DNA from: Gammaproteobacteria bacterium
GTDB taxonomy: Bacteria > Pseudomonadota > Gammaproteobacteria > GCA-001735895
Reading direction: 5' to 3'
NCBI GenBank assembly: GCA_009937625.1
Contig: JAACFA010000029.1
Location: 1-51,522 of the forward strand
DNA length: 51,522 nt
Positions 1-51,522 of this stretch are shown here, one piece after another. The position numbers and the translations under genes were made by a program. Position 1 is the first letter of the stretch. Each line of letters opens with the position of its first letter. Below the pieces are notes generated by a model that made no database searches, was not told where the DNA came from, and worked only from the letters and a program-made list of their open reading frames with translations.

Positions 1-229
1 TATCGTTGATAAAGCTGATCTCACTGCTGGCCTGGTAGGTGCTCATCAGGGCCTCGATGCGGCGCATCTCGGCGAAGGCTTTTGCGCTGCAGTCGGTTGC
101 GACGACGGCTTCAGGATGCCAGAGCTCAAGCGAGGCGCGGGTACCCATGATATCGCGCTGTTGCTGATACCACTCGGCATGCAGCAGGGAGGATTGAATC
201 AGAAGCGCCAGCAGCAGCACGCCCCTCAT
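1..229 (-). CDS. apbE: FAD:protein FMN transferase (ApbE), N-terminal part; the gene runs off the left edge of the window
   Basis: Not in the ORF track because there is no stop in the window. Hand translation of the minus strand from ATG 229..227 gives MRGVLLLALLIQSSLLHAEWYQQQRDIMGTRASLELWHPEAVVATDCSAKAFAEMRRIEALMSTYQASSEISFIND... This shows a signal peptide, then the MGT and MS.Y...SE.S..N motifs I associate with ApbE N-termini. Confidence 0.6.
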   Translation of the reverse strand, partial: MRGVLLLALLIQSSLLHAEWYQQQRDIMGTRASLELWHPEAVVATDCSAKAFAEMRRIEALMSTYQASSEISFIND

Positions 230-296
230 TCGAAAAGGGAGAAGCCAGTCGCGCAAAATTTCGACTCGTTTCGACGTCAAGTAATGACGAGTACGC

Positions 297-1976
297 CTAA
301 ACTCTGATGTTTCCGAACGATATATAGCTATCCAGGTTGTTGCCGAGCCCGTGGTTGGGGAACGCGGTGGTAAACGCCGTCGTGTTGCCCGGTGAAACCA
401 TGCCATTAGCGGCCATGTAGTTTAGCATGATCATGTTGACCAGCAAATTGATGTTGTTGGCCGCGGGTGACGAGCTGGTCACCACCGATGCGCCCGCGTT
501 CATGTAGCCGATCTGCCGGCTGCCGACCAGGTTCGGCGGACTATTCGGATTGTAAACCAGGAAGAACGAGCAGGCCGTGGACGAGTTGTCGCCGGTCCAT
601 TCGCCTTTGCCGCCGCCGCCGACAGTGAGGTTGTTGTTGCCGTCGGTACCGCCGTTTGGCGCCGCGGAATCGTCGAGCCGGCCGTTGCTCGCGACCGAGC
701 CGTCGCTGAACACGTATATCATCAGGGGTTCGCCTTTCAATGCGGCGTACTGCAGGCAGGCGCCGATGCAGCGTCCGGCGCGCAGATCGCGGTTTTCGCC
801 GGCGATGCGATCGCCGGTGTGATAATCGTACCCGCCCATGGTGACACAGCCGCCGATGGCATAGCGGTTAACGACCATTTTCATGACCGAGGCGGTCTTG
901 CGGAACTCGCGGTCGTTTGCCAGCTCGGCTGCGCTGAACGGCGCCAGCGGGTTACCGGGAACGAGGCCCGGGGGAGAAGTAACATCGCGATTGATTAGCG
1001 GGTCGCCCAACGGATCGACCGGGACACCCGCAAACTCACTAGCGATGTCGGCAGCTTTCAAGTAGCCGCAGCGTACCATGTCCTTGATGATGTCGTCGTT
1101 GCTAAGCCCGGTAGCGACACCGGCTTTCATCTTATAATGCGATACACGCGCCATCGACTCCATCACCGCGGTGACATCGTTGGGGCCGAGGATGGAGGTC
1201 AGGTCGCCGACGTCTACCATGCCGGTGACGTCGGTTGGCTGGTCCACCTTGGTTGGCTGGAATTCGGGGTTGATGTACATCGCCGGCGCCATCGAGTTAC
1301 CACCTGAAACGCTCGAGCGAGAACCGATCAGATCGACAACCTCGCCACGAACGCTAGGGTCGGTCATGACCAGCGCGTAGAGCGGATTGTGCGGGTTGTT
1401 GCCGGTGTCATTGTCGGACCGGGCCGGAATGACGGCGCCGTCGACATTGCCGATTGCGCTACCCGCCTTTTCGCGAATACCCAACAACAGCGGGCTGTCG
1501 GCGTGGAAGGCCAGGTTCAATTCGCGATTGATGTAGTCGTTATTTGCGCTAGGATTCAACAGTGTTTCGGTTTGTGTTTGTCCGGGCAGCATGTCGCCCG
1601 GCAGCCCGAGCTTGCTGTAACCCGCGGTCGAAAGAAAATCCTCTTGCCCACCCGAATCCCCGACCAGCACGTTAGAGCCTGCGAAATTGGCGCCGCCGGC
1701 CAGGTCGAAACAGATGAAGGGCACGTTCGTGCCGCCTCCGCCACTCAGCGTGCAGCCCGGCAACGCGCCTACCAGGTCATCGAGATCCGGCGATAGCGCC
1801 GCGTAGGCGTCCCGGGGGTTGGCGAACAGGCTCAGCACACCACCGGTCAGCAGCGAGGCGCCGCCAGCGGTGAAGCCCTGGCGAACGAACTGGCGCCGGG
1901 ACATCGGCTTGCCGTGATCCTCGTGCAGCAGGGGAGCGTCGGGATGTACTGACTGTTTTTTCTTGAATCTGGCCAT
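297..1976 (-). CDS. Tat-exported protein of unknown function, distantly DUF1501 / alkaline-phosphatase-superfamily-like
   Basis: Track ORF 297..2030. I prefer the internal ATG at 1976 (MARFKKKQ...) because it clears the stop of the upstream gene at 1988. It has a twin-arginine motif (SRRQFVRQGF), a hydrophobic stretch and an AYA-type cleavage site. MGGYDYHTGDR resembles the GGWDTH motif I recall from DUF1501. Confidence 0.7.
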   Translation of the reverse strand: MARFKKKQSVHPDAPLLHEDHGKPMSRRQFVRQGFTAGGASLLTGGVLSLFANPRDAYAALSPDLDDLVGALPGCTLSGGGGTNVPFICFDLAGGANFAGSNVLVGDSGGQEDFLSTAGYSKLGLPGDMLPGQTQTETLLNPSANNDYINRELNLAFHADSPLLLGIREKAGSAIGNVDGAVIPARSDNDTGNNPHNPLYALVMTDPSVRGEVVDLIGSRSSVSGGNSMAPAMYINPEFQPTKVDQPTDVTGMVDVGDLTSILGPNDVTAVMESMARVSHYKMKAGVATGLSNDDIIKDMVRCGYLKAADIASEFAGVPVDPLGDPLINRDVTSPPGLVPGNPLAPFSAAELANDREFRKTASVMKMVVNRYAIGGCVTMGGYDYHTGDRIAGENRDLRAGRCIGACLQYAALKGEPLMIYVFSDGSVASNGRLDDSAAPNGGTDGNNNLTVGGGGKGEWTGDNSSTACSFFLVYNPNSPPNLVGSRQIGYMNAGASVVTSSSPAANNINLLVNMIMLNYMAANGMVSPGNTTAFTTAFPNHGLGNNLDSYISFGNIRV

Positions 1977-1987
1977 GATTTCGAATC

Positions 1988-4645
1988 CTATTGTACGATC
2001 ATTACGGCGGCGCCAGTTGCGGCGGCACAAACTGCCTTCACGATTTGCTCGGTTCTCTCGACCGGGTCGCAGCTTGTCGCCGGTGGAATTATCGGGCAGG
2101 AAGCCATCATCTGGGTGATCAGGCTGTCGTATTGAGTATCGACAAAGCCCGGATCGAGGGCTTGTGCCGACGTCGCACCCAGAATATTAGAAATTTCAAT
2201 ATCCGCAGGTTGCGTTGACAGACCCAGCGGTGAGTTGGTGACCGCTTCCAAAACCCGATCGATGATGGCGGCTCGCTGAGCAGGAGCGAATGCGGTCAGG
2301 TAATCGGTACCGAAACCGGCGAAGCTCGGGAAGTAACTCGCCGGGGTGATCGAACCGTTGCCGTCGACCAGCTCGCTGCACGAGGTCAGCGCGAGCTGCG
2401 CAACCGCCATCTGGTGCGACGGCAGGAAGGCGTCGATAGCCTCGGTCGACGGTAACTGCTGGACATAGTCGCTATAGACACCAGCGACCGCGGGATTGGT
2501 TACGGACACGCCGGTGATCTCGGCGATGGTCGTGTTGATTTCCTCGAAGGTGCGTACGCCGATATCTGATTCTACCGGGCTTCCGGGATTAGCCGGATCG
2601 GCTGGAACTGTCGGCACAATTTCGGAAAATGCGTTAGTCACGCCATTGAAGTCCTCGAAAGTCAGGAAGAACTCGTCGCTGTCGGGGCCTTTCTCGAGTG
2701 CGATAATGGTACCCTTTGAGGACAGTTCCTGGCCGGTCGCAGGATCATATGTGGCGGCGACAACGCTAGTGTCGAGGTTGGCATAAGACTGCCCTGCCAG
2801 CGCCTCCTTGCCGTTGATGCCAATCCGCAGGCCCTTGATATTTATGTCCGCGCCTGGAGTGCTGCCATCGAGGGTGACAAACGTGGGTTTGTTGAACAGG
2901 TAACTGTAGCTGTCGAACTGTGCCACCTCGAACATGATGAAGCTCTGAGGGTTCCCCACTTCGCCCAGGTGATGGCCAACGTAAAACAGCAGGAAGAATT
3001 TCTGGCCGACGCCAACATCGAAGTTTTGCTGAATCTGGGCCTGGGTCAGCGGCTGGTTATGAATCGCGACCATTTTTACCTGGCCCATCCACGGCCGCGC
3101 ACCCGAGGTTTCGTTGCCGAGGAGAAAGGCGAAGGTATCGTCCCAGACATTGGCGATGGTTGGGCCGGGTCCTACTGGATCGGCGGCATTAACCAGCTGG
3201 CCGTTAACGTAAATGCTGCGAGGATTCGGTTCTAGCGGGTCATAGTTCACGACCACGTGCTGCAGGCTGGCCTGCGCCAGCTCTTCACCACTGTCTCCGG
3301 TCGTCAGAGCAGGGTCGCCATTGGGTGCAGGGTTCGGCACGTCGAGACGATTGTAGGCCTCGTAGTTGTACATGTCCTGGCCGAGCGTGAAGTTACGCTG
3401 GGTATCGCCACCCGAGTAGCTGACGATATTAGCGTCTTCCTGGGTTACGTTGGCCGGAATCACCCAGGCTTCGATCGCATATTTACCGGTTTCCTGGATG
3501 TAGGTATAGAGCTTGTCACTGCTAATGGTGTCAGCCTGCGCGCGGCCGCCGGTAAATTCGAGGCCGTATCCGCCAACCCAGTTGACGCTGCCGATCAGCG
3601 ACAGGTTGATAGCCGGATCGACACCACTGGTATCGAAGGCGGTCAGGCCGCTGCCGATTTTGAACTCCCACAGTGCGAACTGGTCAGTTTCATGCCGGTT
3701 GCCTCCGGAAGCGATAATACCTTCGCCCAGGGTCAACGCCATGCTGGTAACCAGGTTCGAGTCGATCGAGGTCGCCGTAATTCCGCTAGCGAAGGCAGCA
3801 ATCCTGTCTCTCATCAGGCGGGCGTCGGTGCCGGCCTCAAATTGATCCGTACCGCAATTGGACCAGCAGTTATGTTGTTCCGCGATCAGTTTTTGTACAA
3901 AGCGCGAGCTGTCCGGCGCATCGATGTCCATCTTCGGTTTAGCGGCCTCGTAGGCAGCGTTCAGATCACCGCTGGCAAAGAAGGGTGCCTGCGCGAGTCC
4001 CGCCGAGTTTTCGTCGTGGCATTCCTGGCAGTTCCCATCGGCGATAAACGGATCAGTACCCACCAGCAAGGGATAAACCGTAGCCGCGAAGGCAGCCGGA
4101 TCGACTGGAAAGGATCTGGAGTCACCCGGATTCCGAATGCTGGCCGGAGCGATTAGGTTGATCTCTCGCGCGGCAACACCGCCACTCGATGCATTGATCC
4201 AGTCATCGATCCAGCCGGCAATCAGGGTGCCGCAGACCGAGGATACGCTCTCCCAGCAAAAGTGGCCGTTATTGAGTTTGTCGACAATTTCGGAATTCAG
4301 CGGGTTTGCCAGGTCGATCTTCGGCGAAGGTGGATTAGTCATCAACTCGTCATAAGCTACGTTGACATTGGCGGTATCGAAGAAAAACGGCGATACCGGG
4401 GAAGATGCCTGCGAGTTGTGACATCCGCCGCAACGGCTGTCTTCGATTACATTGCGCCACAGGTAATACTGAAAATTAGCGACATCGATGCTGCGCGCCG
4501 CGGGACCGCTGTAGAAAAACCCCGTAGCGGCTATGCTTGTATCCGGGTTGGAACTCGTGCCGACGCTACCCGTATCGCAAGCCGACAGTAGAGCGCCAAA
4601 CGCGAGTACACAAATCTTGTTTAGAAAAGAGCGATATTTTGTCAT
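1988..4645 (-). CDS. Lipoprotein with two CXXCH haem-attachment motifs (duplicated N-terminal module) and a LamG/concanavalin-like region
   Basis: Track ORF 1988..4651. ATG at 4645 is preceded by GGGAG and lies 2 nt after the stop of the upstream gene. Lipobox LLSAC. Motifs CGGCH and CQECH. The middle region (NFTLGQDMYNYEAYNR... WMGQVKMVAIHNQPLTQAQIQQNF) looks LamG-like. Confidence 0.75.
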   Translation of the reverse strand: MTKYRSFLNKICVLAFGALLSACDTGSVGTSSNPDTSIAATGFFYSGPAARSIDVANFQYYLWRNVIEDSRCGGCHNSQASSPVSPFFFDTANVNVAYDELMTNPPSPKIDLANPLNSEIVDKLNNGHFCWESVSSVCGTLIAGWIDDWINASSGGVAAREINLIAPASIRNPGDSRSFPVDPAAFAATVYPLLVGTDPFIADGNCQECHDENSAGLAQAPFFASGDLNAAYEAAKPKMDIDAPDSSRFVQKLIAEQHNCWSNCGTDQFEAGTDARLMRDRIAAFASGITATSIDSNLVTSMALTLGEGIIASGGNRHETDQFALWEFKIGSGLTAFDTSGVDPAINLSLIGSVNWVGGYGLEFTGGRAQADTISSDKLYTYIQETGKYAIEAWVIPANVTQEDANIVSYSGGDTQRNFTLGQDMYNYEAYNRLDVPNPAPNGDPALTTGDSGEELAQASLQHVVVNYDPLEPNPRSIYVNGQLVNAADPVGPGPTIANVWDDTFAFLLGNETSGARPWMGQVKMVAIHNQPLTQAQIQQNFDVGVGQKFFLLFYVGHHLGEVGNPQSFIMFEVAQFDSYSYLFNKPTFVTLDGSTPGADINIKGLRIGINGKEALAGQSYANLDTSVVAATYDPATGQELSSKGTIIALEKGPDSDEFFLTFEDFNGVTNAFSEIVPTVPADPANPGSPVESDIGVRTFEEINTTIAEITGVSVTNPAVAGVYSDYVQQLPSTEAIDAFLPSHQMAVAQLALTSCSELVDGNGSITPASYFPSFAGFGTDYLTAFAPAQRAAIIDRVLEAVTNSPLGLSTQPADIEISNILGATSAQALDPGFVDTQYDSLITQMMASCPIIPPATSCDPVERTEQIVKAVCAAATGAAVMIVQ

Positions 4646-4647
4646 GA

Positions 4648-6039
4648 TCAACTCCCTTTGCAGTAAGCCGCGACTTCGGTGAAGACTTCGCGCATGTTGT
4701 AACCGCTGCCAACGAAGTTGGAGACGAACCCGTCACGGGCGCTGCGGTCGGCTGACATTACATTGGGATCGCGCAGGCAAACCGCCTCGAAGGCTTTATC
4801 GACCTGGCACTGCGCGAAGGCCTTGCTGTTGGCGAGTTCGACTCCGAGGGAGCTGGCGCCAGTACCGATAGCGTTACCTTTGGCGTCTAGCGTTTCTCCG
4901 GGATGACCCCATCCCAGCGTGCCGGCCGGATGGACGTTGGGAGGTGCGGTCGGAGGGCGAACACCGAGTTTCGAATTTGGGCCGTTGCGCCAGTAGTTGA
5001 TCCAGCTGTCGTCGGTGACCGCATGCCCATACTCGAAGTTGTTGGCGTTGATATTGTGCTTCAACGAAACATCGTCGGGAATCCCATCGGCCAGCCCATC
5101 GTCGCCGAACAGCGGACTGGTGGTCGCGGCATACAGCATGATACCGTCGTCCGGATCTTGCGGATCTTGCGTGTCCCATTCGTACTTGGCGAAAGCACCG
5201 GCCATGCCGTCCATGCCGGCGTGGCAGCCAACGCAGCCGTTCATGTAGAGGCGGCTATCGCCGCCCGGGCTGCGCGATACGTCGCGGCGCACATAATCTG
5301 GAGCTCGCGAGACGTCCTTGATCGGCTCCAGGTCAGTGCACAAATGATTCATCAGGGTGAAGCGGAACATCGCGCGATTGGTGCCGGCGGAGAAAAACGC
5401 CTTGGCTCCGGCGCGGCTGGTCATGATTCCGGCCGCGGGGATGCCGGGCCTGACCGAGGACTGGGTTCGTGGTACCAGAATTGATTGATCAGCGAGGTTA
5501 CCCGCTGACTTTGGATCTAAAGCCTCGAGCGCTTCGTAGTGAGCATTGCTGTCGTTGGCATAACCGGGAGTAATACCATCGCCAAGATAGAGCAGATCGT
5601 CGTAAAGAATGCGTCGAAAATCGATCTCGTCACGTATTGCGCCGACTATGGTTGCGCTGTAATCGTTTAACGGGGCAAAGACGGTCTGCTCCTCGTTGGT
5701 CCAGGGAGCTGCGAAATTTTTCAACGTGACATTGTAAAACGCGTACGCGTTTGGATTACCCGCATCAGGGTTGTGCTGCGTCGTGTCGATAGCGTAACGT
5801 GCGGCGTTTTCGCCAGTTCCATCGCAAGGGTAGCCCGGTGTTTCGGGTAAACTGCAGTCGAGGGTGGCTTCCATGGCGTCGATAACGGCGTTGGTCGCGC
5901 TAATCCCGGTAAGTCGATCGTGGATTCGCTTGGCCATGGCGCGTTCTGCATCACCTGCCCAGATCGATTGGGTTGCCATCATCGCCAGCAACGCCGGCAA
6001 TACCAATATTTTCGTCTTCATTCCCATGGATTTCCCCAT
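4648..6039 (-). CDS. Exported protein with a single CXXCH motif (DUF1588-like CxxCH..D..G signature), function unknown
   Basis: 463-aa ORF. AGGAGAAA lies immediately upstream of ATG 6039. Signal peptide KILVLPALLAMMATQSIWA. CVGCHAGMDGMAGAFAKYEW resembles the CxxCHxxxDPxG motif I recall from DUF1588-type proteins. Confidence 0.75.
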   Translation of the reverse strand: MGKSMGMKTKILVLPALLAMMATQSIWAGDAERAMAKRIHDRLTGISATNAVIDAMEATLDCSLPETPGYPCDGTGENAARYAIDTTQHNPDAGNPNAYAFYNVTLKNFAAPWTNEEQTVFAPLNDYSATIVGAIRDEIDFRRILYDDLLYLGDGITPGYANDSNAHYEALEALDPKSAGNLADQSILVPRTQSSVRPGIPAAGIMTSRAGAKAFFSAGTNRAMFRFTLMNHLCTDLEPIKDVSRAPDYVRRDVSRSPGGDSRLYMNGCVGCHAGMDGMAGAFAKYEWDTQDPQDPDDGIMLYAATTSPLFGDDGLADGIPDDVSLKHNINANNFEYGHAVTDDSWINYWRNGPNSKLGVRPPTAPPNVHPAGTLGWGHPGETLDAKGNAIGTGASSLGVELANSKAFAQCQVDKAFEAVCLRDPNVMSADRSARDGFVSNFVGSGYNMREVFTEVAAYCKGS

Positions 6040-6183
6040 TTTCTCCTGGTTGTCGCTGCTATCGAAGTCCCAGTCATTAAAACTACATGACCATGAAACC
6101 TAGCACAGTGGTAACAGGCCTACGTAACTAAGACCGCGGGAATATTTCACTTTATCGAAAATACCCCTGATCGATACCCTTTA

Positions 6184-6220
6184 AGCTGATATAAATATTT
6201 CAGCTATAAATGTTTCAGCT
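6184..6220. promoter_or_regulatory. Operator-like repeat cluster in the divergent intergenic region
   Basis: AGCTGA-N10-TCAGCT inverted repeat (6184-6205) overlapping a tandem 15-mer ATAAATATTTCAGCT / ATAAATGTTTCAGCT (6191-6220). It lies in an AT-rich 397-bp gap between divergently transcribed operons. Confidence 0.35.
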
Positions 6221-6436
6221 CTAACCCGATCTGTTTTAATAATCCATACAAAATCCTTAGGTAAGTTTACGAGAGTGGGATGGACTTCCGTATACCGTCT
6301 GTAAGGAAAAAAGGGCGTTCTGTCCGAATTCGGAAGCAGGAGCCACAGGGTCGAAGTTACACTAAAGTCCAGTGCTGGAGCGGCTTTCGCGGAGATTTCT
6401 CGAAGATAAGGTATTACCGAACCAAACATTTAGATT

Positions 6437-9319
6437 ATGAAAATACAGGCCCTAGATTTTGAAAACTCGCGCATGCAATCCATAACAAAGTGGATTAGGC
6501 TGACGTTTTTATGCGTGGCGATTCTGATGCTCGGCGCCTGCGATTCGGGCTCGTCAGGGGATGGCGGAATCGATCCCGGCATCCTCGAAATTCCGGTCGC
6601 GTTTATCAAACGCCCGGTACCGGTCGATGACATGGGTGACGACGAGAACATCGATTTGCGCGAACCGCGGCTGTTCATGGCTGGCGGCGATGTCTACCTG
6701 CGAACCAGCAGCGCCAGCGATGCCACCGTGACTAATATTACGAGCTCGGTGACCAACGGCATTGGCGACGTGAAAGGGCTGAATTCGAACCATGACGGCA
6801 CCAAGCTTATATTTTCGCTGCGACTGTTCGACCCCGACCCGAACAATCCGCCTTTTCCGACCTGGAATGTTTATGAGTATGATCTCGAAACCTCTCAGTT
6901 GCGCCGGATCATATCGAGTGCGACGATTGCCGAGCAGGGCGATGATCTCTACCCGAGTTATCTGCCCGATGGTCGTATTGTGTTTACGTCGAACCGGCAG
7001 AAGCAATCGCAGGAATTGCTGAACAACGAGGGTAGGACGAGATATGCGGCCCTTGACGAGGACGAGGGTGTCAAGGCGCTCGTGTTGCACGTGATGGATG
7101 CCACCGGCGACCCGCTGAGTATCCGCCAGATATCGTTCAACCAGAGTCACGATCTTTATCCGCAGGTGCTAACCCATTACCAGGATGGGCGCATCGTTTT
7201 CAGCCGCTGGGATAATGCCGCCGGCAACAACGAAGTCAATATTTACACCGCGAATCCTGACGGCAGCGACCTGGAAATCCTGTACGGTTCGCAAAGCCAT
7301 GCGACCGGCACCGGTGGCGCTAATATCCAGTTCACCAACTTCCGTGAGATGGAAAACGGGGATTTGATGGTGATCACCAGGCCCTTCGACGGCACTTTTG
7401 GCGGTGGCGCTATCGAGATCATCAGCGTTGATCGGTTCGTGGATAACCAAAAGTCGATCTGGCCATTGAATGACCCGGGTCCGGCGCAAAGGCGCGCCAC
7501 GGTCTCTAACGTCAACAACTCCGGCTCGCTCTCGCTTACTGGGCGCTACAATTCTGCGTTTCCGCTATGGGACGGCTCGAATCGCATGCTGGTCACCAAA
7601 TCCACCTGCCGGCTTCTCGATGCGAATAACGTGCAAAGACCTTGCATCGATCCTTACCTGGATGATCTCGGGGCCGGGTCTGTGGAAAAATCACCGGCCT
7701 ACGGTATCTGGCTCTACGACAGGGATGAGGATACGCAAAGACCCGTCGTGCTGGCGGAACAGGGCATGGTCATGACCGATGTCGTTACGCTGCAAAATCG
7801 AACCCGTGCTCCGATTATTTTCGACAAGAAGCTGGTCGGTCAGCTTGATACGGATTGGGAGCGTGACCAGGTCGGTGTCGTCAATATCAAGAGCGTTTAC
7901 GATATGGGCGACGGAACTTTCGACAGGTGTTTCTTTAACCTGTGCAACAGTGACCCCACAATCACCTCGGTACAGGATTTTGCCGACCCGGCGAAGGCGA
8001 TTGCGGACGAAAGGCCGGCGCGCTTCGTGCGTTTCATCAAGCCGGTCGGTATTCCCGATCCTGACGATCCGGCGCTGGTCAACCCGCCGGACCTCGATAA
8101 TAATGCTTTCGGCCCGCAACGTAACCGGGGCATGCGCGAAATTGTCGGATACGCGCCAGTCGAGCCCGACGGTTCGGTCAAGGTCAAGGTGCCTGCCAAT
8201 ACCCCGCTCGCGGTCGAGGTTCTCGATGGTGAGGGGCGCCGCATCGGCCCGCGGCACGACAATTGGTTCCAGGTGTTGCCGGGCGATACGCTTACCTGTG
8301 CTGGCTGTCACGATCCGAATGACGGCAGCCCGGACGTGCATGCGCGCAGCGATGGCGATGCGCCATCGATCAATAGCGGCGTAGCCGGCGGTCCACTCGT
8401 GAACACGCTAATCCAGGGGACCGCTGCACCGAATCCCTATATCGGGGCTCCGGGTCAGACCCTGGCGGAAGTGCGATTCGACAGTTACGCGCTTGCCATA
8501 CCCGTGCCTCCGGAACCGCCGGCGATCGAGCCAGAGCTGAGCGCCGATTTGATTTACGTCGATTACTGGACCGATGATCCGGGCGTACGTCCGAAAGACG
8601 CTTTTTACATGTATGATTATGCATCGCTCGCTCCGACACCGCTCGCTCCTAATACCAATCCTCCGATATTGCCGCCGACCAATACGTTTTGCGCGCCCTG
8701 GGAGTATCGATGCCGGGTGACGATTAACTATGCGGAACATATCCACGCGATCTTCCAGCTCGATCGCGATCTGAACAACGTTGACGATTTCACGCCGCTG
8801 GCGCCGGCCAATCCGCTAGCAAGCGATTCGACCAATACCCCGCTAGTGGTGGATACGGTGAATCTGGATGGTGTAGGTGATGAGACCTGCGTCAGCTGTC
8901 ACACCACCACTACCGCCAACGGCACCCAGGTGCCCTATGGTCAGCTCGACTTGACCACTGATCCTAACCCGGATCCGAACGATCGCTTCAGGTCGTTCCA
9001 GGAAATGTTCAATACCCGGCAGGGTCGATTCTTCGACGGCATGAACCTGCAAATCTTTACCGTACCCGACGGGATGGGCGGTAGTATTCCAGATCCCGCG
9101 GCACAGATCGCCCCGATCATGACAGCGGCCGGTGCTCGCAACAGTTATTTCATCGAGAAAATGACGTCGACCGAACTGGATGCGGGTCGCGCGATCAGCG
9201 GGACGGTGGATCATTCGGGCATGCTTACGGATGCCGAGTTGAAAATGATCAGTGAGTGGATCGATCTCGGTGCGCAAAATTTTAACAACCCATTTGACCC
9301 GGCAGCGCCACAAAACTGA
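6437..9319 (+). CDS. Lipoprotein with an N-terminal PD40/TolB-like beta-propeller and a C-terminal region carrying two CXXCH motifs
   Basis: 960-aa ORF with lipobox LMLGAC. PD40-like repeats: DGTKLIFSLR, YLPDGRIVFTSNR, HYQDGRIVFSRWD, ANPDGSDLEILY. CAGCHD and CVSCHT motifs in the C-terminal half. The start could also be M13 (6473). Confidence 0.75.
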   Translation: MKIQALDFENSRMQSITKWIRLTFLCVAILMLGACDSGSSGDGGIDPGILEIPVAFIKRPVPVDDMGDDENIDLREPRLFMAGGDVYLRTSSASDATVTNITSSVTNGIGDVKGLNSNHDGTKLIFSLRLFDPDPNNPPFPTWNVYEYDLETSQLRRIISSATIAEQGDDLYPSYLPDGRIVFTSNRQKQSQELLNNEGRTRYAALDEDEGVKALVLHVMDATGDPLSIRQISFNQSHDLYPQVLTHYQDGRIVFSRWDNAAGNNEVNIYTANPDGSDLEILYGSQSHATGTGGANIQFTNFREMENGDLMVITRPFDGTFGGGAIEIISVDRFVDNQKSIWPLNDPGPAQRRATVSNVNNSGSLSLTGRYNSAFPLWDGSNRMLVTKSTCRLLDANNVQRPCIDPYLDDLGAGSVEKSPAYGIWLYDRDEDTQRPVVLAEQGMVMTDVVTLQNRTRAPIIFDKKLVGQLDTDWERDQVGVVNIKSVYDMGDGTFDRCFFNLCNSDPTITSVQDFADPAKAIADERPARFVRFIKPVGIPDPDDPALVNPPDLDNNAFGPQRNRGMREIVGYAPVEPDGSVKVKVPANTPLAVEVLDGEGRRIGPRHDNWFQVLPGDTLTCAGCHDPNDGSPDVHARSDGDAPSINSGVAGGPLVNTLIQGTAAPNPYIGAPGQTLAEVRFDSYALAIPVPPEPPAIEPELSADLIYVDYWTDDPGVRPKDAFYMYDYASLAPTPLAPNTNPPILPPTNTFCAPWEYRCRVTINYAEHIHAIFQLDRDLNNVDDFTPLAPANPLASDSTNTPLVVDTVNLDGVGDETCVSCHTTTTANGTQVPYGQLDLTTDPNPDPNDRFRSFQEMFNTRQGRFFDGMNLQIFTVPDGMGGSIPDPAAQIAPIMTAAGARNSYFIEKMTSTELDAGRAISGTVDHSGMLTDAELKMISEWIDLGAQNFNNPFDPAAPQN

Positions 9320-9370
9320 ATTTCAAGCTAAACTCCTTTAGTGGCTCAACAATAATACGGGACTAAAAAC

Positions 9371-10186
9371 TTGAGACGATTCAAGGGGATTCTTTTGCCC
9401 GTGTTATTACTATTTATAGCCGCTAGCTGTCAGGCAACCCATGCTCAGACGGCAGAAGAGGATGCCTACGTGGCCGCGCCAGCGGAACCGGCAGCGGAAG
9501 ACGAGGCAGGGTATCGGGTCAAGATTGCCGATCCGTTTATCGAGCTGCATACCGGCCCGGGCGGCGGCTACCCGATTTATTATGTGATCGATCGCGGTGT
9601 CGAGGTGCGCGTGCTGCGCCGCAAGACCGACTGGTACAAGCTCGTCACCGACGATGGTAAAACCGGCTGGGCCAGTCGCGCGCAGATGCAGCAGACGCTG
9701 TTGCCCTCGGGTGAGCAGTTCCAGTTGATAGAGGTCGATCGGGAAGATTTTCTGCAACGCAGATGGATGGTCGGTGTGACGGGTGGCGAGTTCGAAGAAG
9801 CACCGGTCTTTACGCTGTTTGCCGCCTATTCGTTTACCGAAAACCTGGCCGCAGAAGTACATTTCGGTAAATCGGTAGGAGACAGATCCAGCGCCACCTA
9901 TATAAAGGGAAACATGATCATGCAGCCCTGGGCGGATTTCAAGTATTCGCCCTACTTTTCGCTGGGGCTGGGTCAAATAGAGGTCGATCCTAGTGCCACC
10001 CTGATTGCGGTGGACGACGAAGACAACTCTTTTGCCCAGGTCGGCATCGGGGTGCAGCGTCACCTGAGCCGCAACTTTCTGGCTCGATTCGAATTTAACG
10101 AGTACGTTATTTTTTCTGCCAGCAGTGTTAGCAACAACAACGAGGAAGTAAAAGAGTGGAAATTCGGTTTCGCAGTATTTTTCTAG
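9371..10186 (+). CDS. SH3b-domain plus outer-membrane beta-barrel protein
   Basis: 271 aa with a signal peptide (LLLFIAASCQATHA). SH3b-like stretch YRVKIADPFIELHTGPGGGYPIYYVIDRGVEVRVLRRKTDWYKLVTDDGKTGWA. Alternating beta-strand pattern, and a C-terminal ...WKFGFAVFF typical of OM barrels. TTG start. Confidence 0.7.
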   Translation: MRRFKGILLPVLLLFIAASCQATHAQTAEEDAYVAAPAEPAAEDEAGYRVKIADPFIELHTGPGGGYPIYYVIDRGVEVRVLRRKTDWYKLVTDDGKTGWASRAQMQQTLLPSGEQFQLIEVDREDFLQRRWMVGVTGGEFEEAPVFTLFAAYSFTENLAAEVHFGKSVGDRSSATYIKGNMIMQPWADFKYSPYFSLGLGQIEVDPSATLIAVDDEDNSFAQVGIGVQRHLSRNFLARFEFNEYVIFSASSVSNNNEEVKEWKFGFAVFF

Positions 10187-10809
10187 CGATCGCGTTTGCT
10201 GTCGCTTTTTTGCCGGCTACCGAGGTTGCGGCGCAGAGCGAGGAAGACGAACAGACGAATCTGATCGAACCCCAGATCGAACGTACCGAGTTCGATGAAT
10301 CATTGATTGAAACCGATGATTTCGAAATCGCGGTTTACGCGGGCTACCTGGCGGTCGAAAATTTCGATACCAACCTCGTCTACGGCGCCAGGCTGGGCTA
10401 TCACGTAACGGAAGATTTTTTCGTACAGGTCGCCTACGGTACCAGCGAGGTCGGGGAAACCAGTTTCGAGATTCTTGATCCGGGTGCGACGCTACTATCC
10501 GATGACCAGAGAGAGCTCGAGTATTACCTCTTCACGCTGGGATTTAACCTGTTCCCGGGTGAGGCATTTATCACCGATTCGACTACATTTAATACAGTGT
10601 TTTACCTGATCGGTGGAATCGGCAACACGGAGTTCGCGGGCGAAGACGCGTTTACCATCGTCTATGGCGTGGGACACCGGACTTTATTTCTCGATGGATT
10701 CAGCGTGGATGTGGAGATGCGGGATTTGATATTTGAGCAGGATATTTTCGGTGAGGAAGAATCCACCAACAACCTCGAGTTAACCGTGTCACTGAACTTG
10801 TTTTTTTAA
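10156..10809 (+). CDS. Small outer-membrane beta-barrel protein (OmpA-like/OmpW-like fold class)
   Basis: 217 aa with signal peptide IFLAIAFAVAFLPATEVAAQ, an acidic linker, amphipathic beta strands and a terminal ...LTVSLNLFF. GTG start overlapping the previous gene by 31 nt, so the exact start is uncertain. Confidence 0.65.
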   Translation: MEIRFRSIFLAIAFAVAFLPATEVAAQSEEDEQTNLIEPQIERTEFDESLIETDDFEIAVYAGYLAVENFDTNLVYGARLGYHVTEDFFVQVAYGTSEVGETSFEILDPGATLLSDDQRELEYYLFTLGFNLFPGEAFITDSTTFNTVFYLIGGIGNTEFAGEDAFTIVYGVGHRTLFLDGFSVDVEMRDLIFEQDIFGEEESTNNLELTVSLNLFF

Positions 10810-10821
10810 AGGAGAATAATC

Positions 10822-11334
10822 ATGAAGAGCATGTTATCGCGAACCTGTTTGAGCCTGGCACTTTTGTGCTCGCTATCGTTTATGATTTCGAGCCCTGCGC
10901 AGGCCGCCGCTGGTGCCGGCCCGGCCCCTAATTTCACGTTAAAATCGCTCAGCGGGAAAAACCTGAAGCTCAGCGAAATGACGGGCAACGTGGTATTGAT
11001 CAACTTCTGGGCATCCTGGTGTGGTCCCTGCCGCGAGGAAATGCCATTGTTGAATGAGCTGCATAAAAAGTACGAGCCGCTGGGATTCACCGTGCTTGGC
11101 GTCAACGTCGAGGAAGATGTAAGAAATGCCAGGGGTTTTCTTAAAGACTTCCCGGTTGATTTTCCGGTCTTGCTCGATAGCAAGAACCAGGTTAGCAAGC
11201 AATACAACGTGATTGCGATGCCGACCACCGTGGTAGTCGATCGAGATGGTAACATGCGGTTTTTGCACAAGGGGTACAAGCCGGGTGACGAAGACAAGTA
11301 CCGCAAGATGGTCAAGAAACTGGTGCGCGAGTAA
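10822..11334 (+). CDS. TlpA/ResA-family periplasmic thiol:disulfide oxidoreductase
   Basis: 170 aa. AAAGGAG RBS, signal peptide, and thioredoxin-fold active site WASWCGPC. Confidence 0.9.
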   Translation: MKSMLSRTCLSLALLCSLSFMISSPAQAAAGAGPAPNFTLKSLSGKNLKLSEMTGNVVLINFWASWCGPCREEMPLLNELHKKYEPLGFTVLGVNVEEDVRNARGFLKDFPVDFPVLLDSKNQVSKQYNVIAMPTTVVVDRDGNMRFLHKGYKPGDEDKYRKMVKKLVRE

Positions 11335-11339
11335 CTTTA

Positions 11340-11564
11340 ATGAAAATAATAAATATTTTTCCAGCTATAGCGGGCCTGATGCTGCTTTCGGGCTGTGCCA
11401 CCGAACCCTGGGTCAAGCCCTATGAAAGGGCGAACCTGGCGGATCCGATCATGAGCTTTAACCGTGACCCGATATCGGCGAATTACCTGCACCACGTTTA
11501 CGATACGCGTGAAGGTGCCCGTGGCGCCGGCATTGCCACGGGCGGCGGCTGCGGCTGTAACTAG
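11340..11564 (+). CDS. DUF4266-type small lipoprotein
   Basis: 74 aa with lipobox LLSGC and a C-terminal GGGCGCN tail, which I recall as characteristic of DUF4266. It sits between TlpA and DUF3570, as in the known conserved neighbourhood. Confidence 0.8.
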   Translation: MKIINIFPAIAGLMLLSGCATEPWVKPYERANLADPIMSFNRDPISANYLHHVYDTREGARGAGIATGGGCGCN

Positions 11565-11720
11565 CGGTTAATCCCGTTGCCGGAAACTGTTTGCGAAGCG
11601 CTGTCAGAAAAGTGGTTGAATCGTTATTTAGCAGTCCTGGCCCGCGAGATGGCCGGTATTTACGGCTTGTTTCCGGTATCGAAATCCCGCTATCGGGCCA
11701 GCGGGTGTGTTGCTGATCCG

Positions 11721-12839
11721 ATGCGAATTGTATTTTTCTTATTATTAGTTATTGCCGCGAAGGCTGGCGCGGCCGTGCTGCCGGACGAGCGTGCGGACCT
11801 GCTTTACCACAAGTACGATGGCGGCGGGGTGGAAGTCGACGGGCCGTCGGTGCTGGTGCGTAAAAACGTCGGCGACAGCGTGTCGGTTGGTGTGAATCAC
11901 TACGTCGACAATGTCACCAGCGCGTCGATCGATGTCGAGGTAAGCGCCAGCGAGTATACCGAGGAGCGCACGGAGAGTAATGTTAGTCTCGATTACCTGC
12001 GGCAGAAGACGACCGTCAGCTTCGGCTACACGGTCAGCGACGAGAGCGATTACGAAGCCAAGACCCTGAGTCTGGGTGTTTCGCAGGATTTGTTTGGTGA
12101 TCTAACCACGGTCAGCATGTCGTTCGCTTACGGCGATAATACGGTCGGTCGCAACGGCGATGATGATTTCGAGGAAGAAGCCAAGGTGCGCAGTTACCGC
12201 TTCGGTATCTCCCAGATCCTCACCAAGAGCCTGGTGATGGCGTTTACGCTGGAAACCATCACCGACGAAGGCTATCTCAACAATCCTTATCGCTCGGTTC
12301 GCTATTGCAGTAATCCCGATTGTACGGCCGACGCATTTGAAGGGGAGCTTTATCCGGAGACACGCACCAGCAATGCGGTCGCGGTTCGGGGAAATTACTT
12401 CCTGCCGCAACGTGCCGCCCTTCATGCGGGCGTGCGCTACTTCGAAGACAGCTGGGATATCGAGGCGACCACTTTCGAACTCGGTTACACCATGCCCTAC
12501 GGCGAAAACATTATTCTCGAAGCCACCTATCGTTTCCACGATCAAACCAGTGCCGAGTTTTACAGCGACCTGTTTCCGGGCTTGGAGGCAACGAGTTATC
12601 GGGCCCGTGACAAGGAGCTGAGCACCTTTACCAGCACCACGCTGGGCCTCGGAGCGAGCTATGAATTCGGCCGTTCCTGGGCCAGGATCGACCGTGGCAG
12701 TCTCAATTTGCAGCTCGACTGGATCGATTTCGACTACGACGACTTTCGCGACCTGACCGGTACCGAGCCTGTCGGCAGCGAACCTCTCTACAGCTTCGAC
12801 GCCACCGTCACCCGGGCTTTTGTCTCGATCTGGTTTTAG
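11721..12839 (+). CDS. DUF3570-family predicted outer-membrane barrel protein
   Basis: Track ORF 11577..12839. I prefer ATG 11721 (MRIVFFLLLVIAAKAGAA...) because it gives a signal peptide. Beta-rich with terminal ...AFVSIWF. LLYHKYDGGGVEVDGPS and VDNVTSASIDV fit my memory of DUF3570. Confidence 0.75.
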   Translation: MRIVFFLLLVIAAKAGAAVLPDERADLLYHKYDGGGVEVDGPSVLVRKNVGDSVSVGVNHYVDNVTSASIDVEVSASEYTEERTESNVSLDYLRQKTTVSFGYTVSDESDYEAKTLSLGVSQDLFGDLTTVSMSFAYGDNTVGRNGDDDFEEEAKVRSYRFGISQILTKSLVMAFTLETITDEGYLNNPYRSVRYCSNPDCTADAFEGELYPETRTSNAVAVRGNYFLPQRAALHAGVRYFEDSWDIEATTFELGYTMPYGENIILEATYRFHDQTSAEFYSDLFPGLEATSYRARDKELSTFTSTTLGLGASYEFGRSWARIDRGSLNLQLDWIDFDYDDFRDLTGTEPVGSEPLYSFDATVTRAFVSIWF

Positions 12840-14382
12840 GCGTTCCGCTTTTGGTTTGCTGCTGCCGCTGGTGGCGCAGGCGTCAAGTTCCGACGATTGC
12901 CCGGTCCTGTCAAAAGTCGATATCGAAGCAAATCCGTTAATCACGGAAGCGCGGCAGCGGGAATTGGTCGCTCCGTATCTCGGGTCCTGTATCGACTCCG
13001 ATCTAATCCGACAGCTGCTAGCGGCGATATCGAACGACTTTATCGAAAATGGCTATGTCACGAGCCGTCCCTACCTGCAGGAGCAGGACGTGAGCGACGG
13101 TCAAGTCGAGATCCGGGTTCTGATCGGCACCGTGGAGGCGGTAATCGATGCCGCCAGCGGCGGCCGCAGCGGCAAGATCTCGACCGCTTTTTTATTCAGC
13201 GACGAAATTCTCAACCTGCGCGACCTCGAAACCTCGCTCGAACAGATCGAACGGGTTGCATCGGTCGAGGCCAGTATCGAAATAAGACCCGGGACGCAAC
13301 AGGGCGGCAGTATCGTTGCGATCAAGACAACCGAATCGGATTCGCTTCGCTTCGAGGTTGGCGCCAACGCGCAGTCCGATCTCGACAACCAGCTCAGTTT
13401 TTTCATGAACTGGGACAATCCTCTCGACATCAATGACATACTGCAGCTGCGACTGAACGACGGCGAGCTGCGGGAAAGTTTCCAGAGCAATCGCAGCCGT
13501 GAACTGTCTTACTCGTTCCCGCTGGGGAAATACCTGCTGGCCCTGAGCCTTGCCGAGATAGAATTCGATCAGCGGATTCAGGGGAGCTTCGGCAGCTTTC
13601 TGTCCGAGGGCGAAACCGATAGCGAACGCATCGTTATCAGCAGGACAGTGGCTCGCAACCAGAGCAATCGTTTGACTGTCGCGCTGGCCCTCGAGCTCGA
13701 CGATACCGAAAACTTTCTCGAGAACGAACGGATCGATGTGTCGAGTTACAAGACTACCCAGCTGCTGCTGGAACTACATCATGACTGGTATCAACCCTGG
13801 GGCCAGCTCGGCCTGCGCTACGGTTTCCGCCAGGGGTTGGACTCGTTCGGGGCCAGGGACGACGATTATTTCACGCGCACCGATGATTCCGCGAGCGAGG
13901 CGCGCCTGCAGTTCGAAATGTTCAGTATCGACGGCAGATTGATTTACCTGCTCGGCAATCCGGACCGGTACCTCGATCTGAACCTTTATTTTCAGCATAG
14001 CGACGATATCCTGTTCGATAGCGATAAGCTCGATCTCGGCAGCCCCTATACCGTGCGAGGATACTCCTCTGCGCTGAGCGGCAGTAATGGCTGGTATCTG
14101 CGCAATGACGTTACCTGGCAATTCCGGTCCGTGGCCAACCCGTTCGGCGGGAAGAGTCTGACCAAATCGATCGCGCTGTCCTTAGGTCTCGATTACGGTG
14201 AAGTCAAATGCGAAATCGATAACCAGGACGTCTGCGGGGATATCTATGGCGCAGCCCTCGGGCTGGTGGTCTGGGATGCGAATTTTAGCGGGCGCCTGCT
14301 GTGGGGCCACCCGTTGAAGGAAGTCGATAACGGGATCGGCGACGAGGATCGCTTCCTGCTGGACTTGCGCTGGAGTATTTGA
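12820..14382 (+). CDS. ShlB/FhaC/HecB-family (TpsB-type) POTRA-containing outer-membrane transporter
   Basis: 520 aa with a signal peptide. POTRA-like ITEARQRELVAPYLGSCIDSDLIRQLLAAISNDFIENGYVTSRPYLQEQDVSDGQVEIRVLIGTVE, and the PYTVRGY motif. Overlaps the end of the DUF3570 gene by 20 nt. Confidence 0.8.
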   Translation: MSRSGFRRSAFGLLLPLVAQASSSDDCPVLSKVDIEANPLITEARQRELVAPYLGSCIDSDLIRQLLAAISNDFIENGYVTSRPYLQEQDVSDGQVEIRVLIGTVEAVIDAASGGRSGKISTAFLFSDEILNLRDLETSLEQIERVASVEASIEIRPGTQQGGSIVAIKTTESDSLRFEVGANAQSDLDNQLSFFMNWDNPLDINDILQLRLNDGELRESFQSNRSRELSYSFPLGKYLLALSLAEIEFDQRIQGSFGSFLSEGETDSERIVISRTVARNQSNRLTVALALELDDTENFLENERIDVSSYKTTQLLLELHHDWYQPWGQLGLRYGFRQGLDSFGARDDDYFTRTDDSASEARLQFEMFSIDGRLIYLLGNPDRYLDLNLYFQHSDDILFDSDKLDLGSPYTVRGYSSALSGSNGWYLRNDVTWQFRSVANPFGGKSLTKSIALSLGLDYGEVKCEIDNQDVCGDIYGAALGLVVWDANFSGRLLWGHPLKEVDNGIGDEDRFLLDLRWSI

Positions 14383-14440
14383 TCGCCGACCGGTGGCCCT
14401 GACCACGACGGTCGGATCGACGACTGCGCGCAGCAAATAC

Positions 14441-15736
14441 CTATAACTGGCGTTCGGTAATGTCTTCGCGCTGATCCAGCTGTTCGACTTCGTGCTTGGC
14501 GACCGCCTCGGCATAGCCGAGCGAATCGGGCGCAATATATTCCGCGATCGGGGTGCCGACCGGACCTGCAATCAGCGTCGACTGGTCGCCGACCGCAATC
14601 CCCGCACTTGAACCTATCCGTATCAGGGTAAAAAAGAAAATAATTGCAAATACCGTTGCGATGCCCCAGAAATACAACTCCACACCAAACAGCTCCATGA
14701 AGAATGCGATCACGATAGGCCCGGTCATCGCGCCAAATCCCGCGACCATGACCAGGCTGCCGCTGGCGCCGACGATTTGATGTGGCTCGAGGCGGTCGTT
14801 GGCATAGGCGATGCAGATCGAATACATCGGCATTGCTGCGCCGCCGAGCGCGACGATGACCAGGTAGAACCCTAGGCTGTCCTTGCTGATTACCACTGCC
14901 AGGATGCTGCAGACAATCGAAATCAGCGACAGTCCCGCCATCACGCCGCGCCGACCGACCAGGTCTGAAATGTGGCCGACCGGCCACTGGAACACCAGGC
15001 TGCCGATCAGGAAACAGGCCATGAACAGCGAAATGGATTTTAAATCCACCAGAACCTGGGACGCGTAAATGGCGCCCAGGCCGAAGATGGTGCCATGCGC
15101 CATGCCGGTCAGGCAGTTACCGATCAGGGCCAGGGGAGACGCCCGGTAGAGTTCGATAATCGACATTTTCGACGAGGTGTTGAAACTGGGAGCGGGTTTC
15201 GCGGTGAGTAAAATCGGTATCAGTCCAAACGATATGATCATTGAAAGCAGAATAAACAGGTCGATGGCATCGGGGCGGGCGACGTTTAGCAGGAATTGGC
15301 CGGCGCCCATGCTACCGGTAACGATCACCATGTATATCGACAGGACTTTGCCACGGGTCTCGTTGCTGGCGCGGTCGTTCAGCCAGCTTTCGGTGACGAC
15401 ATAAAATCCGGCGAAGCTGATACCGGTAATGACACGCATCGCCATCCATAGCCAGGGATCGATATAAACGCCGTGAAACAGGATCGAAATCGACGCCAGC
15501 GAGGCCAGCGCCGAAAACACGCGAATATGGCCGACGCGGTTGACGAGCACGGGTGCCAGCATCGAGCCGATAAACATGCCGATGAAATAACCCGACATCA
15601 TGATGCCGGTGTTGAAAGTCGAAAAGCCCTCGATGCCGGCGCGCACCCCGAGCAGGGTGCCCTGCAATCCGTTGGCCAGCATCATGAAGCCGATGCCGAG
15701 CAGTATCGCCCAGGAGGCGCCAAGGTCTTTCCACAT
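14441..15736 (-). CDS. MFS transporter
   Basis: 431 aa with about 12 predicted hydrophobic helices and MFS-like loop motifs (e.g. NRVGHIRVF, ESWLNDRASNETRGKV). Confidence 0.85.
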   Translation of the reverse strand: MWKDLGASWAILLGIGFMMLANGLQGTLLGVRAGIEGFSTFNTGIMMSGYFIGMFIGSMLAPVLVNRVGHIRVFSALASLASISILFHGVYIDPWLWMAMRVITGISFAGFYVVTESWLNDRASNETRGKVLSIYMVIVTGSMGAGQFLLNVARPDAIDLFILLSMIISFGLIPILLTAKPAPSFNTSSKMSIIELYRASPLALIGNCLTGMAHGTIFGLGAIYASQVLVDLKSISLFMACFLIGSLVFQWPVGHISDLVGRRGVMAGLSLISIVCSILAVVISKDSLGFYLVIVALGGAAMPMYSICIAYANDRLEPHQIVGASGSLVMVAGFGAMTGPIVIAFFMELFGVELYFWGIATVFAIIFFFTLIRIGSSAGIAVGDQSTLIAGPVGTPIAEYIAPDSLGYAEAVAKHEVEQLDQREDITERQL

Positions 15737-15817
15737 CGTCTGTGTTCTCGTCTAGTGGCCGTTTGCCAGTCAGAAAGTTGCGCGGAGTTTAGTAGAGCAC
15801 CACGGTCTCAGCAACGA

Positions 15818-16627
15818 CTAATTCAGTTCCGCGTAACCGGCCTTGTGTGCGAATTTTTCAAGCTCGACGATGGATCGATAATCGTTCAGTTCGACGCTTT
15901 CGAAACGATCCAGGTGGAGGGTTTTTCTGGCTGTGCTCGGCACCCCTGCCAGGCCCTGGTTGAGCGCGGCAACCCAGGTTTCTTTTAGCTGTCGCGAGTA
16001 GCCCGCCGTCGGCATGACCAGGGGCAGACCGCAGGTCGGTTCACTCTGGCCAATAACTCTTACCGCTGCAATCAGGTCGGGATCCTGATCGGCGATCAAC
16101 TGGTAACTGACGCAGTCGATGGCCGCCAGTTGGGCCTGGTTCGTGGCTACGGTCTCGATACTGGCATGGTGCCCGCCGGTGATGCGGGTCTCGGCAAAAT
16201 AGTGCGGGCGCGCGCCCAGTTTGGCCAGCGCATGGCGCAAGACGTTCATGCCGCTATTCGAATCTCTGCCATTTATCGCGACTATTTTTCCGCGACACTG
16301 TTGCAGGGATTCAATCGCGGAATCCGCCGGCACGACGAACTGGCTGCTGTAGTACTTGCCGCTCGCACCCGGCACGTCGAAGCAGGGCACGCAAAATGGT
16401 GTCAGCGCATCCTGCAGCTGCGTCATCAAAGGGTAGCCGCAGGTGTGACCGATAAGAAGATCCCGGTCGCGCAGCATGGCCTCGTTGCCGTCAAAAACGA
16501 GTTCACGCCGTAAGCCGCTGCCCGTGTCTATTAACGAGATAAACCGATCGAAAACGGCCTGCCAGGCGTTTCTTGTATCCCGGTTCGGAGTATACATGCC
16601 GCAGGCGATGAATCGGTCCGCATTCAT
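15818..16627 (-). CDS. PhnD/SsuA-type (phosphonate-binding-fold) substrate-binding-like protein without an obvious signal peptide
   Basis: Track ORF 15818..16648; ATG at 16627 (MNADRF...) is an alternative start. Motifs GHTCGYPL and VINGRDSNSGMNVLRHALA resemble the PhnD-like family. No ABC permease or ATPase gene is adjacent. Confidence 0.6.
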   Translation of the reverse strand: MNADRFIACGMYTPNRDTRNAWQAVFDRFISLIDTGSGLRRELVFDGNEAMLRDRDLLIGHTCGYPLMTQLQDALTPFCVPCFDVPGASGKYYSSQFVVPADSAIESLQQCRGKIVAINGRDSNSGMNVLRHALAKLGARPHYFAETRITGGHHASIETVATNQAQLAAIDCVSYQLIADQDPDLIAAVRVIGQSEPTCGLPLVMPTAGYSRQLKETWVAALNQGLAGVPSTARKTLHLDRFESVELNDYRSIVELEKFAHKAGYAELN

Positions 16628-16790
16628 AAGGCTACAAGGTATGCCCACAGGGGCGCAAAAACCAGCTTATTTTGGCTGGCGGCAACGGTTATACCCGTGA
16701 ACGCAGCTGTTCCGGAAAAACTACCCTGACTTGGATAGACAATTAATAACGGCTCAAATAACATCGACGGTTCCCGTCGAGGAGCCTGCA

Positions 16791-18311
16791 ATGACCAGAA
16801 GAAGAGCTCGAAACCGTAGTCCTGCCAGCGATTCGGTCGTTAAACCGAAAGCGCAACAACTGTTCAATCCCTATGAGCCGATTGCTGCGCTCGACCCCGA
16901 GTCACTGGACTTGATCCATGACGCATCGATGCGCATTCTCGAGGATATCGGCCTCGAAATTCTGAATGAAAAGGCGCTCGAGCTTTACCAGCAGGACGGT
17001 GCGCGCGTGGACTGGGACACGCAGCGGGTTTACCTCGACCGGGCCAGGGTTATGGAGAGAATCGCGAGCGTGCCGTCGGAATTTACCCTGCATGCGCCGA
17101 ATCCCGCGCGTAACCGGCTGATCGGGCGCAATGCGATAAACTTTACCACGGTAGCGAGCGCGCCCAACAGTTCCGACCTCGAAGGCGGCAGGCGCACCGG
17201 TAACTTCGAGGATTACTGCAATTTCCTGCGTTTGGCCCATGGCTTCGATGTTATCGATTTTTTCAGTGGCTACCCGGTCGAACCGATCGATATACCGCCC
17301 GATACCCGCCACCTGGACGCGACCCTGGCGGCTTTCACCTTAACCGATCGAGCATTTTCGCTCTACTGTCTCGGCGGCGGCCGCGTCATGGACGGTATCC
17401 AGATGACCGCAATTGCGCGCGGCGTCGATCTCGAGACGCTGAAACGGGAGCCCAGCGTGAACAGCGTGGTGAACACCAATTCCCCGTTACGTGTCGACGG
17501 TCCGATGCTGGATGGCCTGATCGAGATGGCCGAGTACGGTCAGCCGGTCATCGTAACCCCCTTTACGCTATCCGGCGCGATGTGCCCGATTACGCTGGCC
17601 GGTGCGCTGGCGCAGCAAAATGCCGAGGCGCTGGGCGTTATCGCGTTATCCCAAATCGTTAACCCGGGTACGCCGATGGTCTACGGCGGCTTTACCTCGA
17701 ACGCGGACATGCGCAGCGGTTCGCCGGCCTTCGGCACGCCCGAGTACACCCGCGCCGCCTGGGCCAGCGGGCAGCTGGCGCGGCGCTACGGCATTCCGTT
17801 CCGCTCCTCCAATACCAACGCGTCGAACTGCGTCGACGCGCAGGCCGCCTGGGAATCGCAAATGTCGCTGTGGGGCGCGGTCATGGGGCATGCACAGATT
17901 ATCAAGCACGCCGCGGGCTGGCTCGAAGGCGGGCTTTGCGCCTCTTTCGAGAAGTTTATTATCGACGTCGATATGCTGCAGATGATGCGTGAAACCCTGA
18001 CTCCGCTAAAGGTCGATGAATCGACACTGGCACTGGACGCGATTCGCGAAGCCGGTCACGGCGGGCATTTTTTCGGCACCGCGCACACCATGGCCCACTA
18101 CACGACGGCATTTTATGCACCGCTGGTTTCCGACTGGAGTAACTTCGAAACCTGGAGCGAGAACGGTGGATTAACCGCGTTCGATCGCGCCAACGCGGTC
18201 TACCGTCAGAAGCTGGCCGAGTACGAGCCGCCCGAAATGGCGGTTTCGAAACGCCAGTCACTGGAACAGTATGTTGACGAACGACGACGAGAACTGGAGT
18301 TGGCGAGATGA
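16791..18311 (+). CDS. MttB-superfamily (trimethylamine methyltransferase-like) protein, non-pyrrolysine type
   Basis: Track ORF 16731..18311. ATG 16791 is preceded by GGAG. Long-range resemblance to MttB/MtgB-type TIM-barrel methyltransferases (ILEDIGLEILNE..., NTNSPLRVDG, GAMCPITLAGALAQQNAEAL). No in-frame UAG. Confidence 0.85.
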   Translation: MTRRRARNRSPASDSVVKPKAQQLFNPYEPIAALDPESLDLIHDASMRILEDIGLEILNEKALELYQQDGARVDWDTQRVYLDRARVMERIASVPSEFTLHAPNPARNRLIGRNAINFTTVASAPNSSDLEGGRRTGNFEDYCNFLRLAHGFDVIDFFSGYPVEPIDIPPDTRHLDATLAAFTLTDRAFSLYCLGGGRVMDGIQMTAIARGVDLETLKREPSVNSVVNTNSPLRVDGPMLDGLIEMAEYGQPVIVTPFTLSGAMCPITLAGALAQQNAEALGVIALSQIVNPGTPMVYGGFTSNADMRSGSPAFGTPEYTRAAWASGQLARRYGIPFRSSNTNASNCVDAQAAWESQMSLWGAVMGHAQIIKHAAGWLEGGLCASFEKFIIDVDMLQMMRETLTPLKVDESTLALDAIREAGHGGHFFGTAHTMAHYTTAFYAPLVSDWSNFETWSENGGLTAFDRANAVYRQKLAEYEPPEMAVSKRQSLEQYVDERRRELELAR

Positions 18312-18402
18312 TGCTGCGGGAGCGGGCTTGCCTGCGGCCTGAGCACTTGTGCAGCAGCATTTGCCGATACGAATTGAATATTCTGAAGACAGGTATATAG
18401 AT

Positions 18403-19689
18403 ATGGCTAAAAGCTACGATGCAATTATCATTGGTGCCGGAATAATCGGCTGTGCCACCTCGCTGGCGCTCGGGCGCAAGGGCTGGAAGGTGTCCGCGGG
18501 TTACGGCTCCACCTCGGGCTCCTGTGCCATTATCCGGCCTTATTACTCCACGCTGGACGGTTCGGCGATGGCCTACGAATCGCATTTCTACTGGAAGAAC
18601 TGGGCCGATTACCTGGGCGGCGACGACGTCGACGAGCGCGGCCTGATCGAGTATCACAACGTCGGTTCGCTGGTGATGAAAACCGAGGCCAACGACTACC
18701 TGCGCCCGACCATGGAGTTGATGGACCGGCTCGATTCGCCCTACAGCGAGTACTCGCCCGCGGAAATTCGCGAGAAGCTGCCGGTCTGGAATACCGACTC
18801 GTTTTACCCGGTCAAGCGTCCGCAGGATCCCGGCTTCGGCGTGCCCAACGATGAGCCGCTGCCGGGCGGGGTGTTGTTCCATGCCGCCGGTTACATTTCC
18901 GATCCGCAGCTTGCGACGCATAACATCATGCGCGCCGCCGAGATTGCCGGAGGTGAGTTTCGCTACAACGCCCGGGTCGTCGAGATCCTGCGCGCCGGGG
19001 GCAAGGTCAGCGGTATCGCCCTCGAGAATGGCGAAACCCTCGAGTCGCCGGTGGTGCTCAATGCCGCCGGTCCGCATTCGTCCAAGGTCAACCAGATGGC
19101 CGATGTTGAGAAATCGATGAAGGTCAAAACTCGCGCCCTGCGCCAGGAAGTCGCTCACGTGCCACTGCCGGAGGGCTATCGCCGCGAAACCGCCTGCGTC
19201 ACGTCGGATAGCGACATCGGGCTATACACCCGGCCGGAGCAGGGCGACGCGTTGTTGATCGGCAGCGAGGATCCGCCCTGCGATCCGCACGAATGGGTGG
19301 ATCCGGACGATTACAACCGTGATTTCAGCGAACAATGGAAGGTGCAGGTGCTGCGCACCTGCCAGCGCGTGCCGAATCTCGGCGTCCCCAACCAGATGCG
19401 CGGCGTAGTCGATCTGTACGACGTCACCGACGACTGGATCCCGATTTACGATCAATCGGACCTGCCCGGCTTTTACCTCGCAATCGGCACCAGCGGCAAC
19501 CAGTTCAAGAATGCCCCGATCGCGGGCCAGCTGATGGCGGACATCATCGAGGCGACGCAGAACGGTAACGACCAGGATGCAAGCCCGATCGATTTCCACC
19601 TGAAATACATCGATCATACTTTTTCCAGCGGTTTTTACTCCAGGTTGCGCGAGATCAACCAGGACAGCAGCTTTTCGGTACTGGGATAA
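18403..19689 (+). CDS. FAD-dependent oxidoreductase (DAO / sarcosine-oxidase-beta-like)
   Basis: Track ORF 18349..19689; start moved to ATG 18403 (MAKSYDAIIIGAGIIGC...). GxGxxG dinucleotide motif and a DAO-like body. See the finding on the missing beta2 acidic residue. Confidence 0.8.
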   Translation: MAKSYDAIIIGAGIIGCATSLALGRKGWKVSAGYGSTSGSCAIIRPYYSTLDGSAMAYESHFYWKNWADYLGGDDVDERGLIEYHNVGSLVMKTEANDYLRPTMELMDRLDSPYSEYSPAEIREKLPVWNTDSFYPVKRPQDPGFGVPNDEPLPGGVLFHAAGYISDPQLATHNIMRAAEIAGGEFRYNARVVEILRAGGKVSGIALENGETLESPVVLNAAGPHSSKVNQMADVEKSMKVKTRALRQEVAHVPLPEGYRRETACVTSDSDIGLYTRPEQGDALLIGSEDPPCDPHEWVDPDDYNRDFSEQWKVQVLRTCQRVPNLGVPNQMRGVVDLYDVTDDWIPIYDQSDLPGFYLAIGTSGNQFKNAPIAGQLMADIIEATQNGNDQDASPIDFHLKYIDHTFSSGFYSRLREINQDSSFSVLG

Positions 19690-19694
19690 CGCTT

Positions 19695-22044
19695 ATGAAA
19701 TCGCATGCACGGGTAGTCGTTATCGGCGGTGGCGTTGTCGGCTGTAGCGTCATCTATCACCTGACCAGGCTCGGTATGCAGGACGTGCTGTTGATCGAGC
19801 GCTCCGAGTTGACCTCGGGCTCGACCTGGCATGCCGCGGGTGGATTTCACACCCTGAATGCCGATACCAACATGGCGGCCCTGCAGGGGTACACCATACG
19901 CCTATACCGGGAGCTCGAAGAAATCACCGGCCAGTCCTGCAGCCTGCATCACGTCGGCGGCATCACGCTCGCGGAATCGCCGGAGCGGCTCGATTTCCTC
20001 AAGTCGGCGCGCGCCATGCATCGCCACATGGGTCTCGATACGGAGCTGATTACACCCGACGAAATTCGCAACTTGAGCCCTATTACCAATACCGACGGGG
20101 TGCTCGGCGCACTTTACGATCCGCTGGATGGTCATCTCGACCCGTCCGGGACTACCCATGCCTATGCCAAAGCCGCACAGATGCAGGGCGCCGAAATCCT
20201 GCTGCGCAACCCGGTGCTGGAAACCAATCCGCGCCCCGACGGCAGCTGGGAAGTGGTCACCGAGCAGGGCACCATCATCGCCGAGCAGCTGGTCAATGCC
20301 GCCGGCCTGTGGGCACGCGAGGTCGGCGCCATGGCCGGGATTTACCTGCCGCTGCACCCGATGGAGCACCAGTATTTTGCAACCGCCGACATCGGCGAGT
20401 GATGGATCCCGAGGGCGAGAGTTACCTGCGCCAGGAAGGCAAGGGACTGGTGATCGGGTTTTACGAACAGAACTGCGTCCCCTGGGCGGTCGACGGCACG
20501 CGTTGGGATTTCGGGCACGAGCTGCTGGACGAAAATCTCGATCGAATCGGCGATTCGATGGAATTTGCGTTTCGGCGTTTTCCGGTGCTCGCCGAAGCCG
20601 GCATCAAGACCATTATCAACGGGCCCTTTACCTTTGCGCCGGACGGTAATCCGCTGGTCGGGCCGGTACCCGGGTTGCGTAACTACTGGTCGGCCTGCGC
20701 CGTTATGGCGGGATTCAGCCAGGGCGGCGGGGTTGGCCTGACGCTGGCGGAGTGGATGATCGAAGGCGAACCATCGCGCGACGTGTTCGCGATGGACGTC
20801 GCGCGTTTCGGCGATTACTGCACGCCGTCCTACACCCGGCTCAAGGTGCGCGAGAATTACCAGCGACGCTTCAGCGTATCCTACCCGAACGAAGAGCTGC
20901 CGGCCGCGCGACCGCTGGATACCACCCCGGCCTACGGCATCTGGAAATCGCAAAACGCGGCTTTGCGCCCGCGGGTGAAGCGCCTTACGAGATTCCGAGT
21001 TTCCGGCGTTCCAACGCTTTCGACACGGTGGGCGAGGAAGTTCGCGCGGTGCGCGAAAACGTCGGTCTGAACGAGGTGCATAATTTCGGCAAGTACGCAG
21101 TCTCGGGACCCGGTGCCCACGATTACCTCGACCGTATCATGGCTGGTCGGATTCCGGCAGTCGGTAAACTGAGCCTGAATCCGATGCTGAGCCCGAAGGG
21201 CAGGATTATCGGCGATTTTACCGTCGCGCAGCTTGACCAGGGGGTGTTCCAGGTAACCGCCTCGTTTGGTGCACAGGCTTATCACATGCGCTGGTTCGAG
21301 CAACATTTGCCGGAGTCGGGCGTCGATTTGCGCAACGTTTCGAAGCAGCGCATCGGCTTCCAGATTGCGGGCCCGAAGGCACAGGAACTGCTGAGCCGCG
21401 TTACTCGTGCGGACATTTCGACCGCGGCGATGCCGTTCCTGTCGGTGCGCGAAATCGATGTCGGTCAATGCCAGGCGATTGTCCAGCGTGTCAGTTATAC
21501 CGGCGATCGCGGCTACGAAATCTACGTCCCCTGGCATCAGCAGGTCGCGCTGTACGAAGTGTTGAGCGCGGCCGGCAAGGACCTCGGCCTGCGTCCCTTC
21601 GGCATGCGCGCGATGATGAGCCTGCGACTCGACAAGTCTTTCGGGTCCTGGATGCGGGAATTCAAACCCGATTACACGCCGCTGGAAACCGGGCTCGACC
21701 GGTTCGTCGACTATGACAAGCCGGTCGATTTCATCGGCAAGGCCGCGGCGTTGGCCGACAGAGAGCAGGGCGCAGAGCGCAAGCTTTGTACCTTCGAAGT
21801 CGACGCCAGCGACGCCGATGCCGTCGCCTGGGAGCCAATCTGGCATGATGGAGCGGTGGTCGGCTACGTAACCTCGGGCGGCTATTCACATTACGCGCAA
21901 AAGAGCATCGCTTTCGGTTTTATTCCAACCGGACTGGCCGCGGAGGGGCGCCAGGTTGAAGTCGAGATCCTCGGCGATATGATCCCGGCACGGCTCTATA
22001 CCGCACCACTGTTCGATCCGAATAACGAATATCTGCGGGGTTAG
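19695..22044 (+). pseudogene. Dimethylglycine/sarcosine-dehydrogenase-family gene (FAD oxidoreductase N-domain plus GcvT-like folate-binding C-domain) broken into three reading frames
   Basis: Three consecutive track ORFs (19695..20402, 20309..21070, 20752..22044) lie in three different frames. Together they read as one DMGDH-like protein: VVIGGGVVGCS..MEHQYFATADIGE* / MDPEGESYLRQEG...TTPAYGIWKSQNA / FAPAGEAPYEIPSFRRSNAF...GcvT-like C-terminus. Confidence 0.8.
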
Positions 22045-22172
22045 GCCTACAAGCCTTGTTGTTATCCCGGCAAGGCGACCGAGCGAGTTCCTCGCGACTG
22101 ACCGGTGGCCTGCGGCTTCCTGAATCGTGGGCCCTGGGATATAGTAGCGACGGACTTTTTAGGGGATGAATT

Positions 22173-23099
22173 ATGGCGTCGGGTTCACGGACGGTCATCT
22201 TTGCGGCATTGATTGGCAATGCGTTGATCTCGATTACCAAGTTTGTCGCGGCCTCGATTACCGGCAGCTCGGCGATGCTCTCCGAGGGCATTCACTCGCT
22301 GGTCGATACCGGCAACCAGGTGCTGTTGCTGTACGGATTGAAGCGCGCCGCCAAACCGCCCGACGCCGATTTTCCTTTCGGTTACGGCAAGGAGATCTAC
22401 TTCTGGAGTTTCATCGTTGCGATCCTGATATTTGCGCTCGGCGGCGGCATTTCGATTTACGAGGGGATTCAGCACGTACTGCATCCGAAGGCGATCAGCA
22501 ACCCAGTGGTCAATTACGTCGTGCTGGGGCTGGCGATGATTTTCGAAGGTGCAGCCTGGTATTTTGCGTTTCGCGAATTTAATCGGGTCAAGGGTAGCTG
22601 GAGTTACCTCGAGGCGGTTCAGCGAGCCAAGGACCCTACCTTATTCGTCGTGCTGTTCGAGGATAGCGCGGCGATGCTAGGCCTGATGGTTGCGTTTATG
22701 GGCGTGCTGCTGACGCAGGTCACCGGTATTCTTCTGTTCGACGGTATCGCGTCGGTAATCATTGGCCTGATCCTGATCGGCACGGCGGTTTGGCTGGCTT
22801 ACGAAACCAAGGGATTGCTGATCGGCGAAAGTGCCAACAGGTCGATTATCCGCGGCATCCGCAATACGCTTCGAGGGCAGTCGAATGTCAATCACATCAA
22901 CGAAATTCTGACGATGCATATGGGGCCCGATTTCATTCTGGCCAACATCAGCGTTGATTTTGCCAAAGCCATCAGCGCGCAGGACATCGAGGCCGACATT
23001 GCTGCTATCGATCGCTCGATCAAACAGAAGTATCCGCAGATCAAGCGTGTGTTCATCGAAGCGGAAAAGCGCAGCAACAAGTATCCGCACCACAGTTAG
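22173..23099 (+). CDS. Cation diffusion facilitator (CDF) family metal efflux transporter
   Basis: 308 aa. SAMLSEGIHSLVDTGNQVLLL is the typical CDF TM2 motif. Six TM helices plus a cytoplasmic C-terminal domain. Confidence 0.9.
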   Translation: MASGSRTVIFAALIGNALISITKFVAASITGSSAMLSEGIHSLVDTGNQVLLLYGLKRAAKPPDADFPFGYGKEIYFWSFIVAILIFALGGGISIYEGIQHVLHPKAISNPVVNYVVLGLAMIFEGAAWYFAFREFNRVKGSWSYLEAVQRAKDPTLFVVLFEDSAAMLGLMVAFMGVLLTQVTGILLFDGIASVIIGLILIGTAVWLAYETKGLLIGESANRSIIRGIRNTLRGQSNVNHINEILTMHMGPDFILANISVDFAKAISAQDIEADIAAIDRSIKQKYPQIKRVFIEAEKRSNKYPHHS

Positions 23100-23107
23100 G
23101 GGTAGTT

Positions 23108-23743
23108 ATGGGAAACGATTCCGACGAGATTCTGAGCCGCGTAAGCCATCTTGAAGACGGCGACAGTTCGCGCGATATCTACGACGACTGGTCGGGCAAT
23201 TACGACGATCACCTGATCGACGAATTCGGCTACATTTCCCCCGAAATTGCGGCCCAGGCCCTGAGCGACGAAATCGATGCGCCCCAGGTCGCCATCATCG
23301 ACTACGGCTGCGGTACCGGGTTGGTGGGGCAGGCGCTGAACCAGCAGGGTTTTACGACGGTCGACGGGATCGATATCTCGCAAGGCATGCTCGACGAAGC
23401 GCGCAAGAAACAGGTTTACCGCAGTTTGCTCTGCGGCGATCTGACGACAACGATCGCGCTCGACGACGCGAGTTACGACGCCGCAACCTGTATCGGCTCC
23501 ATGGGAGCTGGACATGTCGGCGCACAGCATGTGCCCGAACTATTGCGTCCGCTCAAAGCCGGCGGGCTGTTCGTCGTCATCATGAACGGGGCTTACTACG
23601 AGTCGGGCGGATTCGAGCAAGTTTTCAGACGGATGGAGAACGATGGCTTGTGGCGTATTCAGCGGCTCGAACAATTCAATTACATGACCGAGCTCGAGCG
23701 TCCTGGCTGGTTACTGGTCGCTGCCAAACAACTTGCGCGTTGA
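23108..23743 (+). CDS. Class I SAM-dependent methyltransferase
   Basis: 211 aa with motif I (IIDYGCGTGLVG) followed by VDGIDISQGMLDEA. Confidence 0.85.
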   Translation: MGNDSDEILSRVSHLEDGDSSRDIYDDWSGNYDDHLIDEFGYISPEIAAQALSDEIDAPQVAIIDYGCGTGLVGQALNQQGFTTVDGIDISQGMLDEARKKQVYRSLLCGDLTTTIALDDASYDAATCIGSMGAGHVGAQHVPELLRPLKAGGLFVVIMNGAYYESGGFEQVFRRMENDGLWRIQRLEQFNYMTELERPGWLLVAAKQLAR

Positions 23744-23799
23744 CCCGGGATAAAATCCGAAGAAACGTGTTCTGAGTCGTGTGCCCCTGGCCGGATCGG

Positions 23800-24093
23800 T
23801 TACTCGTGGCGTTCCAGGAAATCTTCCAGTTGCTGCGCGATTATATCCCAGATCGCCATGGGGCCGGCATTCCGTACAGTCTCCTCGCGCCAGTTTTCTA
23901 CCGGCATGGTTTTGATCGCATCCTTCACCTGCGGCAGTCGTTCCTCGAACCACTTCAGCTCGGAGCGGGTATCGTGCTCTTCGTCGAGATGTTCGGTTGC
24001 TTTTTGAGCGCGCTCGTAGAGTTCATCGATATGCTTCATGCGAGACTCGTATTCCCGAATATGCTGATCGATTAATTGCTCTTTGGTGGTCAT
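23800..24093 (-). CDS. Small acidic helical hypothetical protein
   Basis: 97-aa ORF with a plausible coding pattern. The overlapping plus-strand ORF 23779..24075 looks like its shadow. No family recognised. Confidence 0.5.
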   Translation of the reverse strand: MTTKEQLIDQHIREYESRMKHIDELYERAQKATEHLDEEHDTRSELKWFEERLPQVKDAIKTMPVENWREETVRNAGPMAIWDIIAQQLEDFLERHE

Positions 24094-24224
24094 TCGTATT
24101 TCTCCGATCCTTATGGCGGTACATTACTACCGTTTATACTATCTTGCCTGATTTATATCAAAAATGAGTTGATCGTGCTCATGCGCAAGGCTAATCTTCG
24201 GGCACGCTAATTTCTGACCTTTGC

Positions 24225-24857
24225 ATGACCGGCTCGACCTTACTTGAAACCCAAAATCTCGGCTGTATTCGGAACGATCGTCAACTTTTTGCGCAGCTCG
24301 ATATTGTACTCGAAGCAGGCGAGATGCTGGTGGTCGAGGGGCCTAACGGCTGTGGCAAGACCAGCCTGTTGCGGATACTCACCGGACTCAGGCTGGCGGA
24401 TAGCGGCGAGATTCTGTGGCGTGGTCAGCCCATCGACCGTCTCGCCGGCGACTACTACGAGCAGGTCAATTACGTGGGCCATCACGATGGCGTAAAGTAC
24501 GAATTATCCTGCCTCGAAAACCTGCGACTGGCGAGGGCGATGGGCGTTCCGTCGCCGCTCGATCTCGATGATGTGCTCGAACAGGTCAATCTGTATGCCT
24601 ATGGCGACTCCGAGGTCGGTAGTCTTTCAGCCGGTCAGAAACGCCGTCTGGCGCTGGCGCGACTGCTCGCCACGGATTCATTGTTATGGATACTGGACGA
24701 ACCTTTTACCTCGCTCGACAAGGCTAGCATGGAGATGTTCGCCGGTCTGTTCGAACAGCACCTGCAGCGCGACGGCGTTATCGTGGTGACTTCGCATCAC
24801 GATATTTCCCTGCCGACACGTGATTTGCAACGGCTTAACCTTGGAGCACAGGCGTGA
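24225..24857 (+). CDS. ccmA: Haem exporter ATP-binding protein CcmA
   Basis: Walker A GPNGCGKTS, signature LSAGQKRRLALA, Walker B LWILDEP. First gene of the ccm operon. Confidence 0.95.
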   Translation: MTGSTLLETQNLGCIRNDRQLFAQLDIVLEAGEMLVVEGPNGCGKTSLLRILTGLRLADSGEILWRGQPIDRLAGDYYEQVNYVGHHDGVKYELSCLENLRLARAMGVPSPLDLDDVLEQVNLYAYGDSEVGSLSAGQKRRLALARLLATDSLLWILDEPFTSLDKASMEMFAGLFEQHLQRDGVIVVTSHHDISLPTRDLQRLNLGAQA

Positions 24858-25540
24858 GCAACCGTCTCTCACTGGGACAAGCGTTTATTTTCCTGCTCAG
24901 GCGCGACCTGTTGCTGGCGCTGCGCAATCGCGCGGAATACGCGATGCCGCTGTTGTTTTTCGTGCTGGTGATCACCATGTTTCCGCTTGCGCTCGGGGCT
25001 TTGCCGGAATTGCTGGCACGCATCGCGCCCGGTATCATCTGGGTCGCGGCACTGCTCGCGGCGATGCTGTCACTGGATAGCATCTTCCGCTCCGATTTCG
25101 ACGATGGCTCGCTCGAACAGATACTGCTGAGCGCGCACCCGATCGCAATACTGGTGCTGGCGAAAGTCAGCGCGCACTGGCTGGTGACGGGCTTGCCGCT
25201 GCTGATTGTGGCCCCGCTGCTGGCGGAAATGCTGGGGATGTCGGCACAGGCTCAACCGACGCTGTTGCTGACTATTTTGATCGGGACACCGATCCTGAGC
25301 CTGATCGGCGCGATCGGGGTGGCATTGACTGTGGGGTTGCGAAAAGGTGGTATAATTCTGTCGCTTTTGGTATTGCCGCTTTACGTGCCGGTGCTGATTT
25401 TTGCATCGAGCGCGATCGATAATGCCGCCATGGGTTTCGACGTGTCGGCGCAGATTTACATGTTACTGGCATTTCTGCTGTTATCGGTCTCGCTGTCGCC
25501 CTGGGCAACGGCAGCGGCCTTGAGAATGTCAGCAAGCTAA
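24854..25540 (+). CDS. ccmB: Haem exporter permease CcmB
   Basis: 228 aa, polytopic, 4-nt overlap with ccmA, in the canonical position. Confidence 0.95.
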   Translation: MSNRLSLGQAFIFLLRRDLLLALRNRAEYAMPLLFFVLVITMFPLALGALPELLARIAPGIIWVAALLAAMLSLDSIFRSDFDDGSLEQILLSAHPIAILVLAKVSAHWLVTGLPLLIVAPLLAEMLGMSAQAQPTLLLTILIGTPILSLIGAIGVALTVGLRKGGIILSLLVLPLYVPVLIFASSAIDNAAMGFDVSAQIYMLLAFLLLSVSLSPWATAAALRMSAS

Positions 25541-25550
25541 ACGAGTTTAT

Positions 25551-26276
25551 ATGTTTCTCTGGTTTCACAAATTGGGTTCGCCACCACATTTTTATCGGAT
25601 CGCCGGTAAGTGGATTCCGTGGCTGACCTGGATATTCCTGATCCTGGTAGCTGCCGGGCTTTACGGCGGCTTGATCCTGGCGCCACCGGACTACCAGCAG
25701 GGCGAGAGTTATCGCATCATTTTCGTGCACGTGCCGTCGGCCTGGATGTCGATGTTCATATACGTGACCATGGCCTTTTGCGCTGTCGTTATTATTGTCT
25801 GGCGCATGAAACTCGCTGAAGTGGTTTTGATCAGCAGCGCTCCGATCGGCGCCAGCTTTACCTTCCTGGCGCTGGTGACCGGTTCGCTGTGGGGTAAACC
25901 CATGTGGGGAACCTACTGGGTCTGGGATGCACGCCTGACTTCAGAGCTGATCCTGCTGTTCCTGTATCTGGGCGTTATCGGCCTGCACAACGCGATCGAA
26001 GACAAGCGCGTGGCGGCTCGCGCGGTCGCGATCCTGGCGCTGGTGGGCGTGGTGAACATCCCGATCATTCACTATTCGGTGGAATGGTGGCATTCGCTGC
26101 ACCAGGGCGCTTCGCTGACCAAGTTCGACAAGCCGTCGATGCCGCCAAGCATGTATATCCCGATCCTGATCATGGCGCTCGCTTTCCAGTTTTACTACGC
26201 CCTCACGTTATTTCACAAGTGCCGCGTGGAATTGCTGCAACGCGAGCGAAATAGTAAATGGGTTAAGGAACTTTAG
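25551..26276 (+). CDS. ccmC: Haem exporter/haem lyase subunit CcmC
   Basis: 241 aa with the WGxxWxWD tryptophan-rich motif (WGKPMWGTYWVWDARL). Confidence 0.95.
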   Translation: MFLWFHKLGSPPHFYRIAGKWIPWLTWIFLILVAAGLYGGLILAPPDYQQGESYRIIFVHVPSAWMSMFIYVTMAFCAVVIIVWRMKLAEVVLISSAPIGASFTFLALVTGSLWGKPMWGTYWVWDARLTSELILLFLYLGVIGLHNAIEDKRVAARAVAILALVGVVNIPIIHYSVEWWHSLHQGASLTKFDKPSMPPSMYIPILIMALAFQFYYALTLFHKCRVELLQRERNSKWVKEL

Positions 26277-26435
26277 ATGGCGGAATTTTTCCAAATGGGT
26301 GGCTATGCCGCTTTTGTATGGCCTAGTTATGGGCTATGTGCGCTGGTATTATGGCTAAATTGGTATGTACCCCGTAAACAACATGACAAGGAATTGCGCC
26401 AGCTGAAACGGCGCCACAAGGCTGAAAGACAATGA
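26277..26435 (+). CDS. ccmD: Haem exporter protein CcmD (52 aa)
   Basis: Below the ORF-track length cut-off. Hand translation from ATG 26277 gives MAEFFQMGGYAAFVWPSYGLCALVLWLNWYVPRKQHDKELRQLKRRHKAERQ*. This has the GGYA.FVW.SYG motif and one TM helix. The start abuts the ccmC stop, and the stop overlaps the ccmE ATG (ATGA). Confidence 0.85.
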   Translation: MAEFFQMGGYAAFVWPSYGLCALVLWLNWYVPRKQHDKELRQLKRRHKAERQ

Positions 26436-26866
26436 CTCCTGCACGCAAGAAAAGACTTTTTTTAATTTTTCTGATGGTCGCCGGCGTTAGCGTTGGCGTT
26501 GGCCTGGCGCTCAAGTCGCTGGACGAAAATATCATGTTCTTTTTTACCCCCACCGAAGTAATGGCCGGAGAGGCGCCGCCTAACAAGCTGTTTCGCATGG
26601 GCGGTATGGTCGTTAACGGCAGCGTCAGTCGCCCCGGCGATGGACTGACCGTGCAGTTCGATCTGACGGATAACAAACAGCAGGTCACGGTGCGCTATGC
26701 CGGTATCCTGCCGGACCTGTTTCGTGAAGGCCAGGGCATCATCGCCAATGGCAAGCTGAACGAGCGCGGCGAATTCGTCGCCCAGGAAGTGCTGGCCAAG
26801 CACGACGAAAATTACATGCCGCCGGAACTTGCCGGCATGCACAAGGAAGGGGAGGTGCAACAATGA
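26432..26866 (+). CDS. ccmE: Cytochrome c maturation haem chaperone CcmE
   Basis: 144 aa with an N-terminal anchor and the haem-binding His context LAKHDENYMPPE. Confidence 0.95.
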   Translation: MTPARKKRLFLIFLMVAGVSVGVGLALKSLDENIMFFFTPTEVMAGEAPPNKLFRMGGMVVNGSVSRPGDGLTVQFDLTDNKQQVTVRYAGILPDLFREGQGIIANGKLNERGEFVAQEVLAKHDENYMPPELAGMHKEGEVQQ

Positions 26867-28833
26867 TGCCCGAAATCGGACATTTTGCGCTCATCGTGGC
26901 GGTGTGTATTGCCATCGCCCAGGCGTTGATTCCACTGGCCGGAACCATTTTGGGCGTGCAGCGCTGGATCGCGATGGCGGTGCCGGCAGCCCTCGGCCAG
27001 CTTTTGTTTGTCGGAATCTCCTATGCCTGCCTTACCTGGGCCTTCCTGGTCCACGATTTCTCGGTGCTCTACGTGGCGCAGAATTCAAACAGCGAGCTGC
27101 CGCTGATATACCGGATTTCCGGGGTATGGGGCGCGCACGAGGGTTCCCTGTTACTGTGGGCACTGGTGCTGGCATTGTGGACCGGAGCGGTTGCGCTGTT
27201 CACGCCGAACGTGCCGCGCGCGATGCGAGCCCGCGTGCTGGCGGTGCTCGGGCTGGTCAGCTGTGGATTTCTGCTGTTTATCATCATTACCTCGAATCCG
27301 TTTGAGCGACTGTTCCCGGCCGCGGCCCAGGGGCGCGATCTCAATCCGCTGCTGCAGGATATTGGGCTCGCGATCCACCCGCCGATGCTGTATCTCGGTT
27401 ATGTCGGATTCGCGGTTGCCTTCGCGTTCTCGATCGCTGCCCTGATTTCCGGTCAGGTCGATTCGGCCTGGGCCCGCTGGTCGCGCCCCTGGACTAATGT
27501 GGCCTGGCTGTTCCTGACGCTGGGCATCGCGCTCGGCAGCTGGTGGGCCTACTACGAACTGGGCTGGGGCGGTTGGTGGTTCTGGGACCCGGTGGAAAAC
27601 GCTTCCTTTATGCCGTGGCTGGTCGGTACCGCCTTGATGCATTCGCTCGCGATCACCGAGAAGCGCGGCACCTTCAAGGCCTGGACCGCACTGCTGGCGA
27701 TTTTCGCGTTTGCGCTGAGCCTGCTAGGTACTTTCCTGGTGCGTTCCGGCGTGTTGACCTCGGTGCATGCCTTTGCCAGTGATCCGGAGCGGGGCGTGTT
27801 CATCCTCGGCTTCCTGGTTCTGGTAGTAGGCGGATCGCTGCTGCTCTACGCCTGGCGTGCACCGCTGCTGAAGAGCGCGGCGCAAACCAACCTGCTGTCG
27901 CGTGACAGTGCCTTGCTGCTGAATAATATTTTTCTTACCGTGGTGACTGCGGCGATCCTGCTGGGTACGCTGTACCCGATCGCGATCGACGCGATGGGAG
28001 GCAAGATTTCGGTCGGCCCGCCTTACTTCAACCTGATGTTTATCCTGTTGACCGCCCCGCTCGGCGTGCTGATCGGCATCGGGATGCTGATCCGCTGGAA
28101 AAACGACAGCCTGCAGCGCCTCAAATCGAGACTCTGGATGCCGGCATTGCTGGCGCTGGTGCTGGGGGCGGTGCTTGCCCTGTTGCAGCCCGATTGGCAA
28201 TGGGCCGCGTACGGTGGGTTGGCGATGGCCGTCTGGATTGCGATGACCGCGGTCATGGCAGTCTATGAAAGGTTTCGCAACCGTTCCCTGGCATCGGCGC
28301 TGCGTTCCACGCCGGCGGGATTCTACGGCATGATACTGGGGCATATCGGGATCGCGGTGTTTATTGTCGGTGTGACCCTGACCAGTCTGTATACCAAGGA
28401 AAAGGACTTGCGCATGGCGCCGGGCGATACCTACTCGGTGGCCGGTTACGAATTCACTTTCCATGGCGTACGCGAGTTCGATATAGCTAACTACGTTGCA
28501 ACCCGCGGCGGTTTCACGGTGCGTTCCGAAAACGGTAATTTCAGCGCTGAAATGTTCCCCGAAAAAAGGACCTACCTGGTGCAGACCATGCCGATGACCG
28601 AGGCGGCGATCGATGCCGGCCTCACCCGCGATTTGTTCATCGCGCTCGGTGAGCCGCTGGACCAGCAGGGCGCCTGGGCGGTCAGGATTTATTACAAGCC
28701 GTTTATCCGCTGGATCTGGCTCGGCGCCATCATCATGTCGATTGGTGGCCTGTTTGCCGCCAGCGATCGGCGTTACCGTCGGTTGGCGCGCACCACCAGT
28801 TCCGCTGGCGACGCTGCGGAGCGGGCGGCATGA
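26863..28833 (+). CDS. ccmF: Cytochrome c haem lyase subunit CcmF
   Basis: 656 aa, polytopic, with WWFWDPVENASFMPW (the WWD motif). Confidence 0.95.
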   Translation: MMPEIGHFALIVAVCIAIAQALIPLAGTILGVQRWIAMAVPAALGQLLFVGISYACLTWAFLVHDFSVLYVAQNSNSELPLIYRISGVWGAHEGSLLLWALVLALWTGAVALFTPNVPRAMRARVLAVLGLVSCGFLLFIIITSNPFERLFPAAAQGRDLNPLLQDIGLAIHPPMLYLGYVGFAVAFAFSIAALISGQVDSAWARWSRPWTNVAWLFLTLGIALGSWWAYYELGWGGWWFWDPVENASFMPWLVGTALMHSLAITEKRGTFKAWTALLAIFAFALSLLGTFLVRSGVLTSVHAFASDPERGVFILGFLVLVVGGSLLLYAWRAPLLKSAAQTNLLSRDSALLLNNIFLTVVTAAILLGTLYPIAIDAMGGKISVGPPYFNLMFILLTAPLGVLIGIGMLIRWKNDSLQRLKSRLWMPALLALVLGAVLALLQPDWQWAAYGGLAMAVWIAMTAVMAVYERFRNRSLASALRSTPAGFYGMILGHIGIAVFIVGVTLTSLYTKEKDLRMAPGDTYSVAGYEFTFHGVREFDIANYVATRGGFTVRSENGNFSAEMFPEKRTYLVQTMPMTEAAIDAGLTRDLFIALGEPLDQQGAWAVRIYYKPFIRWIWLGAIIMSIGGLFAASDRRYRRLARTTSSAGDAAERAA

Positions 28834-29354
28834 TTCGCTTTGCGCTACCGCTAGGGATTTTCGTGCTGATGGTGGGACTGCTCGGCTACGGGCTGCGGCT
28901 CGATCCGAAGAAGGTACCCTCGCCGTTGATCGAAAAGCCGGCACCGGCGTTTTCGCTGGCAATGCTGGATGATCCCGCGCGCCAGCTTTCGACCGAGGAT
29001 ATGAAAGGCCAGGTCTGGATCCTGAACGTATGGGCTTCATGGTGTATATCCTGCCGTGCCGAGCACGAGGTGATTACCAAGTTGGCCAACCGCAACCTGG
29101 TGACCGTGGTCGGCCTCAACTATAAGGACGAATCGGACGATGCAACTCGCTGGTTGCAGCAGTTCGGCAACCCTTATGCGACCAGCGTAATCGATAGAGA
29201 TGGCCGGGTCGGTATCGACTGGGGGGTTTACGGAGTGCCTGAAACCTTCATCATCGGCGCCGACGGACTCATCAAGTACAAACATATCGGGCCCGTTACA
29301 CACGAATCGCTGGAACAGAAAATTATGCCGATACTCAGGGAGTTGTTGAGTTGA
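28830..29354 (+). CDS. ccmG: Thiol:disulfide interchange protein DsbE/CcmG
   Basis: 174 aa with active site WASWCISC and GVYGVPETF. Confidence 0.95.
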   Translation: MIRFALPLGIFVLMVGLLGYGLRLDPKKVPSPLIEKPAPAFSLAMLDDPARQLSTEDMKGQVWILNVWASWCISCRAEHEVITKLANRNLVTVVGLNYKDESDDATRWLQQFGNPYATSVIDRDGRVGIDWGVYGVPETFIIGADGLIKYKHIGPVTHESLEQKIMPILRELLS

Positions 29355-29809
29355 AAACGCTGATCTTTTTGCTTGTAGGCGGTTTATGGCTCGCCCCCGC
29401 GCAGGCAGCGATCGAGGCCTATCAATTCGATTCGCCCCAGATGGAAGCCGATTACAACAAGCTGGTGGCAGAGCTGCGTTGCCTGGTCTGCCAGAACCAG
29501 AACCTGGCCGAATCCGATGCCGACCTGGCGCAGGATTTGCGGCGCGAAACCTATGAAATGCTGCAGCAGGGAAAAACCCCGCAACAGGTGTCCGAGTTCA
29601 TGGTTGCCCGCTACGGCGATTTCGTACTCTACCGGCCGCAATTCAAATCCAGCACCTACCTGCTGTGGCTGGGTCCCTTTCTGTTACTGGTAGTGGTGCT
29701 CGTCATCGTGGGGCGCCGCCTGCGCGCCTCGGCAAAACCGGTAGAGGTCGACGCTGACGCGCTGGCCGACGCCAAACAGTTACTGGAAAAGGACACGCCT
29801 GAAAAATGA
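29351..29809 (+). CDS. ccmH: Cytochrome c-type biogenesis protein CcmH
   Basis: 152 aa with the LRCLVCQNQ motif and a C-terminal TM helix. Confidence 0.9.
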   Translation: MKTLIFLLVGGLWLAPAQAAIEAYQFDSPQMEADYNKLVAELRCLVCQNQNLAESDADLAQDLRRETYEMLQQGKTPQQVSEFMVARYGDFVLYRPQFKSSTYLLWLGPFLLLVVVLVIVGRRLRASAKPVEVDADALADAKQLLEKDTPEK

Positions 29810-30786
29810 CTTTCTGGATTATCACCATCGCGCTGCTTGCGCTCGCGCTCGTTATTTTGTTGTTACCGTTGCTGCGCGCCACTCGCACGCAACAAAACGA
29901 TCAACGCCAGCAGCAGAATATCCAGATCGCGCGCGAGAAAAAGGCACTGCTCGAGACGCAACTGGCGGATGGGGAAATCGACCAGGCCGACTTTGACAGC
30001 GCTTACCTGGATCTGCAAAACGCGCTCGCGCTGGAACTCAGCCGTGACGAGACGGTGGACCAGCAAGCGCGCGGCAAGTGGATGGCTGCACTGATCGTGC
30101 TCGCGGTGCCGGCCGCCAGCGTCGTGCTCTATTTTATGCTTGGCGAATACCGGGTGATTGAGAATCCGCGCCTGGCGCAGGCTCAGGCCCAGGTGCCGGC
30201 GCATGCGCAGGTGCAGCAGGGAGCGGCAGCCCCGCAGATGACCCTGCAGGAGATGGAAGCAGCGATCAAGGAGCGGTTGCGCGATAATCCCGAGGACGTC
30301 GAGGGCTGGTTCATGCTGGGCCGCACGATGATGGCAAAGCAGCAATACGACGAGGCGGTTACCGCGTTTCAGCGCAGTAAAGACCTGCTGGCCGACGAGC
30401 CTGGCATCCTGTTTGCTCTCGCCGATGCGCTGGCGATGCAAAATAACGGCAACCTGCTGGGAGAACCTGAGGAACTGGTGCTGCGCGGGCTGCAGCTGGC
30501 ACCGCGTTTTCCGAACGGTCTCTGGCTTGCCGGCATGGCAGCCGAGCAGCGTCAGGATTACAAGTCGGCGCATCGTTACTGGACCCAGTTGCTGCCCCTG
30601 ATTAGCGATAATCCGGACTCCACGCGTGAGATAAGATCGCTGCTGGCTAAACTCGAAGAACGCGAACCGGAGCTAGCGAGCGCTGCCACCGACCCGGCCA
30701 GCGGGAGCGGCAGCCGCATTAGCCTGGTGGTTGATATCAGCCCGCAATTGAAATCGAAAGCCAAACCCGAAGACGCCGTATTCTAG
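29806..30786 (+). CDS. ccmI: CcmI/CycH (TPR apocytochrome chaperone), reading frame ends prematurely
   Basis: 326 aa: N-terminal TM helix, second TM helix, then a TPR region (GWFMLGRTMMAKQQYDEAVTAFQRS...). It ends ...KPEDAVF*. The conserved C-terminal tail continues out of frame (next feature). Confidence 0.8.
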   Translation: MTFWIITIALLALALVILLLPLLRATRTQQNDQRQQQNIQIAREKKALLETQLADGEIDQADFDSAYLDLQNALALELSRDETVDQQARGKWMAALIVLAVPAASVVLYFMLGEYRVIENPRLAQAQAQVPAHAQVQQGAAAPQMTLQEMEAAIKERLRDNPEDVEGWFMLGRTMMAKQQYDEAVTAFQRSKDLLADEPGILFALADALAMQNNGNLLGEPEELVLRGLQLAPRFPNGLWLAGMAAEQRQDYKSAHRYWTQLLPLISDNPDSTREIRSLLAKLEEREPELASAATDPASGSGSRISLVVDISPQLKSKAKPEDAVF

Positions 30787-30812
30787 CGGTAAAGAAGCTG
30801 ACGCTGGCCGAT

Positions 30813-31019
30813 TTGCCGGCAACGCTTACGCTGAGCGACTCAGACGCGATGATGCCCGCGATGAAGCTGTCGTCGTTCAAGCAGGTAATCGTCGGAGCGC
30901 GCGTTTCGACCAGCGGCAACCCGGTAGCGCAAGCAGGCGATTTCTATACCGAGATGGAATCGATCGATAGCGCCAATCCACCGGCCGAAATATCCCTCAC
31001 CATCGACCAGATCAAGTAG
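30813..31019 (+). pseudogene. ccmI: Out-of-frame C-terminal remnant of ccmI
   Basis: The track ORF (TTG start) reads ...LPATLTLSDSDAMMPAMKLSSFKQVIVGARVSTSGNPVAQAGDF... This matches my memory of CcmI/CycH C-terminal tails. The same frame read upstream gives ILAVKKLTLAD directly after the stop of the 29806 frame. Confidence 0.7.
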
Positions 31020-31047
31020 ATCCTCGACCCTCTGTGCGGTTGTTGGA

Positions 31048-31956
31048 CTAGCCGCCGAAGGTCTCGGCGCTGGCCGCCTGCAGCGCCGGTATCGAGACAG
31101 AATCCCAGTGGTTAATCGCCCAGCCGAGAACTCTCTCCGGGCTTTCGTGCTGCAGTTCGGCAGCAGGAGACTGGCCGAGGTGGCGCAACGCGGCTACCAA
31201 CTGCCGGGAAGCCTGACGATGATCGATCGGATTGGCGCCGGTCTGCTTGCTCAGCTTCACGCCCTGGGCGTTGTTGACCAGCGGGATGTGCATGTAACGC
31301 GGACTGGAAAATCCGAGCTTTTGCTGCAGGAAGATATGCAGGCAGGTGTTCTCCAGCAGGTCGGCGCCGCGCACGACTTCGTTGATGCCCTGGAGTTCGT
31401 CGTCGACCACCACCGCAAGATGGTAAGCGAAAATATCGTCGGCGCGGCGCAGTACGAAATCGCCTACCGACTCGGGCAGGTTTAATTCGAACGCGCCGTA
31501 AACCTGGTCGACGAATCCGACCGTGTTCGCGGTCGCCGTGTTCAGGCGAATCGAGTGGCCCGCGGGTGGCAGGTTTTTGCGGCGACAGTTACCCGGGTAG
31601 ATCTGGCCCAGTGGGCCGCTACGCGCGCCCTGTTCACGCAGGATACGGCGGCTGCATTCACAGGCGTAGCAAGCGCCCCGTTCGAATAGCTTTTCGAGGT
31701 AACAGCGGTACTGCTCGAACTGGTCGCTTTGATATAAAACCGGCCCATCCCAGGTAAAACCGAAGGCTTCGAGATCGCGCAGTATCTGCTGGTCCGCACC
31801 GCTAACGACACGCGGCGTGTCGACATCCTCGATGCGCAGCAGCCACCGTCCCCGCTGCGCTCTGGCCTGGCAATAGCTCGCCAGCGCGGCTACCAGCGAT
31901 CCGAAGTGTAGCGGACCTGAAGGTGAGGGTGCGAATCGACCGGTCGTCGGCATCAA
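31048..31956 (-). CDS. gluQ: tRNA glutamyl-Q(34) synthetase GluQRS
   Basis: 302 aa. [16 protein letters not shown] (HIGH-like), a truncated GluRS catalytic core with no anticodon-binding domain, and KLSKQ (KMSKS-like). Confidence 0.9.
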
Positions 31957-33083
31957 GTTAAGAGATTGACGAGAATACTCTGGTAAATATCGGACAACTT
32001 ATCGAGCTCGCCGGTGTCGACATGTTCGTTGACCTTGTGGATGGAATCGTTGACCGGCCCCAGCTCGAGCACCTGTGCGCCGGTAGGTGCGATGAAACGT
32101 CCATCGGAAGTGCCGCCGGTGGTTTGCAGGTCGGTATCGAGGCCGGTGTGCTGTTTGATTGCCTGCCTCGCGGCCTGCAAAAGTTCACCTTCCGCGGTCA
32201 GGAATGGATAACCCGATATCTTCCAGTCGATGTCATAGTCGAGTTCGTGCTTGTCGAGGATTATCCGGGTGGTTTCGATTATCTGGTTCGCATCGATCTC
32301 GGTCGAGTAGCGCAGGTTGAACAGCACTTCGGCGTGGCCGGGGACGACATTGTGCGCGCCGGTGCCGGAATTGATGTTGGATATCTGCAGGCTGGTTGGC
32401 GGGAAGAAACGGTTGCCCTGGTCCCACTCGTGCCGCGCCAGGTCATGCAGCGCCGGCATCGCGCGGTGGATCGGGTTATCGACCTTGTGCGGGTAGGCCA
32501 CGTGACCCTGAACACCGTGGATCGTCAGACTGGCGCCGATCGAACCGCGCCTGCCGTTCTTGCAGACGTCGCCGACATGCTCGTGGCTGGAAGGTTCGCC
32601 GATCAGTGCCCAGGTGATTTTTTCACCCCGGGCTTCGAGCGCCTCGATCACCTTGACGGTGCCGTTGACCGCGACGCCCTCCTCGTCGCTGGTGATCAGC
32701 AGGGCGATCGACCCAAAATGATCGGGATGATCGGCGATAAACGCTTCACAGGCGGTTACCATCGCGGCAATGCTGGATTTCATGTCGGCGGCGCCGCGGC
32801 CGAAGAGCACGCCGTCGCGAATTTCGGGGACAAACGGGTCGCTATCCCATTTTTCCAGCGGCCCGGGAGGCACTACGTCGGTATGACCGGCAAATGCAAG
32901 CACCGGCCCATCCTGGCCGCGTCGGGCCCAGAGATTCGTGACATCGTCGAACACCATGGTCTCGCATTCGAATCCTATCGCGGCGAGCCGCTCGATCAAG
33001 AGCGCCTGGCAACCCGCGTCATCCGGGGTAACCGACTGCCTGGCGATCAGGTCCGAGGCGAGTTGTACGGTTGCACTGCTCAT
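31953..33083 (-). CDS. dapE: Succinyl-diaminopimelate desuccinylase DapE
   Basis: 376 aa, M20 peptidase motifs ([23 protein letters not shown]). Length matches DapE, and it sits in a dap neighbourhood. Confidence 0.92.
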
Positions 33084-33086
33084 GGT

Positions 33087-33443
33087 CTAGCTGAATATCT
33101 CCTGGTACTTTTGATCGTCGAAGCCGATGTATAACCGGTTATGACTGGCGAGTATCGGTCGTTTGATGATAGCCGGATTATCGAGCATGACCTGCAGCGC
33201 CGATTCACGGTCAATACCGTCCTTGACTCCGGCAGGCAGGTTGCGCCAGGTCGTGCCACGACGATTCAACATATTTTCCCAGCCGAGTTCCAACTCCGTC
33301 GAAGTTAACCATTCCCGATCCAGCCCATGCTTGCGATAATCGTGAAAGTCGTAGCCGATATCCCGGCTCTCCAGCCAGCGCCGCGCCTTTTTGATCGTAT
33401 CGCAATTGGCGATACCGTAAAGTCTTGTCTCGCTCACCGTCAA
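33087..33443 (-). CDS. ArsC/Spx-family (YffB-like) reductase
   Basis: 118 aa, LYGIANCDTIKKARRWLE..., the single-Cys YffB type. Commonly found between dapD and dapE. Confidence 0.85.
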   Translation of the reverse strand: MTVSETRLYGIANCDTIKKARRWLESRDIGYDFHDYRKHGLDREWLTSTELELGWENMLNRRGTTWRNLPAGVKDGIDRESALQVMLDNPAIIKRPILASHNRLYIGFDDQKYQEIFS

Positions 33444-33447
33444 GCGC

Positions 33448-34269
<822 letters not shown>

Positions 34270-34279
34270 GAGTAATCTC

Positions 34280-35479
34280 CTAAAGAGCCGATATCAGTGA
34301 ATTAATGCGTCGCGCCGCATCGAGGCATTCGTCCAGGGGAGCCACCAGCGCCATGCGAACGCGATTCTCGCCGGGATTGCTACCGTTGTGGTCGCGCGAC
34401 AGGTATCGTCCCGGCAGTACCGTAACGTTTTGTTCGGCGTATAGACGTCGCGCGAACTCGGTATCGGAAACGGGTGTGTCGGCCCACAGGTAAAACCCGG
34501 CCTGCGGTTTCTGCGGCGCGAGTGTATCAGAAAGCAGGGCCAAAACCTGCTCGAATTTTTCACGGTAGCGAGCCCTGTTTTCGATCACGTGGTGCTCATC
34601 GAGCCAGGCCGCGGCGCTCGCGGACTGGGTGGCCGGCGGTAACGCGCAACCGTGGTAAGTTCGGTACAGCAGAAACTGCTTTAGTATCCCGGCGTCGCCG
34701 GCAACGAAGCCCGAGCGCAATCCCGGCAGGTTGGAGCGCTTTGACAGGCTGTGGAAAGCCAGGCAGCGTTCGAAGCCGTCGTTGCCCATTGCCGCGGCAA
34801 CTCCGAGCAGTCCCGCCGGCGGATCGTCCTCCTCGAAGTAAATCTCGGAGTAGCACTCGTCGCTGGCGATAACGAAATCGTATTTATCAGCCAGTTCGAT
34901 CAGGCGCTGCAGGTAGGCGCTGGACATAACCGCGCCGCTTGGGTTGCCTGGCGTGCAAATGTATATCAGCTGGCAGCGCGACCATTCCTCGGCCTCGACC
35001 TGGTCGAGATCGGGCAGAAAGCCGTTCTCCGGCAGGCAGTCGAGATAGCGCGGTGCGGCGCCTGACAGCAGGGCGGCACCCTCGTAGATCTGGTAGAAAG
35101 GGTTCGGCATCATGACCAGCGGCCGGCTCGAGCCCCGGTCGACGACGGCCTGCGCGATGGCAAATAACGCTTCGCGGGTGCCGCTAACCGGCAGCAGGCT
35201 GGTTTCCGGGTCAAGCAGTTCCGGTTTGATTGCAAAGCGCCGGCTAACCCAGGCCGCGATTGCCTCGCGCAGCGCCTGGCTGCCTTTGGTGCTGGGATAA
35301 TTCGATAGTTGATGCAGGTGCGCAATCAGGTTCTCGATTACGAAATGGGGTGCCGGGTGCCGCGGTTCGCCAACCGATAGCGCGATATGGTCGAGATGCT
35401 CGGGCGGTTGCAGGCCCTGTTTCAACTCGGCCAGTTTCTCGAACGGGTAGCGGTGTAGCAGGGCTAAGTCTGAATTCAT
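34280..35479 (-). CDS. dapC: Succinyldiaminopimelate transaminase (DapC-type class I aminotransferase)
   Basis: Track ORF 34280..35539; start moved to ATG 35479 ([20 protein letters not shown]...). PLP-lysine context [12 protein letters not shown]. Confidence 0.85.
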
Positions 35480-35627
35480 GAGGGTTCGATCCGTGCAGGA
35501 ACCGATAGTATAGCGGTAGCGGCGGTGTTTTAAATCCACCCATCGTCGATTCCAGGCGTAAAATTCCGCTATGCTCTCGAGGCGCTCGCCGCGAGAACCC
35601 GGGTCGGGATGATGTCGGGGTAGAAAC

Positions 35628-35948
35628 TTGCCAGGCGACGGCTATGTCGCGGCGGCCGGCGGGCAGGCCGCCAATACGCTGGCGGGGGTGGACCGGATTC
35701 GACTGGTTAATCCATCCCAGGGCCAGCTTTATCGCGGTGACGATGGCTTGTTTCGCAGTCGCGGTGACGCCGAGTTGCCGGCCGACGCTGCGGTATCGGT
35801 AACCTCTGGGGCGCTCGAATTAAGTAACGTCAACGCGGTCGATGCGATGGTGCGGATGATCGATGATGCTCGTTTCTACGACCAGCAGGTGAAGCTGGCC
35901 AGCGAAAACGATGCCGCAAGTGCGCGCTTGATGCGCATGTCGGGCTAG
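35628..35948 (+). pseudogene. flgF: Isolated C-terminal fragment of a flagellar basal-body rod protein (FlgF/FlgG family)
   Basis: 106-aa ORF with a TTG start. ...RIRLVNPSQGQLYRGDDGLFRSRGDAELPADAAVSVTSGALELSNVNAVDAMVRMIDDARFYDQQVKLASENDAASARLMRMSG matches the conserved rod-protein C-terminus (GALE.SNVN...EMV.MI...R.(F/Y)E). The N-terminal ~60% is absent and a stop lies just upstream. Confidence 0.7.
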
Positions 35949-35985
35949 CGCAAAATATCCCGGTATTTAACTACCGGTTCCAGAT

Positions 35986-36477
35986 TTGACGGATTCTGAT
36001 AATGCGCGCGAGGATTATCTCGCAATGCGCGACAACGTTCTCAGCGTGCAGCTGGCGACAGTCAACGCTGACGGTAAACCCGAGGCGAGTTATGCACCCT
36101 GCGCCTGGGTCGAGAATAACTTCTATCTTTTTCTTTCCCAACTATCGAGCCATACCGGCAACCTCGCGCAAAATCCCGCGATCAGCCTGCTGCTGATCGA
36201 AGATGCGGCTGCAACGTCGAATTATTTTGCCCGCAAGCGCGCTAGTTTGCACGGCAGGGTGCGGACGGTAGCGCGTGAGGACGAAGCCTTTGCCAGAATC
36301 ATGCAGGCGTTCCACCGGCGTTTCGGCAAGGTCATGGAGATCATCGAACCGCTACCCGATTTCCATCTGTTTTGCGTAGAAGCCGAGTCGGGCAGCTTCG
36401 TTCGCGGTTTCGGGCAGGCGTATGAGTTATCGGGCGCGGAGCTGGACCAGCTGACCCCGGTGGATCCCAGGAAGTAG
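35986..36477 (+). CDS. HutZ/HugZ-like pyridoxamine-5'-phosphate-oxidase-fold protein
   Basis: 163 aa. The split-barrel FMN-binding-fold pattern (VLSVQLATVNADGKPEASYAP ... FYLFLSQLSSHTGNL ... FGQAYEL) resembles the HutZ family. Confidence 0.6.
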   Translation: MTDSDNAREDYLAMRDNVLSVQLATVNADGKPEASYAPCAWVENNFYLFLSQLSSHTGNLAQNPAISLLLIEDAAATSNYFARKRASLHGRVRTVAREDEAFARIMQAFHRRFGKVMEIIEPLPDFHLFCVEAESGSFVRGFGQAYELSGAELDQLTPVDPRK

Positions 36478-36588
36478 CGCCTGGGGCCGTCGCCCAATCG
36501 AGCGCATCGATTTTCCGGATGAGTTTGGCGACCCCATGCGATTGGCGAATTTCCGTAATCTATTGCTCGGTATTCGATTGCAGCGGAA

Positions 36589-36852
36589 TTATAGTCCCAG
36601 TCCCCTGGGCTGAGTGCGGTCATAAGTTGACGAATTGGTCATGTCTTCATGCTGTATGAAGTTGCCGTCGATCAGGGTTTGGAGAATTTCGACGATGTTT
36701 TCACACAGCGACAGCTCTTTGAGCTTCGCCGCGTCGTTTTTGCCATTGACCAGGATTAGTACCCGTCTTTCTTTTACCGACAGCGCATTCGACCTGTTTT
36801 CGACTTCTGCCTGGCCTTTTGCCGTTTTATGAAAGATTTCGCTCGCTTTCAT
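36589..36852 (-). CDS. Small hypothetical protein downstream of the CbbQ/NorQ-like ATPase
   Basis: 87-aa ORF, same strand as and 49 nt downstream of the ATPase gene. No family recognised. Confidence 0.45.
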   Translation of the reverse strand: MKASEIFHKTAKGQAEVENRSNALSVKERRVLILVNGKNDAAKLKELSLCENIVEILQTLIDGNFIQHEDMTNSSTYDRTQPRGLGL

Positions 36853-36901
36853 CGATAGTCGGGTCCGCTAGTGTGCCTTTGATACTTATCGACAGAGAAA
36901 T

Positions 36902-37744
36902 TCAGAAGACCGAGGCGCAGAGTTCGTTCACCGCGCTAATCATCTCGCGGTCGTCGGTGAGCGCCTGCGATACTGCGCTGGCGCAGGCGTCGACCGGCGC
37001 GATACCGCTCATCATCAGCTTGCCGGCATGCACCAGCAGGCGCGTGCTGGCGCCTTCGTCGAGGCCGGCGCCCTTCAGGTTGCGCGTGAGTTGCGCGAAT
37101 CGAATCAATAGCCGCGCCCTGGCCGTATCCAGGCCCGACTCGGTTTGCACGATTTTCTGTTCCAGCTCGGCGCCCGGGTAGTCAAACTCCAGCGCGACGA
37201 AACGCTGGCGCGTGCTTTGCTTGATATCCTTGAGAACGCTCTGGTACCCGGGGTTGTAGGAAATCGTCATGCAAAAGTTTTCGTGGGCGACGATTAGTTC
37301 CCCCAGTTTTTCTATCGGCAGTACGCGTCGATCATCTGCCAGCGGATGGATTACCACCGTCGTATCGGCGCGTGCCTCGACGATTTCATCGAGATAGCAG
37401 ATTGCTCCGTTGCGCACCGCCGCGGTCAGCGGGCCATCGACCCAGACGGTCTGGTTATCGGTGATCAGGTAGCGGCCGATCAGATCGGATGCGGTCAGGT
37501 CGTCGTGGCAGGAAACGGTAATCAGCGGCAGATGCAGGCGCCAGGCCATGTACTCCATGAAACGAGTCTTGCCGCAGCCCGTCGGACCACGCAGCGACAC
37601 CGCCAGCTTGTTCTGGTAAGCCGATTCGAAAACCTCGATTTCATTGGCCACGGCCTCGTAGTAAGGTTCCTCGGTAATGCGGTATTCTTGCGGCTTTAAG
37701 GTCTGGGCTAACATGGTTCTAGACTGCTGCGGAGTGGTTCTCAC
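36902..37744 (-). CDS. CbbQ/NirQ/NorQ/GpvN-family MoxR-like AAA+ ATPase
   Basis: 280 aa. Walker A GPTGCGKT, Walker B ICYLDEI, and family-typical YYEAV..EIEVFE and TISYNPGYQS. Confidence 0.9.
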   Translation of the reverse strand: MRTTPQQSRTMLAQTLKPQEYRITEEPYYEAVANEIEVFESAYQNKLAVSLRGPTGCGKTRFMEYMAWRLHLPLITVSCHDDLTASDLIGRYLITDNQTVWVDGPLTAAVRNGAICYLDEIVEARADTTVVIHPLADDRRVLPIEKLGELIVAHENFCMTISYNPGYQSVLKDIKQSTRQRFVALEFDYPGAELEQKIVQTESGLDTARARLLIRFAQLTRNLKGAGLDEGASTRLLVHAGKLMMSGIAPVDACASAVSQALTDDREMISAVNELCASVF

Positions 37745-37845
37745 CTAATGATCAACGATATAATAGTATATATCCACCAGCTGAATTTAGTTTGGTAACA
37801 AATGTGATTTTTAAACAATCTGGTGGTAACTTTTAATAGTCTGTG

Positions 37846-38010
37846 GTTTACTGGCGCGACACAAACGAGGGGCCGGTGGCCCTCACGCCTGAAAGCTGAC
37901 TTTAAGTGGTCGGACTGGAAAGGTCAGGAATCTGGAGGAGATAGCTGCGACACTAAAAAAAATTAGAAGCAGTGAGGACGAGAGAGGCGCCCCCTGGGCG
38001 CCTTTTTTTT
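37846..38010 (+). ncRNA. Candidate GGA-rich (Csr/Rsm-like) small RNA ending at a strong intrinsic terminator
   Basis: No credible ORF here. Possible promoter TTAAAC (37811-16), 17 nt spacer, TAATAG (37834-39). Six GGA motifs lie between ~37912 and 37985 (cGGActGGAaaggtcaGGAatctGGAGGAg...gtgaGGAcg). Terminator at 37986-38010. The 5' end is a guess. Confidence 0.3.
37986..38010 (+). terminator. Rho-independent terminator
   Basis: GGCGCCC-CCT-GGGCGCC (7-bp GC stem, 3-nt loop) immediately followed by T8. Confidence 0.7.
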
Positions 38011-38016
38011 GTCTGG

Positions 38017-38330
38017 CCTGCTGCGCGCCGCGATTGCGGCGTTACTTTTTGCAGCGAGACGCTCACGTACTAGAGGTACGCTCGCGCCTTCGCCGCAAAA
38101 AGTGCCTTGCACTCGCGGCGCTCGCGACGGCCAGACTTTCCTGGCTAGAAAAACTATGCCTGCTGCGCGCCGCGATTGCGGCGTTACTTTTTGCAGCGAG
38201 ACGCTCACGTACTAGAGGTGCGCTCGCGCCTTCGCCGCAAAAAGTGCCTTGCACTCGCGGCGCTCGCGACGGGCAGACTTTCCTGGCTAGAAAAACTATT
38301 CCTGCTGCGAGCCGCGCTAGCCGCGTTGTA
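38017..38330. repeat. Tandem repeat: two 142-bp units plus a degenerate partial third unit
   Basis: 38017-38158 and 38159-38300 align base for base with 3 substitutions (38078/38220, 38131/38273, 38158/38300). 38301-~38330 repeats the first ~30 nt imperfectly. The unit contains hairpins CGCCGC-GATT-GCGGCG, ACTTTTTGC...GCAAAAAGT and GCCAG-ACTTTC-CTGGC. Confidence 0.9.
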
Positions 38331-38404
38331 ATAAACCCGGTGAGCCTAGTAAGTGTCGCGGTCGAGTGAAAACTCATCATCGGCGTATCTATTGCTATAC
38401 TCCG

Positions 38405-38965
38405 ATGCTGATGAAGCACTTTATTTCGATAGTTGTACTCTCGATTTTATCGCTCGCTCCTGTGCTCGCGAACCAGGAGGGTATCGTCGTGCGTACTGCC
38501 ACCGTGCACACCAGTCCGAGTCACGGGGCGCGGCGTCTCGGGGAGGTCACCGCCGGCACCGCGGTGAGCATTTTTTCACGCCAGGGCGGCTGGAAGGAAA
38601 TATTTTCGGAACAGCATTCGATCATAGGCTGGGTGCGTGGTTACCAGGTGCGCGAAGGGAGCGCGGCACCGGTCGTGGAAACGACAAACGAGGCGGATTC
38701 TCGTGGGTTCCTTGCGGGCTTGGCCTCCTTTTCCCGCAAGGCGAGCAGTTTTTTCAAATCCGATCGTTCCGCCACCAGTTCGGGAACGGCAACCATCGGG
38801 GTCAGGGGCCTGAGCGAAGACGAAATCAAAACGGCGCAGGCGGATTTCGCAGAGTTCGAGAAAATGCAACGGTTCGCCAGCAACGGCAAACGCGCCGGCA
38901 GTTTCGCCAGGCAGGGGAAGTTAAGTTCGACCAGGGTGCCCCATATCTCGGGTAATAAACAGTAA
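38405..38965 (+). CDS. Secreted SH3b-domain protein
   Basis: Track ORF 38366..38965 (GTG); I prefer ATG 38405 or 38411 (MLMKHFISIVVLSILSLAPVLA signal peptide). SH3b-like GIVVRTATVHTSPSHGARRLGEVTAGTAVSIFSRQGGWKEIF...GWVRGYQV. Confidence 0.7.
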   Translation: MLMKHFISIVVLSILSLAPVLANQEGIVVRTATVHTSPSHGARRLGEVTAGTAVSIFSRQGGWKEIFSEQHSIIGWVRGYQVREGSAAPVVETTNEADSRGFLAGLASFSRKASSFFKSDRSATSSGTATIGVRGLSEDEIKTAQADFAEFEKMQRFASNGKRAGSFARQGKLSSTRVPHISGNKQ

Positions 38966-39841
38966 ATGAGAATTCTGAGCAGAATAATACTGTTGGTTAG
39001 CCTCGTCCTGGGGCCGGCTGTTACGACAACCTCGTTTGCGCTAAGTCTCGATGAGCTGAAACAGGCAACGGAAAAGCTGAAGCAAAAAGCCAGTCAGGGC
39101 CAGCAGGCAATAGAAAAGGCCCGTGGCAAGCTTTCCACCGAGGACGAAATCGAGGTCGGCGGAAACCTGATAGCAGGATTGCTGGGCGCGGCGCCTCTGG
39201 TCGACGATGCCGGGCTGCAGCAGTACGTCAACGATGTCGGTTTCTGGGTTGCTTCGCAATCCAGGCGCAGTGATCTTCCCTGGAGCTTCGGTGTGATCGA
39301 TTCCGAGGGGGTCAATGCTTTCGCGGCCCCCGGCGGCTACGTCGTCATTACTCTCGGGCTCTACAAGCTGCTCGAGAACGAGGCCCAGCTGGCCGGCGTA
39401 CTGGCGCATGAAATCGCGCACGTGGTGCGTAAACATCATCTCAAGGCCTTGCAGAAAACCATGAAGCGGGAATTCTGGGCCGATCTCGGGGTCAAGGCGG
39501 CTGGTCGTGAAAACAAGGCCGATGAGCTCGGCAAATTGATCAATTCCGGGGTGCAGCTTTATGCCTCCGGACTGGATAGGAAGTACGAGTACGACGCCGA
39601 TTTGCGCGCCGTGGTGCTGGCGGCGCGTGCCGGCTATGATCCATACGCGCTGCTGGACGTACTAACCACGATAGACAGTATCAATCCCGACGCCTCGGAA
39701 TTGACGGTGTTCATGAATACGCATCCGCCTACCGCGCAGCGTCTCGACCGGCTTGGCCGCAAGATGGACGGCAGGCTGGACGATTATGCCTCGGGGAGGC
39801 ACAATGCAGCTCGCTTTCGTCGGGTCGGTAACAATCCGTAA
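38966..39841 (+). CDS. M48-family zinc metallopeptidase (periplasmic, BepA/YcaL-like)
   Basis: 291 aa with a signal peptide and HEIAHVVRKHH (HExxH). The start abuts the stop of the SH3b gene. Confidence 0.88.
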   Translation: MRILSRIILLVSLVLGPAVTTTSFALSLDELKQATEKLKQKASQGQQAIEKARGKLSTEDEIEVGGNLIAGLLGAAPLVDDAGLQQYVNDVGFWVASQSRRSDLPWSFGVIDSEGVNAFAAPGGYVVITLGLYKLLENEAQLAGVLAHEIAHVVRKHHLKALQKTMKREFWADLGVKAAGRENKADELGKLINSGVQLYASGLDRKYEYDADLRAVVLAARAGYDPYALLDVLTTIDSINPDASELTVFMNTHPPTAQRLDRLGRKMDGRLDDYASGRHNAARFRRVGNNP

Positions 39842-39882
39842 GGGTGGTTGGGTCCGGCAGTAATCCGGAGTATTATTCCAGA

Positions 39883-40917
39883 ATGCATGAAATCGGTGAT
39901 AACGATCGCGCGATCCTGCGCTGGTTGCTGCTTTGCCTGGTGCTGGTGTTTGCGATGGTTATCCTCGGCGGCGTCACGCGTCTGACCGATTCCGGGCTCT
40001 CCATGGTGACCTGGCATCCGACCGGCATGCTGCCGCCGATGAGCGCCGAGCAATGGCGCGCCGAGTTCGAGCTTTACCAGCAGTTCCCCGAGTATAAAAA
40101 ACTGAACCGGGAAATGTCGCTCGACGGTTTCAAGTCGATTTACTGGTTCGAGTATTCGCATCGGATGCTCGGACGCCTGATCGGCCTGGTGTTCCTGCTA
40201 CCGTTCCTGTACTTCCTGCTGCGCAAAATGATCAGGCCCGGCCTGACGCCCAGGCTGGTAGCCATGTTTTTGCTAGGAGGATTCCAGGGCCTGCTCGGCT
40301 GGTACATGGTCAAGAGCGGGCTGGTCAGTAATCCGCACGTCAGCCAGTATCGCCTGACCGCGCATTTGCTGAGCGCGATCCTGATTTACGGATTCATACT
40401 GTGGACCATTTTCAATCTTGCTTTTCCCGGCGAATACCGGCGCCTGGCCGAATCGCAAGCTGGCGGCTGGCGCAAGGCGTCGCTGGCGCTGCTCGGCCTG
40501 GTACTGGTTACGATAGCCAGCGGCGGATTCGTCGCGGGGCTCGATGCGGGCATGATATTCAATACTTTTCCGCTGATGGGCGGTCAACTGATTCCGGAGG
40601 GCATCGGTGCGCTGACGCCCTGGTATCTGAATCCGTTCGAAAACCTGGTTACGGTGCAGTTCGACCATCGCTGGTTAGCCATTTTCACCGGAATTCTGCT
40701 GCTGATCTGGTACCTGCGCGGGCGTTCCCGTTTCGGCGAGCCACGCACGCAGCGCGGTTTCAAACTGGTAGGCATGATGATCATTCTGCAGCTCGCGCTC
40801 GGCATTGCGACCCTGTTGATGCAGGTGCCGGTGGTACTGGGCGCGCTGCACCAGGCGGGTGCCCTGCTGCTGTTCGGCGCGCTATTGTTCAATATCCATA
40901 CGCTTAGCCGCGTGTAG
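39883..40917 (+). CDS. ctaA: COX15/CtaA-family haem A synthase
   Basis: Track ORF 39844..40917; ATG 39883 preferred. Polytopic, with GGVTRLTDSGLSMVTW, FEYSHRMLGR and QFDHRWLA motifs. Confidence 0.88.
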   Translation: MHEIGDNDRAILRWLLLCLVLVFAMVILGGVTRLTDSGLSMVTWHPTGMLPPMSAEQWRAEFELYQQFPEYKKLNREMSLDGFKSIYWFEYSHRMLGRLIGLVFLLPFLYFLLRKMIRPGLTPRLVAMFLLGGFQGLLGWYMVKSGLVSNPHVSQYRLTAHLLSAILIYGFILWTIFNLAFPGEYRRLAESQAGGWRKASLALLGLVLVTIASGGFVAGLDAGMIFNTFPLMGGQLIPEGIGALTPWYLNPFENLVTVQFDHRWLAIFTGILLLIWYLRGRSRFGEPRTQRGFKLVGMMIILQLALGIATLLMQVPVVLGALHQAGALLLFGALLFNIHTLSRV

Positions 40918-40973
40918 TTGCGCTGCCGGAAGGTTATAATTCCCCGAATCAGAAGTTGCGGGGCTAAGGGCCG

Positions 40974-41459
40974 ATGAGTTCGATCAGGATTGGGCACGGC
41001 TACGACGTGCATGCCTTCACCGAGGGCAGCGGATTCGTGTTGGGTGGAGTCGAGATTAGCTGCGACAAGGCGGTCCTGGCGCACTCAGACGGTGACGTGC
41101 TGATCCATGCACTGTGCGACGCCTTGCTCGGGGCGCTCGGCCGGGGCGATATCGGTCAGCTGTTCCCCGATAGCGATGCCGCCAACAAGGGCCGGGACAG
41201 CCGGCAATTTCTGCGTGCGGTAAAAGACCTCGCCGATCAGGATGGGATGCGGCTGGGTAATGCCGATATTACCGTAATCCTGCAGGCGCCGAAGATCGGA
41301 TCCCGATTGCAGGCGATGAAACAGGTCCTGGCGGGAGAGCTCGATTGCCCGTTAAACGCGATCAATATCAAGGCAACAACTACCGAGAAGCTCGGTTTCA
41401 TTGGCCGTGAAGAGGGTATTGCCGCCGAGGCGGTAGTCGTGCTGGAGGGTGCGGTGTGA
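40974..41459 (+). CDS. ispF: 2-C-methyl-D-erythritol 2,4-cyclodiphosphate synthase
   Basis: 161 aa. IRIGHGYDVHAF...LAHSDGDVLIHALCDALLGA...GDIG..FPD is the canonical IspF pattern. Confidence 0.95.
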   Translation: MSSIRIGHGYDVHAFTEGSGFVLGGVEISCDKAVLAHSDGDVLIHALCDALLGALGRGDIGQLFPDSDAANKGRDSRQFLRAVKDLADQDGMRLGNADITVILQAPKIGSRLQAMKQVLAGELDCPLNAINIKATTTEKLGFIGREEGIAAEAVVVLEGAV

Positions 41460-42508
41460 CGCTAGGTCCGTTGATGATCGATGTGGCCGGTACCGAGCTG
41501 GACGATACCGATCGAAAACGTTTGCGGCATCCGCAGGTCGGTGGCGTGATCCTGTTCAGCCGCAATTACGAGAATCCCGCGCAGTTGACTCAGCTATGCC
41601 GCGAAATTCATGCGCTCAGGGATCCGCGCCTGGTGGTTGCGGTCGACCAGGAGGGAGGTCGGGTGCAGCGTTTCCGCGAGGGTTTCCAGGCGATTCCGGC
41701 GATGGGTCATTTGGGCGATCTCTATGACGACGCACCGCATGAGGCCATTCGTCTTGCGGAAATCTTTGCCTGGGTGATGGCGTCGGAGTTGCTTTTTTAT
41801 GGCATCGACCTCAGTTTCTCGCCGGTGCTGGATATTGCCAATCCGATCAGCAGCGTTATCGGCGATCGCGCGTTTCATCGCGACCCCGAAACGGTATGTC
41901 ACCTGGCCAACGCCTGGATCCGCGGCATGCGCCGCGCCGGTATGGAGGCGGTAGGCAAACATTTTCCCGGGCATGGCTCGGTCGAAGGGGATTCGCATCA
42001 CGTGATGCCCTTCGATCGGCGCAGTTTTTTGGAAATCGAAGCGCTTGATCTGGTCCCGTTTCGACGGGTTATCGCCACGCATCTGAGCGGCATCATGATG
42101 GCGCACGTGATTTACGATCGGGTCGACTCGATTGCCGCCGGCTATTCGCGCTTCTGGATCGAGTCGGTGCTGCGCGGCCAGCTCGAGTTCGAGGGTGTCG
42201 TCTTCAGCGACGATCTGAGCATGAGCGGTGCCGAGTCGGTTGGCGGCTATGCCGAGCGTGCCCGGCATGCACTCGACGCCGGTTGCGATATACTGCTGGT
42301 TTGCAATAACCCGGCCGGTGCCGACGAGGTGCTGGATACGCTGCAGGATTATAGCAACCCGACGTCGCAAATTCGCATGGTACGCCTGCATGGCGAACCA
42401 CCGACGAAGGGTTTGTTCGAAACCCGTCAATGGCAGAACGCCTGCGAGGAGTTACAGGATTTCAATCACCGGCTGGGCCTGGCGAGTAGCGGAGACTTAT
42501 TTGAATAA
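41456..42508 (+). CDS. nagZ: Beta-N-acetylhexosaminidase NagZ
   Basis: 350 aa, GH3 motifs (VGGVILFSRN, VAVDQEGGRVQRF, KHFPGHG). 4-nt overlap with ispF. Confidence 0.92.
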   Translation: MTLGPLMIDVAGTELDDTDRKRLRHPQVGGVILFSRNYENPAQLTQLCREIHALRDPRLVVAVDQEGGRVQRFREGFQAIPAMGHLGDLYDDAPHEAIRLAEIFAWVMASELLFYGIDLSFSPVLDIANPISSVIGDRAFHRDPETVCHLANAWIRGMRRAGMEAVGKHFPGHGSVEGDSHHVMPFDRRSFLEIEALDLVPFRRVIATHLSGIMMAHVIYDRVDSIAAGYSRFWIESVLRGQLEFEGVVFSDDLSMSGAESVGGYAERARHALDAGCDILLVCNNPAGADEVLDTLQDYSNPTSQIRMVRLHGEPPTKGLFETRQWQNACEELQDFNHRLGLASSGDLFE

Positions 42509-43587
42509 TGAATGAACTGGCGCAACTGATACCCGGAATGGAAGGGGAGCTAGGCTGGGTGATCCAGGTATTTTTAATCCTGCTCGCGACCGCTTTCGCG
42601 AGTTTCTTCATCAAGCGGCTCCTGACCAAAATGCTGACCCGGCTGCATCGAACGCCGACCCGTTGGGACGACATTATCCTTAGATCGATGAAGCGGCCGA
42701 TTAGCTGGGCGGTGTGGCTGCAGGGTCTGGATATCGCGATTGACGTCGTTTACGCCAAGACGCAGAACCCGATCTTTTCCTATTCCGACCCGGTACGCGA
42801 CGTGGGTGTGCTGCTCTGTATAACCTGGTTTCTGTTAGGGCTCATCAAGGGAGCGGAACAGGAATTCACGCGCGATTCGGACCAGATCGATCAGCATACC
42901 GCCGAGGCGATCGGCAAGCTGGTGCGGCTCGCGCTTATCATCACAACGGCCCTGGTGGTGCTGCAGACGCTGGGGTTCAGCGTTTCGGGCGTGCTGGCGA
43001 TGGGTGGTATCGGCGGTATCGCGGTTGGTTTTGCGGCCAAGGATTTACTCGCCAACTTCTTCGGCGCCCTGATTATTTATCTCGACCGCCCTTTCCTGGT
43101 CGGCGACTGGATCCGCTCGCCCGATCGCAGCCTCGAGGGCACCGTAGAGAAAATCGGCTGGCGGGTCACGGTTATCCGGGATTTCCAGTCGCGCCCGATC
43201 TATGTGCCGAATGCTATTTTTACCAGCATAATCGTGGAGAACCCGTCGCGCATGTCTAACCGGCGTATCTACGAATCCATCGGTTTGCGCTACTCCGATC
43301 TGACCAGCATGGAAAAAGTCGTCAGTGAAGTGAAGGCGATGCTGCAGAACCACGAGGAAATCGATGTCGAAAAGACGATGATGGTTAATTTCAACGAATT
43401 TGCGGATTCATCGGTAGACTTCTTTATCTACTGCTTTACGAAAACCACGCAGTGGGTAAAATTTCACCAGATCAAGCAGGACGTGATGTTGCGTATCGCC
43501 GAAATCATCGAGGCGAATAATGCGGAAATCGCGTTTCCGACTTCGACGATTCATCTTGCCGATCCGATTTCCGTAGACAGCAGGTAG
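42508..43587 (+). CDS. MscS-family mechanosensitive channel
   Basis: 359 aa with TM helices, then GGIGGIAVGFAAKDLLANFFGALIIYLDRPFLVGDWI. Confidence 0.9.
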   Translation: MNELAQLIPGMEGELGWVIQVFLILLATAFASFFIKRLLTKMLTRLHRTPTRWDDIILRSMKRPISWAVWLQGLDIAIDVVYAKTQNPIFSYSDPVRDVGVLLCITWFLLGLIKGAEQEFTRDSDQIDQHTAEAIGKLVRLALIITTALVVLQTLGFSVSGVLAMGGIGGIAVGFAAKDLLANFFGALIIYLDRPFLVGDWIRSPDRSLEGTVEKIGWRVTVIRDFQSRPIYVPNAIFTSIIVENPSRMSNRRIYESIGLRYSDLTSMEKVVSEVKAMLQNHEEIDVEKTMMVNFNEFADSSVDFFIYCFTKTTQWVKFHQIKQDVMLRIAEIIEANNAEIAFPTSTIHLADPISVDSR

Positions 43588-43588
43588 T

Positions 43589-44143
43589 ATGCACGCAGAG
43601 CGCGCCCAGCAGGTACACCAGACAGCCGAATTGCTGTTCGATGCCGATTCCGTAGAACAGGGTATCGCCGCGCTGGCGAGCAAGGTCGAAAACGACAGCC
43701 GCGATGATTTTCCGTTGGTGCTGTGCGTGATGAACGGTGGACTTTACCTGACCGGCCAGCTGCTGCGCTACTGGGAATTTCCGTTGACGCTCGATTACGT
43801 GCATGCGACACGTTATCGGCTGGCAACCCTCGGCAAGGATGTTCTGTGGAAGGCTTATCCGCAGAATGAAATCCGTGATCGTAACGTGATCATCGTCGAC
43901 GATATCTTCGATCAGGGTTATACCCTGGAGGAAGTGATGTCCTATTGCCTCAAGCACGGCGCGCGTAAATGTAGCAGCGTGTTCCTGATTCGAAAAAGCC
44001 ACGAGCGCAAAAAGGCAGATATTCAGCCCGATTATGTCGGTCTTGAATGCGGTGATTGTTATGTCTACGGCGTCGGCATGGATTTGAACGGGCATTTCCG
44101 CAATCTGTCGAGTATCTATGCGCTGCCAGAAAAGGTTGTTTAA
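43589..44143 (+). CDS. hpt: Hypoxanthine-guanine phosphoribosyltransferase
   Basis: 184 aa with PRPP-binding motif VIIVDDIFDQGYTL. Confidence 0.88.
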   Translation: MHAERAQQVHQTAELLFDADSVEQGIAALASKVENDSRDDFPLVLCVMNGGLYLTGQLLRYWEFPLTLDYVHATRYRLATLGKDVLWKAYPQNEIRDRNVIIVDDIFDQGYTLEEVMSYCLKHGARKCSSVFLIRKSHERKKADIQPDYVGLECGDCYVYGVGMDLNGHFRNLSSIYALPEKVV

Positions 44144-44886
44144 TGCTTGCGATTATCGGTGGCAGCGGCCTGTACTCGCTGGGTGACGATTTTGAACTGG
44201 AGCAGCAGGTGCCGCGCGGTACGCCCTACGGCGATACCTCGGCCGATATTTTGCAGGGGTGCTGGCAGGATATAGGGCTTTGCTTTCTTCCCCGTCATGG
44301 GCCCGGCCACAGGGTTCCGCCGCACCGCATCAACTACCGCGCCAATCTGTGGGCCCTGCAACAACTCGGCGTCAGTCATGTTATCTCGGTTAATGCGGTG
44401 GGTGGAATCAGCCCGGAGATGTCACCCCTGACCCTGGCGGTGCCGGATCAAATTATCGACTACAGCTCGGGCCGCGAACACACTTACTTCGAGGGCGACG
44501 ACTCGGCGGTTACCCATATCGATTTCAGCTGGCCCTATAGCGCGCAGATGCGCGGCATCGTCATCGAGGTCGGTCTCCAACTGGGACAGCTGCTGGTCGC
44601 TGCCGGCACCTATGGCGCCACCAATGGGCCGCGTCTCGAAACCGCCGCCGAGATTCGACGCATGAAAAACGATGGCTGCGATATGGTCGGCATGACCGGA
44701 ATGCCGGAGGCAGCGCTGGCGCGCGAACTCGAGCTCGAGTACGCCTGTCTCGCGCTGGTCGTTAACTGGGCTGCCGGCATCGAAGATCGCGAGCTCAGCA
44801 TGAACGAAATTCTTGCCAACGTGGAGCAGGGTATGCAAAAGGTCAGGCAGGTTTTACTCGCCGCCGCGAGGCTGGTCGGTCAATGA
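44143..44886 (+). CDS. S-methyl-5'-thioadenosine/thioinosine phosphorylase (MTAP family)
   Basis: Track ORF 44056..44886. ATG 44143 (MLAIIGGSGLY) overlaps the hpt stop (TAATG). PNP/MTAP motifs FLPRHG..H, NAVGG, GMT..PEA.LARE. Confidence 0.88.
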   Translation: MLAIIGGSGLYSLGDDFELEQQVPRGTPYGDTSADILQGCWQDIGLCFLPRHGPGHRVPPHRINYRANLWALQQLGVSHVISVNAVGGISPEMSPLTLAVPDQIIDYSSGREHTYFEGDDSAVTHIDFSWPYSAQMRGIVIEVGLQLGQLLVAAGTYGATNGPRLETAAEIRRMKNDGCDMVGMTGMPEAALARELELEYACLALVVNWAAGIEDRELSMNEILANVEQGMQKVRQVLLAAARLVGQ

Positions 44887-45437
44887 ACTACTGTAGCCAG
44901 TGCGGGCAGCCGGTAACCCTTAAAATACCGGTCGATGATAATCGGGAACGATTCGTTTGCGACCATTGCGGTTACGTGCATTACCAGAATCCGAACAATG
45001 TCTGTGGTGCGATACTCACTCGCGGTGACGAGGTGCTGCTCTGCAAGCGCGCCATCGAGCCGCGCTACGGGCGCTGGACCCTGCCCGCCGGCTTCATGGA
45101 AAACAATGAAACCGTGGCCGAGGCGGCGGCGCGCGAGGCGCTGGAAGAAGCCAACGCGGTCGCGGGACCGTTGAAGCTGTTCGGCATCTTCAGCATGCCT
45201 TACATTTCCCAGGTCTACCTGATGTTTCATGGTGAACTCATCAGCGATATTTCGGCGGGCCAGGAAAGCCTCGAGGTGGGAATGTTCACCCGTCAGCAAA
45301 TTCCCTGGGACGAGCTGGCTTTTCCGGTAGTTACCCATAGCCTGGAGCTGTTTTACGAGCACGGCACCGAGCGAGTGCACCATGCATGGTTCAGTCGCGG
45401 GCCGAATCGCGAAGTCGAGCTGCATTCCATCGATTAG
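44883..45437 (+). CDS. NUDIX hydrolase with an N-terminal zinc ribbon
   Basis: 184 aa. CSQCG...CDHCG zinc ribbon and Nudix box GFMENNETVAEAAAREALEEANA. Confidence 0.88.
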   Translation: MNYCSQCGQPVTLKIPVDDNRERFVCDHCGYVHYQNPNNVCGAILTRGDEVLLCKRAIEPRYGRWTLPAGFMENNETVAEAAAREALEEANAVAGPLKLFGIFSMPYISQVYLMFHGELISDISAGQESLEVGMFTRQQIPWDELAFPVVTHSLELFYEHGTERVHHAWFSRGPNREVELHSID

Positions 45438-45446
45438 GCAGGCGGT

Positions 45447-46709
45447 CTAGGGCTTATCCGGGAGCGATAGGTCGGTGAATTCGGATACCACCGTCATGTT
45501 GCGACCGTTGTTCTTGGCTTCGTAGAGCGCGATGTCGGCGCGCTTGATCAATTCGCCGATGGTTTCGCCCTTGACGATGGCCGCGCAGCCGAGGCTGGCG
45601 GTTATCTGGCCAACGTTCTCGAAATCGGTGCTGGCAACCAGTTGACGAATGGTTTCGGCTATCGGCAGCAAGTCTTCTTCCTCGATCGTGGTGCAGCAAA
45701 TCAGGAATTCTTCGCCGCCCCAGCGGGCAATAAAATCGCTGGTTCGAATCGCATTCTCGAAGATCATGGCCAGTTTCTTGAGCACGACGTCGCCGGTATC
45801 GTGCCCGAAGTTGTCATTGACGCTCTTGAAGTGATCTATGTCTAGCATGATGATGCCGAAGCGCTGGTTGTGACGCTCGAAGCGCGAATATTCCTTGTGC
45901 AGGATCTGGTTCATATGAGTCCGGTTCGACAATCCGGTAAGGCTGTCGGTCAGGGCCATGCGCGTCAGTTCGTTATTGTCTTCCAGCAGTTCCTTTTGCG
46001 TGTCGAGTAGCGATTCGGTGCGTTCGTAAATCTTCTGCTCGAGATAGTTGTTCATATCCTGTAACTGGCCTGAAAGCTTGCGTCCATACCAGATCGCAAT
46101 ACAGGTAACGGCCAGGCTGACCAGCACCGCGAAGACCGAGAATATGGCGATCTGGGTGCGGCTCGCTTCGGCATCGCTGCTCGACAGGAGCAGCGCCTTT
46201 TGCACATCCATGCGTTGCGCCTGCGTCAGTTCGGAGAGGTGTGACAGTAGCGGAGCCGTCTTGGGCAGTACTTCCTGCAACAGTATCTTGCTGGCTTCGT
46301 CGCGGCTGCCGTTGAGAAACAGCACCGAAACCTGCCGGTTCAGGTCGTTGATGTCGCGGTCGAGACGGTCGATCGCCTCCATGATTTCTCGTTCGCGCGG
46401 CGCCAGCATCGGCATCAGCCGTTCACGGGTCTCGTTGTAGGCGCCTCGCAGGCGATTGAAGCTGGGCCAGGATTCGTCCTCGATGAACTGCTCGTCGTGC
46501 AGCAGCATGGATTGCATGAAGCGGGTGCGGCTTTGAATGATAGTCGAGAGTTCATTGACGAGATTTATCTTTTCCAGCTGGCGCGCAACCTGGAGATTTA
46601 CGTCTCGATTGCCGACACTGCTCGAATGAAAAGCGATAAAGGCCAGCGCTATCATCAACAAGATGACGATGGTGAAGCCATATATCAATAGACGAGTAGG
46701 GTGGTGCAT
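45447..46709 (-). CDS. Membrane-bound diguanylate cyclase (two TM helices flanking a helical periplasmic sensor, plus GGDEF)
   Basis: Track ORF 45447..46847. I prefer ATG 46709 (MHHPTRLLIYGFTIVILLM...) because it avoids overlapping the upstream gene. GGDEF domain with RWGGEEF. Confidence 0.85.
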   Translation of the reverse strand: MHHPTRLLIYGFTIVILLMIALAFIAFHSSSVGNRDVNLQVARQLEKINLVNELSTIIQSRTRFMQSMLLHDEQFIEDESWPSFNRLRGAYNETRERLMPMLAPREREIMEAIDRLDRDINDLNRQVSVLFLNGSRDEASKILLQEVLPKTAPLLSHLSELTQAQRMDVQKALLLSSSDAEASRTQIAIFSVFAVLVSLAVTCIAIWYGRKLSGQLQDMNNYLEQKIYERTESLLDTQKELLEDNNELTRMALTDSLTGLSNRTHMNQILHKEYSRFERHNQRFGIIMLDIDHFKSVNDNFGHDTGDVVLKKLAMIFENAIRTSDFIARWGGEEFLICCTTIEEEDLLPIAETIRQLVASTDFENVGQITASLGCAAIVKGETIGELIKRADIALYEAKNNGRNMTVVSEFTDLSLPDKP

Positions 46710-46770
46710 TAGCCGTATATTAGCCTTGAGGCCGGAGTCACTATAGAGCGAGTGGTTGACATTAAACTGA

Positions 46771-49044
46771 TTATAGAAGTGAGGCGCAAATTTTCTGCTG
46801 AACGTCGTCGACATTGCGATAAACGACGCCATGGACGTCACTTTCAAGCATCGTGACCTGTTTGTTTTCCGACTGTATCAGTTTTTCGAGGGTTTTGATG
46901 CTGGCCGGGTCGACCACGGGGTCGCGATTACCCTGGTAAAGGTAGACATCTGCTGTGATCGTGAGGCTATCTTCGGTCAAATGGTTGATAAGTTGCTGCA
47001 ACTGGTACAGCGCCCTGACAGGAATATGCTGATAGTTGAGGTCCGGGTTCTCTGGCTCATTGGGACGGAACGGGACCAGGCCCTCCTCGGTAACCCAGCT
47101 CACCAGTCGGTTGGCGTGGTGCAGGAGCGGCACAAAAATCATGTTCTTGTTGCGAAAATGTACCGGGGCCGACACGCTGCTGACCGATTTTATACGGCGA
47201 TTGGGATTATTTGCCGCATGGTTCAGCGCCAGCAGCCCGCCAGTCGAAAAGCCGACGATATGCACCGACTGGCTGTAGGCCTTGACGATGTCGTAACCGC
47301 GTTCTACCGAGGCGGCCCAGTCATGCCAGCTGCGGGTGCGTAGATCCCAGGGTGAAGTGCCGTGGCCCTTCAGGCGTACCCCGAGCACGTGATGACCATC
47401 GGCGTGCAGGCGCTCAGCGAGGCTTCTCAGTTCGGCCGGACTCGACAGGAATCCGTGTATCAAGATTACCGCGCTCGCGGACTTGCGTTTGGACTTCAGG
47501 AAGTACCAGTTGGCGTCGGCGCTCTGTGTTTGTAGCGCGTTGATCTCGTGGTAACGCTCGCGCTGAAACCGGCTGTAATCCCATTCATAGGCAAGCAGCT
47601 GGTCGTCGAATTGATAATCGGCCAGCGCGCGCGCGTCGACCTTGTCGGTACGGGCCATCGCGTTCTCGATAATCCGGGTCACCTTCGACAAAGGACTGAT
47701 TTCATTGGCGTACACGCTGATGAGATTCTCGGTACGCACCTCGTCGATCTCGAAATCGTGGATTAATTTAGGCTCGAGCCTGTACTCACCCTGTTCCACG
47801 TGCAGCAGTTTCATGTTTTCGGCAGTCTTCAGAAATTGCTCCAGCCGGCTGCTGCCCCGATTGATTATGGCGCCGTACTCTTCGGGGTTGCGCAGGCTGC
47901 GATGCAAATCGTAGCTCGATCGCTGTAACAGCTTGATACTGAGGTAGAGCATCTTGTGAAAGCGGCCGCAATCGATGCGCTGCAACCCGCCCTGGAACAA
48001 TCGCAATACGATCAACGACGCGATATGACTGAGATTGATGGTGACGGCCTCGTACATCGAATGCATGTAGGTATCGCGCAGCTTGCCGGACTTCGCCTTC
48101 ATGCCGAGGGCGTGTATCCGGCCGCCCCAGTGTCCCGGTTTGGGTTTGAGCGCGAACAATTCGTCCAGCGATTCGAAGCGATGCACGACGTTCGGCAGCA
48201 ACCGCTTTTCCCACCAGCGCCAGTAGTCGCCGGCGACGATCGGCGTCGAAAAACGGATATCCATATCTGTGTCCTTGAACAACAGGTTGCCTTCGATGAT
48301 TAATTCCTCGGCAAAGCGCTTGTTGATGCCGCGGTTAAACAGGCGCGCAGCCTGGTGCAGGATATTGTCGCTGACGCGGATCGGGTAAAAGGTAATGTGG
48401 CTCGGCACGATAATCGTGGGCTTGACCGCCTGCATCATCAGGTGCTCGACATCGTTGAAATCCATTTGCTCGGCCCAGCGCTCCACCCGGTCGTAGCGAC
48501 CCGCCGCGTAATCGTGCAGTAACGCGGTTTTAAACGCGTCCAGCGCCAGCGCGATGACCGCCGAGCCGCGGTGATGCTTGCGGCGTTCGTTCGCGGTGCG
48601 GGAAAAAACACTGTATTCACCGCGGTGATCGATCACGCGCTTGTCCTTGACCATGCCGCCTTCGGGGAAAACGATCAGCTTGCGATCATGCAGCAACTCG
48701 CGTGCGAGGAAAGGGAACAGGTTTGGCAAATCGTTGGGCACTACGCCGATCGAGTAGAGAAACTGGCTAAAGCGTTCGTCACCCGCGAAAAAATCCGCCG
48801 CGGCGACCGAGCGGCAGTAGGCGCCGGTGGCCTCGTTGATCAGGTATTGCGGGATAAAAGTCTCGAAGCGCGCAAAATGGTTGAACAGGAAAATGTTGCC
48901 CTGGTGCACTGTATCGTGTTCACCGCTGCCGTCCTGGTGCAGCTTGATATTGAGTTTTAGCAGCTTCTTGGTAGTGCGAAAGGCCCTGACACAAAAGTCG
49001 TAGACCCGGGTGTTGATTTGCGGATTTTCGGGGTCGGCGGGCAT
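46771..49044 (-). CDS. Fusion protein: N-terminal PlsC-like acyltransferase domain, long middle region, and a C-terminal alpha/beta-hydrolase (lipase/esterase) domain
   Basis: 757 aa. NHFARFE (HX4D-like, E for D) and VFPEGGM acyltransferase blocks. C-terminus has VILIHGFLSS, nucleophile elbow GFSTGG, then GNRDPVVD and DVHGVV (Ser-Asp-His). Confidence 0.8.
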   Translation of the reverse strand: MPADPENPQINTRVYDFCVRAFRTTKKLLKLNIKLHQDGSGEHDTVHQGNIFLFNHFARFETFIPQYLINEATGAYCRSVAAADFFAGDERFSQFLYSIGVVPNDLPNLFPFLARELLHDRKLIVFPEGGMVKDKRVIDHRGEYSVFSRTANERRKHHRGSAVIALALDAFKTALLHDYAAGRYDRVERWAEQMDFNDVEHLMMQAVKPTIIVPSHITFYPIRVSDNILHQAARLFNRGINKRFAEELIIEGNLLFKDTDMDIRFSTPIVAGDYWRWWEKRLLPNVVHRFESLDELFALKPKPGHWGGRIHALGMKAKSGKLRDTYMHSMYEAVTINLSHIASLIVLRLFQGGLQRIDCGRFHKMLYLSIKLLQRSSYDLHRSLRNPEEYGAIINRGSSRLEQFLKTAENMKLLHVEQGEYRLEPKLIHDFEIDEVRTENLISVYANEISPLSKVTRIIENAMARTDKVDARALADYQFDDQLLAYEWDYSRFQRERYHEINALQTQSADANWYFLKSKRKSASAVILIHGFLSSPAELRSLAERLHADGHHVLGVRLKGHGTSPWDLRTRSWHDWAASVERGYDIVKAYSQSVHIVGFSTGGLLALNHAANNPNRRIKSVSSVSAPVHFRNKNMIFVPLLHHANRLVSWVTEEGLVPFRPNEPENPDLNYQHIPVRALYQLQQLINHLTEDSLTITADVYLYQGNRDPVVDPASIKTLEKLIQSENKQVTMLESDVHGVVYRNVDDVQQKICASLL

Positions 49045-49171
49045 TAGCGGCTTCCTTTGACTGCCGTTAAGTGCGTTGATTGTAAGTCCATATGCAATAA
49101 GGCTCTATTAATTGTTAAGAAGTTCCGATTGCGGCCGATAAATACGCTGTAAATAACTGTTTCTTATACCA

Positions 49172-49843
49172 ATGCGTCAACGTCTTTGTCTACCGTTAGT
49201 GTTGCTCGCGATACTTTTTCCAGGTCACGTCATGGCATCCGCTGCCGTCTATGATTTTCGAGTTGTCATCGATGTCTCCGGCAGCATGAAAAAAACCGAT
49301 CCGCAAAATCTGCGCGTGCCGGCCTTGAAGCTGATCAACGGGTTGATACCGAGTGGGTCCCGTGCGGCGTCTGGATTTTCGGCAAGTACGTCGACATGGC
49401 CGTGAAATGGGGCGAGGTCAACGATAACTGGCGTCAGCAGGCTGACCTCGGCGCCAACAAGATCCCATTCCAATGCCCTGCTGACCAATATCGAGAGCGC
49501 ACTGGCGCGGGCCGGCGTCGGCTGGGACAAGCCTGACCCCGGACGCAAGCGAATCCTGTTGTTGCTGACAGACGGTAAAGTCGACGTGTCGAAAGACCCG
49601 GCGAAAAACGAGAAGTCGCGCAACCAGGTGTTGACGGCAAGCCTGCAGGCCTCGAAGAAGGCGGGCTTCGAGGTTCACTCTATCGCACTTTCAGATGCGA
49701 CCGGCGAGGTGCTGCTGAGACAACTGGCGCTCGAGACCGGCGGATCGTTCGGCGGCGGCAAGGATCACGAACTGGATTTGCACCAGCTCAAGAAGATGCT
49801 GGCGGCCCGGCCAGTCGCGTCGAGACGGACGGCTCAGAAATAA
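49172..49843 (+). pseudogene. Secreted von Willebrand factor A (VWA) domain gene interrupted by two single-base frameshifts
   Basis: Track ORFs 49172..49405 and 49559..49843 share a frame. The segment between them (GVWIFGKYVDMAVKWGEVNDNWRQQADLGANKI) reads in another frame from 49366 to ~49464. Joined, they give signal peptide + DVSGSM (MIDAS) ... LLLLTDG ... VHSIAL. Confidence 0.75.
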
Positions 49844-50409
49844 TCGGGCTCGTTGCCGGCGCGCCACTTGATATTGCAGCCCACGCTGGGGATCTGATCG
49901 CCGGTAATTTCATCGCCGGCGAGCAATGCGTCGACCGCGGCGCGCATATCGCGACCGTCGACCGCGACGCTGTTACCTGGCCTCGAGCCGTCGTACTGCC
50001 CGCGGTATACCAGTCGATGGTTTTCATCGAACAGGAAGAAATCCGGGGTACAGGCGGCGCGATAGGCCACCGCGACCCGCTGCGATTCATCGTACAGGTA
50101 GGGGAACTCGAAGCCCCGGTTGCGCGCCAGGTCTGCCATTTTTTCCGGGCCGTCAGCCGGGTAGCCGGCAACATCGTTGGCACTGATCATGACCACGCCG
50201 AGGTCGCGGCATTGCGCTTCGTTGGCGAAGTCGGTAAAGGAATCGAGGATATGCAGCACGTAGGGGCAATGGTTACAGGAAAAAACCACCAGCAGCGGTT
50301 TGCCGGCAAAGTCGGCAAGACTAACGCTGTTGCCGGTAGCCGGTTCGGGTAATGCGAAATCGGGGGCCTGGGTGCCGATACCCAGCATCGTCGACGGGGT
50401 TTCTGCCAT
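49834..50409 (-). CDS. Thioredoxin-fold (AhpC/TSA-like) protein
   Basis: Track ORF 49834..50547; ATG 50409 (MAETPSTMLGIGTQAPDF...) preferred. Redox motif FSCNHCPYV. Confidence 0.85.
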   Translation of the reverse strand: MAETPSTMLGIGTQAPDFALPEPATGNSVSLADFAGKPLLVVFSCNHCPYVLHILDSFTDFANEAQCRDLGVVMISANDVAGYPADGPEKMADLARNRGFEFPYLYDESQRVAVAYRAACTPDFFLFDENHRLVYRGQYDGSRPGNSVAVDGRDMRAAVDALLAGDEITGDQIPSVGCNIKWRAGNEPDYF

Positions 50410-50517
50410 TGCTGTCCTCGCGTGGTTTGCGTGCGGCGAATTATAACCCATCAGGCGGCAGGTGCTAAAGCGCGGCATATGGGCCGCGGGCGGCTTGCTA
50501 GGGGATGACGGTTTGAG

Positions 50518-50548
50518 GATGCCCCCGCCGCTTTGCGGCGGGGGCATC
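50518..50548 (-). terminator. Perfect 14-bp GC-rich hairpin 3 nt downstream of the amine-oxidase stop (no U-tract)
   Basis: GATGCCCCCGCCGC-TTT-GCGGCGGGGGCATC. The stop TAA of the upstream minus-strand gene is at 50554..50552. No T/A run on either side, so function as an intrinsic terminator is uncertain. Confidence 0.4.
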
Positions 50549-50551
50549 TAG

Positions 50552-51522
50552 TTAGAAGTTCTGGTGGATTTCGGTGGCTACGCGTTCGCCGGACAGAACG
50601 GCGCCGTTCATGTACGACCAGTACTCCGCGTCGTAGGCTTCGCCGGCGAAGAACACCCGGCCCTGGATGTCGCTTTCCCACTGCGAGCCCCACCAGGTCG
50701 TCATCGTGCCGACCGACGGCGACGTGAACGCGCTTTTCGCCAGCGGGTCGTCGATCCAGTTGGACACGAGACCGCCGACTTCGGGCCGATACCTGGCGCT
50801 GATGCCGGGCCAGATCTGTTCGGCCTGCAGCAGGACCCTATCGACATCGGCCTGCGCCGCCGGACCGTGAAGCTCTTTGCTTCTCAGTTTGCGCGCCTCG
50901 GCGCCGCCGTTGTAATTGACCAGCACGCCGAGCGGCGACGGGTTGCCGGGTTCGCCTTCCCAGGTCGAGATAAAGCCGGAATATTGCCTCGCCGTCTCGC
51001 CGCCAAAGGAATAGGCGCGCGCGGCCTGGTGAACTTCCTGCGGAGACTCCGGAGGCTGGTTTTGGAACTTGACGTCCCGCGTCAGGTCCCATGGCAGGCG
51101 GCCGTCGAGGGGATTAAATTCCATCATCACCTTGCCGTTGTCGGAGACATTGGTACTGGATTCGAAACCGAGGCGTTTTTCGAAGGCGAAATGATTGTAG
51201 ATCCGCGGATCGATATCGACCTCCTTGATGAGGTTCATCGGCTGCGCCATGACGAGTATGTCGCATTCTACCTGCTGGCGGACACCCTGGAACTTGAGGC
51301 TGAAAGGTCCACCGTGGCTGCCCGTTACAGCCTCCAGTTTCATGTCGAACTCGACCGTACCCGGCGGCAGTTGCTCCTCCATCCGTTTGGGGATCAGATC
51401 GTTACCGCCGACCACGTGCAAGCGCTCGTCGGTGCCCGCGAGCGGCAGGCCGCCCGAGTTATGCGTGTTCCAGGCGAGCAGGTAAATCAGGTTGAGCGCC
51501 GAGTTGCCGACGGTGATGCCGT
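50552..51522 (-). CDS. Flavin-containing amine oxidase family protein, C-terminal part; the gene runs off the right edge
   Basis: The track ORF starts at 51421 only because of an alternative start. My translation stays open to 51522 (...GITVGNSALNLIYLLAWNTHNSGGLPLAGTDERLHVVGGND...). C-terminal FFAGEAYDAEYWSYMNGAVLSGERVA is the amine-oxidase signature. Confidence 0.8.
   Translation of the reverse strand, partial: GITVGNSALNLIYLLAWNTHNSGGLPLAGTDERLHVVGGNDLIPKRMEEQLPPGTVEFDMKLEAVTGSHGGPFSLKFQGVRQQVECDILVMAQPMNLIKEVDIDPRIYNHFAFEKRLGFESSTNVSDNGKVMMEFNPLDGRLPWDLTRDVKFQNQPPESPQEVHQAARAYSFGGETARQYSGFISTWEGEPGNPSPLGVLVNYNGGAEARKLRSKELHGPAAQADVDRVLLQAEQIWPGISARYRPEVGGLVSNWIDDPLAKSAFTSPSVGTMTTWWGSQWESDIQGRVFFAGEAYDAEYWSYMNGAVLSGERVATEIHQNF

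Follow-up and report, generated by a model that had tools for sequence, protein, structure and literature searches.

The first 14,382 positions of the window (the whole stretch of DNA analysed, 51,522 nucleotides) raise the question of whether a flavin transferase, a thiol oxidoreductase, several outer-membrane barrels and a group of haem-motif proteins encoded side by side form one system. An earlier note proposed a single outer-envelope unit; conserved co-occurrence speaks for that part of the proposal, whereas the TpsB-type transporter falls outside the unit, the genes lie in two operons, and the cluster extends past the window start. With a probability of roughly one half, region 1-14382 is the larger part of a single conserved outer-envelope redox cluster of about 13 genes in three modules, joining a known flavin-tagged outer-membrane barrel system with several uncharacterised haem-motif proteins.

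Domains were assigned through Pfam and NCBIfam profile searches and motif coordinates were re-translated (Table 1). The gene order, coordinates and strands of the earlier note hold, with ApbE, the TlpA-like protein, DUF4266, DUF3570 and the two small barrels in the places it gave them, and, with the start codons it chose, the gaps it quoted are correct (4645/4648, 2 nt; 1976/1988, 11 nt; 11334/11340, 5 nt). Whether genes overlap at 10156 and 12820 hinges on GTG/TTG start choice; public gene calls make TpsB shorter (503-508 aa), and the overlap at 12820 therefore disappears. All eleven products carry an export signal, as had been claimed; these signals were judged by eye, backed by lipobox cysteines conserved at ≥90% (P2, P4 and DUF4266) and by the arginine pair of P1, conserved to the same degree. 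The single string of coupled genes first described is in fact two divergently transcribed operons, P3-P2-P1-ApbE on the minus strand and P4 through TpsB on the plus strand. The 397-bp region between them contains no ORF and no Rfam match, and a promoter scan of it returned sites no more numerous than chance, with no promoter or terminator signal above chance.

Table 1. Features in positions 1-14382 of the window.
Feature	Position	Strand	Details
ApbE (FAD:protein FMN transferase), periplasmic, N-terminal 76 codons	1..229	-	translation MRGVLLLALLIQSSLLHA/EW...IMGT
P1, 559-aa Tat-exported protein, unnamed family	297..1976	-	SRRQFV twin-arginine signal at 1884-1901
P2, 885-aa lipoprotein, LamG domain, two CXXCH	1988..4645	-	lipobox LLSAC; CGGCH, CQECH
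P3, 463-aa secreted protein, signal peptide, one CXXCH	4648..6039	-	CVGCH at 5221-5235
Divergent intergenic region, 397 bp	6040-6436		between operons; presumed promoter region; AT-richer
P4, 960-aa haem lipoprotein, PD40/TolB-like propeller, two CXXCH	6437..9319	+	lipobox MLGAC; CAGCH, CVSCH
P5, SH3 domain and small outer-membrane beta-barrel	9371..10186	+	SH3_3 8.6e-11, OMP_b-brl 1.1e-9
P6, small outer-membrane beta-barrel, TIGR04565 OMP_myx_plus family	10156..10809	+	3.5e-43
TlpA/ResA/DsbE-like periplasmic thiol:disulfide oxidoreductase	10822..11334	+	WASWCGPC at 11008-11031
DUF4266 lipoprotein, glycine-rich C-terminal tail	11340..11564	+	Pfam DUF4266 2.7e-21; GGGCGCN at 11538-11561
DUF3570 outer-membrane beta-barrel	11577..12839	+	Pfam DUF3570 4.6e-42
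Tandem candidate flavinylation sites DNVTSAS, DVEVSAS in DUF3570	11907..11951	+	loop between barrel strands 3/4; model segment 68-77
TpsB-type (ShlB/FhaC) transporter	12820..14382	+	Pfam ShlB 3e-58, POTRA_2 3.6e-18

At least 583 species-level genomes encode a member of the P4 family, and 80 loci, each from a species-level genome, were collected via this protein. Full flanks were available for 47, to which the presence counts refer, and 45 of these are informative, the two apparent exceptions being scaffolds interrupted by 100-N gaps where the synteny breaks. The order P3-P2-P1 divergent from P4-P5-P6-(TlpA)-DUF4266-DUF3570 is kept in all 45 informative loci, which come from different species, and syntenic loci reach down to about 37% P4 identity; their hosts include Thiodiazotropha, Sedimenticola, Woeseiaceae, Steroidobacteraceae, Kangiellaceae and the Olavius Gamma3 symbiont. 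The cluster is thus retained across many sediment and symbiont Gammaproteobacteria, and as a control, the window's genes on either side of it are retained in just 1-4 of the 45 loci. Among the full loci, P2 and P3 are present in 47, P5 in 46, P1, P6, DUF4266 and DUF3570 in 45 each, and TlpA in 41, its gene being missing from its slot in four Woeseiaceae loci, which counts against the redox-cluster reading. The neighbourhood comparison suggested in the earlier note accordingly came out in its favour, the haem-motif and Tat genes co-occurring with DUF3570 and DUF4266 in 45/45. The POTRA barrel it had counted as a member did not fare so well: TpsB is found in 3 of 47 full loci and 7 of 80 overall, all of them nearest relatives, no TpsA partner was seen for it, and it is a lineage-specific addition outside the core.

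The ApbE gene is cut by the window start; the source contigs carry it at full length (322 aa), and the complete protein of locus L002 hits the ApbE models of Pfam (5e-82) and NCBIfam (1.7e-37). Beyond the window start the cluster goes on to encode a 203-aa protein and two TPR proteins, the large one matching YbgF/CpoB-like and BamD-like repeats. The position of ApbE varies: it immediately follows P1 in 8 loci and DUF3570 in 7, and in 6 it sits 1-2 kb past P1. The 203-aa/TPR block is found at the P1 end in 29 loci and at the DUF3570 end in 4. As ApbE and this block attach to either end, gene content is conserved with its order shuffled between operon ends, which is hard to explain unless both operons share one function. 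The split between ApbE and the TlpA-DUF4266-DUF3570 trio, once presented as a special feature, is one of several arrangements across the loci, and apbE beside the trio with the haem block absent was not seen, the block being present in all 7 loci where ApbE follows DUF3570. Only 23 of the 47 full loci, about half, have ApbE within 10 kb, which counts against a redox cluster, as do the divergent orientation of the two operons and the absence from the cluster of any conserved inner-membrane electron entry (DsbD/CcdA, quinol dehydrogenase).

The flavin and thiol components are the most readily recognized. ApbE flavinylates DUF3570 at two [S/T]GA[S/T] sites, and clusters of ApbE, DUF3570, DUF4266 and a thioredoxin-like protein have been described with function unassigned (Meheust, Huang, Rivera-Lugo, Banfield & Light, eLife 2021; PMC8238504), in agreement with what the earlier note said of this study. 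The set in the window shares with those clusters an extracytosolic ApbE, a periplasmic thioredoxin-fold protein, a DUF3570 with two tandem sites and a DUF4266 bearing a CXC at its C-terminus, and, as in 316 of the published clusters, DsbD is absent nearby. Unlike those clusters, it is embedded among three CXXCH proteins, a Tat protein, two small barrels and TPR proteins, partners unmentioned in the main text of PMC8238504, and its ApbE is often several genes off, on the other operon. The thioredoxin-fold protein also differs, as in most published DUF3570 clusters it is of the PF13899 type (PMC8238504), whereas here it matches Redoxin (5.5e-30) and AhpC-TSA (2.5e-29) in Pfam and falls below the cut-offs of the NCBIfam ResA and TlpA models; this difference counts against a redox cluster. 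Its WxxWCxPC is ≥90% conserved, as are the lipobox cysteine and G-G-G-C-G-C-N tail of DUF4266 (65 sequences).

The start of DUF3570 is likely 11721 (MRIVFFLLLVIAAKAGA/AV) rather than 11577. Its AlphaFold2 model is all-beta with 16-18 strands (pLDDT 73.7, pTM 0.70), and Foldseek relates the model to FadL, OprD/Occ, AlgE and PelB barrels (1e-8 to 1e-6); the protein thus models as an outer-membrane barrel with both candidate FMN sites on one loop. Such flavinylation-type motifs occur only in DUF3570 among all cluster proteins, and both follow a Dxx[S/T]xA[S] pattern, with S-A-S in site 1 and A-S in site 2 conserved at ≥90% (64 orthologues). The published sites are [S/T]GA[S/T], whereas those here are [S/T]SAS and [S/T][T/G]AS or VSAS: across orthologues the canonical glycine is replaced by serine in site 1 and is threonine, glycine or absent in site 2. 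In the window, TSAS and VSAS both occur without it, which counts against the redox-cluster reading.

The earlier note counted five CXXCH motifs, and this is correct (two in P2, one in P3, two in P4); its four large haem-motif genes are three, as P1 is without CXXCH. All five are conserved at ≥90% (P4, 78 sequences; P2, 60 orthologues; C269, C272 and H273 of P3, 70 orthologues). In P4, one motif (8297-8311) lies in a hydrazine-synthase-alpha-like middle domain and the other (8888-8902) in the C-terminal domain. The protein matches HZS_alpha (1.2e-14) and PD40 in Pfam and has weak TolB matches, and its family profile matches PDB 5c2v_A at 1.3e-10, the CxGCH aligning with the haem-binding CSGCH and the C-terminus aligning too; P4 is, by this profile similarity, distantly related to hydrazine synthase alpha. 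As in anammox HzsA (5c2v chain A), an N-terminal propeller is followed by a middle domain and a C-terminal domain, each with one CXXCH, and similarity is significant over the middle domain and the C-terminal WxDLGAQ region. P4 differs in being a lipoprotein of non-anammox Gammaproteobacteria that lacks HzsB and HzsC partners and reaches only 42 of the 800 bits set as cut-off for the NCBIfam HzsA equivalog; a hydrazine synthase assignment was rejected on these grounds, and P4 is a structural relative instead. The barrel of P5 is paralogous to P6, which scores 147 bits against TIGR04565 (cut-off 60).

In the opposite operon, P2 carries its CXXCH motifs at 4418-4432 and 4016-4030 and matches Laminin_G_3 (2.6e-18); its C-terminal half is unassigned, and its orthologues weakly match Cytochrome_CBB3 (9/12) and Cytochrom_C (8/12). 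The window's own P3 is below every Pfam threshold; 9 of 13 orthologues match PSD2/DUF1585 (best 3.3e-5) and 4 weakly match PSCyt3, which identifies P3, at the level of sequence, as a divergent DUF1585/PSD2-type (planctomycete-type) cytochrome-like protein. A distant relative in locus L088 (31 bits against PSD2) is paired with a P1-like protein without P4 or DUF3570, in an unrelated context beside flagellar genes; the cluster is therefore an assembly of older modules. P1 has no sequence match in Pfam (DUF1552 and DUF1501 included), NCBIfam or the PDB, and its family comprises about 1068 clusters at 50% identity. Across 42 diverse relatives H21, S161, D190, GxDxH (382-386), D425 and D463 are invariant, as are R27 and R28 of the twin-arginine signal, making P1 an enzyme-like candidate catalytic subunit.

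The analysis shows which genes are present, their conserved synteny and cofactor motifs, the barrel fold and the kinship of P4 with hydrazine synthase alpha. Which cofactors are bound, how and in which direction electrons flow, how the loops are placed, what the substrate is and which proteins touch one another is inferred, in an arrangement of the following kind. Module 1 would be the published ApbE/thioredoxin-fold/DUF4266/DUF3570 flavinylation set, in which periplasmic ApbE puts FMN on two serines of the still-unfolded DUF3570 precursor, which then inserts as a 16-18-stranded outer-membrane barrel. In the published experiment, signal-peptide-less DUF3570 was flavinylated although most of it was in the insoluble pellet (PMC8238504); ApbE can therefore modify non-barrel DUF3570. 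The flavins would sit on the strand-3/4 loop, placed by the model on the outer or lumenal side, and reducing equivalents may be delivered by the TlpA-like reductase, recharged by DsbD/CcdA encoded elsewhere, and by the CXC tail of DUF4266. Module 2, in the same operon as the trio, would comprise the putative di-haem propeller P4 and barrels P5 and P6; module 3, in the divergent operon, would comprise mono-haem P3, di-haem P2 and Tat-exported P1, probably the catalytic end. The 203-aa and two TPR proteins that travel with ApbE probably assemble or scaffold the complex.

It is also conceivable, though unlikely, that two or three independent envelope systems are merely adjacent, sharing neither electrons nor physical contact: a DUF3570 thiol/flavin module, and a DUF1585-type cytochrome and Tat-protein module with an HzsA-like lipoprotein. 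This would suit the divergent operons, the lack of fusion proteins joining modules, the solitary P3/P1 pair beside flagellar genes in L088, and the occurrence of DUF3570/ApbE/DUF4266 sets without these haem proteins in other phyla (PMC8238504), the last two of which imply that each module can work alone. It sits poorly with the retention of both sides in every informative locus at family-level divergence while neighbours turn over, with P4-P5-P6 directly upstream of the trio in one operon, and with the attachment of ApbE and the 203-aa/TPR block to either operon end. Quite improbable is a periplasmic haem enzyme complex of P1-P4 with the thiol and flavin genes as accessories outside the electron path, where the TlpA-like protein would act as ResA/CcmG, keeping unusual apocytochrome CXXCH cysteines reduced, and DUF3570, P5 and P6 would help substrate to enter, as channels or anchors in the outer membrane. 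Indeed, the TlpA-like protein finds its best NCBIfam match in ResA, the apocytochrome reductase (5e-36, below cut-off), DUF3570 resembles the substrate channels FadL, OprD/Occ and AlgE, P2 has a ligand-binding LamG domain, and the TPR proteins resemble assembly factors; however, the genome has its own CcmG in a ccm operon, the trio is a unit in organisms without P1-P4 (PMC8238504), ApbE is kept in about half of the loci, and the two flavinylation-type sites and CXC tail are as strongly conserved as the haem motifs. That ccm haem-attachment operon is complete, lies elsewhere in the same window, and was counted in favour of a redox cluster.

Very improbable is an envelope machine without a redox role that serves transport, outer-membrane tethering or biogenesis; its parts would be a TolB-like propeller, lipoproteins, barrels and SH3 and TPR modules, and its CXXCH motifs would be structural or metal-binding. 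The PD40 and weak TolB matches of P4, the YbgF/CpoB-like and BamD-like repeats, the SH3 domain of P5 and the three outer-membrane barrels would fit it, but the histidine of all five CXXCH is conserved, one motif in P4 aligns with a motif that binds haem in a cytochrome of known structure, orthologues of P2 and P3 have weak matches to cytochrome c models, and a dedicated ApbE and thiol oxidoreductase would have no obvious role.

As a redox cluster, the locus can be compared with two further kinds of system. In porin-cytochrome conduits of the MtrCAB and PioAB/MtoAB type, an outer-membrane barrel (26 strands in the MtrB type) is encoded with haem lipoproteins and periplasmic cytochromes. The cluster likewise places a barrel gene alongside haem-motif lipoproteins and cytochrome-like proteins, all exported; unlike the conduits, it has no multihaem protein (at most two CXXCH per protein), a barrel of about 16-18 strands, candidate redox cofactors (covalent FMN) on the barrel, and a thiol relay in the set. 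Planctomycete-type DUF1585/DUF1588 (PSD2/PSCyt3) cytochrome-like proteins pair with Tat-exported partners, and P3 followed by P1 resembles such a pair; a P3-like and P1-like pair also recurs in a distant context. Here, in contrast, a putative di-haem LamG lipoprotein is added to the two, and the flavinylation module is linked with them.

The region 1-14382 holds most of a defined 13-gene system, in which a conserved set of predicted exported proteins with thiol, flavin-acceptor and haem-binding motifs is accompanied by a barrel bearing candidate flavin sites and a dedicated ApbE. Genes were placed from a six-frame ORF listing with translation, every motif was re-translated at its own coordinates, and the gene positions proposed in an earlier note were found to be exact. 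That note had described a single block; its gene content holds, whereas the layout is that of two divergent operons around a shared 397-bp intergenic region. On source contigs, the full ApbE gene matches Pfam ApbE at 5e-82 and is followed, in the same minus-strand operon, by genes for a secreted protein of 203 aa and for two TPR proteins of large size. The profile searches suggested in the same note, run with Pfam and NCBIfam, confirm LamG, HZS_alpha with PD40, SH3 with OMP_b-brl, TIGR04565, Redoxin/AhpC-TSA, DUF4266, DUF3570, and ShlB with POTRA_2, and return zero matches for P1 and P3 of the window. An Rfam scan of 1-16000 (E <= 0.1) gave zero matches, implying that no riboswitch lies in the divergent intergenic region; consensus scans for promoters and terminators found fewer sites than in shuffled controls and are hence uninformative.

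Products of the cluster in the window, with the number of related loci that hold each gene (47 loci with complete flanks, among the best 80 P4 loci)
Product	Position	Strand	Features	Loci with gene
P3	4648-6039	-	463 aa; Sec signal peptide; one CXXCH	47/47
P2	1988-4645	-	885 aa; lipobox LLSAC; two CXXCH; LamG domain	47/47
P1	297-1976	-	559 aa; twin-arginine signal SRRQFV	45/47
ApbE	1-229 (start at 229, runs off window)	-	signal peptide and ApbE N-terminus	
P4	6437-9319	+	960 aa; lipobox MLGAC; two CXXCH; HZS_alpha and PD40	
P5	9371-10186	+	SH3 domain and outer-membrane barrel (OMP_b-brl)	46/47
P6	10156-10809	+	outer-membrane barrel, TIGR04565	45/47
P7, TlpA/ResA-like thioredoxin-fold protein	10822-11334	+	Redoxin/AhpC-TSA	41/47
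DUF4266 (PF14086)	11340-11564	+	2.7e-21; C-terminal CXC	45/47
DUF3570 (PF12094)	11577-12839	+	4.6e-42, 144.7 bits (cut-off 25)	45/47
TpsB-type POTRA barrel	12820-14382	+	ShlB 3e-58, POTRA_2 3.6e-18	

An alignment of ten P4 homologues, scanned against one genome per GTDB species, identifies P4 relatives in at least 583 species-level genomes or stretches. The best 80 of these loci were taken with 10-kb flanks and the cluster proteins were mapped onto them by tblastn; as the loci were picked via P4, the counts show that P4 is always found with DUF3570, not the converse. Host groups include the Olavius algarvensis Gamma3 symbiont, Candidatus Thiodiazotropha, Sedimenticola, Woeseiaceae, Steroidobacteraceae, Kangiellaceae, Chromatiales and Nevskiaceae, with lucinid and gutless-worm symbionts among the carriers and at least one cultured carrier, Lentisalinibacter sediminis C23 (Woeseiaceae, locus L025). 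Two loci, L012 and L044, appeared to have lost half of the cluster, a reading that was rejected as 100-N scaffold gaps lie exactly at the break points (7244-7343 and 11936-12035 in L012; 5847-5946 and 13122-13221 in L044). With these apparent exceptions explained, all 45 informative loci carry the cluster, at P4 identities as low as ~37%. The neighbourhood test proposed earlier is therefore positive, the haem-motif block and the DUF3570 set being kept together in 45/45 loci, which is the opposite of the pattern that would speak against a single unit. As an internal control, the cluster's flanking genes in the window (MFS transporter, PhnD-like, MttB-family and DAO-family) were looked for and are kept in only 1-4 of the 45. 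L012 and L044 are themselves "complete chromosome" MAG records (CP070646.1 and CP070821.1), in which P4 and P2 are cut short by the N gaps and genes falsely appear to be absent.

Automated ORF calls give the same order and strand in 35 of the 41 loci holding every core gene, and the six that differ are attributed to start-codon choice. ApbE lies within 10 kb in 23 of the 47 loci and beyond the 10-kb flank in 24; it is found immediately after P1 in 8 loci, immediately after DUF3570 in 7 and 1-2 kb past P1 in 6, while the 203-aa/TPR genes lie towards the P1 end in 29 loci and towards the DUF3570 end in 4. Constant gene content with an order shuffled between operon ends points to functional coupling, of which it is the classical signature. 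The TlpA-like gene is absent from the slot between P6 and DUF4266 in four Woeseiaceae loci (L025, L077, L081 and L083) in which the rest of the cluster is intact, so that the thiol reductase is dispensable or supplied in trans there. Neither DsbD/CcdA nor an inner-membrane quinol dehydrogenase recurs in the 10-kb flanks of the 80 loci, and DsbD (PF02683) is not found among the scanned window genes. The only recurrent extras in the 80 loci are a Zn-ribbon methyltransferase (9 loci), a DUF3187 outer-membrane protein (9 loci) and SecDF as ordinary neighbours. The methyltransferase, 457 aa long, combines a zinc ribbon at its N-terminus with a SAM methyltransferase domain and is encoded directly downstream of P1 in L027, L033, L036, L043, L049, L072, L077, L081 and L083 (at ~2.1-4.5 kb of each locus); the DUF3187 gene is near the cluster mostly in other loci than these, and both may be lineage-specific accessories.

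Part of this gene set has been described before. Meheust et al. (eLife 2021) showed that DUF3570 of Chlorobium luteolum is flavinylated by its own ApbE at two [S/T]GA[S/T] sites (PMC8238504), in agreement with the earlier note, which had named DUF3570 as an ApbE substrate. The published clusters combine ApbE, DUF3570, a thioredoxin-like protein and DUF4266, and their function "remains uncertain" (PMC8238504). Shared with them here are an extracytosolic ApbE, DUF3570 and DUF4266 with its C-terminal CXC; DsbD is colocalized in 227 published clusters and absent from 316, and the present cluster resembles the latter in having none. The thioredoxin-like protein is of a different family, as the published type is PF13899 whereas the seven Pfam matches of P7 (Redoxin, AhpC-TSA and Thioredoxin_8 among them) do not include it, although P7 is still a thioredoxin-fold CxxC protein. 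The cluster further differs from the published set in its fixed association with six to nine additional genes, which are not discussed in the main text of that paper, and the main text also has no mention of hydrazine synthase or HZS (PMC8238504). Based on a brief check of the literature, the composition is apparently undescribed.

Conservation of the cofactor motifs was evaluated in 55-78 orthologues from the related loci, with a threshold of at least 90% of sequences. All five CXXCH motifs pass this threshold including the histidine (P3 C269/C272/H273; P2 C74/C77/H78 and C208/C211/H212; P4 C621/C624/H625 and C818/C821/H822), and their number, one or two per protein, is stable among orthologues. 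The RR pair of P1, the lipobox Cys of P2, P4 and DUF4266, the WxxWCxPC of the TlpA-like protein and the DUF4266 tail GGGCGCN are conserved to the same degree. Retention of P2 and P4 in the inner membrane through an Asp at +2 was considered and rejected, since this residue is confined to the nearest relatives. In DUF3570, the two predicted tandem sites at 11907-11951, DNVTSAS and DVEVSAS, are conserved and, unlike the published [S/T]GA[S/T] sites, have no Gly (TSAS and VSAS). Clade-wide, site 1 is D-x-[V/I]-[S/T]-S-A-S and site 2 is [S/T]-[T/G]-A-S or, as in the window, V-S-A-S; the acceptor Ser is retained together with the Ala at -1 and the Asp at -6, and the Gly of the published motif is lost in site 1. 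The ApbE motif has reportedly been written Dxx(s/t)gA(T/S) by Bertsova and Bogachev, with a less strict Gly. This pair accounts for all flavinylation-type sites in the cluster proteins; a TGAS at residue 393 of P3 was rejected, being GAKS in most orthologues and missing the upstream Asp. A complete System I ccm operon is present ~10 kb downstream at 24225-30786, comprising a ccmA-like ABC ATPase, CcmF, a CcmG-like redoxin and a CcmH/I TPR protein, and c-type cytochromes can thus be made by the organism.

P4 matches HZS_alpha (PF18582) at 1.2e-14, and its family profile aligns with hydrazine synthase alpha (PDB 5c2v_A) at E 1.3e-10, where the CxGCH of the middle domain corresponds to the haem-binding CSGCH and a C-terminal WxDLGAQ region is also shared. 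However, its score against the HzsA equivalog NF052339 is 42.3 bits, from the middle domain only, for a cut-off of 800, and no neighbouring product matches HzsB or HzsC in Pfam and NCBIfam searches of the cluster, the neighbours being SH3/barrel and thiol/flavin genes. P4 is a distant structural relative rather than a hydrazine synthase. For P3, 9 of 13 orthologues match PSD2 (PF07624; best 3.3e-5) and 4 of 13 weakly match PSCyt3 (PF07627; best 0.064), domains of planctomycete-type DUF1585/DUF1588 proteins, whereas the P3 of the window itself is unmatched; a relative of ~29% identity in the metagenome locus L088 reaches 31.1 bits for PSD2 (cut-off 25.8). Judged from these sequences, P3 is probably a divergent DUF1585/PSD2-type, planctomycete-style cytochrome-like protein. 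P2 orthologues give weak matches to class-I cytochrome c models, with LamG as the sole assigned domain, and profile-profile comparisons of P2 with P3 and with P4 detect no homology beyond the CXXCH motif.

P1 belongs to a family of ~1068 clusters at 50% identity for which Pfam and NCBIfam find nothing, whether queried with 12 orthologues (E <= 10) or with ten relatives of 31-34% identity, and PDB profile searches with 12 and 42 sequences returned nothing meaningful. Residues H21, R27, R28, C75, S161, D190, C303, G382-x-D384-x-H386, D425 and D463 are invariant among 42 diverse members, a pattern suggestive of a metal or active site. AlphaFold2 yields a low-confidence model (pLDDT 49.7, pTM 0.62); a Foldseek search with it gave nothing significant (best E 0.1), and that all 50 top matches belong to the alkaline-phosphatase superfamily is taken as a lead only, with no such fold claimed. 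A DUF1501-like identity for P1, considered at first, was not borne out. Several NCBI MAG records call P1 orthologues (P0134, P0162, P0192, P0211, P0219 and P0233) "general secretion pathway protein GspF", a name that is without any Pfam or NCBIfam support and looks like propagated misannotation. At the N-terminus (1884-1976), residues P15, H21 and P24 upstream of the twin-arginine are conserved, H21 without exception in 42 relatives down to 28% identity; this is unusual for a Tat n-region and may reflect a dedicated chaperone or a processing site.

The DUF3570 model, built with a 26-sequence alignment, is all-beta (pLDDT 73.7, pTM 0.70) with 16 long strands and a hairpin (16-18 strands in 372 residues), and Foldseek matches of 1e-8 to 1e-6 relate it to the barrels of FadL, OprD/Occ, AlgE, PelB and TonB receptors. 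Both FMN-type sites fall between strands 3 and 4, in connection 68-78, which is modelled with low confidence, and the long connections (68-78, 185-213, 284-296 and 344-355) are all on the odd-to-even side of the model. As the N-terminus of outer-membrane barrels is usually periplasmic, these connections would be extracellular loops, and from this medium-confidence model the flavin loop would be loop L2, either on the outer face or tucked inside the lumen. The DUF3570 that ApbE modified in the eLife study had no signal peptide and was mostly insoluble (PMC8238504), making it plausible that an unfolded precursor is flavinylated ahead of barrel insertion.

The preferred reading, to which a probability of about 0.5 is assigned, is that FMN and haem both serve in a single redox unit encoded by the cluster; any particular electron path through it is far less probable than this. 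In such a unit, ApbE would act in the periplasm to flavinylate the precursor of DUF3570, whose barrel would afterwards be inserted with its FMNs on loop L2. The flavins would be fed by the TlpA-like reductase, itself recharged by a DsbD/CcdA from another locus, together with the outer-membrane lipoprotein DUF4266 through its flexible CXC tail; the P3, P2 and P4 haems would link the flavin site with the periplasmic cytochrome pool, the Tat-exported P1 would be the catalytic end, and the SH3/barrel and TPR proteins would scaffold the complex at the outer membrane. A more specific form of this idea, in which DUF3570 is itself an electron conduit through the outer membrane, is improbable: the covalent FMN loop would dip into or cap the barrel, its two FMNs being reduced from the periplasm by the CXC tail (fed by TlpA) and/or the P4/P2/P3 haems, with electrons passing to or from an extracellular partner. 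If true, it would represent a non-multihaem alternative to MtrCAB-type porin-cytochromes that is widespread in sediment-dwelling and symbiotic sulfur-oxidising Gammaproteobacteria. MtrCAB-type conduits have cytochromes with ~10 CXXCH and a large MtrB/PioB-type barrel, whereas here the maximum is two CXXCH per protein and the DUF3570 barrel has no MtrB-type Pfam match; the likeness to porin-cytochrome conduits is in logic only, that is, a barrel with haem lipoproteins.

The components are also found apart. A metagenome search for distant P1 relatives with a four-sequence alignment gave two loci only, and in one of these (L088, 7407-11978 on contig Ga0169931_10010472) distant P3-like (PSD2/DUF1585) and P1-like genes, separated by an ORF of 189 aa and followed by one resembling cytochrome c, sit between flagellar (FlgD, FliK) and PilZ genes, with P4 and DUF3570 absent within 13 kb. 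The ApbE/DUF3570/DUF4266 set in turn occurs in other phyla without these haem-motif partners (PMC8238504). The L088 arrangement is evidence that the P3/P1 pair is an older, independent module, and the gammaproteobacterial cluster is thus put together from older modules and has stayed intact since. Separate occurrence is also what would be seen if the two halves were independent neighbouring systems, an explanation considered unlikely beside the joint retention of both halves while flanking genes turn over. A haem enzyme complex for which the thiol and flavin genes are merely maturation or channel accessories is slightly less likely again, and a non-redox envelope machine is very improbable.

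The role of DUF3570 flavinylation has been open since 2021, and the cluster supplies fixed partners, namely an HzsA-like di-haem lipoprotein, two more CXXCH proteins and a Tat-exported enzyme-like protein, the whole set accompanying P4 in the 45 informative loci. An uncharacterised flavinylated barrel thereby becomes part of a system with directly testable cofactors, contacts and phenotype, and context is gained for three large families with scant or no curated coverage (P1, P2 and P3). Should the thiol, flavin and haem carriers form a single outer-membrane relay, this would be a new envelope electron-transfer architecture in abundant marine-sediment bacteria.

The POTRA barrel, which the earlier note had included in the cluster, does not belong to its core. 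TpsB follows DUF3570 in only 7 of the 80 loci, all closest relatives (L008, L010, L011, L014, L015, L021 and L024), and although the ShlB barrel and POTRA_2 of two-partner secretion are present, an adjacent TpsA is missing: the next gene downstream encodes an MFS transporter and has the opposite strand, and Pfam finds zero TPS-domain matches among the cluster products. The gene overlaps or abuts the DUF3570 stop codon and encodes an orphan transporter. Elsewhere in the window, a CbbQ/NorQ-type AAA ATPase (36902-37744) and the haem A synthase CtaA (COX15; 39844-40917) resemble routine respiratory housekeeping genes and show no obvious connection with the cluster. The stretch 16731-22044 begins with genes for an MttB-family methyltransferase and a DAO oxidoreductase; after them come, in different frames, a DAO fragment of 235 aa (19695-20402) and a GCV_T protein (20752-22044), and a further ORF at 20309-21070 overlaps. 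This looks like a split or frameshifted dimethylglycine/sarcosine-dehydrogenase-type gene.
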